A stretch of 64,000 nucleotides of DNA from Mobula hypostoma. Taxonomy: Eukaryota. How positions within the stretch are numbered: the first letter of the stretch is position 1; each line of letters starts with the position of its first letter. Positions 1 through 64,000 of the stretch are shown here, one piece after another. The notes beneath the pieces were generated by a model. It made no database searches. It worked only from the letters and a program-made list of their open reading frames with translations, and was not told the origin of the DNA. Where the stretch lies: positions 104,720,001 through 104,784,000 of the forward strand of contig NC_086107.1 of NCBI RefSeq assembly GCF_963921235.1, given 5' to 3'. Both the position numbers and the translations under genes were made by a program.

Positions 1-24
1 ACACATTCAGTTTCTGGTGTCTCT

Positions 25-1015
25 CTAAGGCTTTAATAAGGTCTGACATGGATACTGGTCCAAAAGATTAAAGCTCATGAGATATATGGCAAATGAGAAT
101 CAAAATTGGCTTGGTCATTGAAGACAAAGGTGGAATGTTGTTTCTTTGATTGGAAGATTGACTCTTGGGATCAGTGCTATTTGACATGTATGGAAGACAT
201 ATGAATAGCAAGTTTGCAGAAGACATTAAAATTGGTATTATTGATAAATGAGGATAGTTGTGGGCGAGAAGATGTTGAGCAGGTGGTAAAATGGGCAGCT
301 GGGGTTTGAAAAATGTGAGGTGATACACTGTGAGAGGAGTAATAAAGATGTATGAGACAAGGTGGTGGTGATTTAGGGAGTATTGAGCAACAGGGAGACT
401 TGGTGTACGAGTCTAAAGATCTCTGAAAATAACAGCATAGGTAGATGAGGTGAAGAAAGCAAATAGGCCTATTCACCTTCATTGGTCAGGGCACAAAATA
501 CAGGTGGTTATAGTACCTCTTTATAACATTGGTTTGGTTGCATCTAAAGTACCACGTACCGTTCTGATTGCCACTATGTCGGAAGAATTCAATTGCACTG
601 AGGTATATGAGGATTTTGCTTGGGATGGAATGTCTTATTTACGAGGAAAGACTGGATGGACTGCTTTTGTTTTTCTTGGAGCGGAGTTGGCTGTGCTGCA
701 CCTGATGAAATTGCAGTTAAAGTAGATGGGAGGAAACTTTTCCCCACGGCAGAGCTAACTAAAACTAGAGGAGACAGATTTAGAAGGGATTTGAAGAACT
801 CTTTTCATTCCGAGAGTAGCTGGAATCTGGTGTGCACTGCCAGATGGGTAGTCAAAGGAAGGTACTTTCAGCATATTATAGCATCTGGACAAGAGCTTAA
901 ATAGCCAAGGTATAGAAGGCTACAAATTCAGTGCTTGTAAATGGTATTAGTATAGATAGGCATTTGATTGGTGGGGTGAAGAACCTGTTTTGATACTACA
1001 TGACTCGGACTCTAA
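25..1015 (+). mobile_element. Degenerate CR1-type LINE, RT region and 3' end
   Basis: Frameshifted RT motifs: FNKV..LVQKIKAH near 31-80 and KFAEDIKIG (FADDTK-like) near 210-237, followed by a CR1-like 3' region. Confidence 0.75.
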
Positions 1016-1043
1016 ATGTAGTTGATTGGTGCATGTAATTGAA

Positions 1044-1705
1044 TTAGATTAGATTATGAGGACACTCAGTCCTCGTTTATTGTCATTTAGAAATGCATGT
1101 ATTAAAAAATGATACAATGTTCCTCCAGAATGATATCACAAGAAACAGGACAAACCAAGACTAAAACTGACAAAACCACATAACTATAACATATAGTTAC
1201 AACAGTGCAAAGCAATACTGTAATTTGATAAAGAGCAGACCATGGGCACGGTAAAAAAAAGTCTCAAGTCCCGATAGCCCCATCATCTCACGCTGACGGT
1301 GGAAGGGAGAAACTCTCTCTGCCATGCACCTCCAAGCGCCGCAAACTTGCCGATGCAGCATGATTGGAAGCACCCAACCGCAGTGGACTCTTGAATCCGT
1401 CAGAAAACTTCAAGCCTCCGACCAGCCCTCTGACACTGAGCCGTCCCCTGCCGAGCACTTTGACCCCACCCCGGCCGCCGAGCAACAAGCAAAGCGGAGG
1501 ACTCGGGGCCTTCCCCTCTGGAGATTCTGGATCACACAGTAGCAGCAGCAGCGAAGCAGGCATTTCAGAAGTTTCACCAGGTGTTCCTCCGTGCTGTCAC
1601 ACCTGTCTCCATCAGATCAGGATTTGCACGACACCCTACTTGACAGATAACAGACATCACCACCGGAGTGGCTGCTGCGAGCTGCATTGCGCCGCCATCT
1701 TCTCC
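1044..1705 (-). mobile_element. Non-autonomous retroelement (SINE-like/short LINE derivative)
   Basis: On the - strand it starts GGAGAAGATGGCGGCG, has a CpG-rich body, and ends AATAAACGAGG... plus an (AATCT)n tail. No coding capacity. Confidence 0.6.
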
Positions 1706-2774
1706 TGATGTGAATTAAGAGTTCACATGTTAACAATATGGAATAAGTGAAGCCTGAAGAAGTGTTTTTATTTGGTAATACAATTACAAATTACATTTCT
1801 ATGAAGGATATTCATTGCTTAATGTAGTAAATGGTTATCCTTCTGGCTTGTTGACTGTAGTAATCTTTCCCATTCTTCAAATGTCTAATTCTCTGGCCAT
1901 TTTTGCTGATAATGTTGATTTTAAAAATGAAAATGTGGTAGAACATTGCATTTGTAATTGTCAGGAAAAAGTAAAAAGACTTGTATTCACTGAGTGCCTT
2001 TCAGAATGACCTAGAACATTCTGAAGCCTGTGAAGTAATCTTAAAGGGCAGACAATTACAATGTAGTGTGCAACCAATTTGGGCTAAACAAGCTACCACA
2101 AATGTGTGATATGATAATGACCAGATCATGTATCAGCGAGATCTATTTAATTATTCATCTTTGGTAATTGGATGTCACTGGCAAGGGCAGCATTTTATTT
2201 TCCATCCCTATTTGCCCTTGAATTGACTGGCTTGTTCAGCCATTATGGAGAACATTTAAGAGGGATAAAAATCAACAAGAGCACCAGAAAGAGTCCCATT
2301 CTCTTTATACTTGGGCCACCAGATCTTTTATGCCCACCTGAGATTTTGACATGATACTCAAAAGACTTGCTTGCACTGGATTAGGATGCTGGTCAGGTTT
2401 TTTTTGTGACCAGTATTCAAAGTAGAAATTGAAATATAATGTCTTGACTTTGATGAGAGTGCTTCAAACTGTACTACAGCTGACAGTGAAGAAGCCAATG
2501 CCACGGAATCTGAAATGTGAAGAATGTGGGAATTCTACCTGCTATTCTTTACAATGTTTATCCACTGACCAATTTCATTCAAAATATTATGATGACCAAG
2601 TCTGTACCTTAACAGGAGGAATTACCATTTGTCGCATAAAGCTAGTGGAGGAATAGAACATACAACAATAACGTATAGTATGGACTCTTCAGCCTACAAT
2701 ATTGTGCTGAAGAATTGGAGACCTACTCCATGATCTGTCTAACTTTTCCCTCCTACGCAGCCCATAACCCTCCA

Positions 2775-4760
2775 TTTTTCTTACATCCATGTAGCTGCCT
2801 GAGAGTCTCTTCAACATCTTTGGATCTGAATGAATACACCATAGTTGTCCCAGACTTTATTAAAACAGTTGTAGACAAGTGTGTCATCACAAAAGCATTC
2901 AGATCTTCCCCAATCAGAAGCCCTGGATGAACCATGAGATCTGCAATCTGCTGAAGGCCAGGTCAGAGGCATTCAAGTCTGGTGACCAAGAAAGTTACAG
3001 GAGGTCCAGATGCAATCTCTGGAAAGCTACCCTACTGGCGAAGTGGCAATTCCAGACTAAACTTGACTTAATGAAGGATACTTGACAGTTGTGGCAGGTG
3101 TTGAATGCTGTTATCTTTTATAAAGAAAAATCAAGTGACATAAGCGATAGCAGGGCTTTGCTTATAGATGAGATCAATATCTTCTATGCTTACTTTGACT
3201 GTCAAAACATGAAGGAACCATCACAAACTCCTGCAGCCCCCAACAATCCTGTGATTTCAGACTGAGGCCAGCATGCGAGCAGTCTTCAGGAAGGGAACCC
3301 ACGAAATGCACCCAACCCAAGTGGGGTATCTGTACTAAAGACCTGTGCAGATCAACAACCTGGAGTGTTCACTGAGATCTTTAACCTCTTGCTTCAGCAG
3401 TATGAGTTACTCACCTGCTTCAAGTAGACTTCACTTACAGTGATGAAATGTTTTTGGTGATGAAACATATCAACTCCTGACTGAAAAGTGACTTGGATCA
3501 CTCCAGTTGTCCAATAGTCATAGTCATACTTTATTGATCCTGGGGGAAATTGGTTTTCGTTACAGTTGCACCATAAATAATTAAATAGTAATAAAACCAT
3601 AAATAATTAAATAGTAATATGTAAATTATGCCAGGAGATAAGTCCAGGACCAGCCTATTGGCTCAGGGTGTCTGACCCACCAAGGGAGGAGTTGTAAAGT
3701 TTGATGGCCACAGGCAGGAATGACTTCCTATGACGCTCTGTGTTGCATCTCAGTGGAATGAGTCTCTGGCTGAATGTGCCCAACCAGTACATTATGTAGT
3801 GGATGGGAGACATTGTCCAAGATGGCATGCAACTTGGACGGCATCCTCTTTTCGGGCACCACCGTGAGAAAGTCCAGTTCCATCCCCACAACATCACTGG
3901 CTTTATGAATGTGTTTGTTGATTCTGTTGGTGTCTACTACCCTCAGCCTGCTACCCCAGCACACAACAGCAAACATGATCGCACTGGCCACCACAGACTC
4001 GTAGAACATCCTCAGCATCGTCCGGCAGATGTTAAAGGACCTCAGTCTCCTCAGGAAATAGAGACGGCTCTGACCCTTCTTGTAGACAGCCTCAGTGTTC
4101 TTTGACCAGTCCAGTTTATTGTCAATTCGTATCTTCAGGTATTTGTAATCCTCCACCATGTCCACACTGACCCCCTGGATGGAAACAGGGGTCACTGGTA
4201 CCTTAGCTCTCCTCAGGTCTACCACCAGCTCCTTAGTCTTTTTCACATTAAGCTGCAGATAATTCTGCTCACACCATGTGACAAAGTTTCCTACTGTAGC
4301 CCTGTACTCAGCCTCATCTCCCCTGCTGATGCATCCAACTATGGCAGAGTCATCAGAAAACTTCTGAAGATGACAAGACTCTGTGCAGTAGTTGAAGTCC
4401 AAGGTGTAAATGGTGAAGAGAAAGGGAGACAAGACAGTCCCCTGTGGAGCCCCAGTGCTGCTGATCATTCTGTCAGACATATAGTGTTGCAAGCACACGT
4501 TCTGTGGTGCAACAGATCCACAGCAAATGTGATGTCATTGGATCTTCACTCAACCCTGGAACATTTGGACAGCATAGATGCATACATCAGGTTACTTAGA
4601 GATCAGCATTCAATGCCACCGTCCCCTCAAACTAATCATTAAGCTTTAAGATCTTGGCCTCAATATCTCCTTGGAACCTTGCTTTCTGCATTTGCAGACC
4701 CCAGTCATTTCAGATTGGTAACAACACCTGCACAATCTCCATCAGCGCAGGACCACCACT
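2775..4760 (+). mobile_element. Old Rex1/Babar LINE remnant, interrupted by a younger Rex1
   Basis: Fragments SLDLNEYT..DKCV and FPNQKPWMNHEICNLLKARSEAFKSGD. It resumes after 4500 with NRSTANVMSLDLHSTLEHLD..YIRLL. Confidence 0.8.
3514..4500 (-). mobile_element. Young 5'-truncated Rex1/Babar LINE (RT C-terminal half)
   Basis: ORF 3728-4498 has GAPQGTVLSPFLFTIYT, LQKFSDDSAIVG and LNVKKTKELVVD. 3' end is GATCAATAAAGTATGACTATGACTAT. Closely matches 22503-23597. Confidence 0.92.
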
Positions 4761-4769
4761 GATTTGCAG

Positions 4770-5090
4770 CTGAAGTGTTGCCTCACCTGGAAGGACTGTT
4801 TGGTGCCCTGAATAAAGGTGAGGGAGGAGATGAATTACCCCTCCCTCACCCACCTGGCTTCACCTTATCACCTTCTAGCTTGACCTCCTTCCCTTCTGCC
4901 CACCTTCTACTGGCATCTTCCCCCTTCTACTGGCATCTTCCCCCTTGCTTTCCAGTCCTGATGGAGGGATTCAGCCCGAAATGTGGACTGTTTATTCATT
5001 TCCATAGGTGCTGCCTAATCTGCTGAGTTCTTCCAATGTTTTGTGTGTGTTGCTCTGGATTTTCAGCATCTGTAGGATCTCTTGTAGTTA
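4770..5090 (+). mobile_element. Old Penelope-like fragment with a short inverted piece and a decayed hammerhead motif
   Basis: 4771-4830 matches the Penelope sequence at 47321-47380. 4953-4990 reads CAGTCCTGATGGAGGG...CCCGAAATGTGGACTG, followed by the family tail. Confidence 0.7.
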
Positions 5091-5510
5091 ATTTTCAGAT
5101 ACTAGCAAGCACTTATCTATTTTAACTAATGTTTAATTTGATATTGTGACTTTGGAGTTTGGGCAAGAGTGGTGATGATGAGTGGGAGTGAACATGATTT
5201 CTCAAAAATTTATTTCATATAATTTGAGATGTATATTCCCCCAAAATAATAACCTTTAGAAATTCTCAATGTAAGGACATTTCCAATATTTATGATTTCA
5301 ATTACAGCTAAATACACCTGGTATCCTTTATATTACACTATTTGTGACGTTAATTGTTTTACTGAATGATTTTCTGCCGTGAAATGTAAGCTGGTTTCAG
5401 AATGAATGTGTTTAGTATGGCAGTGTTGGTTCCTTTAATTAGTAGTGTTTTATTCATATGGCATTGTCAACTGTTCTGATTTTGTGCAGCTGGTAGTGTG
5501 AGTTCAGTAT

Positions 5511-5622
5511 TACTGCCCCCTACTGTTCATTTAATATTTTGTAGTTAACAGAAAGACATATATTTGATGTTTGTCCTTGACTGCATTCCATGGCATGCTG
5601 TACACTGCGACCTCTGCTGTAC
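5511..5622 (-). promoter_or_regulatory. Two co-oriented CTCF-like motifs
   Basis: The - strand reads ACAGTAGGGGGCAGTA (5511-5526) and ACAGCAGAGGTCGCAG (5605-5620), both close to CCASYAGRKGGCRS. Confidence 0.3.
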
Positions 5623-5719
5623 CCTAACTCAGCAAATGGTTACAAAAGAGTACTGGCTCTGGATCAGGCACAGTACCTGCTGAAATACCAAAACATAGTA
5701 AATAAATGCTTTTGACATT

Positions 5720-5900
5720 AATTCATGACCATATCTATATCTGTGAAATGCCAGGGAATCTCAGAGATGCTGTAATCTACCATCAACCAAGGAGACAAGT
5801 CTAATTGTCATAATTACAGAGTCTTCTCTGCTGTCTGCATGGGGAAAGTCATCGTGAGAATTCTCTTCATCTCTCTCCTTATAGAAGCCAGTTTAAGATG
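5720..5900 (+). mobile_element. Ancient RTE-type RT fragment
   Basis: LRDAVI...GDKSNCHNYR...GKVIVRIL, typical of the RTE RT N-terminus. Confidence 0.55.
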
Positions 5901-6099
5901 ATGCTGAAGTACAGTAACAATTTTCTGGTAGCAAACAAAGCTATAAATTACTGTATTAATCATGCTTTTTCTCAAATACAATCACTGCAATTAATAGCCT
6001 GTAACTTCCCTTTCAGAGCTGAACTTTTGAATCGTTTGTACGATCTGGCATTTTTGTGGTGTGAACTGTAGTCTCAACAGCACAGGACAGTTGCAACAT

Positions 6100-6713
6100 A
6101 GCATGTATGGGCGGAATTGAGGTAGCAGGGCCTGGGCCCAAGAGCGGGGAATGAGCCGAGGTTTGGTCATTGTACAATTTGATGTGGCAGAACAGAGGCG
6201 AGGCAGAATCACGGCGGCAGGGCGCAGGCCTGGGCTTGAGAGTGCGGACAAACCTGAGGTTTGATTAATTTAGGCGCTGGGCCGAATTGGACAAGTTGGG
6301 TGCGGGCCGAATTGAAGTGGGAGGGCTCAGGTCTAAGAGTGAGGAATAATCCAAGGTTTGGATGATTTAAGCAGCAGGCCGGATTGAAAAAGTCAGATTG
6401 TTGGGGCGGGAGGCAAGGGATGAGCCTGATTAGCTTGTTGCTCCATGGATTTACTTGTCTCTGCACTGAACTGAGGCTGTTGTATGGGCTGCAGTGATGA
6501 CTGGCTTCACGGCTGTGGACTCACTTTCGTGAACTTCAGTTCTGAATGTTATTTACTTTTATTATTTGCACAATAGGTTTTTTCCAGCATATTGAGTGTT
6601 TGGTCTTTTTATTGGTCATTTTGTTTTTTTTTGTTCTGTGACTGCCTGTAAGGAGATGAATCTTAAGGTTGTGTATAGTATACTTTGATAATGAATGTAC
6701 TTTGAACTTTGAA
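6100..6713 (+). mobile_element. GC-rich non-autonomous retroelement with a LINE-like 3' tail
   Basis: GC-rich internally repetitive 5' part, ending ATAATGAATGTACTTTGAACTTTGAA. A similar tail occurs near 16720-16872. Confidence 0.55.
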
Positions 6714-7859
6714 GCTCTTCACACAGTTGCAATGTAGATTCTTTCCATAAGGAGGCCGAATGAGCATCATTTTTGTGTGTGACAGCTCCAAGTTTCAAGA
6801 GCAGAACAGACTACTGCACATTATTATTTAACCCTATTAATTGACGGAAAGGGAGGATCCTTGTATTTGATTGTCGACAAACACTATCCTCCTCATAATG
6901 GTGAGCAGACCATGATCGTAACCACCAGATTCCCCACAGACCAAATCCCAGTCCAACTTTGGGTCAAGTGAACTATGTCCTTGAACTAATCCTCTTGTCG
7001 TCCTTTCTTACTGTGATGCTGTATATCACATCACCTTCACTGCAGATTTTGTGAGTAATTAACTTACACTAAGTGAGAGATTATTCAGCTTTTGTCACTT
7101 CAACTTTAGACCCAAGTGCATAACCACCTCTAAGTTACAATACAGTACATAGGTGATGCTCATATATGTGAAAGAATCTTCAAACCATCATTCAGGGTGG
7201 ACCTTGTACTAAGCAAGACGATAAAGATCCTTCATTAAATTGTTCCTACTACTTAACACGTACATCTACTCAGTATAATCTAGATCAGGGGTCCCCAACC
7301 TTTTTTGCACCGCGGACCAGTTTAATATTGACAAAATTTTTGCGGATCGGCGGACTTGGGGCGGGGGGGGGTGTAATCACGACCGGAATATAGGTGATAA
7401 GTCAACTATAAGTCACTTATAAGTGGCTAATACACTCAATTTCGTTTCCAAAGGGGTTTATCTAACGAATTTAATATTAAACACACAAGGCATATTTTCC
7501 TCGCATGAATATAGTGATAAGTCAATTATAACAGTGGTCCCAAACCTCCAGGCCGCGGACCGATACATTGCCGCGAAGCGTGCAGCAGTAGCCAGAACGC
7601 ACTCAGCACACCTTTAAGAAAAAAGCCGAAATAAACAAGCTAATTGTATTAGGTGCTGCCTGGCATGTAAATGTCGGCCCAGATCAGAGGCGACCCAATC
7701 GGCAATCGCCTCTGATCTGGGCCGACATTTACGTGCCAGGCAGCACCTAATTAATTAGCTTCAAACAACAGGAATTCTGCAGATGCTGGAAATTCAAGCA
7801 ACACACATCAAAGTTGCTGGTGAACGCAGCAGGCCAAGCAGCATCTATAGGAAGAGGTG

Positions 7860-7901
7860 CAGTCGACGTTTCAGGCCGAGACCCTTCGTCAGGACTAACT
7901 G
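7860..7901 (-). ncRNA. Minimal type I hammerhead ribozyme motif (Penelope pLTR)
   Basis: - strand AGTC-CTGACGA-AGGGTCTCGGCCT-GAAAC-GTC-GACT. Confidence 0.8.
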
Positions 7902-8407
7902 AAGGAAGAGTGAGTAAGGGATTTGAAAGCTGGAGGGGGAGGGGGAGATGCAAAATGATAGGAGAAGACAGGAGGGGGAGGGATAGAGCCAAGAGCTGGA
8001 CAGGTGATAGGCAAAAGGGGATACGAGAGGATCATGGGACAGGAGGTCCGGGAAGAAAGATGGGGGGGGGTGACCCAGAGGATGGGCAAGAGGTATATTC
8101 AGAGGGACAGAGGGAGAAAAAGGAGAGTGAGAGAAAGAATGTGTGCATAAAAATGAGTAACAGATGGGGTACGAGGGGGAGGTGGGGCCTAGCGGAAGTT
8201 GGAGAAGTCAATGTTCATGCCATCAGGTTGGAGGCTACCCAGACGGAATATAAGGTGTTGTTCCTCCAACCTGAGTGTGGCTTCATCTTTACAGTAGAGG
8301 AGGCCGTGGATAGACATGTCAGAATGGGAATGGGATGTGGAATTAAAATGTGTGGCCACTGGGAGATCCTGCTTTCTCTGGCGGACAGAGCGTAGATGTA
8401 GACTGGG

Positions 8408-8701
8408 GTGATATACTGCGTCCGGTGCTCCCGATGTGGCCTTTTATATATTGGTGAGACCCGACGCAGACTGGGAGACAGCTTTGCTGAACATCTACGC
8501 TCTGTCCGCCAGAGAAAGCAGGATCTCCCAGTGGCCACACATTTTAATTCCACATCCCATTCCCATTCTGACATGTCTATCCACGGCCTCCTCTACTGTA
8601 AAGATGAAGCCACACTCAGGTTGGAGGAACAACACCTTATATTCCGTCTGGGTATCCTCCAACCTGATGGCATGAACATTGACTTCTCTAACTTCCGCTA
8701 G
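8408..8701 (+). pseudogene. GIY-YIG endonuclease domain fragment of a Penelope-like element
   Basis: VIYCVRCSRCGLLYIGETRRRLGDSFAEH...PVATHFN...RLEEQHLIFRLGILQPDGMN; 5'-truncated. Confidence 0.9.
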
Positions 8702-8991
8702 GCCCCACCTCCCCCTCGTACCCCATCTGTTACTCATTTTTATGCACACATTCTTTCTCTCACTCTCCTTTTTCTCCCTCTGTCCCTCTGAATATACCTC
8801 TTGCCCATCCTCTGGGTCACCCCCCCCCCCCGTCTTTCTTCCCGGACCTCCTGTCCCATGATCCTCTCGTATCCCCTTTTGCCTATCACCTGTCCAGCTC
8901 TCGGCTCTATCCCTCCCCCTCCTGTCTTCTCCTATCATTTTGCATCGCCCCCTCCCCCTCCAGCTTTCAAATCCCTTACTCACTCTTCCTT

Positions 8992-9033
8992 CAGTTAGTC
9001 CTGACGAAGGGTCTCGGCCTGAAACGTCGACTG
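8992..9033 (+). ncRNA. Minimal type I hammerhead ribozyme motif (Penelope pLTR)
   Basis: Stem I AGTC/GACT, core CTGACGA (9001-9007), short stem II, GAAAC (9021-9025), and GTC with predicted cleavage after 9028. Confidence 0.8.
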
Positions 9034-9899
9034 CGCCTCTTCCTATAGATGCTGCTTGGCCTGCTGCGTTCACCAGCAACTTTGATGTGTGTTGCCTTAA
9101 TTAATTAGCTTGTTTATTTCGGCTTTTTTCTTAAAGGTGTGCTGAGTGTGTTCTGGCTACTGCTGTACCGCTGCATGCTTCGCTGCCCAGAGGTTGGGGA
9201 CCAGTGATAAGTCACTTATAAGGCAATAGCAGCGTAACATTTTAAGTAACGTTTGGATAATAAACACACAGTGCATATTTTTCTCATATGAACATATAAA
9301 ATGATTGCAACACACCTGTATCGCTGAATCAGTGGAGCCCTGGTCTTGTTTTCCTGCAATAAGACAGTCCCATCGAGAGGTGATGGGAACAGCGATACTC
9401 GAACAGGGTTCCTTATGTCCAGTGTATTCTGCAATTTAGTTTTCATTGCATTCATTGCAGAAAACTCCGCTTCACAGCGATATGATGTTGGAAATGGAAG
9501 CAACGTTTTCAGTGCTTTCGTGGCTATCTCAGGTTATTGAGCCTTGACTTTGATCCAGAATGCCGGCAGAGATGTTGTGTAAACATACTTTTCAGCTCAC
9601 TGTCATTTGCAAGCTCGAGGAGTTGATGATCTTCCCGCGCTGACATGGATGATTCACTGGGGACATTCACAAATGGGTCACGGACCCATTCCTTTGCACG
9701 TCTTGGGTCACCGATGACCTCGCGTGTGTTACAATTCAATAGTGGGCATGACAGGGAATGAGGAAAGGTGCAGCTGACTCATATCGCAAATCATATCGTT
9801 TCCTCGTGGCTTGGTATCGGTCCACAGCCAGGTGGTTGGGGACCACTGATCTAGATCCATGTTGAGACCCTGATCAATATGGGACACTTGGGAGTTGCC

Positions 9900-10510
9900 T
9901 TTTTCTGAGAGCAGATATTTAAACAAAAATCAACCAGTGCGTCTAAGTAGCCAGCAGAATCTTCTGGATACCTGCAGATTTGCAGATGAAGACCTCAAAC
10001 GTAGCCTGTGGTGTCAACCACGCAACAGTAATCTGTTCTCCTCCAAAGCCCTGGAGAAGTTCTTACAATGCTACTTTCTTATCCAATGTAAGTTGCCCTT
10101 TCCCAGGCCCTCATTCCTGCACTGAGCCCCTTATCATGCTCAACCAACTTCACAGGAAGCCCATCTGTGTGCGTACCTGACATGAGAATTTCAATGCAAG
10201 TGCACTTTGAGTTCTGTCACAGCAAGAATGTTACAGGAAAACAAAGAAAATGCTTCATGAAATTTTGCAAAGCTACTCTGAAAAATATGTAATATCCTCA
10301 CTAACTCATGGCAATCAATGTCTTAAGACTGCTCAGACTGATAGAAAATTTATCTGGAAATGCATTGAACTCTTTGGGTTTTGGGCTCATGTGGAGGCTA
10401 AGAGTAAACAATGGAAGGACAATGCAATAATCCAAAGGACCAACCTATCCACCCCATCAAACACCACCTCTCGCACTTGTGGCAAGATCTGCTGATCCTG
10501 CTAAAATCAT
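9900..10510 (+). mobile_element. Ancient RTE-type LINE 3' remnant
   Basis: Degenerate C-terminal region ending in TCGKIC, a zinc-finger-like motif. Confidence 0.4.
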
Positions 10511-11504
10511 TCGTCAGCATAAATATGACCAAAGTATAATAGAGGCTGTAATTCTTGTCCCTGACTGTAATGTTCATATTTAGCAGAAATACTGAATTGA
10601 TTGGAAGTACCTTGGTGGAATTGTTTTTTTTTGCAAATCCTTTTCTTGCTTTGCAGACTTTGAGATGCAGGTTAGCTCTAGCAAAGTTCACTGGGCTCAA
10701 AGATGTCAAATATTGAAAGGATGCTGATAAACATTAATGATAAATTTCATTTTTGGTAAAGTTAAATAGTTGAGTAGCTGTAGAATTATTTGAACTTGTA
10801 CTACAGAGATTTACTTTAATGGGTTGTCTGCGATATAAGTGTGGGATGTAGAAACAAATACCAAGAGTTCACTCTTTGTTGAGATGTGTTTCTTTCTGTG
10901 CATTTTGACAATTGCTGGCAGAGAGCATTGGCAAACTGCTTGCTTTTTCTTCCCATTGCTTCCTTTGTATTACTCTGTGCATACTTATGCCATGTGTGTG
11001 GTGGCTCAAGGCCTTTTGTAATCATCAGTCAGTATAACATGATGTTTCTTCCAATTTTAGCTCCATTTTCCAAGGAATATTAGCTTAAGTGAGCAGAGTA
11101 CATAGTACACTTGTTGAGATTGCTGATGTACAAGTTAAAATTCCTAAAATTGAGTATTTTAAAGTAATATTAGAGAGGACATGCCTAAGGTTTCTCCTTC
11201 CTGTTTCCTAACTAATCAAATGTTTTTTTTATTTCAATAACATTTAAGAGGAGGTGCAAGCAAGCTCTCTAATCTCATCCTAAAATGTCTTTTTGTTTTG
11301 TGGCTTTTGTCAGAGAATATGGTCTTTGTGAATTTGATTTTGGTTTAAACCTCAGCCCTGCTTTATAACAAGTGAAATTCTTAAGATTTTTTATGTTAGG
11401 TCAACAAATTGCTTCCATTAGAGTACATTTTAATGCTTTTTGCCTGGTGAGTGATAGAATGTAGAATATCTTGGACATTGCTATTACTGCAAATACTTGT
11501 GTGT

Positions 11505-11850
11505 GGTATGGTAGGTGTCTGACGATGACAGGAGACCCGTGCAGGAGAATTTTTAAACTGGAAAAGTCGTTGCACTAGGACAGTTCCACACTCTTGACCT
11601 TAGAAGTCCGAGTCCAGTAGTATGAACAAGTGTCACAAACTAAGGTTTTCCTTGGTTGCAGTGGATGACCATGAGGTCTTCTGCGCCTTGTCATGCCCTT
11701 TGCTCTCCACAGAGCATTGCAGAACCACCTTCCTGACCGTTGGATCTTGCTGTAGATCTCATCCACCTAGTCTGCTGGAACTGACTTCGCATACTTGGAC
11801 AGGCGTGTCCCTATTTCACTATGAGGCCGAGCAGCTACCCTCGCTTGGTT
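11505..11850 (-). mobile_element. RTE-related non-autonomous element
   Basis: The - strand motif ACTGGACTCGGACTTCTAAGGTCAAGAGTGTGGAACTG resembles RTE-derived SINE/UTR sequence (recognised from memory). Confidence 0.4.
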
Positions 11851-13418
11851 TAGCCTTCAACAAAGCTCTTCACCAAAGGTGCTACCCCTCCCTGGACACC
11901 CCATACACCCCATACTTAATTGTGTGCCATTTTATAATAAAAAAGGACATAGAAACAGGAGTAGACCATATGGCTCCAGGTAATTGCTTTGCTATTCAGT
12001 AAAATTATGCAAATATGCTTGGTCTTTAACCTCAGAACTACGTCCCTGCATTAAATCTATATTCTGTGATTTCTGTTTTCAATATCCCTCGTCCTTGAGC
12101 AAGCACCACACTCTTAGTTAATTCCAAAAATTAACTGCCCCCAGGTGAAGAAATTTCTTCTCAACTGGTTTCTGAATTGCCATCCCATTATTCTGAGATG
12201 AATTCTGTACTTATTTTGTTACATTATAACACTGAACACTTCAATCAATTTGGTGTCAAACATTAAACAGGAACTTAGAAGTGTGTGACAGTGTATTAAG
12301 TGAAGGTAACAAGATATCACAGAACTATTAATGTTGGGAAAGCAAGAAGTAAGGAGGAAAGGCATTTTAAAAAAGAAAATTCCACTCTAGATGTTGAATA
12401 CAAAATCAAAAAATGGGTTGGAGGTATGTCTGGAGACAATTTTGCAATTAAGTTATTGGAACCTTTGGGCAGCTTTCCAAAATCAGTGCTATGGGCCAGT
12501 CAAAAATAGAAGTGGATTTGAGTGTAGCTAGTTATCTTTGTACTCCTTGTAAGTATACCCAATCTGACTGAGACTTTCACAGCATTCTAGTGTGATCGCC
12601 TAGGATGTAGTTATAGTTTATACCACTAGATGCTGCAGTTAATGGGGGGGAAAACACTTGAGAGAAATAGTCCTTGCAAAAGTGGAAGTTTTTAAAATGG
12701 CGCAAACAAATTTTTGAGAAGGAAAGACATAAATCTCCCACATTTTTTATGTCAGAGCTTTGAAAATAAGCAGGTTATTTGTTGATATTAGTGGGAAAAG
12801 GCGATTGATATAAATCCCATTATTCTTTGCTTAAGCTGATTGTAACTCATATCAACTTTTTTTTGAAGATTTGTCACATTTCAGATAGAAATTGCCCTTG
12901 CTATTGCATAGGCGGAAGCTGGCAACTTTTTAAGTAGCATTAAGCTGTTTTCATATCAACCTGTAAGGAAAATGATCATGAATTTATAAAAGTAGTTTGT
13001 TCAAATTAAGATTTTAACTGAAATAGTAATTCATTATTTAATTAAGTGTTGTTATGGAAATTACTAATTTTCCAGCAAAGATTTGCATCTTAAATGACAT
13101 TTCATTACATAAAAGTGAGCCTTTGGCATTATGAAGTGCTTATGAATGCGGAAGGGCTTTTAAAAGGTACACTCTTAAAACACTAAATAGTTTTGTAATG
13201 GCCTGCTGAACCCCTGTATCTATGTGCATATATGGAGCAATATCGTTTGAACAAGGAAATAGCAAAAAGCTTGGTGCTTATGGAGCCATGAATCAGCATC
13301 TTCACAAAATTGGGATATTGTCCAAGAAACTTAAATGGGCATGCTTCATTATATAATTTGTTTGTTACAGTATTCAATGTGGTGCAGTATGAAGCTAGTG
13401 TACTGTTCTTTTCTCTAG

Positions 13419-13466
13419 GATTCAGCACTGGAGTTCAAAGATTGTACAGAGCGGTGTGACTTCATG
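13419..13466 (+). other. Candidate 48-nt exon of an unidentified host gene
   Basis: Acceptor TGTTCTTTTCTCTAG|, donor ATG|GTAAGA. Length is a multiple of 3 (phase 0 DSALEFKDCTERCDFM). Lies in TE-poor sequence. Confidence 0.45.
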
Positions 13467-14007
13467 GTAAGAAAGCTTATAGTTTCTACAGGGAGCTTTA
13501 ACTTAGTGTCAGCAATTTTTGGTGTCACAGGTTAATTTTACTTATGACCATATTTAAGAGAATTTCATGGTAGCTCTTGCAATAGATCCAAAGCCATTTC
13601 ATCCATCACTTAACTCTTACATTAAGTTCAAAGTCATTTCTGCATAGATTATTTGGATTCTTTATCCAAAGAATATATTGCTTACAAAATAATGGAAACA
13701 AAATCTTCAAAATGATGATCGTTGACTCTATTGCCCCTTAAAATCTTACTGGAACCACTCTTAATTTATTTCATTTCCCCAATAAAATCTAGGGTGCTGC
13801 ATGTTATTTCTGTGGCAAAACTGTTAAGTAAATTACAGAATTTTTTATCTTGAATCAGTTGTCAGCATTTTTAATTTGATACATTGGTACTCAAGCTTAA
13901 ATAAGTTTTGCCTCCCATCTTAATGGTGATGGTTGTGAAATGTTTAAAATAAACAGGAGCCCCGCAGAAGTATTTCAAATTTCAGAATTTGTGAGGGACC
14001 AATGAGG

Positions 14008-14146
14008 TTCCTGATGAAGTGTCTCTGCCTGAAACATTGACTGTACTCTTTTCCATAGGTGCTGCCTGGCCTGCTGACATTCCTCTAGCAGTTTGTGTTG
14101 TATTGCTTTGATTTCCAGCATCTGCAGATTTTCTCTTGTTTGTGAT
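14008..14146 (+). mobile_element. Short old Penelope terminus with hammerhead motif and tail
   Basis: CTGATGAAGTGTCTCTGCCTGAAACATTGACTG...TTCCAGCATCTGCAGATTTTCTCTTGTTTG. Confidence 0.75.
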
Positions 14147-14329
14147 TGGACACCCTTGTCATAGACATTTTACTGATACAGCATCGCCCCTTCTGAACCT
14201 GCCCTTGTCCTCCTTGGTCATAGGTTTGGGAAGGGCTATTGCAGTACCAAAGGCAGGTGACTACATTGCATTTCAAAGGGAATGAATATTTAACAAGGTA
14301 AATGGAGTGCCAGTCTAATAGGCTGCTTG

Positions 14330-14600
14330 TTCTGTACAGTGTTGCTTATTTTGAAAGTTTTTGGTGTTGCATTCATCCAGGTAAGTGAAAAGTATTCCAT
14401 CACACTCTTGATTCATGCCTTGTTGGTGGTGAAATTTGTGAGGAACATCATGAGATGAGATATTTGGCCAACCTCTCAACTGATCTTTTAGTGCTGGTAA
14501 TTGTGTGGCAAGGCCCTTTGAATTTCTGATCAATAGTGACTGCTAGGGTATTGATGGCATTGAAATCAAGATTGATAATACCATTGAATGTCAAGGAACA
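14330..14600 (-). mobile_element. Ancient LINE RT fragment (CR1 group)
   Basis: The - strand gives KA*IKSVMEYFSLTW (YKAQVRSVMEY-like). Probably related decayed pieces lie near 15160-15500, 31480-31900 and 42800-43520. Confidence 0.45.
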
Positions 14601-14727
14601 GGCTTAGAGATAGGAGCACTCCCTTCAGCCAACCAACTTGATGCCATCCATCATGTGCCCATTTGTACTAATCTTATGCCAATCTCATTTTATTCTCCCC
14701 ACATTCCTATAAACCTACCATATCTTT

Positions 14728-15010
14728 TGGTAGTGTAGCAATCAGTATAACGATTTACAGCTGCCGCTATAAAATCGGAGTTCAATCCTTGCCACTGTCT
14801 ATGGGGTTTGTATGTGCTCTGGTTTCCTCTCACATTCTAAAGATGTACAATTAGGATTAGTAAGTTATGGGCATGCAGTGTTGGTGATTGAAGCGCTGCT
14901 GCCAATTGCGGGCTGTCACCAACATATCTCAGACCAAGTTGGTTGTTGACACAAACAGTGCATATCATGGTATGTTTCTAAATTAAATGTATATGTAACA
15001 AATAAACCTA
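14728..15010 (+). mobile_element. tRNA-derived SINE (V-SINE/HE1-like)
   Basis: B-box GGAGTTCAATCC followed by V-domain-like TTTGTATGTGCTC...GGTTTCCTCTCACATTCTAAAGATGT. Confidence 0.65.
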
Positions 15011-15024
15011 ACTTTAATATTAAA

Positions 15025-15140
15025 AGAGGAAACTTGCGCAGTCATGGGGAGAGCATGCAATCTCCCCTCAGATGGCACTGGAAACCATGATTGAACCAGG
15101 CTGCATGATCTGTGAGGCAACAGCTCTACTAACTGCACCC
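15025..15140 (-). mobile_element. tRNA-derived SINE head (V-SINE-like)
   Basis: - strand GGTGCAGTTAGTAGAGCTG...GGTTCAATC...TTGCATGCTCTCCCCATGACTGCG. Confidence 0.6.
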
Positions 15141-15589
15141 CACTCTTGCTTTTGTTCAGCATAGACTTTCCTTTGAAAGTGCTTATTGCCTGGCACTTGT
15201 TGCAAATGTACTGTATTTCTTGCCACTTATCCTGTGCCAAAATGTTACATTGGAGGTCTTCTTGCATATAGGCATGGCTGCTTTATTTGCTGAGAAGTTG
15301 CCAAAAGTCTTGGACATTTTGCAGTCATCAGTGAACATCACTTCTGACTTTGCAGTTGCAAGGAGGTTACTGATGAAGCAGCTGAATATGATTAGGCTTA
15401 GGACACTCTGCCCTAAGGACCTTCTGAAGTGATATGCTGGGGCTTGGTGTTAACCTCCAGCAATCACATCCACCCTCATTTATGGGAAGTAGGAATCCAA
15501 CTATCCATTTGCTTTAATTTAATTTTAATCAGAATGCCTTTATGCTGTATTTGTTCATAAAAATTGCTGATAGTAAGATTTCTCTTACT

Positions 15590-15703
15590 ATCTCTTCTTT
15601 CAGTTAGTCCTGACAAAGGGTCTCGGCCCAAAATGTTGGCTGTACCTCTTTCTATAGATGCTGCCTAGCCTGCTGCATTCACCAGCAATTTTCATGTGTG
15701 TTA
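15590..15703 (+). mobile_element. Short Penelope terminus with mutated hammerhead
   Basis: CAGTTAGTCCTGACAAAGGGTCTCGGCCCAAAATGTTGGCTG...GTGTGTT; no tail. Confidence 0.8.
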
Positions 15704-17514
15704 GTTGAGAAGTCTTCTGCTTTTATTATGGAAGAATTGGTTAGCGGAAATTCAGTTTCCTACATTTTCACTGTCCAGTAGCCAGTAGTGTGTTACACAC
15801 TATTTTAAAATCAGACCCCAATTCTAACCTTTTAAAACAGGCACAAGATCTGACATGGAATATTGACTCGCTAATAAAACCTTTAGAGATTTGGATGAAG
15901 TTTCTTGATGTTGAACATGCCTACTGCCTAGCACGTGTTGACGCTGACAGAATTGTTATATCCCAAGGTCAAGATAAACCATGGGTCTCTCAGTCCCAAT
16001 CCTAATTTGAATAATTGCATGTAAACATGTTGAGTTAGTTAATGTGTCTAATTGCATTAAAATCATTGCACTAGCAATCAGGCTTCAGCACCCTGACATC
16101 TTGCTCTTTTGTAGCCTGATTTGCATTGTTATAGGTCAAACAGGAAGTTGCCTGTGCATCCAACTGGCATTGGTGCTGAATGCCTGTTTAGAAGTGCATA
16201 ATTGGTGTAACTAGATTTCATCCTTGTAATATCTTGATAGTCAGGCAACCCTACCAGTCATCCTCTGCCCGCTTTGTGTTCATCTTGATATTTGTATTCT
16301 CTGGCTGCAAAGTGTTAAGTAGATAAGTGTAAAGTTCTGATTGGTGTAATTATGATATTCTGTCCAATGTTATAAAATATTCTTCAGGAAAGAGAAAACT
16401 ATGAAGATAAAGAGCTTTTAGATTGTGAAAGAGCTTGATAACACACTGGGAAGATATTTGCACCTGTGTGCAGATGTATTAAGGATAAATGGGATAAGTA
16501 TTTCAGAAATCATGTTACTCTGTGGGAGGTTAGAATGCGCAAGTTCCAACCAAATAGATTTTTTTTCCTTTCTGAAACAAAGGTGTGACGATTGAATGCA
16601 AGACCAACCTCTATTGCCCACCTCTAATTTTCCTCTATAAAGTGTGAACTTCAGCTGCTGCGGTCAATATGGTAAATATGCTCCCATGGTGGTACTTGTG
16701 GTAGTGAAGTGTATGTCAGATTTATTATTATTTCTTTTTGTATTTGCTCAGATTGATTGGGGGCAGTCTTTCATTGATTCTATTGTTTCTTATATTTACT
16801 GTGAATGCCCACAAGAAAATGAATCTCAGGGTTGTGCATGTATTTGATAATAAATTTACTTTGAAGTTTGTAATTTAATCATATGCCTTGGAGGAAATGG
16901 TGTACACATGCCTTTGTTGTCTTTGTCCTTAGATAAAGAACTTGAGAATTCAGGAACTATTTACGAAAAAGTCATGACACTTTACTGTTCACCTCATTGC
17001 TGCTGTGCACAGTAAAAGGTGCACAATTGGAGGATGTGACATTTTAAAATAGTGGAAACATTTCTTCTCTCAGAGTTAAGAATATTTGAAATTCTCACTC
17101 CAGAAGTTTCTGAGTTCTCAGTTGTTGAATATAGGGATTACTGAGATTGATTGGTATTTGGATGCCAAGAAGAATCTCGGGGCATAGACATAAGGAAGTA
17201 GAGTTGTACTAAAGATCAACTTCTGTCTCATTAATTAAGATGCTTGAAGGATTGGATAGCTTTTGCTCTTTTGATGAGTTATGCCTTGAAGAAGAGGGAG
17301 ACTGATGCAAGTTAAGATAAATAAAAGTATTTGAAGGGAAGCTAGATAAATGCTTGAAGGACAAAGCATGAGAGACAGAATATGTTGATGAGTTGGTGGA
17401 GGTTTCTCTTAAGCATAGACCAATTGGACTGACTGGTCTGTTCCTGTGTAGCAATTCATTGTACATTCAGTTCAAAAGTCTGCTTTGACTTCGAGCACAA
17501 TCAGTATTTTCAAA

Positions 17515-18290
17515 TGTACCGCAAGGGTGATGAGGTAGAGACGGTTGAGTACTTCAAGTTCCTAGGAGTGAAACAACAATAGACTTGGTCCAATCACGTT
17601 GACACCATGGGCAAGGAAAGTCACCCGCACCTCTATTTCTCAGGTGGCTAAAGAAATGTGGTCCGTCCCCTTAGATCCTCTCTTTTTTTTATCGATACAC
17701 CATAGCAATAGCCCTCTCAGGATACATTGTGGCTTGGTATGACAACTGTGCTGCCCTTGCCTGCAAGAAACTTCAGAGAGTGTGCAACGCAACTCAGTGG
17801 CTCACAGAAACCAGCCCCCACTCCATAGACCCTGTACATTTCTCACTGTCTCTGTAAAGCAGCCAGCATAATCAAAGACTCCACCCAGTCCAGACATTTT
17901 TTTTAATTCTCCCCCCTCTCATCGGGTAGTAGATTTAAAACCCTGAAAGCACGTATGACCAGGCTCAAGTACAGCTTCTATCTTGCTGTTATAAGACTAT
18001 TGAATAGTCTCCTAGTGCGATAAAATGGACTCATAATCTCAGAGTCTACCTTGTGCCTTATGCCTTATTGTCTACATGCTCTGCGCATAATCTCAGAGTC
18101 TACCTTGTGCCTTATGCCTTATTGTCTACATGCCCTGCACTTTCTCTGTAATTGTAACACTTTATTCTGCTTTCTGTTATTGTTTTACCCATACATCCTC
18201 AATGTACCGTTGTAATGAATTGATCTGTATGAATGGAATGCAAGGCAAGATTTTCACTGCACATGTGATAATTTTGAAATTCTATACCAT
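17515..18290 (+). mobile_element. Old Rex1-like LINE 3' part with a 54-bp tandem duplication
   Basis: VETVEYFKFLGV motif. Duplicated units at 18032-18085 and 18086-18139. Confidence 0.7.
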
Positions 18291-18816
18291 TTGCAAATGG
18301 CAACTGTACTATTTAAGAAAGGGACACCTGTAAATTAGAGACTAGTTAGGTGAACATCTGTGACCAGGGAATTACTAGAATTTATAATTAAGGATAGAGT
18401 TACTGAATAGCTTCAAATTTTTCATTTGATTAGGAAGAGCTAGTGTTGATACCTGATGAACTGATTTGAATTTTTGTAGAAGGTTATAAAATTTATTTGA
18501 AAGGAAATTTCTGTTTTCATTATTCTTATGGATTTCCTGAAGGGTTTTGATTAAGCTCTCCAATGTTTAGTTGAAGTTGAAAGCACTGGAATATAAGACT
18601 TTGATTTTAAGTTGGTTGAGTTGCATGAGACAGCAGGTATAATAGGAAGATACAAAGTGATTAATGGTGTCTTGTGATATGTTGAGGTTGCCAACTGTCC
18701 ATAAGCCACTTGGATAACAGAGCAGAAAGCCATATATTCTAATTTGCCAGTAGACAGACTACAAAAGTAATGTGGGTGGAAACTTTAAATCAGAAGATAT
18801 CAATTAACCAAGTAAA

Positions 18817-19082
18817 AGGAAAGGTACGTCGCATCCGGAGTTTCTCCGGTAAGCGGACAATTTCCCTCCATGCCTTTTTGACATGGTGGGGAACCGCGTA
18901 CAAGGCAAGTTACAGCAGTGGTTTGCCATTGCCTTCTGCCGGGTGAGTTTCCAAAGAGATCACCAGCTCGTAACCCAGCACGGACAGAAAGCGTGCAGAG
19001 GAGCCGGCTGGAGCTGGATTTGAACTCGGAACCTTTCGTCCCGAAGTCCAACGCTGATGCCACTATGACACCAGCCGGGTCA
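18817..19082 (-). mobile_element. Full-length tRNA-derived SINE with RTE-like tail
   Basis: - strand A-box-like GTCATAGTGG, B-box GAGTTCAAATCC and tail motif GAAGGCAATGGCAAACCACT. 15-bp TSD AATTAACCAAGTAAA (18802-18816, 19083-19097). Confidence 0.85.
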
Positions 19083-19165
19083 AATTAACCAAGTAAATGA
19101 GAAAAATTTGCAAGTGAATTTAATGCAGGTAAATATAAAAACGTTCAAGATGACATTTCAATGTA

Positions 19166-19962
19166 CAGTGGATCCTGGTTAATTGGGACGCATCAGGACT
19201 AGTAGATTTTGGCCCAATTAAGCAACTGTCCCAATTAGCCAAAGTTTCACAGAGACAGTTAAAAAGGTATAAAAAAAGACAAGCTACCATTTAACTGCAA
19301 CAAATTATGTATTTAAATGAAATAGAGAACAAATTAGAACATTGCCAATACTAGTACAGTACTACAAAACTATATTAGTTCCTAATAGTTATCAACAGAG
19401 GAATTTGTCCAGTGTGCATAGCCATGTTGTTTTGATTGACTGTAAATGAACAAAATCAACGTAGACACCTGGTACAGATAATGGACAGCCTTCATACAAT
19501 ACTTTTGATGATTGCATCCTCCAAATCTCCCTTTTATTATAACATTCAAGATTGTTGTTATCTTCAACTTCTTCATATTTCTTAACTTGAAATAGTGAAA
19601 TTGTTTCATTATTCACTCAGCGCCAGTTCAGGCATCTCAAAGCCAGAAACTACAGTGAGCAAAACAGTTTGGAACTGTTTTTCCTGCTTATTTCTCACTA
19701 TCAGTGACAAATATCACTGCGTTTTGACCGCAAACATTCATAACTGATGCTATTTAAAAACTTTTCACTCTAAGCGTGGTGTAGTGGCTAGCGGCCATTC
19801 AAGTGCAAGCAAATGAAGCTAGTTGGAAACTGTTCAGCAAGTCTCCTGACCCAATTAAATGATGGAAATCCTGGCTATTTTCTCAATTTTTGTTCTTTAA
19901 GAGTAGTTCTAAATAAGTGGCCGCCCTGATTAGCCAAAGGCCCAATTAACCAGAATCCTCTG
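19166..19962. mobile_element. Tc1/mariner-superfamily (pogo/Tigger-like) non-autonomous element
   Basis: TIRs CAGTGGATCCTGGTTAATTGGG / CCCAATTAACCAGAATCCTCTG, TA on the left flank, and subterminal CCCAATTA repeats. Confidence 0.75.
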
Positions 19963-20369
19963 AATTTTCTAAATGACAAACTGTGAGGGGAAGGAGAACA
20001 TTACAGATTTAGTAGAAAACCAACAATACTTTAAATCCATATACATCATTAAATGTCATGAGCTGGTTTAGAAAATGACCAGAAAAACAATTAGAAATTG
20101 GTCCAGGTGACTTAATGCAAGACCCAAAAGCGGAACTCTTACTCTAATTGAATGGGAATTCTTGTGAACTCCAACTCCACTATTCCATGCAAAGAACACC
20201 CAGAATATTGCTGGCAGAGATTGGGACTTCATGAAGCTTATAGGTCCTTGCATGGGTATACCAATGCTGTTCTCTGCAGAATCATTGGCAAAACTTTGCA
20301 AAATCTGACTTGAAACCTGACAGGCACATCAAGGTAGGTATTTGGAAGGAAAACTACCAAATTGGCATT

Positions 20370-21370
20370 GAGTATTGCAGCACAGAAAAAGGCCATTTAG
20401 CCAAAATATCTAGGTTCCCCATCAAATACCTATCTATGCTAATCCTTTATACCAGTACTTAGTCAGTAGCCTTCTGTACCTTGGTGATTCAAGATGTATT
20501 TTAAATGTACAGGTACCTGTCTCCACCACAGGCTATGGTTTCCAGAATCCAAACACAGTGGGGGAAAAAATATCCTCAAATCCCTTCTAACCTCATATCT
20601 CACCTTAAAATTATAGCTTCTGGTTTAAAATTTTTCCTTTAAAGGAAAAGATTCTCACGCTATTCACCCTGTTTGTGCCCTTCATACACGTATACCAGGT
20701 CCTCCTTCAGCCTACTCTGTTTCAAGGAAAACAAACCCAATCTATGGCAGCACACATAAAAGTTGCTGGTGAATGCAGCAGGCCAGGCAGCATCTCTAGG
20801 AAGAGGTACATTCGACGTTTCGGGCCGAGACCCTTCGTCAGGACTAACTTTTAGTTAGTCCTGACGAAGGGTCTCAGCCCAAAACGTCGACTGTACCTCT
20901 TTCTAGAGATGCTGCCTGGCCTGCTGCATTCACCAGCAACTTTTATGTGTGTTGCTTGAAATTCCAGCATCTGTAGATTTCCTCGTGTTTGTGTTTTTAA
21001 ACCCAACCTATGCAGTCTTTTCATGTAACTGAAACATTCCAACTCCAGGTAACAGTCTGGTAAATCTCCAGTGCATTCATTTAGTATATTGTGGTGACCA
21101 GAACTGCATCTGAATACTCTGGCTGTGACCTAACCAAAGTTTTATAAAGTTGTATTATGAACTCCATGCTTTTATATCTGAATAATGAAAGGCAGCATTC
21201 CTTGTGTCTTCACTACCTATATTTACCTCTGCTGCTGTCTTAGAGATCCATGGGCTTGTATATCAAAGTTCCTTTGCTCTTAAGTACTCCTGAGGCTCCT
21301 AGCATTCTTAATGATGATCCTTAGACCTCCCAAGATGTACCTCTGGCACTTTGCAGGATTAAATTCAGTC
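20370..21370 (-). mobile_element. Old CR1 LINE 3' portion
   Basis: CR1-like C-terminal remnants on the - strand (QFWSPQY, ECFSYMKRLHRLGL); hosts the Penelope palindrome. Confidence 0.65.
20747..20998. mobile_element. Short Penelope insertion forming a palindrome of two hammerhead units
   Basis: Arms 20747-20849 and 20853-20955 around TTT, with a tail on the right arm only. TSD AAACCCAA(T/C)CTATG (20733-20746, 20999-21012). Confidence 0.9.
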
Positions 21371-22502
21371 TTATAGTTCTCGTGAAAAGCTACCAAATGA
21401 GATTTAAAAATACTTGTTGACATCTGTACAGCTGGCAAGGCTACATCTTGACTGTATTGAGTTATAGATTGTCATGCAATTAGAGTTCTATGTACAGCAG
21501 ATCAGAAAATGACCCTTTCCCAGAGAGCATCAGTGATTTTAGATATAGATGTATAAAGATATATATATATTTATTATCTTTCATAAATACTTTTTATGGT
21601 ACCATCTCTAAAGTTACTAGATTCATTGTAATCTTTTTCAACTCTTTGGGACACTTATCCAACAATGTACCAGCAAGTCAGAGAAAAACTGTGTGATCCT
21701 CTACTTTGGATGTTTGTGGTAGACAGCCAAATTAGCAAATGGATGGAACAAACTAATGATCATCTCTATTTTCAATGGTGCTGTCAAATGCAAAATGTTC
21801 AAAGTTCCTCCATTGCCCCACCATTTTTGTCAAATTTTGTTCACTATCACCTCTGAAATTTCTTATGATCAACTAATTTAAAAGTAATAAATGCTAACTG
21901 TAAATAAATTTGCTTCCATCATTCTCAGAAATCATAACATCTTTTAAAAATTAACAAAAAAAATCCTTTCTCTAAGTTTGTGGTACTTCTACTGATCACC
22001 TTAATTCTGTCTCTTATATATTTAATTTACTTCCATTGGAACAATTCAACTTTGGTAAAACTCTTCTGTCTTTTTCTAATATCTTGCCGTTCTTTGGTGA
22101 CACCCAGAACTGAAAGCACTCTGTTTGAAGTTTAACAGGTGTTAAATATGTTGTGCAACTTCCTTGCTTCTATATTATTTCCTTGTTAATTTGTTTAAGG
22201 AAAGTTATGTGTGTTATTGGAAATAGTATGAATCAGGAACAGGAAGACTACTCTAAGCCAGGGGTCCCCAACCTTATTTACACTGCGGACCGGTTTATTA
22301 TTGACAATATTCTTGTGGACTGGCCAACCGGCGGGGCGGGGGGCGGGGTAGGGTTGCCAACGGACAAGAGTAGCAGTCAAGTACGTTGTTTACCCCCGAG
22401 AAAGACTACAATGACTATGAAGCCTTGTGTGGTACATGCGCATGCGTGTATGTGCCGATTTTTTTTCTACAAATCATTTTTGGCGATTCTGTTTGGGGGG
22501 GT

Positions 22503-23597
22503 TGTTGCTGCTCTGCTGGGGGAGAAGCTGACAGCGATGCAAGTGGATGCTTCCCTGGTATCATGGATTCTTGACTACCTGACTGGTAGACCACAGTACA
22601 TGTGCTTGCAACACTGTGTGTCCAACAGAGTGATCAGCAGCAGTGGGGCTCTACAGGGGACAGTCTTGTCTCCCTTTCTCTTCACCATTTACACCTCGGA
22701 CTTCAACTACTGCACAGAGTCTTGTCATCTTCAGAAAATTTCGGATGACTCTGCCATAGTTGGATGCATCAGCAAGGGAGATGAGGCTGAGTACAGGGCT
22801 ACGATAGGAAACTTTGTCACATGGTGTGAGCAGAATTATCTGCAGTTTAATGTGAAAAAGACTAAGGAGCTGGTGGTAGACCTGAGGAGAGCTAAGGTAC
22901 CGGTGACCCCTGTTTCCATCCAGGGGCTCAGTGTGGACATGGTGGAGGATTACAAATACCTGGGGATACGAATTGACAATAAACTGGACTGGTCAAAGAA
23001 CACTGAGGCTGTCTACAAGAAGGGTCAGAGCCGTCTCTATTTCCTGAGGAGACTGAGGTCCTTTAACATCTGCCGGACGATGCTGAGGATGTTCTACGAG
23101 TCTGTGGTGGCCAGTGCTATCATGTTTGCTGTTGTGTTCTGGGGCAGCAGGCTGAGGGTAGCAGACACCAACAGAATCAACAAGCTTATTCGTAAGGCCA
23201 GTGATGTTGTGGGGATGGAACTGGACTCTCTCACGGTGGTGTCTGAAAAGAGGATGCTGTCTAAGTTGCATGCCATCTTAAACGATGTCTCCCATCCACT
23301 ACATAATGTACTGGGTGGGCACAGGAGTACATTCAGCCAGAGACTCATTCCACCGAGATGCAGCACAGAGCATCATAGGAAGTCATTCTTGCCTGTGGCC
23401 ATCAAACTTTACATCTCCTCCCTTGGAGGGTCAGACACCCTGAGCCAATAGGCTGGTCCTGGACTTATTTCATAATTTACTGGCATAATTTACATATTAC
23501 TATTTAACTATTTATGGTTCTATTACTATTTATTATTTATGGTGCAACTGTAACGAAAACCAATTTCCTCCGGGATCAATAAAGTATGGCTATGATA
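22503..23597 (+). mobile_element. Young 5'-truncated Rex1/Babar LINE nested in Charlie copy 2
   Basis: Open RT frame from ALLGEKL to the stop at 23451 (WILDYLTGRPQ, QGTVLSPFLF, SDDSAIVG). 3' end GATCAATAAAGTATGGCTATGA. Confidence 0.93.
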
Positions 23598-23730
23598 TTA
23601 ATCACGACCGGAATATAGGTGGTAAGTGGCGAATACACTCAGTTTTGTTTCTAAAAGGGTTTATCTAACATATTTAATATTAAATACACAGCCCATATTT
23701 TCCTCACATGAATATAGTGATAAGTCAATC

Positions 23731-23962
23731 ATCGGGGAGGACAGGGGAGCTTGAAGTAAGTGTTGAACAAACTTCCAGTAGAAGTGGTAGAGGCAGGTTC
23801 GAAATTATTATTTAAAGAAAAATTGGATAGGTATATGGACAGGAAAGGAATGGAGGGTTATGGGCTGAGTGCAGGTCGGTGGGACTAGGTGAGAGTAGTG
23901 TTCGGCATGGACTAGAGGGGCAGAGATCGCCTGTTTCCGTGCTGTAATTGTTATATGGTTTT
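23731..23962 (+). mobile_element. CR1 3' end nested in Charlie copy 2
   Basis: GAAGTGGTAGAGGCAGG...TTGGATAGGTATATGGACAGG...CCTGTTTCCGTGCTGTAA, flanked by ATAAGTCAAT on both sides. Confidence 0.8.
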
Positions 23963-25659
23963 ATAAGTCAATGGCATTATAACAGTTTAAGTAACGTTTG
24001 GATATTAAACACACAGCACATAATTTTCCCCGTATGAACATATAAAATCATTGCAACATACCAACATCGCTGAATCAGTGGGAGCCCTGGGCTTGTTGTC
24101 CTGCAACAAGACTGTGATGGGAGACTGCTATACTCGAAGGGGGTTCCTTATGTCCAGTCTATTCCGCAATTTAGTTTTCATTGCATTCATTGCAAAGATA
24201 TGTTGGAAATAGAAGCAACATTTTCAGTGCTTTCGTGGCTATCTCAGGATATTTAGCCTTGACTTTGATCCAGAATGCCGGCAGAGATGTTATGTCAAAC
24301 ATACTTTTCAGCCCGCTGTCATTTGCAAGCTGGAGGAGTTGATCTCCTTCCCACGCTGACATGGATGACGCACGGGTAATGACCTCACATGCGTAATGGC
24401 TCAACAGTGCATGACAGGGAATGAGGAAAGGTGCAACTGAGTCATATCACCAAATCATATCATTTCCTCCCGGCCCGGTAGCACATGCTTTGCGGCCCGG
24501 CACCAGTCCGTGGCCCAGTGGTTGGGGACCGCTGCTCTAAGCCTTCTCTGCTTATTTGTTAAGATCATGATTGACCACCCGCTCCTCACCAGCTGTGTCT
24601 GTCTCAAGATCACTTTGCTTCTACCACCCTTGGAGGAAGAGAATTCATAAGACACTCAACCCTCTTGTTTTCATTTTCCACTCACTGTTCTGAAAGATGT
24701 CATGATATTTTGAGAATAACATTGTAATGTAGTCTGTAATCCCTAACACTTCCAACTCTGCCTTGATGAGGCTCTTCATTTTGTCTTGTTACTTTTCATG
24801 CTGAACCCCACTGGACCAGTTTTAGAATGAACAGGAATTGTTTGCAGCTTGTGAACTCATTACATCATTTGTGAATCGTTTGTGTTTTCATTACATTCAG
24901 CTGCTTGTTTTTTTTTCCCTTCAAAATGTCATGCCAGGATCCTTGGAGAGGAAGAACCCATTGGGGAAACCTCAGTCATTACATATCTGGCTATTTCTGT
25001 ATCTTCGGGTTGGGTGTGTAATGATACAAGAAACATAATTCATGGTAATTGTGTATAATTATTTTAACAGTTTTATATTTAAAACCGCAGGATTTTAGAA
25101 GAGAAGCTCATTTACAATCTTATCTAATTATCTTCAAAGGCAGAAATTCAATGAGGTTTCACCCACAAAGAAAAATTTAGAAAATATTTAAGAGTTCTTG
25201 TTAAACACTCCTTTTAAAGCTTTCTGTAGAATGATTGCACAATTTTTATTTGACAGTCTTAATATAAATGAAACCTCCTTTTTCAAATATGAAGTTATAG
25301 TTTCACAATTTGATCATAAAGGTAAGACTTGAGCTTGTGACTAAGAGTCTCCATCCCATTGGTGATAACAAGCATTATTGATGAGAGCAGTTCTTTTCAC
25401 AAGACTAAGAATAATAATGGATGTGTGAACCTCCCCCTTACCCACTCAAGGAAGTGATCATTTTGAAAAGATAGCGAGGGCTTTGCTCGAGTTTTGAGTG
25501 TAAAGCAACTAAAAAAAACTGCAAAATATATTGATGTATGATTGAGGTGGTGACAATGGTATTGGTTTACTGTTTATACAGATGAAATGTTTACACAATG
25601 AATCAAGATAGGACAAGGTAAAATAATACAGAATAAAGTGTAAAAGTACAGAGAAAATG

Positions 25660-25754
25660 TTAGTCCTGACGAAGGGTCTCGGCCCGAAATGTCAACTGTA
25701 CCTCTCCCTAGCTGCCTGGCCTGCTGTGTTCACCAGCAACTTTGATGTGTGTTG
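25660..25754 (+). mobile_element. ~95-bp hammerhead-only Penelope-derived insertion
   Basis: TTAGTCCTGACGAAGGGTCTCGGCCCGAAATGTCAACTG...GTGTGTTG with 11-bp TSD CAGAGAAAATG (25649-25659, 25755-25765). Confidence 0.88.
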
Positions 25755-25944
25755 CAGAGAAAATGCAGTGTAGGTAAATAATAAAGTGTATGTTTATAAT
25801 AGGTAGATTGTGATGTCAGGAGTCCATGTTATCACACAAAAAGACTCTTCAAGAGGCTGTCCTTGAGCCTGCTGGTATATGCTTTTGAACTTTTGTATTT
25901 TCTACCCAATGGGAGAGGGAATAGAGAATATCCAGAGTGTGTGG

Positions 25945-27198
25945 AGACATCTGGTCGCCTCACTATAGGAAGGATGTAGAAACCACAGAAAGGGTGCAGA
26001 GGAGATTTACAAGAATGGTGCCTGGGTTGGGGAGCATGCCTTATGAGAATAGGTTGAGTGAACTCTGCCTTTTTTCCTTGGAGTGACAGAGGATGAGAGG
26101 TGACCTGATAGAGGTGTATAAGATGATGAGAGGCATTGATCGTGTAGATAGTTAGAGGCTTTTTCACAGGGCTGATATGGCTAGAACACGAGGGCGCAGT
26201 TTTAAGGTGCTTGGAAGTGGTACAGAGGAGATGTCGGGGTAAGATTTGTACGCAGAGAGTGGTGAGTGCATGGAATGGGCTGCTGCCGACCGTAGATAGA
26301 TAGATAGATATACTTTATTGATCCCGAGGGAAATTAGGTTTCGTCACAGCTGCACCAACCAAGAATAGAGCATAAATATAGCATTACAAAAACCACAAAC
26401 AATCAAACAACAAAATGCAAACTATGCCAGATGGAAATAAGTCCAGAACCAGCCTATTGGCTCAGGGTTTCTGACTCTCCACGGGAGGAGCTGCAAAGTT
26501 CGATGGCCACAGGCAGGAACAACCTCCTGTGACGCCCAGTGTTGTATCTCGGTGCAATATGGCCGGAGTCCAACAGCAAAAAGTTCAATATCTGGTCTAC
26601 AAACACGTTCCTCGATCATAATATGACCCGGATTGCACCATTCATTGTTAACCAGAGCAGCAAGCCCCCAATTTCTTTACGCTTACCGCTCTCAGTGTGC
26701 TTCCAGTCAGCCCGAACGGTCTGGAAGCCGTCCATGGAAAAGTTTTGATCGCGTATGTCCTTGTGCAGCCCTGTTCCAGTAAAACACATTAACACTGCAC
26801 TCCCGAAATGTTCTCTGACGCCTGACTAGCGCTGTGAACTCGTCCATTTTATTACCCACCGAACTCCTCTTCTCCATAAGTCTCTGTTGTCTTGACCTGG
26901 TCCTCTTTCCTCACCTTTGTGATCCCCCTCTGCATCCTCTGTGTTTTCCTCAAGATTTCAGCTGGGGTTTCCGCTGCTCTGTTCGCTAAACCGAGTTGTC
27001 ACAGTAGGAACTACCACATTGCAATAAAAGTGGAGGCGGATACAATAGGGTCTTTTAAGAGACTCCTGGACAGGTACATGGAGCTCAGAAAAATAGAGGG
27101 CTATGGGTAACCCTAAGTAATTTCTAAGGTAAGCACATGTTCGGTACAGCTCAGTGGGCCGAAGGGCTTGCATTGTGCTGTAAGTTTTCTATGTTCTA
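25945..27198 (+). mobile_element. CR1 LINE 3' fragment (interrupted)
   Basis: WSPHYRKDVETTERVQRRFTRMVPGL...RGDLIEVYKMM. It resumes near 27030 (VEADTIGSFKRLLDRYM) and ends in TTCTATGTTCTA. Confidence 0.88.
26293..26993 (-). mobile_element. Internally deleted non-autonomous Rex1 derivative
   Basis: APE endonuclease N-terminal remnant (NKMDEFTALV...DGFQTVRAD...PDIELFAVGLRPY) joined to the same 3' end as the young Rex1; (TCTA)n tail. Confidence 0.8.
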
Positions 27199-28254
27199 TT
27201 AATTATGCTGGCTGCACAAAATATAGACGGGGAGGCTGGTTTCTGTAATGAGCTGAGCTGTGTCTAGAACTCTGTGCAATTTGTTGTAGTCACTTGCAGA
27301 GCGGTTGCCTACCAAGCTGTTGTACATTCAGATGGAATGCTTTCCATGGTGCATCAATAAATTGGTAATGGGTCAACAGGAATGTGTCAATTTTCTTTAA
27401 CCCCCCCTGGGAAGTTAAAGCGTTGGTGGATTTTCTTGGCCGTGACATCAACATAGTTGGACCAGAATAGGCTAGTGGGAATATTCATTCCTATAAACCT
27501 GAAGCTCTTAATGTCAACGCCATAGATCTAGAAAGGACCATAGGTATCAACCCCTTCCTCAGGTTACATGTCCCAGAAAAATCTTAGTTTTAGATCAGAG
27601 TAAAAGTGTAAAATGCTGATCTTGTTCAGTGTAAATGACAGCTATGGCAAGAGAAGCTTCAGTTGGATTTTATCTTTCCACCAAGTGGATGATTTTACAT
27701 TTGTGTCTGAATTTTGAAGGTCATCACACTAGTTACTCTACAGTTGTCACAGTAGGAACTACCACATTGCAATAAAAGAAATTCAGATTCCCAAATCTTT
27801 TACTGATATTTATTGTCCAACCTTATAAAAATCATAATGGAAGTGCCCAAGACAAAAAACAGTGGCGAGCAGTACCATGTCAGCAATCTGTGAATTATAA
27901 AGAAAGCTTAAACTTCTAACCATTAAGTATACAAATGCTGGTCTGTCTCGTCGTTTTATGAGAGATATCAGGACTACTTGTGCAGTATACGAGGATTGGG
28001 GCTGGTTGTTAGGTTAATTGATTACTGTAAATTATCTCTGGCGCAAGTGGGAGGTAGGCAATTATTGATGGGTATGTGAGACAGGATATGTTACAGGAAA
28101 GTAAACAGGGAATGGGGTTACTCTAAAGGTTGGCTGTATAGTCTCCCTCAATGTAGTAAGGAAATGTAACATTGATTTACATATTTTAAGGTCCTAATTG
28201 GGAGCCACTACAGTTCCAAAAGAACAGAAATGAAGAGTGAAACAGGGCTTAGCA

Positions 28255-28445
28255 TGTGCAACAAACAATTGCCTGGAGAAAATCAGTGGACCAAGCAGCA
28301 TCTGTGAGAGGAAAGAAATTGTCAGTGTCTCAGATCGAAAGCCTGCATCAGGATTACTTTCCTCCCACAGATACTGCTCGGCCTGCTGAGTTCCTCCAGC
28401 AGATTGTTTGTTCATTCCAGATTCCAGCATTGCACTCTCCTGTGA
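28255..28445. mobile_element. Older pair of inverted Penelope-derived termini
   Basis: A - strand unit with decayed CTGATGCAGG...CGATCTGAGAC, then a + strand unit ending CCAGATTCCAGCATTGCA. Confidence 0.6.
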
Positions 28446-29689
28446 TTCCAGGGTGTAGCTGGTGTTGTGACCTGGAAAGCAGACCTTCGGATGGCTTTAG
28501 GTTTACAGAGGATAACATAAGGGAGGCCAGCCAGATATGCATTGGCATAATCAGGTCTGAAGATCCCAAAGGCAATGGAGTTTTAGCAGCAACAAACTCC
28601 TGTCAACAATGATACCAAAGTTTGAACTAAATAGTCCAAGTAAATAATCCAAGTGATGGAATTGTTAGAAGATCACTAGCTCATTTTAACATTGGACCCC
28701 AAAGTTGTAGACAGAATCAGAATGAAGTTTAATTTCACCAGAACTTAAAATTGCTCACTCTCTCCACTTCTGATCCCTCTTTGAGGGTTGGTTGGTTTGT
28801 GTTTCTCTCAACTTACCCTTTCTGAAGTCCACAATCCATTTCCACAGATAATATAATTCCAAAAGATTGTGAAATATTTCTGAAAGATCAAGAAACGTAG
28901 GGACTGATGCCTGTTTTTAAGATGATGTTGCAGAGGTATAGATAAGAGAAATGGAGGTTCAAGGATTTGGTTTTACTATAAATCCTTTTTTTTAAGTTAG
29001 ATGGTCAGTTGACCACAAAAGCCTGTAAGTAAATTAAAGAAATTCAGGTTATCTGCTTGCAGGCAAGTTTTTCAATTTCAAAAATGTACCAAAACCCTTG
29101 AACAATTTTAGTGGATTGGAGTGCTTATTTATGATTTTTAAATGGACTTTGTGTGACTTGATTTTGATTTGTTTTGAAATGTAGCCTGCGGTGAGTAGGT
29201 TGAAGACAGGCATGAGTTTTAAGAGCACTGAATAATTACATTCCTTGAACTGGAAAAATTGCTATGACAATTTTTGTTTTCAACTGATAGCGGAATTATT
29301 CTGGCAGAATTGCTTCCACAGCTTTTATTTTTCAGTGCAATAACTCTGTCATTTGATTGAAGAATCAGAAATTACTAAATTTTAAAATAAGTTGTTCTGG
29401 ATTTTCCCATTTGGGAATTTCTAGCTCTTGTGATTTTTCATAGTTTTTGTTCTTGAGACCAATGCAATCAATGACTATAGACAAACTGAAAATTCTAGTT
29501 TCTTAATTCTAAATCAAGGATTCAATCAGTCCCTCTCTGCAATGCTTGATCTTCATTAGGTCTTGTACAGTAGGGATTCATTTGTAGCCTATCAAGATTA
29601 TTAGCACTGTATCTTCCCTTTTTTTAAAAAAAGTTCTATTTTATTTTGCTAAATATGTTCTTCAGGTGGTTCAAAAATTATTAATGAAA

Positions 29690-30570
29690 CAATCTGATTT
29701 AATATCACTGGCAAATGTCATGAAATTCGTTATTTTACAGCAATAGTACTTTGCAATATGTAATACTGAGAGTGCTATAAATTACAAAAAGAAATATATA
29801 AATTAAATTACTGCAAAAAGAGCAAAAAACAATGAGGTAATGTACATGGATTCATTGTCCATTCAGAAACTTGCTGATAGAGGGGAAGAAGCTGTTCCTG
29901 AAACTTTGAGTGTGTTATCTTCAGACTCCTGTACCACCATCTTGATGGTAGCAGTGAGAAGAGGGCATGTCCTGTGTGATGGGACTCCTTAATTACGGAT
30001 GCTGCCTTTTTGAGGCACTGCCATTGGAAGGTGACCTCGATGCTGGGTTGGCCAGTGCCCATGATGAACCTGGCTGCATTTACAACTTTTTGCAGCCTTT
30101 TCTGATCCTATGTGGTGGTCTCTTGATACCAGATGGTGGTGCGACCAGTTAGAATGTTCTCCATGATGCATCTGTAGAAATTTGCAAGATTCTTTGGTGA
30201 CAAACTCTTAATGATATATAGCCACTGCCACACCTCCTTTGTAAATACATCAATATGCTGTGCCCAGGATAGATCTTCAGAAATGTTGACACCTAGGAAC
30301 TTGAAACTGCTCACTCTTTCCACTGCTGATCCCTGAACTTTCCCATCCCAAAGTCCAGCCAGTTCCTTGGTCTTACTGACGTTGAGTGCAAGGTTGTTGT
30401 TGCAACACCACTTAAGCAGCTGATCTATCTCGCTCCTGTACAACTCTAGTCACTGTCTGAAATACTGCCGACAATAGTTGTGTATTCAGCAAATTTATAG
30501 TTGTTTGAGCTGTGCCTAGCCTCACATTCGTGAGTATAAGAGAGGGTAGAGCAGTGGGCTAAGCACACAT
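29690..30570 (-). mobile_element. Rex1-like LINE 3' part
   Basis: YRSEIDQLLKWCCNNNLALNVSKTKEL...VERVSSFKFLGVNISEDLSW. Confidence 0.85.
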
Positions 30571-30618
30571 CTTACTGTTAGTTTATGGCACCATGTTCAA
30601 GCTAATCTCAATGTTTAG

Positions 30619-30654
30619 ATTTCCCCCGGGATCAATAAAGTATGACTATGACTA
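30619..30654 (+). mobile_element. Extremely 5'-truncated young Rex1 stub
   Basis: ATTTCCCCCGGGATCAATAAAGTATGACTATGACTA matches the 3' terminus of the young Rex1 copies. Confidence 0.75.
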
Positions 30655-33600
30655 GACATTTTCTAGAGTCATAGACATAGAGCACTACAACACAGAAACA
30701 GCCCCTTTGACCCATCTAGTCTACACCAACCTAATTTTCTGCCTAGTCCCATTTGCCCATACCTGGACCAATGATTTCCATGCCTTTCTTGTTCATGTAC
30801 CTATCCAAACTTCCCTTAAATGTTGCAATTGAATCCTCATACACTATTTCACTGGAATCTTGTAGCAAGTACTTCTCAACCTTGTATTGAATTCTAATCA
30901 GTAAGGAAACTCAGCTTTAAATATCAATTTTGGTACTGCCTTGTATTTTATTTCCTCAGAGCAAAAGCAGGCTCATGTCATTAACAGTGAGGGCTGGTAG
31001 ATTTTCAGTTATGTTTAAATGGCGTTCATCTTGACTGCAGTAAGTCCGTTAGCATATTAATGACCAGTTTATTAGACTTCTCTGAATGCTAGTTTCGGAA
31101 ATGTGGTGGAAGTATAGTTGTATGACGGCAGCTGATAAACAGTACATAGTGTGGTGCAGAGCCATTTATGTCTGCATTATCTCTATTTATGATCCTTTTA
31201 GAAAGTTATACAGCTTCCAGTTAAAATAGTGCAATTTGTGTAATCCTTTAGGTAGCTGACATGGCAGCTAATCTGTGCATAATGAACTCCCACAAATAGC
31301 AAACATGATAATGATCATTGGTTAGTTCAGGATAAAAATTAAGTTAACTCTGCTGTTGTCATCAAAAGAATGCTATAGGATCTTCTGTACCAAGCTACGA
31401 TAAACAAGAAATCTATTACATGACTCAGCTTAAAGATGACATCTCTTGGTACAGCTGTTAACTTGTCATAGGTAGGTAGTCAGGTTCACTGTTGTTGGAG
31501 ATGATCATTATCTGGCATTTTGGTGGCATAAGTGTTAATACTATTTATCAGCTTTTGCCCGAATGCTGTCAAGATCTTGGTGTGTGTGAGCATAGTCTGC
31601 TTTAATTCCTGAGGGGAATGTAGATTGTGTAATTGTCAGCATGTGTCCTCAGTTCAGAAATTTTAAATGAGGGAATGTCATTAAAGCAGCTGAAGATGTT
31701 TGGGTACTGCCCTGAGGCATTCATGCCATGGTGTTCTGGATCTGAGATTGATCTATAACAATTATGACCACTTTTCTTTGTATGATCATTAAAGTGGTTT
31801 TACTAGGGCTCCTTGATACCACATTCAGTAAAGTTCTATGTTGTCAAGAGCAATCATTCTCACCTTGCCTCTGGAATTTAGGTCTTGGGTTCATATTCTG
31901 CATGTTTTCCTTTTGATGCCCACTGTTCACCTATTCACCCAAACAGGGTGGCTAATTGATAAAGTCAGTTACCTCTCAGTCATTAGCTAAATGATGGAAT
32001 GTGTCAACAGCTGTTCTGTGTCTGAATATCAATGGTTCAAAAGCATGAGTCCAGGTTAGGAAAATCTGTAATTTTACTTATGGTGAACACTTGTTGGTTC
32101 TTAATCTAGACATGCAGAGATAGTACCTAAAAATAGTTCCTTTTGTGGGATAAGCGAAACCTAAAAATGGTTCTTTGTGTAAAGTGACTGAATTTTACAG
32201 TAGGTGTGGTAAAGAATACTTGCTATTATCCCTGATAGGAAGCATAAGATGTTAATTCAGTGTGTCTGAAATGTTGCATTTCTTCATTAATCTATCATGT
32301 AGCCAAGAACAAATGGTTTTGGTATAGAAGCCAATAATGTGATTTGCTCTGCCGAACTGTCTTCCAGTCTATGTTCACACCACAATGTAGAGAACACTGA
32401 GATATTAAATCACTGCTATCACTGAATGCCACAACTATATTAATTGCTTTTTCAGCCGTGTGAGCTGCTTGGAGATAGGTCAGTTTCTAAATATAGAATC
32501 CAAGCCACTTGCTCTTTAATTGACTTCAGGAGGAGGTAGAAGGACTCCAGTCTGTTCTGAGTGTGGAGGAGAATGGGAATAGACAAGGTCCACAGATGCA
32601 GCTATGGGACCTGAGCCTGTGTTGTCCATGCTTATATGGGCACCCACCTCCAAGGTTTCCATTATGTTACAAATTTGCCATCAATAATGTATAATTTGAT
32701 CAGCAGCCAGCTAGAAAGTGTTTCGGCTGAATGCAACAGGGACAAACAGAAGTAATGTGAGGCTGTGGGAAATCTTATTGAAAAAGTTTGTTGGACTTGG
32801 ATGTAGTCATGAGCATTTGGATGTCAGCTGACAAAGTCAAGAATACAGACTGCATCAGTGCAGTGATCTTATGGTTACTAGTAGATGTGGGCCAGGTAAA
32901 TTATCACAGTATTGTTAGGCATACTTTCTGGATCAATTACATTCTGGTAGCACAGAACTGCAACAGGATTCAATTCTGTAATTGGGCTATTGAATGCTTA
33001 CTGCAGATTTTCTTGGTAAATTTTTATCATCAGTACCATCTTGCAAATGAAAGATAAAAATATATTATATGGCTTTGATTCAAGTGCCTTGAATTCACAA
33101 ATGAATCAGCTCTATACTAATGTAGGTATAAATCTGTTGTACAATAAAGTACTTCCTGCATTCTCTACTTAATGGCAATCAGTGTTTCCCAACTTTATTT
33201 CAAAAATCAAGATTTTCCTAAATATTTGCTTTACGTTTAATTTTTTTTGCTCTCCAGTTATAACTTGATAATTATCAAGCCTTTGCTGTAAGTCTGGATG
33301 ATACTTCATGACCTGTATAGTAAAGTCACATTCTGTCCTCATCTAATATTCACACACAATTGCTTCTATTAATGGTTTCTAAATAATAATTAGGTAAATG
33401 AATCCTGATCCTTTTGCCCTTTCCCTCGATGACTATGACTACTTTGAACTTAGATGTCTCTTTGCCTGAGATTGACCAATTTAGCACTGACTAGGGATTG
33501 AATCTGAGCCTTTAAGATGGAGTATACAATATATTTACAGCAAAAATAAATATGACATCGATGACATTGGCCAGGAAAGTTGTGAATTAATGTGATTATG

Positions 33601-36574
33601 CATTGACAGGCCCCAAAGTAATTAATCTGGTTTAAAAAGATTTGCAAGAGATAGATGTCTATCTGGCTGACAGTGTAAAGAATACAAACTCATATCACAT
33701 CAATATGGTGATATGATTACTACCAGACTTGGACCAGTTAAATTACCAGAAGTAGATAAAGTTTTGAAGGATTGGGGAATTGAGGGATATGTAGAATTGG
33801 CATAGAAGAGGATTTGAGGTCTGAGGCAGACCAGACATGATCATATTAAATCATAGGGTTGGCTTGACAGGGCAAGGAGCCTACTCCTCCTATTTTCATA
33901 AGTGGACCACTTCTCATATCTCTGTAGCCACCTCTCCTTCATTGCCTTCAATATGTGAGCACAACTTTTGCTTCATCATGGAAGAAGATATTTGAAGATC
34001 TCAATGGCAAATCTTGAGCAAGTTCATGACGTATTTGGCAGGAGTGATCCCTGCCACCCTGTATATTTCTGAAGCCTATGCTACTTACAGTAAGGTACCA
34101 CAAGGGACTAGAAAGATGCCACCAAAACCTCTCAAAGTTCCTCAAATGTTCTTCCCTGGGTAGTCATTATCAGATGTTTAGATTTAATGGTGTGCTCAAA
34201 TCCACCTTAATGAAATGCATTATTCCCAATTGACTTTTGGTAATCCCTGGCATGTGAACTAAAATTGCAGGAGGAGATTTTGGGTGGTATTAGAAACGCA
34301 TAGTATCACAATGTAAATGATGGAAGCAGTGTACCACCTCACAAACTACCCATTTGTTGGCCTTGTCAGGTAGCATCTGCCCCATCTACTGAAGGGTCTG
34401 TAGTTTCCATATCAACCTTTATTAGTTCTCTCTAGACTCTCAGACATGGTGTGGAAGTGAGTTATATTAGATTTCAGATAGACTACCTAAGACAAGAGTT
34501 TTAACTCCAGTTTCTGACTGGTAGTTGGTGAGAAATGATATTTTTCTGTGCTGTATTGAATTCATGATAGGAACTTCTGTGTCTATTTAATCTTTAAAGT
34601 AATTGAAAAGTGAGTTGTAAGAAAATTCTTCTATGGGAGCATTTAGAACAAGGGGTCTCTATTAAAAGCAAGCATTACCAATTTTGGCCAGAGGTGGGGC
34701 ATGATTTCTTTTGTATTGTGTTGCCTTTGTAACACTTCAAAGGATAGAGGCAGAGTTTTTGAATATTTTTTAAGTTGAAGGGAGGTAAAAGATTACCAGA
34801 TTTGGGCAGAAACACAGATTATACTCCTATCAGTTGTAATTCATTCAATGGCTCAGAGGTCTGATTTGTTCCTAATTTGTAAGTATGTTCTTATGTGTGT
34901 ATACACACTTACAATTGATTCACTGACTTGTAAATAGAAAAGTGTGTGGCCCATATATATCTTGCCTTCTGTTAAATTTAAGAAGCAGATAAATTACCCT
35001 GAAGTGCACTGAATATTTGATAATGAAGATGGCCAGTAATGGTGCAAAAATTGGTGATATAGCAACATCTGAGTGGACAAATATAAGAACTGTTAATGAT
35101 GGAGGTGATTCCAAAGGAAGTCAGTGGCATTTTGTTTGGACTACATGGGCTGCTTGCCTGCTTGATTGTGTCTGTCAACTCTGCATCTTCGTATTCTTGC
35201 TTCTATCATCCCCTTCGCTCCAAAAGCATTAAAAAAAAATTAAGATCACCCTCTGTATTTGCAAACATTATTTTTTGCTGTAAGTTGCCAAATTATAGAA
35301 ATGCGAATTATGGAGCAAAAGACAAAACAAAACTGGAGGAACTCAGCAGGTCAGAGGGCTGTGGAGGCAGAGGGCTGGTTGACATTTTGTATCAAGACCT
35401 TGCATCATGACAATTATGGGGTTCCTACCTGGTGAAATAATTTTCATTATTTATCTTGTGTTTTCTTTGAAAATGCAAAGAATTTCAAAATACAGTTGAA
35501 ATATAAAATTTCTGTACCAGCGAACTAACAAAGTTGCAGATCTTTCTTTAAAACCTTGGGTTTATTTTGAAGATTTAAAATTAATTGGAACAACAAGACT
35601 ATTTCATATTTTAGCAGTGAAGTCCAAAATTAAAGGAAAAACAGATTTAAATAGAATAACATACATAAAAGATGAACAAACTCAGAAGTTAGGCAGCATC
35701 TATTGTGAAGAATAAATCAGTTATGTGGAGTATATGGAATCAGAATAATGTTATATTACAGGAAGTTGCACATCAGATAGTTTGTACAAATCCCAGGCTT
35801 CCCTGGCACCAGTAAAATCAAAGATGATCCTTGAACTCGGGTATACATTCCCACCTGGGCTCTATATCCTTTGTTTCCCTTAAAATTCAAAATTCTATCA
35901 ATATCAGTTTTACATTTACTCTTAAATTGAGCACAAACAACCCTGTGAATTAGAGGTTTCAAAGAATTGTTGTCTTCTGAAGAAACTTATTTCCATCTTG
36001 GCCTTTTGCATGAGGTTCCCCCCTTTAGCACTAGACTCCTTAGTCTTAGAAGGCAACATTTAGGCTATCAAATTTTCAAGGATTTGCTATGGTTCACTGA
36101 TTCTGCCTTTTATTCTTACTGAAAAGAGGAATTTGTGCTAAGTAAACCTATCTATTTCTTGTACTCTTTTCTCCATGCAGTAATGCCAGCACACCATTTA
36201 CCATCAATTTTTTTTTTGTACAAGCAGTCCTTACTTTCCTCAGAACTGTTCATAACCTGAACTTTTCACAAGTGGGAAATGAACCAAAACAGTATGTAGA
36301 AGAGGATCACAGAGAAAAGGCTGAGATGGGAGACCAGTCAGGCACAGGAAGAATGGCTGTCAGCCAGACTTATTCATTTAATGAGTGACTGAATGAATCT
36401 GCTCGGTACCCTCAATTGTTGTGGCTCCAGGAGTGGAATGGGATGAGAGGAGGGGGAAGGCACACCCAGCAGATGTCTGCAGCCCTGCAGCAGCCAGTAA
36501 ATTCATTCTGCCAGTCTCCTAAATGCTTGTCTGTATTTACAATGTGTCCATAAGTTAGACATTCATAACTCAGC

Positions 36575-37405
36575 AAGGATCTCTTTCAGGGAAGGTGGGA
36601 CCTGTACAGGTGGGATGGTTTGCACCTGAACTTGGGAGACTAATATCCTTGTGGAAAGGTTTGCTAGTGCTGCACGGTGGGGTTTAAACTAGAATTTGCA
36701 GAGAGATGGGAACGAGGGAAGTAGATAGTGGAGTCATTGTGGGGAAAGATATTGCTAAGCCGACACACAAAGTCAGGAATTGAAAGGTTGAGCATGGTGG
36801 GATTAATGTTCTGAGTTGTGTATATTTCACCATAAGGTGTATTGTAGAAAAAGCGGATGAGTTTAAGACATGGATTAGCACATGGGATTATGACGTTGTA
36901 GCCATTAGTGAGACCTGGTTGTAGGAGGGGCAGGACTGGCAGCTGAGAGTTCTTGGGTTTAGTTGTTTTAGATGTGATAGAGGGATTAAAGGAGGAGGGA
37001 TGGCATTACAAGTCAGGGCAGAGCTCAGGCAGGATAGACTGGAGAGCTTGTCTACTGAGGAATAACAAAAGAAAAACTACATTAATGGGATTATATATTA
37101 TAGGCCACCAAATAGTCTGCAGTATTTAGAGGAACAAATTTCTAGTGAGGTAGCAGACTTTTGCAAGAAACATAAGGTTGTGATAGTAGGTGATTTTAAC
37201 TTTACACATATCGATTGGGACTCCCATACTATTAAGAGGGCTGGATAGAATAGAGTTTGTAAAATGTGTTCAGGAAAGTTTCCTTAATTAATACATAGAG
37301 GTCTCAACTAAAGGAAGTGTAATATTAGATATCCTATTAGGGAATGAGCAGGGTAGGTGACAGAAACGTGTGTAGGGAACACTTTACATCTAGTGATCAT
37401 AATCC
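36575..37405 (+). mobile_element. CR1 LINE remnant: ORF1 (esterase-like) end and ORF2 endonuclease
   Basis: DLFQGRWDLYRWDGLHLN; KADEFKTWISTWDYDVVAISETWL; VVIVGDFNF. Confidence 0.85.
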
Positions 37406-37494
37406 AACTTTTTAAAAAAAGGATCTAGTGCTTTCCCAGCGTATATGACAAATAAACTCTTCTCGGGCTTCTAGCTGGGTACAAAAATCAATTT

Positions 37495-37537
37495 TAACTG
37501 AAGTTTCGATGACAGATTCTGCCATCTTCATCAGAGG
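37495..37537 (-). ncRNA. Hammerhead ribozyme motif of the second Penelope family
   Basis: - strand CTGATGA-A-GATGGCAGAATCTGTCATC-GAAAC-TTC, with a long stem II (GATGGCAG/CTGTCATC, one G-U pair). Confidence 0.7.
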
Positions 37538-37972
37538 TGATGCCTGGGCAGGTCTAGTCCAGTGGTATTAATACCCCTGTCGTCCATCCTCCTTGATAGG
37601 TTAGTCCTCATTCAATCAGGTTTCTACTGTCCCACCTTGTTTACAATCAAATTCTGGTTCTTATTTAGAGCAAGTCCTTTGCCTTTGTTAAAATTCTTTT
37701 CGTCTAGTTTTATTTCAATGGCTTCCTTCACCAAACAGTCCCAAAAGCCATTGATGTAGTTTTGTGCCATCAAAGTCAATCTTTTGGCCATAGCGAATGC
37801 AATGCTCTGCTGCCACCAATTTCTCTGGGAAACCCAAGTGGATACACCACCTGTGCTCCTTGATATGGGTTTCCACAGTGCATCCCGTCTGGCTGATGTA
37901 CACTGCTCTGTGTTCACAGTGAATCCTGTAAATGCCAGTCGTCCTGACTCCCAGGTCATCTTTGGCCTGCAT

Positions 37973-38969
37973 CATCATCATCATCATCATCATCATCAGG
38001 TGCTGTGCCCAGATTGAGCTTTCACTGCCGTGGCCCACACACTCTTGTTTTGGGTCAAGTGGATCAATTCATTTCCAGTTCTCCAGCTGCTGTCTCCATC
38101 ATCATTTGTCTTTGCCTTCCTTTTGCTTTCTTCCCTTCAATCTTTCCCATAATTACCGTGCATTCTAACTCCTCTTTCCTAATCATATGTCCAATGAAGT
38201 TACGTTGCCTTTTCATGATCTCATACATTATTTTTCTTTTTGTGCTTGCTCTGTTCATGATATCCTCGTTAGATATTCGTTCCATCCATGATATTCTTTG
38301 CATCCTCCTCAAAAACCACAGCTCTGCTGCTTCAATTAGTTTCCTCATGTTACTAGATATTGTCCAACATTCTGATCCATATAACATAACTGGATAAACA
38401 TAACATTTCAATGTTCTGAGGTGGATTGACATGCCTAGTTTAGTATTGGTCAGTATACTCTTCATTCTCGTAAAGGTGTCTTTTGCCATCCCTATTCTTC
38501 TTTTGATGTCCATGTCACATCTGCCATCTGATGTCACCCAGCTTCCTAAGTAGCAAAAGTTCTGTACTTATGTCTTCCCCATTTATTCTCAGCCTGCAGA
38601 TGAGATTCTCCTTTTTGGATATCACCATACATTCTGTCTTTTTGCAATTGATAGATAGACCCATTTTTGCACTTTCTTCAACAACTATATCAATTATGTT
38701 TTGTAGTTCTTCCTCCGTACTTGCAATTAACAAAGTGTCATCTGCATATCGGAAATTATTGATGTTTTCACCGTCAACTTTGATTCCCAAGATGTCTCTT
38801 ATTTTTGTAATATTGTTTCACTGTACACATTAAACAAATCAAGGGAGAAAACACACCCTTCTCTAACGCCTCTCTTGATTTTCGTAAACTGACTCACTTC
38901 TCCATCCATTCTTACAGCGGCAGTTTGTTCCCAGAACAGATTTCTGATTAGGCAGAGGTCTTTTGAATG
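37973..38969 (-). mobile_element. 5'-truncated RTE-clade LINE
   Basis: INNFRYADDTLLIA, GLSINCKKTECM and YVYPVMLYGSECW; (GAT)n tail. 13-bp TSD CTTTGGCCTGCAT (37960-37972, 38970-38982). Confidence 0.92.
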
Positions 38970-39266
38970 CTTTGGCCTGCATAAGATGTAATTTGAGCTT
39001 TCTTATGGGTTTGTGGATAGTATTAATCTGATATTTCTTCAGGATCCTGGAGATCCTTCCGAAAACCTTGGAAATGTAGGGAAGACAGGCAGTAGTGACA
39101 GGTTCCTCCTCATTGTTAGGTTTCCTAGATTTTCCATCGGCACTTATTAGTGCTTCTGAATGAACAAGATGGGAATTTTATTTTTAGAACTAATTTTAAT
39201 TTGAAAATCAAAAGCAACAAAACTAGTTTTTGGTTTTATATCCTGCTTAGTGACTCTGTGACTGTA

Positions 39267-39370
39267 TCGGTATAAAGAATAAAAACATTTATGTTTTAAA
39301 AAATTGACAAAAATGTTAATGTATTTTTGTCAATTTTTTAAAACATAAATGTTTTTATTCTTTATACCGA
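39267..39370. repeat. Perfect AT-rich inverted repeat (48-bp arms, 8-nt spacer)
   Basis: 39267-39314 is the exact reverse complement of 39323-39370. Confidence 0.95.
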
Positions 39371-40000
39371 AATGAATAAGCTCTCCCTTTCCCATATTAT
39401 GTACATCTAGCACGTCAAATACTTCTGAAGTGTGGTCACTGATGTAAACATGTAATATATGAAGTATACATGTCAGGATCTCTCAAGCCAGAATAAGTTG
39501 GTAACTAGATTATCTGTTTTACATACGTTGGAACAGGTCAACAGCATCTTTGGAGAGAGAAAGTGAATTTATGTTTCATGATGATCTTTCATCGGTCCTT
39601 GTAAGAATCTTCTGATAACATCAATTTGGAACAACAATTCTGTTTCCCTCTCAACAGATGCTATTTCTGTTTTTTTTTTGTCTGTCTTAGTGACCTTGGT
39701 GTGGTAGAGCAGCTGAAACCTCAATTTAACTTTAATCACAAAGAAAACATCATGGTGATGAACTATTTTGCTAGTATTTCACTGGGAGCTTGAGCCTAAA
39801 TGGTTTGCTTGAATCCTCCATTTATTAATGTTGAATGTTATGAGTGAATGTATGCATGATTCTTAAGAGATGTGAAGCAGATAGAAATTTCCTTTGTGGT
39901 GTTCTATTTATTTTGTCCAGTTGTCAATATCTTTATGTAGAAAGAATTGGCCATCTCATTTTGGAGTGGAAATTTCACTCGTGGTTGTAAAATGACTGTT

Positions 40001-41596
40001 CAGGTGTCCTCTGCTTTTCGAATGTTCACTTTACGAAACCTCACTGTTACAAAAGGCCTACATTAGTTCCCTGTTTTCGCTAACAGAAGGTGTTTTCACT
40101 GTTACGAAGAAAGGTAGCGCGCGAAAAAAAAAATCAGCGCGCGCCCTGAGCTGCCGCTCTCCCCCGGATTCGGAATGGCATTCTCACCGGCATTGCCTAA
40201 ACACGTACCTGTGAGCAGCCGTTTGCAAGATGAGTTCGAAGTTATCAGAAAAGCCTGAAAGAGCTTGTAAGAGTGTTACACTTAGCGTAAAACTAGACAT
40301 AATTAAGCGTTTTGTTCGTGGTGAATGAAGTAAGGACAAAGTGAGTTTGGCTTGTGGAAGTTGATGGAGATGATGTTGAAGGGGTTTTGGCATCCCATGA
40401 CCAAGCACTGATAAATGAAGAGCTGATGCAATTGGAAGAGGAAAGGATAACAATCAAAACCGAATGTAGTAGCGGAAGTGAAGTTGTCCAGGAACTGAAC
40501 GTGAGGCGACTGCGTGAGATTTTCGCTGCAATGATAAAATACGACTTTAATTTTGAAAGGGTACATCAGTTTATTGCAGGATGGTTTGAGTGCTTACAAA
40601 GAACTGTATGATAGAAAAATGCGCGAGGCTCAGCAGTCAAGCAAGCCTTCCACATCAGCCACAGCAGTCGACGAACCTCGACTTTCGACATCGAGGCGGG
40701 CAGACATAGAAGAAGATGACTTGCCTGCCCTGATTGATGATGAGGTGACACCCCAGTGTCCTACCACCCTAACCCCCAAGCCCCAGACAGATACCGATTC
40801 GTGGAGAATGCAGCGGTAGCTGGAACGCAGTCAGCACATCTTTAAGAAGAAAAGCCAAAATAAACAAGCTAATTAATTAGGTGCCAGCTGGCATGTAAAT
40901 GTCAGCCCAGATCAGAGGCGATTGCCGATTGCGTCGCCTCTGATCTGGGCCGACATGTACGTGCCGGGTGACACCTAATTAATTAGCCTGTTTATTTCGG
41001 CTTTTTTCCTAAAGATATGCTGGGTGCGTTCTAGCCACCGCTGTACCACTGCATGCTTTGCGGATCGGTATCGGTTCGCTGCCTGGAGGGTGGGGGCCAC
41101 TGCACCACCCAAACTCCGACTCAGTCTAACACACCATCATCAGTATGCTCGATGTCTTCACGATTCCCGTAAGTGATACTACACTGTACATACATTATTC
41201 CTCCTTTCTATTGGCTGTGTATGTTTACGCGTTATTTGGTATGATTTGGCAGCTTCATAGCTTAAAGGTTACTGGAGAGCGCTTGCGCCGTGTTTCTGCC
41301 GAGAGCGCTTGCGTGAGATTTTCACTATGGAGAACAGTGTGCAATGATTGTGGAAAAGTATTTCTACTTTATATAGGCTGTGTATTCATCATATCATTCC
41401 TGCTTTTACTATATGTTACTGTTATTTTAGGTTATATGTGTTATTTGGCATGATTTGGTAGGTTATTTTTGGGTCTGTGAACACTCACAAATTTTTCCCA
41501 TATAAATTAATGGTAATTGCTTCTTTGCTTTACGACATTCCAGCTTACGAACTGTTTCATAGGAACGCTCTACCTTCGGATGGCGGGGGAAACCTG
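40001..41596 (+). mobile_element. Internally deleted Tigger/pogo element
   Basis: Imperfect TIRs CAGGTGTCCTCTGC / GCGGGGGAAACCTG|TA. CENP-B-type HTH start (KSVTLSVKLDIIKRFVRGE) joined to the acidic C-terminus (EVDGDDVEGVLASHDQALINEELMQLEEE). Confidence 0.85.
40754..41102. mobile_element. Palindromic hAT MITE inside the Tigger element
   Basis: Same sequence as the MITE at 7532-9206, with the central spacer in the opposite orientation; long inverted arms centred near 40927. Confidence 0.82.
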
Positions 41597-41694
41597 TACA
41601 CCGATGACAGAATCGGTGCAAGTCATGCAGATAAGCTGTCTACTTCACCAAATTTGCTCTCAGTTGTCCTTATGAACTTCTGGGTTCTGATTTG

Positions 41695-41836
41695 ACAAGA
41701 CACTGCAGATGCTGGAATCTGGCGCAACATACGGGTCCTGATATAGGGTTTCAACCCAAAGTGCTGACTGTTCATTTTTTTTTACCATAGATGCTGCCTG
41801 ACATGCTTCGTATCACCATCATTTTATGTGTTGCTC
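41695..41836. mobile_element. Old short Penelope-derived insertion (inverted tail plus decayed hammerhead unit)
   Basis: CTGCAGATGCTGGAATCT on the - strand, then GTCCTGATATAGGGTTTCAACCCAAAGTGCTGACTG on the + strand. Confidence 0.6.
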
Positions 41837-44800
41837 TGGGAGCTGGTGTTTCCAATAGAGTTACCACACAGTAACTGAAATACTGAATGTATTTCAGCTG
41901 AAACAGACACCAAAACAGTAATGCAGTGTTGAATTGGAAGTCAGCCTTCAAACCAGCCAGTGTACTCTACTTGACCATCCTCTGATTTTCCTCATCTAAA
42001 TTTGTCAGTACACACATCTGTTCCTTCTTCATATGCTTGTTTAAGTCATTCCCATTGGTACTAAATTTGACTGGTGAAGAAAGTTTTCCCCCTGAACTCC
42101 CTGTTAGATTATAGAACTTGGTTACTTGTACAAGTCTAACGATGAACTTTCCCACAACTGGAAACAACAGTGTCTCTATTTCCGACATATAAGTTAATAT
42201 TTTGAGGATTTCTATAAGGTCACCCTTAAAGTTTCTCAGAAAAGTATAAAGATACAGTCTGTTCATCCCTTTCTAATTGGCATATCATTTTTGCTATCAT
42301 CCTTGTAAATCTCTGTACTCTTGAGTCCCTTTATATCCTATTTATAATACAGCAACCAATAATCAGTGTACCACACTTAATTGTGGTTCTAATCGTTCAA
42401 TGTATAATTAGCATAACTTCCATAATTCTCAATTCAGTTTTTCCATAAGACTAATTTTGTTTTAGTTTTAAACTTTTTGTTGTATTGTTTTGTGGCATGT
42501 TTTGATATTTGTACTTGAAGGTTCTTTGGGACCTACATCTCTCTTCTTTCCTCCTGATTTTGCACCTTCTTGGTCATCTTACAAAAGTGTATAACATGCC
42601 AATTATGAAATCATTTTGTAAGATTATTAATGTACCTTTAGTTTGCCGCAGGCCTCTTCTGTATTGATTAACCTTCTGAAATCTGATGCCATCTCCAAAT
42701 TAGAAATGGCTCAGTTAATCTCTAACCACAAAAACTAGGAGGAATCCAATCTGGATGTTTACCACTTTCTTATTATTTGATCATCAGCATATTGATCTAG
42801 GTATTATCAGGCACTTAAATTACCAGTGCCCATGCAGTTTGGATTTGCCGGGATCATTCTTGTACAGATCTCATTGCAGCCTTATGGACAGAGGTGAGTT
42901 AAAAGTGACTGCCCCTGATTTCAAGTAAGCAACTGAGCCCTAGTAAAAGTAATATCAATAAGAATCCAGAGAAATCCCTATAATGACTGGAGTTGTTGGA
43001 GGTCAATCACATTGGCCCCAGGATGCTTCTTAATGTGTTCCTCAATGCAACACCCTTAGCTGCTCTATCAGCCTTTCCTTTCATCATCAGTGAAATGAGG
43101 ACGATCACAGGTGATTATGAATGTGTGATTCCTGAGAAAATGAGACGCCCTCTGCTTGATTCCACTAGGACATGGACAATATCTGTGCATGTGGAGGAAA
43201 GTTTAATTTAATACTCGCACTGTACAAGTACTAGGTAATATCAACCTCCAGCTGGAGCAAATCATAACACCTTATCTTTTGCTGTCATTGCTGTTGCTCA
43301 GTTTCCCCACCACAAAAATCCTCTGTGTTACCACTGATGTGAGGCAGTTACATAAACCTGATTTTCAACAGCATATCAGAATTGATATGAGTGAGTAAAT
43401 CTCCCCAAGTATCCAGAGCCTTCGGACATCCACCAGGTACACCAGGATGTGATAATTCGCATCTTTGTGAAACAGGACACTGTCAAGGATAAATTATGGC
43501 TTGCCAGTGACATCCAATAAATAAGTTCAAATCACCATTTTTGTTCATCTGTTTCAGTCTTTAAAATGTAAAGATGTTCTTTACATCAGATTTGATTAAG
43601 TTGGTGTCCTTGTATAAGATATGCTCATACATTGACTTCTGTATTAATTTATGTCAATGCATACACGTTTAAAGGTAGGAAATACTGAAGGCACCTTATA
43701 AAGGAAAAGAATCACTGGAAAAAAAAACTGGGTTTCAGTTAGGTACAGAATGCAACATGGGTTTGATGCATATCTGTAATTCTGGCATGCAGTTTGCCTC
43801 GCTGGGAAAAAAAACACTTTATGCTTCTGCAACAATTGTGAGGTTAGTTGCCATTTTTATTAGTACTCTCCCCACCCCCCATTCACCTCCAAATCTCTCT
43901 GAATTAACCAGATTGGTTTATTGTTGTACTATGTACCAATGTACAGTGAGAAACTTTGTATCTCGCTTTTCTACACATCATTTCATCACTTCAGTGTATT
44001 GAGGTAGAACAAGGAGAAACGGTAACAATGTTAGAGAAAGACAAGTGCAGGCAGACAATAAGGTGCAAAGCCATAATGGAGCCATTTACTAGTAATCTAA
44101 ATAAGTACATTGGATATTTTACCTTTAATTCCCTAAGAATTAATATCTTCGGAATGAACTAACTTGAGTTCAGTGTGGTAAACTGGATGACACGGATCAG
44201 GATATTCCTGTTCCATGGTGATGTGGTTCTTTTTAACTACAAGAACCACAATTGGCCTGTCTAACAGTAATAAGTGCCTGGGCTGTCTGACCTACTTGTC
44301 CAACATCAAATCTTGAAGAGTACCATTGGAATGAGATGTTAAAAAGGTGTAAGACAAAAGTGCAAAGAAGCAGAAGGCTTATACCTTTTGGTTGGGTCAA
44401 ATTTTTACTTTCAATTTTCCTCCAAGTTTGACAGTTGATTTGCTGCTGAGCCCCACCTATATTTGCTTTTCAAAATAAAAGCGCCCAAAGATGTGTTAAC
44501 TGATGTGCCTGTCAGAAATTCCTTTGGGGCTGATATATTGCTCACAGCAGCTCAGGTGATATAGGAGATGCAGGGGATAAAGGGCTGAAAATGAGATTGG
44601 AAACAAATGTAAACCTTTCAAGCAACCTTTTTTAAAGTTGGACGATTTTGCTGTAGCCTTAATTGAATGTGAATTTGTCAAAATGCAAACAGTGTACCTG
44701 TGGGTAAGTTTGTTTTTTATCTGGTCGACTCTAAATTTGAAACAAGTATGACGCAATATGTTTGTGGTTCTCTGCTGTGGGAAATCACACTCACTGGTGG

Positions 44801-46602
44801 TAAAAGATATCTGTGTATGTTAGCAAATTTGTAGTTATCAGAAATTAGTATTTTGTCGTGGAGATTATGCATGAAGTTGTTTTATGTTTCTGTGCTTAGC
44901 AGAACTGTTCAGTATACTAGTAATTTATATTGTAGGCATTTTTGACATTCAATTTTTGGTCTTGCTTTTTCTTCCAGGATTGAAAGCAATCCTTTCAGAG
45001 ATCTTGTTGCATATTTGCATGTATGTTTACCTGAACAGAGGAGAGTAATTTTCATGTTCCTTGGCTTCTTTACCCAAAAACCAGCTCTTTTAATTTGATT
45101 CTGAAATAATTTCACAGTCTGATGCTGAGAAGAGAAGTGGCTCAGGAGATGCTGGTGATAGCTCCCTCCCAGTGGGGAGAAGTGCTTTGCCACTATCAGA
45201 AGCTAATTCTACCCTATGCCACAACTAGGATCAGGAAGCTGGCTGATTACCTGGGGATTTGCATTCACAATCACACATACAACTATTTTGTCATAGTGCT
45301 CCATGGACTGAGCCAATTCATTTTGTTACACTTTCTGCAGTTTAGTCCTTTATTGTACTTTCTGAAAGTTCAGTGTGATTATAATTGCTGGTTCTCGTCA
45401 GGAGCGACAAGCTGCTGCCCTCCTCTCTACTTCCGTATAGAGGAACCAATCGGTGGTTGCCTTAAACCACTTAGGACTCCAGGGCAAATTTGAAAGTTTT
45501 GTTTTTAGTATAGTCATTTTGTTGAGAGGTGTCGTGTGAAGATGGGAAGAAGGGTGTGCAAATGAAAGAATGCTATAGGAACCAGTGGAGGCTATTTAGA
45601 CCTTCAAATGCTGCATCAATCAAACTGAACTGTGCCTTACTTCCACTTACCAGCTACAGCTCTATATCCCTTGATAGCCCTACCCAATAAGAATCGATCA
45701 ATCTCACTCTTGAAACTTTAAATTGACCCCATTTAGGCATCATACTTCATCTTTTAGTGTTTTTTTTTGTGTGTTGGCATTGATTTATTTTGACCTGCTG
45801 TTGATTGAATCTGCAGGCAGCACTGGAACATTCACCTACATGCTTGTGGTTTTCAGCCAATTTGATTCCTACTTGTTCCTCCTTTTATAAACTTGAAGCA
45901 CTGATTTTTGTCTTGAAATTGGATCAGTCCTTGAGTTTATCCTTCCACTTGTATTAACTAGTTCTGTTGCTTAGTGAAATTATCAGGCAGATAGATTAAT
46001 TGCAAGATTGTCAAAAAAAAAGAAAGATGGGTGTGCCTTACATTCCAGGAAGTGTTTGTAATTGGGTTGGGCATCTCAAAACTCACAGAACTTGATTTGA
46101 TCACCTATTTTAATAATTTAATTTAAAGAAAAAGTAACTTGGTTTTTTTTGGTAGCATTGGAAAGAATATTTTAAATTATTTCTAATCAGAAAATAAGTG
46201 AAAAGGTTAAATGTTGAAAATAAGTTTTCTTCTGACAGACAGTAACTTTATCTTTATTGTGAGCACTTTACAAAATGCTTTTTGAATTAACTTAGTGTGA
46301 GACTGATTCATTCAGAGTCAAATTAACTTGTAATCAAATCTACTTAATATGAACTGCTAGTAATAGGAAATAAAGATGTACATTTCATTACAGCATTAAA
46401 CAGGTAAATGTGTCACAGCTTGCTGACTGGGCAAACCTCTGTCGACATCAGAAGACTACAAATGGTGGAAATCCAAAATTAAGAAAAATAATCTGCTAGA
46501 AGCACTCAGCAGACTAACCTGCAACTGTGGAAAGAGGAGTAGCAATTAAAATATCAGGTCCAAAATTTTTTGTCAAAACAGAAGTTGGTTTGAATATCTG
46601 TT

Positions 46603-47382
46603 TAAAAACGCAAACAACAGGAATTCTGCAGAAGCTGGAAATTCAAGCAACATGCATAAAAGTTGCTGGTGAACGCAGCAGGCCAGGCAGCATCTCTAGG
46701 AAGAGGTGCAGTCGACGTTTCAGGCCGAGACCCTTCTTCAGGACTAACTGGAGGAAGAGTGAGTAAGGGATTTGAAAGTTGGAGGGGGAGATCCAAAATG
46801 ATAGGAGAAGACAGGAGGGGGAGGGATGGAGCCAAGAGCTGGACAGGTGATAGGCAAAAGGGATACGAGAGGATCATGGGACAGGAGGTCCAGGAAGAAA
46901 GACAAGTGGGGGGGACCCAGAGGATGGGCAAGGGGTATATTCAGAGGGACAGAGGGAGAAAAAGGAGAGTGAGAGAAAGAATGTGTGTATAAAAATAAGT
47001 AACAGATGGGGTACGAGGGGGAGGTGGGGCATTAGCGCAAGTTAGAGAAGTCAATGTTCGTGCCATCAGGTTGGAGGATACCCAGACGGAATATAAAGTG
47101 TTGTTCCTCCAACCTGAATGTGGCTTCATCTTTACAGTAGAGGAGGCTGTGGATAGACATGTCAGAATGGGAATGGGATGTGGAATTAAAATGTGTGGCC
47201 ACTGGGAGATCCTGCTTTCTCTGGCAAAGCGGTCTCCCAGTCTGCGTCGGGTCTCGCCAATATATAAAAGGCCACATCGGGAGCACCGGACGCAGTATAT
47301 CACCCCAGCCGACTCACAGATGAAGTGTTGCCTCACCTGGAAGGACTGTTTGGAGCCCTGAATGGTGGTAAGGGAGGAAGTA
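46603..47382 (-). mobile_element. 5'-truncated Penelope-like element with GIY-YIG, hammerhead (46709-46750) and tail
   Basis: RQHFICESAGVIYCVRCSRCGLLYIGETRRRLGDRF; same family as 7762-9097. Confidence 0.92.
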
Positions 47383-49104
47383 GCACACCATATAAGTGGC
47401 CGGATCTGGAATTTTAGAGTGCAGCATTTAATTCCTTTGTGAATTGAAATACTATTAAGGCCATAATTTGTTAAATTGGATCCAAATTTGTTCTGATTTA
47501 ATGAAGGATGACTGTAAAAATTGTCTATGAAATCCCTTAAAGCTTAAAAAAAAATAAGATTCACTTGTAGGTTGAGTATCCAGGTCCTCCCGGATTGCAA
47601 ATGCCCAACATCTGAGCATACCAATGAGCATTTGGGAGACTTGAGAGATGGATAAAAATGGATTTACCAGCTGCTGCAGGGCCATGTTTGGCTGAGTGGA
47701 AGCAGGGCATTTACGCTTTACTTCATTGAGTAATTGAGTCTGATTATCACTCTCACTCACCCGCGCCCGCTTGCTCTCCTGTCACAGTCATTTCTGTGAT
47801 TCTCTCCCATACACTGTTTTTGTTTTTTCCCCATTTACAAACAGTTCAGATTACAAACATTTCTCCGGATCAGAATCCTGTTGTTACCTGGGGCCAGACT
47901 GCGGACAAGTTTCAAACTCAGAGTGAGCTGCAGTTTGTGTTCTGAAATATTATGAAAGAAAGCCTATTCCAATACTTATAGCATTCATCAGTCATGCTGC
48001 TTATTTATATACTAAATTGAAGTCATTTATCATTGCTGGTTCAAATAAGAATAGGAAACTGAGTAATAAATGCAGTTATACACTAGCATTTTATCTTTGT
48101 GGTTGTCGATATCCACCCTAGAGTGAATGCATTTGTGCCTCCTTCATGCTGAAATGATTGTGGGCACTCTTATTTTTAAAAAAATGGTTTATAGTTGATG
48201 TGAGCCAGAATGTATTGGGAACCTCACCAGGCCATGTGACGATTGTTGTCATTTATTGGGACAATGTCACATGGCCGTTAAGGTTGCTCTTGGTCAATAT
48301 GGTGAAGCATTGTGGAACTAAACAAGATCAGCTTGGTGCTAATGCTCTTTCATGAAAAGTGACGAATACTTTTGTCTAGCAATTGCACCTTTAACCAGAA
48401 AAAAAAATTGGGGAGAGAATTAATGTTTCAGGATCAGTGGCTTTAATCAGGAAGTTCTGATCAATAACAGACCTGAAATATCAACTCTGAAATATCCACA
48501 GGTGCCTGACATTGTGGGTAGGGATGCAGAGTGGTGATCTGCAGTGTTGGTCTTTTTCTACTGCTCAGTTTCTGTTATTGGTACACATAATGTTTTGAAA
48601 TACTGGGTGATGATAGCAATGCATAAGTCATTAGCAGACATCCCACCCTGCAAAAACTCATTTCAGAGAGGTAGCACCCCTGCCCCCAGCAAATCCATAT
48701 TCTCCCCCCGCCCCAGGTTGACCTCCAAGGGTGTATGTAATACTTTGTTTAGTGATTTTGTCTAATCTGTAAACCACGTTGGGTATATGCAGAAAATGTG
48801 ACATTAAAATATGTACTTATATTATATTATCATGTTTATTCTATTACAACTTTAAGCAAGTCTACAGGGAGTTTGGTCTCATCACGTAGGACATCAATAG
48901 CTTAGCTCCTTAGCAGCCATCTAGTTTAAATAACGTTAGATATGCTAATGAACAAATGACACCTATTAAACTCACCTCAGCATGTCTTTTACATTTTAAC
49001 CCACCATGGGCAATAGAAAAGTCACTGTTGCAAACAGAGCAGCGAGCAACACTGTCATTATTTTTGAGGTCGACTGTAAAGCTTGCCCACAGAGAAAACT
49101 GATA

Positions 49105-49207
49105 GGTCTGAATTGGATGATCAGCCATGATCATACTGAATGGCGGCGCAGGCTCGAAGGGCCGAATGGCCTACTCCTGCACCTATTTTCTCTGTTTCTA
49201 TGTCTAC
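49105..49207 (+). mobile_element. CR1 3' terminal fragment
   Basis: GGATGATCAGCCATGATCATACTGAATGGCGGCGCAGGCTCGAAGGGCCGAATGGCCTACTCCTGCACC; matches 60826-60900. Confidence 0.85.
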
Positions 49208-49211
49208 TTAG

Positions 49212-50569
49212 CAGGGATCCCTAACCTTTTTTGCACCGCGAACCGATTTAATATTGACAATATTCTTGCGGACCTGCCGACCGGGGGGCGGGGGGGGGGG
49301 TGTTAATCACGACCGGAACATAGGTGATAAGTCAACTATAAGTCACTTATAAGTGGCTAATACACTCAATTTCGATTCTAAAAGGGTTTATCTAACGAAT
49401 TTAATATTAAACACACAGCCCATACTTTCCTCGCATGAATATAATGATAAGTCAATTATAAGTCAATTGCATCATAACATTTTAAGTAAACGTTTGGATA
49501 TTAAATACACAGAGCATATTTTCCTCGTATGAGATCATTGCAACACACCAATATCGCTGAATCAATGGGAGCCCTGGGCTTGTTTTCCTGCAACAAGACG
49601 GTGCCATCGAGGGGTGATGGGAGACAGCGATACTCGAAGGGGGTTCCTTATGTCCAGTCTATTCTGCGATTTAGTTTTCGTTGCATTCAATGCAGAAAAC
49701 TCCACTTTGCAGAGATATCCAAGCAACACACATCAAAGTTGCTGGTGAACGCAGCAGGCCAGGCAGCATCTCTGGGAAGAGGTACAGTCGATGTTTCGGG
49801 CTGAGACCCTTCATCAGGACTAACTGAAGGAAGAGCTAGTAAGAGATTTGAAAGTGGGAGGGGGAGGGATGGAGCCAAGAGCTGGACAGGTGATTGGCGA
49901 AAGGGATATGAGAGGATCATGGGACAGGAGGCCCAAGGAGAAGGAAAAGGGGGAGGGGGGAAAAAACCCAGAGGATGGGCAAGAGGTATAGTCAGAGGGA
50001 CAGAGGGAGAAAAAGGAGAGAGAGAGAGAAAGAATGTGTGTGTGTATAAATAAATAACGGATGGGGTACGAGGGGGAGGTGGGGCATTACCGGAAGTTAG
50101 TGAAGTTAATGTTCATGCCATCAGGTTGGAGGCTACCCAGACGGAATATAAGGTGTTGTTCCTCCAACCTGAGTGTGGCTTCATCTTTACGGTAGAGGAG
50201 GTCATGGATAGACATATCCGAATGGGAATGGGATGTGGAATTAAAATGTGTGCCGTGGATAGACATATCTGAATTTGCAGAGATATGTTGGAAATGGAAG
50301 CAACATTTTCAGTGCCTCCGTGACTATCTCAGGATATTGAGTCTAGACTTTGATCCAGAATGCCAGCAAAGATGTTATGTTAAACATACTTTTCAGCCCA
50401 CCATCATTAGCAAGCTTGAGGAGTTGATCTTCTTCCCGCGCTGACATGGATGACGCGTGCGTAATGACCTCGCGTATGTTCAAATTCAATAGTGTATGAC
50501 AGGGAATGAGGAAAGGTGCAGCTGACTCATATCGCCAAATCATATCATTTCCTCGATATGAGGACCACT
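49212..50569 (-). mobile_element. Non-autonomous hAT (Charlie3/MER1-like), copy 3
   Basis: Left end CAGGGATCCCTAACCTTTTTTGCACCGCG; colinear with copies 1 and 2; right end partly deleted (GAGGACCACT). Confidence 0.88.
49719..50273 (-). mobile_element. Penelope fragment nested in Charlie copy 3 (hammerhead 49785-49826)
   Basis: Same family as 7762-9097. 13-bp TSD TTTGCAGAGATAT (49706-49718, 50274-50286). Confidence 0.9.
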
Positions 50570-52099
50570 CTTAGCACAAAGAGAGACCAATCAGGATGCT
50601 CGCTGTCCCTCTCCCTCTCCCTCGCAAAAAAATCGATTTCCGGAATATTGTATATAATTTCCGGGCATCAGGGAGCCACTGTGAATATGCGGGAGACTCC
50701 CGGAACTTCCGGGAGAGGTGGGATGTCTGCATTAAGGAGTATGATTCATTGCTGATAACTTTGTCTACATGACGTGATCTTGCAGCTGCTCATTAACACC
50801 TGGATGACAAGTAAGGGGTAGTAAGGGGAAGTAGTAAGTATTCACTATTCAGAATAAATTGGCACATTGTATGGCCAATCCTTGGTCACTATTTCTTATG
50901 TTTCTGTATTCCTCTATAATTTACAACATTATTAGTATCACTGTCAAAGTCTGGTCTGAAATTGCTGTTATGCTTGAATATAAAGATCAATTTTGAGGGG
51001 GGGGCGGTGGAGTTGAGCAGCTCAGTTCACTTCCGAATTGAATGGAGGTGGAATAGTTTCCTGTAATTTGTCTACTTATGATCAGCCATTTGAATTTAAT
51101 CCCATTAGAAAGGAACTGGAACGTTTCATGGCACTGGGTTATTAGCAAGATTCAGGCTAATCTAATGATTAACTCTACCCAGCTTGTTTCCACTGGAGAC
51201 TCTTTAACCTCATTTTAAAAAGCAGATTAAAGTTAAAGAGATTAAAAAGAGCTGTTTGCATCCACATTCTCTTGAAATACTACTTGTGTAATAATGCAAG
51301 ATTCAGAACTGCTGTGTGTCCTAATTTGGATTTATTGAAGTGGAAGCACAGAACATTGTAAGCTGATGGTGTGCAAAGTCACACTGTCAATTGCTAATGT
51401 GATGGGTTCAGGGTTGTCTTGCACTCCCTGCGGAGAGGAGGAAAATGAATGTGTGTGAAAGATGTTAGGCTACCTCTGGTTTGAAATATTCTAGGTGATC
51501 CAATCATGTGGTAAGCCTTAATCTGATACATAAATGACATCTGACTGTGATAGCTAACTACAGTGTGGTGCTATTATTATTGTCACACCATTTTAAATGT
51601 AATTGACACTAGTACTGATACAGAATGAATATAATTGTTAATATTATGATTGTAGTTCATCTTTTAATTCCTAAACTCAGACATTGATTAGACCAGAAAA
51701 TAAATTATTCATTTGTTGCAGAAGTATTCTGTAATTTCAATAAACAAACTCTAGCAACTGCCTTGCAAATTTGATGAAGTATTCTAACTATGTTATATAA
51801 TTTTGGTGTTATGTTTATTTGTTGTGGTCCAGAGCAAGATTACATTTTCTCGACTTGTTACTTGAAAAGTTTGGTGGCTGTCAAGCTTTTTGATTTGCAA
51901 ACTGGTTTCATCTGAGAATCACGAGTTTCTCTCTAGATGCTGCCTGGCCCTTTCTTCTCCCTTGAAATCAATGTTGATGGCTTTGAGTTCCTCCAGTGCT
52001 TTGTGTGTTATTGCAAATGAGTCCAGGTTTTCTGAATTCTGCTAGTTGGGCTAAAAAAAAATCCTCTTTACTGGACCTGGTTCACACATCAGACATTAC

Positions 52100-52360
52100 A
52101 ACGGTCAGTATTTTATTTCATTTTATTTTTATTTTGAGATGCAACATGGTAACAGGCCCATACTATCCAATTATGCCCGTGTGACCAATTCACCTACTGA
52201 TTCATTCATTATTTTTTAATGGGGAGGGGGAGTGGAGCATCCTGGAGGAAACTCACACAGTCACGTGGAGAACATTAAACTCCCAGCCAGCAGCAGAATT
52301 GAACCCATGACGCTGGCACTGTAATAGCATTATGCTAACTACTAAGCTACAGTACCACCC
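52100..52360 (-). mobile_element. tRNA-derived SINE (V-SINE-like)
   Basis: - strand GTAGCTTAGTAGTTAGC...GGGTTCAATTC...GTTCTCCACGTGACTGTGTGAGTTTCCTCCAGGATGCTCC. Confidence 0.7.
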
Positions 52361-52812
52361 TTTTTATTAGCTACCATTAGCTACCTTCCAATTTGCATCT
52401 CAAAACATAGCTTTACCAGCTTATTCCATACACACTACTGATGTGACCTGTCATTGACTATCTCCTGGTCTATGCCTTAGCATAGATTTTTGTTGTTTCT
52501 TTCCCTTCTCCTTTCTCTGCAAGTTAAATTGTATTTTAATTATCAGATTTCCCTGTACCGATGAAGGATCATCAACCTGAAGTAATTTTCTCTCTCCATA
52601 GATGCTACCTGATATTCTGAATGCTTCCGTCACTTTTTGCTTTTTAAACGTTTACATTAAAATGCCATGAAGAACATTCCCAGAATTTCATTGTAGTGTT
52701 TTCGTAAATGGGTGTTTTCTCTCACTTCAAAGGTCAAATTTAATGTCGGGGAAATGTATACAATATACATCCTGAAATGCTTTTTTCTTTGCAAACATCC
52801 ATGAAAACAGAA

Positions 52813-53809
52813 CTGTGAGGGCCATGGCAAAACCTTCAGCTTGTGCCTCTTGAGGTAGTCCATTGTGGATTTTGAGGTGTGTTTAGGATTATTATCCTGT
52901 TGTGGAAGCCATCCTCTTTTCATCTTCAGCTTTTTTACAGATGGTGTGATGTTTGCTTCCAGAATTTGCTGGTATTTAATTGAATTCATTCTTTCCTCTA
53001 CCAGTGAAATGATCCCCGTGCCACTGGCTGCAACACAAACCCAAAGCATGATCGATCCAACCCCGTACTTAACAGTTGGAGAGGTGTTCTTTTCATGAAA
53101 TTCTGCACCCTTTTTTCTCCAAACATACCTTTGCTCATTGCAGCCAAAAGTTCTATTTTAACTTCATCAGTCCACAGGACTTGTTTCCAACATGCATCAG
53201 GCTTATTTAGATGTTCCTTTGAATTTTGTGGTGAGGATGCAGGAAAGGTTTTCTTCTGATGACTCTTCCATGAGGGTCATATTTGTGCAGGTGTCGCTGC
53301 ACAGTGGAACAGTGCACCACCACTCCAGCATCTGCTAAATCTTCCTGAAGGTCTTTTGCAGTCAAACGGGGGTTTTGATTTGCTTTCCTAGCAATCCTAC
53401 GAGCAGTTCTCTCGGAAAGTTTTCTTGGTCTTCCAGACCTCAACTTGATCTCCACCATTCCTGTTAACTGCCATTTCTTAATTACATTACGAACTGATGA
53501 AACAGCTACCTGAAAACACTTTGCTATCTTCTTATAGCCTTCTCCTGCTTTGTGGGCATAATTTATTTTAATTTTCAGAGGGCTCAAATCTCTTGGGGTG
53601 CCCAAACTTTTGCATGGTGCTCCTTTCCTTTGTTTTCCCCACTCTAAAATTGTACAAAACAAAAAATAATACACTAATTTTGCTTAAAATGTTGAAAAGA
53701 ATGTTTCATCTTTAACTTTATGACTTTTTGAGATCAGTTCTTCTCCTGCTCAATTATTCACAGTAACAGAAATTTTGACCAGGGTTACCCAAACTTTTGC
53801 ATGCCACTG
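52813..53809 (-). mobile_element. Truncated Tc1 transposon (IR/DR type), transposase pseudogene
   Basis: GEGYKKIAK...RSGRPRKLS...PRLTAKDLQ; QQDNNPKHTSK...LPWPSQ. Terminus CAGTGGCATGCAAAAGTTTGGG next to TA, with the inner direct repeat near 53601. Confidence 0.92.
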
Positions 53810-56800
53810 TATATATACTATATTTATTTCTCTTTCTGTATTATGCATTGCATTGAACTGCTGCTGCTATGTTAACAAATTTTAGACACATGCCGGTGTC
53901 TGAAATAAATCTGATGCTGACTGACTACCTGATTATTAGTCTATCAGCAACATCTTCCAATCAACACTTTTTCCTTGCAAAAATTGGCAGTGTGATCTAT
54001 AGTATCATCTACAAACATCTTAATTATATTCCTGCATTTAAGACTACCCTTTGTTTCTGCTACAAAGCCAAGTCTGGATCTATTTCTTCACTGCTCTTTA
54101 GTTCTTGGTGGTTTTCACTAATCTGATAAATCTGCCATGTGGGATTTCGTCAAAAGCTATATTAAAATGAATATATAATACATCAAATGTGCTAAACACA
54201 TTCTAGAGACTGTCTTCTCCCTCGGGGTTCAACTTGCCATTAACAGAAGGGTCCACGGACCCCAGGTTGGGAACCCTGCCTGAAATCAATATCGATGGTT
54301 TTGATTAGCTTCTAGTATCCTGGACTAGTTTTAAAAATTGTACTCCTTATTAACAGTTTCCCTCACTATGTTTATCCAATATTTAACAGTTCATTAATTA
54401 ACTGCTGTATTGTCTGGTTATGTTCTCATTAAGAACCTTAGATCTTTTGCATTCACTTTAGTTGACTAATTGATTACCAGTTAATTCCAGTTTAAGATGG
54501 CACTGGTGAAGCACAGTGGCTACTTGCTGATACAAACAAAATCCTCACTCATTCAGTCTTGTGTGCTTTAGAAGCCATTCATTGCAGTCGTATGGAGGTT
54601 GATTCTGACTTCACGTGTTAAAATTGGAGCTCATTTGCTACCTGGAAACAGCTTGTATGTAAATTTGTATGCCCTATCAATAACATAATAACAAAATGTG
54701 AATTATAATGTCATGTTCATCACTGGATACGTGATATGCAGATATTAAACTGTTAGCCAGTAAGCTTTACATGAGGATAAGTCATATGTCATGACAACTT
54801 TTAACACTACTGATAAATCCTTTGATTTGTCCATTTAAGTGTATTGTCGAAGAGTAACACAATCCCATTTTGGGCAGTGCATGTTACAAAAGAATATGTA
54901 CAGATCCTATAAATAAAATGTTCATCTGAGCAGCACTATACAAGCAATTCCAGGGTTCACAAACCAATCTTGCATGTAAAGCTGTTCTCAAAAAGAGAAC
55001 ATTTTTGTTTTTAAAAAAATGTGAGGCATGTCATCTTCAAACAGGCTTGATGAGTCTTCTGAATTTGGATTATCCATAATGAAGAGGGGGCCAAGCTTAA
55101 ATGAAAGTGTAATTGTGTAGGATTGTGTTTTTATGCAAGATGTTAAGTGTGCTTGCTGAAGAATGACAGCAGGTACAATGACATGTAGGAAAACTGATAG
55201 TTTGAACTTTGAAGCGCATTGTGAAACTATCTACATTAGATAAATAAGTAGAAATATAGTTATAAGCTTACTGAACTCCGGACTATCAAACCTGCTGAAA
55301 GACTTGGAGTCTTTAAAAACTGAAATAGTGGTGAATTTAATGTTTTATATAAACTGTTGACAACCTGAACGGGGTGGCGGGGAGGAGGGGGTGGCGAATG
55401 ATTGTATGCATCATATGATTTTCATAATCCTACAAATTTCAACAGTTTTATTTATGATGTTAGATTGTAACCAGATAATTGCTACTACCATTGTTTATTT
55501 TACCCGGTGCTTAAATTTGGCCTTGTTTTGTAAGAAATACTAGTGCTATAAGCTTGCATGCCTGGTCAAGTTGTTTGCAGGTCACTATCTATACTGCCAC
55601 AAGATCTGTAAATAAACTTCCATGGTCTTTCATCTGGTAATTTGCTGTAAGCTCCAAAGAGCACTATCTGTGGATTATTTGTTCATTGTATAGATTTTTT
55701 TTTAAATAACCTGGTTGGTTTAAACTCACATGGCTTGTCATGTTAAATAAATCACACCAAGGTCCTGCCTCTGTGATGTCTATTTATAGCATGTTCTTGC
55801 TGCTGACTCCATACTGAGTAGGGGATTTGGGAGGACTGGACTAATTATATCCCAAAATCCTAACATGGAGTACATTAATTGAAGTTTGTATACTGTCAGA
55901 CTTTTGGATTAGCTAAGGGCAACCTGCTACAATGAATTAACAATCCGCTATCCCAGTTTATCTAGGTTCTGTTACTTGTGTATTATGAGTAAATTTAAGG
56001 GTTATTCCAGAATGCCTGGAAATTTTGATTCATGTTATTTCAGTAAATTGGTCAGAATAGTAACAAGCACAATTATTGCAAGGCACATGATCTGCCTATG
56101 ATCAATTAACTGGCTAAGTTGAGCTTGGTACGACCAATTTAAAGGTAATGTGTCACTGATCTTTCGAGCTTGTAGACAAGATGCAGTAGCTTTGAAATAT
56201 CGTAGAACATAACAAACATATCTGTTCCAATTGGCTAAGCTTTTGATTAAATTTAGCTGTGTTCTGTTTTGCTTTCAATATCTTGATAAGAAATAGTTAA
56301 TGAAGGTCTTGTCCTCATGTGCAACTAAAATCATTTTAACTCATGAAAGATATGTTAATGCCATTTACTCTCATATGCATGATGAAATTTAGGAATATCC
56401 AAAACCTGAGTACTTAATACTTAAATATTGAATATTGTTTTCTCTACACATCCCTGTTAATTAAGGAAATGATTATGATTGTTACTTCAGGAATATATTT
56501 TCTTGTGTGGGCAGACTAGGGATGTAGCACATGCACAATGAAGCTGATTGCAGTTTGGGAAGATTTCTCAAATTGTATACTCTATACAGTATGTAATAAC
56601 CAATCTACCTAAATGTTACCGTTGGACAAAACTGTTTTGTTTCCATTGTCTTTTTAAGACCTATTGAACATTTCAGCTAATGGCTTTGAGAACTGGTTAT
56701 TGTCCTGTGTATAAATTTAACTTTTTTTTTTGCTTGTACTTTAAGAGTATTTTTGGATTCAAGAGTACGTCCTTATTGTGCAATTAACCATAATGTAGTA

Positions 56801-57179
56801 CATTTAAGGGAAAGATCTGCCAAGTATGACAGTCTGTTATGGTAACTCTTGACTCGGATTCCGTTGTCTGATTCAAGCAAGACAAGTTCATCAATCTTTC
56901 CTACTTTGTGCTTCTGCCAGCACATTTGCACAACAGAAATACCAAAGTGCCAAATGAATCAAATGTTTTATTTTAACCCCCCCCGCCCAAAAATTACAGG
57001 TCATGAAAATAAACATTAGCTGCATTCGACCCAAATTGGGAATTGTACTGCACCTGCACCATTAGACAGTCTTCTGCAATCACAGACTGCAAGTAAGTCC
57101 GTGTGGGTTGAAGACGCTTGTACTTTTATGTATAAGTGTGTGTGTGTATGTGTATATATACCGTGTGGGTTGAAGACGC

Positions 57180-57287
57180 CGTGCAACTCTCCCTCACTTA
57201 AATCCAAATCACGCACTAGTCTCGACACCATCATTATGGTGTCGAGGTCCTCTTCGACATCAACGATGGACGAACAACAACAACAAA
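57180..57287 (+). mobile_element. Short RTE-type 3' end with hairpin and (CAA)n tail
   Basis: CTCCCTCACTTAAATCCAA...GGTCCTCTTCGA...GGACGAACAACAACAACAA, inserted in a (TA)n tract. Confidence 0.65.
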
Positions 57288-58149
57288 TATATATATATGA
57301 TCTGATGTGAACAAAACACATGCCAGTTAGATTCTGGTGAGGGGAAATGTGACAGGAAAGAGAGTTTATTAAAAGCATAGCTACATCAATGTTGTTACAA
57401 AGTTCAAAGTAAAGTCATTGTCAAACTATCTCTCTCTATCTATCTATCTATCGTGTGTGTGTATATCTCACCATGTACTACGTGAGATTCATTTTCTTGC
57501 AGACTGTTGAGGTAGATACCAAGAAACACAATAGAATCAATGAAAAACTACACACAAAGACTAGCAACCAAAGTGCAAATGAAGACAAACTGCAAAATAC
57601 AAAAAAAATAACAATAAATAAGTAACAAATAATATTGAGAACATGAGTTGTAGATCCCTTAAATGTGAACTACAAAGGGAAAAGCAGTAGCAAAACGTAA
57701 TAATACTGTTACAGAGAAAGACTTGTAACAGTGAGATAGAAGCTCATCGAGGGTGAAGGGTCAATATCTGGAAAGGGGGTGGGTTTCTTTAATAATAGCT
57801 GCCTTCCTGAGGAAGTGGAAAGTGTATACAGAGTCTATGGATGGGGGGGGGTGCGTTGGGAAGCAGGGTGGTCTTGTTTTCATGGTGGACAAGGCTACCT
57901 TGGACAGAGGTTATTAGCTTTAAAGGTAATGGGTAACCAAATTGCTCACAACACCACTTTAGGGAGCAATGCATCTAGTATAAACTATAGCTTTTTGAAA
58001 GCCTTCACATCTATTTTTCTAATAGTGTATTAACAGATTTATTAAATTTAGGTCCTAGTTTTCTCAGTCCTACCACGTAGAAGCAGGCCTTTCAGTCCAT
58101 TGTGCATCTGTTTGCTTCATGATTACTTGGTGCACAGATGTAGCAGTTC

Positions 58150-60200
58150 TGTCTCAGTCCTGCTTCCTGACCTGTAACATCTGGCAATCAAGTGTCATCC
58201 GTTATATCCACCGAGGGAGTTCACCATCGTTCTGGCTGAAGTGTGCATCCCACCCCTAGGTAATGCCAAACTGATACTGAAGGAAGCTGAGTACCATGCT
58301 CAACAATTATGGTTGCTTTACTGATCATTGCAGGGGATTTCAACCAGGCTAACTTAAAGAAGTCTATAACAAACTAGATCACCGTGTCACCTGTGGTACC
58401 AGAGGAGCCAACACACTTGATCTCTGTTACACTGGCACTTTGGCAAGTTCGATCACCTGGCTGTACTTGTACTCCTGGCATTTTGGCAGAGACTGAGGAA
58501 TGCTGCATCTGTGCATACGTATGGTCAAGAGAGGTGGAAGAGCACTTGCAGGACAATTTGAATGGGTGGGCATGACCATATCCAGGGATGCATCTTTGGA
58601 TCTGAATGAATATGCCACAATATTCACTGACCTCATCTAGGCCTTCGTAGATGAATGTATGTTTTCAAGAACTTACTACATGTAACTAAACCAGAAGCCA
58701 TGCGTAAATCAAGAGATCCATCATCTGCTGCGGACTAGATTTGTGGTATTTACAGCCTGTGATCCAGGTCCCTACAACAAGTCCAGGTGCATCCTATGGA
58801 AGGCCATCATAAGTGCAGAGAAAAACAATTCTGTGTGAAATTACAAGACACATTTGGATTCACATCAGCTGTGGCATGGCTTGTATGCCATTGCTCCCTA
58901 TAAAGCTAAACCTCTCAGCATGATTGGCAGTGTTTTGCTCTGATGTGTTCAACATGTTTTATGCACACTTTGAAAGGGAGATTAGGACTACACCTGTGCA
59001 AATCCCGACAGCATCTAGCAACCCTATGATCTCTGTCTCGGAGGACAACATGGGAATATCCTTCAAGAGGGGAACCCTTGCAAGGCATCAGGCCTCAGTG
59101 GTGTATCTGGCAGTGTACAGAAAACCTAAACCAACCAACATAAAGGAGTGTTTAAGGACATTCTCAGTTCTTACTGCCGCTGTTAAAGGTACCTTCAGAA
59201 GGGCAGCTGTATGATTGATGCCCAAGAAGAGCAGGGTGAGCTATCTCAATGACTGTTTCCCGGTGGCACTCATATCTACTGTGATGAAATACTTTGGAGA
59301 GGTTGATCGTGGCTATAATTATAAGGGGTGATTGATAAGTTCGTGGCCTTTTAGAAAACCTAGCACATTTATTTTTCTACATAGTCCCCTCCTACATGTA
59401 CACACTTAGTCCAGTGGTCGTGGAGCATACGGATCCCTTCTTTGTAGAAGTGGTCCACAGCAGGGGTGATTGATAAATTCGTGGCCTAAGTTAGAAGGTA
59501 GAGTTATTAACTTCAAACTTTCTGCATTATCACTCAAAGGGTTGAACTGCACTTGCATGTAACAAGAGTGTCTTGGACCTCCAGGTGGTCCACAGCAGGG
59601 GTGATTGATAAGTTCGTGGCCTTAGGTAGAAGGAGATGAGTTATATAGCTCTTGTTACGTGCACATGCAGTTCAACTCTTTGAGTGAAAATGCAGAAAGT
59701 TTGAAGTTCTCCTCATCTCCTTCTACCTTAGCCCACGAACTTATCAATCACCCCTGCAGTGGACCACTTTCTGGAGGACCAAGATGCCAACTTCTACAAA
59801 GAAGGGAACCGTATGCTCCATGACCGCTGGACTAAGTGTGTAAATGTGGGAAAAATAAACGTGCTAGGATTTCTAAAATCGACTCCTTCTACCTTAGGCC
59901 CCGAACTTATAATCACCCCTCGTAACTCCTTTTGGAACAAGGGAATTTACCTAACACCACAACAGGTATACAGCAGATGCAATCTTAATGGCGCTCCACT
60001 TGGACAACAGTAAAATCTATGTCAGACTGTTATTGATTACAGCTCAGCATTCAAAACTATCATCCCTTCAGCACTAATCAACAAGTCTCAAAGCCTGGAC
60101 CTTTGTACCTCCCACTACAACTGGATTCTTGACTTCCTCATCGGAAGACCACAGTCACTATAGATTGGTGATAGCATCTCTTCCTTGCTGACAATGACAA
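58150..60200 (+). mobile_element. Old Rex1/Babar LINE remnant (endonuclease to RT)
   Basis: [53 protein letters not shown] and [11 protein letters not shown]. Confidence 0.85.
59322..59922. mobile_element. Mariner-derived palindromic MITE with internal TIR copies
   Basis: TA-flanked TIR GGGGTGATTGATAAGTTCGTGGCCT. Transposase C-terminal remnant FLEDQDANFYKEGNRMLHDRWTKCV. Confidence 0.85.
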
Positions 60201-60224
60201 ACTCTACTCTCTCTCTTACTTTCA

Positions 60225-60911
60225 TCAGTCACTGAAAGTAAGCATGCAGGTACAGCAGGCACTGAAGAAAGCTAATGGCATGTTGGCCTTCATAACAAGG
60301 GGAATTGAGTATAGGAGCAAAGAGGTCCTTCTGCAGTTGTACAAGGCCTTGGTGAGACCACACCTGGAGTATTGCATGCAGTTTTGGACTCCAAATCTGA
60401 GGAAGGACATTCTTACTATTGAAGGAGTGCACAAGGTTAATTTCTGGGATGGTGGGACTGTCATATGTTGAAAGATTGGAGCAACTGGGCTTGTATACAC
60501 TGGAATTTAGAAGGATGAGAGGGGATCTGATTGAAACATATAAGATTATTAAGGGATTGGACACGCTAGAGGCAGAAAGCATGTTCCCGATGTTGGGGGA
60601 AGTCCAGAACCAGAGGCCACAGTTTTAAGAATAAGGGGTAGGCTATTTAGAACGAAGCTGAGGAAAAACTTTTTCACCCGGAGAGTTGTGGATCTGTGGA
60701 ATGCTCTGCCTCAGAAGGCTGTGGAGGCCTATTCTCTTGATACTTTCAAGAGAGAGTTTGATAGAGCTCTTAAAGATAGCGGAGTCAAGGGGTATGGGGA
60801 GGAGGCAGGAACGGGGTACTGATTGTGGATGATCAGCCATGATCACAGTGAATGGCGGTGCTGGCTCAAAGGGCCGAATGGCTTACTCCTGCACTTATTG
60901 TCTGTTGTCTA
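60225..60911 (+). mobile_element. Relatively young CR1 LINE 3' fragment
   Basis: KKANGMLAFITRGIEYRSKEVLLQLYKALVRPHLEYCMQFW; RMRGDLIETYKIIKG; CR1 3' UTR. Confidence 0.92.
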
Positions 60912-61059
60912 CTCTTGTGAATGGGTGGCTAGGCTCAGCACAAATGCCATTTACAGAGTTCCAGATGACACTTGTTAGTAGAATATCAGCTGGCGCATTT
61001 CCAGTCACAAAAACAGCTATCCATCATCACCCCCTCTCTCTCTATTAGTAAGCCAATGT

Positions 61060-61620
61060 TAGGTCCTTTTTGCCAACTTGTCATGAATCCCATGAACTCT
61101 AACCTTTTGAACTAGCTTTCCATGTGAGCTCTGGTCAATGGCTTTACTGAAATCCATGTAAAATATAATAACTGCTGGGCCATCGTCAATACATTTTATC
61201 TTTTTGAAAAAATCAAATTGGTCAGACAGTGTCTTCCCTCCACTCCATCCAAAAAAAATGGTCATACTGAATATCTTTGATGAATCGCTGCCTTTTCAAG
61301 TGTAGAATATTTTTCAGGTAAGTTCCCTGCCACTGATCTCTGACCCAGATCTTTAATTATCCAGATTATTCCTGTTATCCTTCATTTATAAGGGAACTAC
61401 ATTTACTGTTCTGCAGTTTTTCATAACCTCATCTGTGGCGAGTGAAGGTGTAAACATCTCTACAAGGACCAACAATCTCCTCTTTTCCCTCCCTTAGCAG
61501 CTTTGTATCCTTGTTGTCAGGTCTTGGGCTTTTATCCACCTTTAAGCCTTCAATCTGTCAAATATTTATCCAACTCCACTTTAAGTACTTATAATGAGCT
61601 AGTTTCCACCATCCACCAAG
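61060..61620 (-). mobile_element. Old CR1 RT remnant
   Basis: FYMDFSKAIDQSSHGKLVQKVRVHGI. Confidence 0.7.
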
Positions 61621-64000
61621 GCAGAGAATTTTCAGAGATTTGCCACCCTCTTTGAGACAGTTTGGCATGACTTGTCCCATGTTTCTGTTCTTGTTCAGTA
61701 TCCAGTGAATTCTGCTGAATAAAGATATTAACATGTTAGAAAATGGAATAAAATAACTTGGTCAATGAATTGATGGAGCTGGCCTGAGAAGAACAGCCAT
61801 TTGAGCAAAGTATAGAAACAACTGACATCTTGATGAACTGTCCCATGCATCATTTCTAAAGATGAAGGTGGAGAAGGGAAGAAAGTAGAGGAAGTGAATT
61901 AGGGGAATCGTACTGTATGTAGGTTTAAACGTGAGGAGAATCTTGGTGATTCTCATTATTTTTCCTTTCTGCACTTGTATTATTAGCCTAGTGTGGTAAT
62001 TCACTGCTGCTCTTTTGTTTGTGGACTGCTAAGTGAACCGTGTCTCTAGTACACTATGATGTAATCCACAAATATTGATATGCCAGGATAAGAGATTTGT
62101 GATTTAAAGATAAAAGTTCACTTTATATTTCATTTGATTATTAAAGAGCTGCATGCTCAGTTCTTCCATGTGGAAATCTATGTAGTTTTCATAGTTTTCA
62201 GTAATTCTGAATTTGAACTTGATTTACATGATCTTCTGAAGGCAGTGAGTATTCACTTCCTAAATAGGTAATTATAGAGTCAATCTTCAACGCTGTGAAT
62301 AAATATCTGCCATCATTAATTTGTGGCTGTAATGAATTCACTTTGCTGTGGAATAAAATATTTATGTGCCTATTCTATTGAAATTTGGATCAAACGAGCA
62401 TTTATTATTTGGATGAGGGAAAGAAAGATGAATCCAACTTCTGGTAATCATGGTTCAAGGTCTTGTCCGAGTGTGGAATAAGGGTGGATGAAGTGCTGTC
62501 AGAATTAAGTTAAACTTTTAAATTTTTACTTTGAAACTAAATATTTTATCAACGTAGGTTGGTTAATGTTGGATTGCATTTTCTTCGTTATCTTAACAAA
62601 GTCTTTGTATATTTGGTTTGTCTCTTTTTTGCAAGATTTGATCAGGAAATAATATATATGCGATCCAGCACTTAATAAGATTGTGGGGATTTTTGTCATC
62701 TTTCTGTTCAGAGTGAACAGATACCGAACACTTATCTCTTCTGCACAACATTAGAAGTAATTACAGTATTAAATCAGAAGGCACTGGATTACAGTCAGCA
62801 ACGGGCCGGGAGATGATGCTGGCATGAGGCAGCTGTTGTGTAGAGCTCTGATAGTGGTTCATCTGTTATTGGAGAAGTAGAAAATCCCTGGCGTGCAGCC
62901 AACTTGCCGTGCTGGCTAACATATGTCATGCTGCGAGCTAAGATGAAGGCATTTTGATTTTGAATTTGTATATAAATGGTCTGCTATCTAGTGACTTCAT
63001 TGTAACTGTACGGAATGGTAAACACCCAGATAAACTGTCTGCTGGATTTTTCCATTTCTGCAGAGCATCACAAAATATGTATTTGCAAAATGACAGAAAA
63101 CTGGATCAAGCATTTGTTTTTTCAAGATTGAAAAACTAAAATTTGGAAGATGCTGAGTACTTGAACATCAAGTAAGCAAACCATACTTAATCACTGCTCG
63201 GCTTGCATTGTGTTTAGTGTATTGTAGATCAAAGGTGGGGGAGTGCTTTCCTGCAGGCTGGAAGAAAGCTTGGAAGTGAGTGTTGTATCCACCAGTCCCA
63301 GTATCTCTCCTGTGATTACTATAGTCGGTGGTGAAGATAGATATTATGAGAAACTGCTCTGAATAATTATTCAGAGAACAAGGGTAAAATATCAAGCAAA
63401 GGATGGCTGGAATTTTCCAGAAGTGTCATGAACTTACTAGTTATTTAAGATGTATGCTTCATGTGACATGGCAGATTTCAAATTTCATCGAGCTGAGGGT
63501 GTTTCTTGAGAAGATGGTCCCTAGTTTGACAAACAATGTTTGTGAAAATTATAGGAAATTTGAGTTTTAGGTTATTCAAGGGTTAGAGATTTGATTAACA
63601 AAATAAGAGTGTAAGGCATTGGAAGGTGAGGACCAGACTTGCTACTTGCTCCAGAACTATTACTGTAATTATCCAAATGTTTAGCTTGTGCAAGGACAAG
63701 GAGGTCAGTAATTTGGAGTGAGGGAACCTCCAGGTATTGGGAGAGCTCATTGCTATTACTTTTGCTGGTCCATTAAGTGCCACAGGGATGGGGCATTCAA
63801 GTGCTGAAAGGGTGGGGTATAACATGACCTCTGTGGGACTCATCTGATACCGCCTCCAGTTCGCAGTAGATTTCACTTGATTAATAGGTCAGCCACGAGA
63901 GGGAGAATCTAAATATTTATGGAGGACATCTTGCCAATTTGGGTCAAGTATCCTTGCCATCTCTGATTTAAGATTACAGTTAGTCAGATCAAGATGAGAA

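What the first reader, a model, noticed from the sequence alone, without database searches (positions are those of the whole stretch)
7860..49826. Dispersed family of minimal hammerhead ribozymes in Penelope termini
Seen: the motif AGTC-CTGANGA-(A)GGG..CCC-GAAAC-GTC-GACT recurs. The core is intact at 7860-7901(-), 8992-9033(+), 20811-20849(-) and 46709-46750(-). Variants lie at 14008, 25660 and 49785, and decayed copies near 4953, 15601, 20853, 28320 and 41735. Stem III has no loop and is just the palindrome ACGT. Known: Penelope-like pLTRs carry minimal type I hammerheads thought to cleave as dimers. Inference: intact copies on both strands could make any transcript through this region a conditional self-cleavage substrate.
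Basis: partly seen in the sequence, partly recalled or inferred. Interest (0 to 1): 0.75.

Follow-up and report, generated by a model that had tools for sequence, protein, structure and literature searches.

The report
Decaying Penelope hammerheads in a ray
These are real copies of the tiny hammerhead RNA motif that Penelope-type jumping genes are already known to carry in their ends, left as cut-down insertions in a likely ray genome; most are mutated or predicted to be locked in hairpins, so they likely do not cut host RNA.

Summary
Observation confirmed: all 12 listed sites exist; four keep the full catalytic core (0 in 100 shuffles). They are 3' ends of 5'-truncated, probably Neptune-type Penelope-like elements (GIY-YIG piece 94% identical to a ray protein), with inverted arms, an optional 35-nt tail and target-site duplications. 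The motif is the published minimal hammerhead (Cervera and de la Pena 2014). Stems covary across distant families: 45 of 71 related loci carry the motif downstream of the nuclease, 1 of 71 antisense. So it is selected in source elements. Corrections: no copy matches the motif exactly as written; three intact copies have G·U at 10.1/11.1; 7860 and 8992 are one insertion. The host-cleavage inference is poorly supported. Three of four intact copies sit in head-to-head pairs predicted to bury the ribozyme in duplex. Monomers are predicted to fold into an inactive rod. Core and stem CpGs decay as fast as unconstrained ones, and no host exon was found. Cleavage was not tested. The scan has noted this kind of family before on other DNA (56 notes). 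Ordinary. Open points: copies start just before the motif, never at the cut site, and acceptor-like sites bracket it.

The parts
7762..8399 (-). Inverted, 5'-truncated arm of a Penelope-like element end: nuclease C-terminus, 3' UTR, hammerhead, ~35-nt tail
7861..7896 (-). Minimal hammerhead, core intact, stems I and II 4/4, G10.1·U11.1; predicted cut after 7865
8403..9097 (+). Direct arm of the same insertion, no tail; 98-99% complementary to the inverted arm
8402..8698 (+). GIY-YIG endonuclease C-terminal piece (99 aa); 94% identical to P0001
   Evidence: PF01541 E=0.0037, 18 bits, below the 22.6 cut-off
8997..9032 (+). Minimal hammerhead, core intact, G10.1·U11.1; C3 at 9001, predicted cut after 9028
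7748..7761 (+). Left target-site duplication (14 bp, AT-rich) of the 7762-9097 insertion
9098..9111 (+). Right target-site duplication of the same insertion
20747..20849 (-). Short inverted arm, no tail; hammerhead 20810-20845 with intact core, G10.1-C11.1, one stem I mismatch
20853..20998 (+). Short direct arm with tail; hammerhead 20857-20892 with G12>A; unit flanked by a 14-bp duplication with one mismatch (20733-20746, 20999-21012)
46611..47378 (-). Longest copy, no inverted arm beside it: nuclease region to tail; hammerhead 46710-46745 with intact core, N7=A, G10.1·U11.1
49714..50252 (-). Truncated copy; hammerhead 49786-49821 with G16.2>A (palindrome broken); 3,076 nt upstream of the 46741 core on the same strand
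25660..25754 (+). 95-nt copy starting 6-7 nt before C3, 11-bp target-site duplication; hammerhead 25662-25697 with C15.2>U and G1.1>A
15581..15708 (+). Short copy; hammerhead 15606-15641 with G8>A, G12>A
14009..14142 (+). More diverged copy with tail; hammerhead 14007-14042, core bases kept but G16.2>A and stem mismatches
4954..5089 (+). More diverged copy with tail; hammerhead 4954-4989 with A9>G, H17>G; a small nuclease-region piece lies at 4767-4828 in the opposite orientation
28260..28412 (.). Decayed fold-back copy; hammerhead remnant 28320-28355 (-) with 3 core changes; the other arm holds only sequence 3' of the motif
41734..41835 (+). Decayed copy; hammerhead remnant 41734-41769 with 5 core changes
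37496..37538 (-).

Best explanation
The sites are the hammerhead-bearing 3' ends of 5'-truncated Penelope-like retroelement insertions, likely of the Neptune type; the motif likely cuts RNA only in the source element's tandem transcript, as a dimer or with the element's protein, while the scattered copies likely decay without function. Shown: sequence, position about 300 nt after the nuclease stop, inverted arms, optional tail, target-site duplications, covarying stems across families, equal CpG decay inside and outside the motif. Inferred: (1) reverse transcription starts at one of two sites 3' of the motif, giving the two 3' end classes, and usually stops early; (2) a lone motif has no helix III and is predicted to collapse into an inactive rod (G5-C17, A6-U16.1, C7-G16.2, G8-C15.2); (3) two same-strand copies, as in a pLTR-ORF-pLTR transcript, would pair ACGU with ACGU into a double hammerhead that cuts after C17, probably needing the element protein; (4) in head-to-head insertions the antisense arm would bury the motif in long duplex RNA.
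For: Motif real. Element identity: GIY-YIG piece with close ray homologs, of which P0001, P0003, P0004 show the RT YIDD/YVDN region and a CX3-4CX2C linker upstream. Insertion anatomy matches PMC8557442 and PMC3846280 passages: tail on one arm only in both well-preserved pairs; 3' ends at +94 to +103 or +128 to +141 from C3. Selection in source elements: 45 of 71 evaluable related loci carry the motif 79-163 nt after the nuclease match, 1 of 71 antisense; 7 of 8 pairs change on both sides, 93.8% of cells paired against 61.5% shuffled and 32-47% slid; loose ends pile up at 8997 and 9033, the motif's edges. No selection on copies: CpG changes 9 of 42 in core and stems, 9 of 42 elsewhere, in 7 close copies; in four runs CpG decay at G12, stem III, C17 and G1.1 spans the loop II level. 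Folding: rod -11.0 against open form -7.0 kcal/mol; double hammerhead -11.5 against -22.0 for two monomers and -30.3 for the best mis-paired dimer; 33-36 of 36 bases paired to the opposite arm. Literature: a monomer did not cleave and dimers cleaved weakly (PMC4209133); the anole element's hammerhead cleaved only with protein (PMC11167929).
Against: No cleavage was measured. Non-CpG changes are fewer in core and stems than elsewhere (2 of 161 against 20 of 436, p=0.08; 4 of 90 against 76 of 591, p=0.02, with diverged copies); this fits differences between source elements or ascertainment, but weak selection on copies is not excluded. One search listed no rows outside 9015-9045, so the CUGANGA half was not assessed there, and its figures are contig depths, not copy counts. 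The 12 sequences were picked by a descriptor that demands pairing, and the 71 loci are a handful of families. Nearest-neighbour energies ignore the tertiary core, Mg2+ and protein. U11.1 is about 80% of depth in run X1, so a successful subfamily departs from the conserved G-C pair. None of 12 copies begins at the cut site, and in the anole element catalytic mutants did not affect insertion in vitro, so cleavage may not be what is selected. The linker that marks Neptune is seen only in homologs, not in window copies.
Confidence: 0.7

Rival explanations
1. The motif is kept in source elements mainly as a structure, not as a knife: a hairpin that would mark the RNA start, a splice boundary or a protein-binding site, with cleavage incidental.
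For: 6 of 12 copies (two from one insertion) begin within 8 nt upstream of C3 and 0 of 12 at the cut site. Acceptor-like polypyrimidine-YAG sites sit at 8992-8994 and 9046-9048. U11.1 is common. Anole catalytic mutants inserted normally and no RNA-seq ends mapped to the cut site. Naiad elements thrive without canonical hammerheads.
Against: Catalytic bases, not only stems, are kept across families whose nucleases are only 40-50% identical. A plain hairpin would not need CUGANGA, GAAA and UH. No acceptor-like AG precedes stem I in the 11 metagenome loci inspected by eye.
Confidence: 0.14
2. The roughly 100-140-nt copies that start at the motif are a non-autonomous, SINE-like family that would be copied as its own short RNA.
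For: Fixed 5' and 3' ends and target-site duplications on short units.
Against: Short copies are 82-92% identical to the long nuclease-bearing copy for the close subfamily, with the same end classes; 5' ends also fall at -29, -456, -484 and -567; no tandem units.
Confidence: 0.08
3. One reading: intact copies make host transcripts through this region conditional self-cleavage substrates.
For: Four intact cores; the family is very abundant (13,907 and 48,484 contigs laid in runs X1 and X20), so partners in trans are conceivable. The 49817 and 46741 copies lie 3,076 nt apart on one strand, and by the dimer geometry one of their two centres would be complete. Protein-assisted cleavage exists in another Penelope-like element.
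Against: Three of four intact cores are predicted buried in inverted-arm duplex. That heterodimer is -8.3 against -23.6 kcal/mol for mis-paired forms. Stems I and II of the solo 46741 copy have probability 0.01 or less in a 400-nt context. CpG decay is neutral. 0 of 249 frames gave a host protein family.
Confidence: 0.07
4. The hammerhead likeness is chance, multiplied by copying of one repeat.
For: Window copies are not independent; Rfam finds no hammerhead.
Against: Same motif at the same place with different, compensated stems in distant families.
Confidence: 0.01

Closest known systems
Minimal hammerheads (min-HHR) in pLTRs of metazoan Penelope-like elements (Cervera and de la Pena 2014, PMC4209133)
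   Same: Type I, no loop 3, palindromic 15.2-16.2, extra base between 9 and 10.1, mostly dispersed single motifs, opposite-strand pairs close together; reported in fish Xena, Poseidon and Neptune elements.
   Different: Stem II is 4 bp (7-8 bp in the Schistosoma families). Five of 12 copies have U11.1. No shark or skate term in the one supplementary file searched; file 1 was not searched.
EN+ Penelope-like elements, Neptune type (Craig et al. 2021, PMC8557442)
   Same: C-terminal GIY-YIG with CCHH residues, 5' truncation, adjacent inverted copy, 30-40-bp tail at one end; CX2-5CxxC linker in the 94% homolog P0001.
   Different: No RT or full-length copy in the window; no RT tree built; insertions here are in AT-rich targets, not microsatellites.
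Poseidon element of Anolis carolinensis (Frangieh et al. 2024, PMC11167929)
   Same: Hammerhead in the pLTR, two 3' end classes, AT-rich target.
   Different: Other clade. There the ORF starts at stem II; here the start of the ORF is unknown. Activity was measured there, not here.
Non-LTR retrozymes of animals (preprint 10.64898/2026.07.22.740005; PMC7761336)
   Same: Type I hammerheads of Penelope origin; found in the one chondrichthyan sampled.
   Different: Retrozymes are tandem arrays with a ribozyme in each unit; these copies are solo or inverted and several retain nuclease sequence.

Membership tests
min-HHR of metazoan PLEs | Core CUGANGA ... GAAA ... UH between helix I and helix II | tested here: met
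   4 of 12 copies have all core bases plus ACGU
min-HHR of metazoan PLEs | No helix III loop; palindromic 15.2-16.2 | tested here: met
   ACGU in 5 of 12 copies, the rest changed
min-HHR of metazoan PLEs | Unpaired base between positions 9 and 10.1 | tested here: met
   A in all 12 copies
min-HHR of metazoan PLEs | Highly conserved G10.1-C11.1 pair | tested here: inconclusive
   G-C in 7 of 12 copies, G·U in 5, among them 3 of the 4 intact cores; C is 20% of depth in X1 and 61-86% in X14, X23, X13
min-HHR of metazoan PLEs | Lies in the terminal repeat downstream of the PLE ORF, sense strand | tested here: met
   about 300 nt after the stop at 8699-8701; 45 of 71 related loci sense, 1 antisense
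min-HHR of metazoan PLEs | Compensatory changes in helices across families | tested here: met
   7 of 8 pairs change on both sides in 12 chosen sequences; (selection bias noted)
min-HHR of metazoan PLEs | Cleaves as a dimer or with protein, not as a monomer | not testable with these tools
   only folding energies
EN+ PLE, Neptune type | C-terminal GIY-YIG endonuclease with CCHH motif | tested here: met
   PF01541 below cut-off; C9, C12, H31, H47 conserved in A2; naming these four as the CCHH motif is from recall
EN+ PLE, Neptune type | CX2-5CxxC linker upstream of the nuclease (absent in Penelope/Poseidon) | tested here: inconclusive
   present in P0001 and other homologs; the longest window copy's match starts just downstream of it
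EN+ PLE, Neptune type | 5' truncation, adjacent inverted copy, optional 30-40-bp tail, target-site duplication | tested here: met
EN+ PLE, Neptune type | RT phylogeny places it in the clade | not tested
   no RT sequence in the window copies; no tree built
Non-LTR retrozymes | Head-to-tail tandem units each with a hammerhead | tested here: not met
   self-comparison shows no tandem units; nearest same-strand neighbours among close copies are kilobases apart
Rfam hammerhead families | Match to a curated covariance model | tested here: not met
   no hammerhead family up to E=10; likely because the motif lacks helix III (inference)

The most novel reading that the evidence does not exclude
The motif is a protein-gated switch: N7 pairs with 16.2 to lock a lone copy in an off rod, and the element's own protein opens it. 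A burst of Neptune protein would then cut the many host pre-mRNAs that carry solo copies with an intact core and tail, such as 46611-47378, alone or with the copy 3 kb upstream acting as the enzyme strand. That would be transposon-triggered cleavage across the transcriptome of sharks and rays.
Probability: 0.05. Interest if true: 0.7.

Novelty: new member of a known kind. Interest (0 to 1): 0.13.

Why it matters
As found, little: it adds a ray family to a class described in 2014 and seen many times by this scan. What these ribozymes do in vivo is still called a mystery in PMC7761336, and an abundant, young family with close full-length relatives is a usable system for that question. If solo copies were cut when the element protein is expressed, very many host introns could be affected; the evidence here makes that unlikely.

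Tried and rejected
Rfam scans of the window and of 8960-9070 found no hammerhead; the listed miRNA, snoRNA and sRNA matches are all below gathering score and rejected. No whole genome is held, so no genome-wide count or orthologue test. Pattern scans found 0 loci in metagenome contigs and 0 in viral contigs; the nuclease search found no relative in viral contigs and 3 loci in prokaryote genomes, of which L081 had too little flank and L082-L083 were weak partial matches that I left out. No RNA holder listed; all eight runs laid were contigs, so expression, strand and RNA ends are untested. Host gene: 249 stop-to-stop frames of 55 aa or more outside my repeat mask gave one LINE endonuclease hit and no host family; short or unmodelled exons would be missed, and a long intron is not excluded. 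Splicing at the acceptor-like sites: no GT..AG joint among the joints shown, but only the best-supported were listed. Two homolog searches for the second element near 37.6-39.2 kb found nothing; the Atlas gave GIY-YIG at 0.96. In one search two copies were read out of register; corrected. Lunse et al. (PMC5785218) could not be read. Look-ups of earlier notes by place, by sequence and by splice terms returned nothing.
Full report
1. Observation. All eight variant and decayed sites are present. In the + copy, stem I is 8997-9000 with 9029-9032, C3 is 9001, an extra A follows A9, stem II is 9009-9012 with 9017-9020, ACGU is 9024-9027 and C17 is 9028. Read base by base: three copies keep core, both stems and ACGU, all three with G10.1·U11.1; 20810-20845 keeps the core and G10.1-C11.1 but has a stem I mismatch; 20857-20892 has only G12>A; 49786-49821 only G16.2>A; the other six carry two or more damaging changes. 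A model built from 12 motifs recovers 10 of the 12 sites at E below 0.1, misses the two most decayed, and finds the extra motif at 37494-37540 (the model includes the 9001 copy).

2. What carries the motif. Upstream of three insertions lies the end of a GIY-YIG nuclease. The 99-aa piece at 8402-8698 has 26 homologs among 96 candidates, the best 94% (named from Mobula) and 87% (Hypanus), so the host is likely a ray. P0001, P0003 and P0004 show the RT catalytic region upstream and, like most homologs, a CX3-4CX2C linker. Craig et al. say Penelope/Poseidon lack this linker (PMC8557442, passages), so the family is probably Neptune type; the window's longest copy matches only from just after the linker. 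The insertions have the published anatomy. 7762-8399 (-) and 8403-9097 (+) are head-to-head arms, 98-99% complementary, within one 14-bp AT-rich duplication, with the tail on one arm only. 20747-20849 and 20853-20998 repeat this in miniature. 25660-25754 has an 11-bp duplication. My simple search found no clear duplication for 7 of 10 units. 3' ends fall at +94 to +103 (6 copies) or +128 to +141 (4 copies, plus the reference copy) from C3; one decayed copy aligned only to +58. In the anole element these two end classes are the two reverse-transcription start sites (PMC11167929, parts 1-2 of 4 read). The family covers about 5.9% of the window by my intervals and thousands of contigs per run: 13,907, 9,079, 228 and 48,484 in X1, X5, X9, X20.

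3. Is the fold selected? Yes, in source elements. Of 81 related loci examined (80 best of 393 confirmed in metagenomes, plus L081), 10 had under 150 nt of downstream flank and were dropped. 45 of the remaining 71 have a minimal hammerhead with at most one core change on the sense strand within 500 nt of the nuclease match; 1 of 71 has one antisense. These nucleases are 40-50% identical to ours, and the loci represent only a handful of families. In 12 motifs I chose (11 of the 45 plus the window's), 7 of 8 pairs change on both sides and 93.8% of cells pair, against 61.5% shuffled and 32-47% slid; the choice by a pairing descriptor inflates this. Independently, contigs from other subfamilies stop aligning at 8997 and 9033, the edges of stem I.

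4. Are the scattered copies selected? No sign. Among 7 close copies, CpG positions changed 9 of 42 times in core and stems and 9 of 42 elsewhere; non-CpG 2 of 161 against 20 of 436, p=0.08. With three diverged copies added, non-CpG core is 4 of 90 against 76 of 591 in the tail, p=0.02, which I read as differences between source elements, though weak selection is not excluded. In runs X1, X14, X13, X23 the loop II CpG decays by 2.1-3.9, 14.1-16.4, 6.4-8.3 and 10.0-12.7% of depth; G12, stem III, C17 and G1.1 decay by 2.1-3.3, 8.8-26.3, 6.7-14.6 and 10.1-14.9%. These are depths of contigs, and no rows were listed outside 9015-9045, so the CUGANGA half was not covered.

5. Could they cleave? Untested; folding argues against. 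The 38-nt monomer's best fold pairs G5-C17, A6-U16.1, C7-G16.2 and G8-C15.2 (-11.0 kcal/mol against -7.0 open). The 46741 copy, with A7, escapes this rod alone, but in 400 nt of context its stems have probability 0.01 or less. With 10-nt flanks the rod has probability only 0.18-0.60 in the other three, because other folds compete. The double hammerhead scores -11.5 against -22.0 for two monomers and -30.3 for the best mis-paired dimer. In both inverted pairs the antisense arm is transcribed first from either side, and 33-36 of 36 ribozyme bases pair with it. Same-strand intact cores are 12.9 and 25.9 kb apart. The one interesting pair is 49817 then 46741, 3,076 nt apart: one of two centres would be complete, but the dimer scores -8.3 against -23.6. 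These energies omit tertiary contacts, Mg2+ and protein. They agree with the papers: a Schistosoma monomer did not cleave and dimers cleaved weakly (PMC4209133, parts 1-2 of 4 read, figures not seen); the anole motif cleaved only with protein, was not needed for insertion in vitro, and left no RNA-seq ends at the cut site. No host exon was found in 249 frames, so not even the transcript or its strand is known.

6. Mechanism. Most likely (0.7) the motif works in the source element's tandem RNA, as a dimer through ACGU or with the element protein, to trim the precursor, and the dispersed copies are by-products. The cleavage step is inferred from core conservation and from other families. A structural role without needed cleavage (0.14) is the main rival. 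6 of 12 copies begin within 8 nt before C3 (20841, 20861, 25666, 14011, 28351; 41738) and none at the cut site. Earlier notes of this scan report the same pile-up and read it as the element's RNA start; I reuse that as one option and could not test it. Acceptor-like sites on both sides of the motif (8992-8994, 9046-9048) offer a splice reading, recalling the Drosophila virilis intron that ends at helix I; it is not seen before stem I in 11 metagenome loci and is untested.

7. Comparison and novelty. This is the minimal hammerhead of Cervera and de la Pena, who already describe dispersed single motifs, opposite-strand pairs and fish Neptune elements. It is not a retrozyme array (preprint 10.64898/2026.07.22.740005, part 1 of 5 and passages). 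I found no paper on this family in sharks or rays in six searches (listings) or in one of two supplementary files of PMC4209133; file 1, the preprint's supplements and Lunse et al. (title only, via reference lists) were not seen and may hold it. PMC6765202, PMC3846280 and PMC7761336 were seen as passages. The scan holds 56 notes with my search words in at least 20 genomes, eight shown, all reaching a similar verdict; these are unchecked and not used as support.

8. Verdict. Real, correctly named, ordinary: a new member of a known kind, interest 0.13. The host-cleavage idea survives only in a protein-gated form, at about 5%.

Noticed in passing
window 37496-37538 (-), with 37627-38068 and 38866-39177 (-): A second minimal hammerhead with an 8-bp stem II lies just 3' of a different GIY-YIG remnant (Atlas 0.96) that is split by a LINE-type RT fragment at about 38064-38860. 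It looks Poseidon-type, a label from recall; two homolog searches found nothing.
   Followed up: partly
window 8973-8994 and 9036-9048 (+): Polypyrimidine-YAG, splice-acceptor-like sites bracket the hammerhead; the downstream one is kept in diverged subfamilies whose tract sequence differs.
   Followed up: partly
window 9020, and 11.1 of the copies at 7892, 46741, 14011, 28351: U in place of the conserved C11.1; about 80% of depth in run X1 but 14-39% in three other runs, so probably a subfamily trait.
   Followed up: partly
window 9003-9006 with 9025-9028; same in L001, L008 families: N7 is C, complementary to G16.2, in this family and in two metagenome families, giving a predicted inactive rod; other families have U, A or G there.
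   Followed up: partly
window 9032: T>A at stem I position 1.4 is 57-78% of depth in runs X14, X13 and X20; whether 8997 changes to match could not be seen.
   Followed up: no
window 7532-7761, 9098-9183, 40767-41102: The 7762-9097 insertion sits inside a palindromic, MITE-like repeat with a near-perfect 46-bp hairpin at 7648-7751; a relative lies at 40.8-41.1 kb.
   Followed up: no
window 59349-59878 and 39267-39370: A 530-bp imperfect palindrome with internal repeats, and a 104-bp palindrome, not examined.
   Followed up: no
window 3513-4508 (-), 22129-23599 (+), 26304-26558, 52657-53683 (-), 37066-37245 (+): Other transposon remains: LINE reverse-transcriptase ends 93% alike, a Tc1/mariner transposase remnant, a LINE endonuclease piece.
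   Followed up: no
P0003, P0005, P0008: Source names such as kinase-domain, mucin-2 and receptor-transporting protein sit on proteins that contain this element's nuclease, suggesting exonised or mis-annotated element sequence.
   Followed up: no
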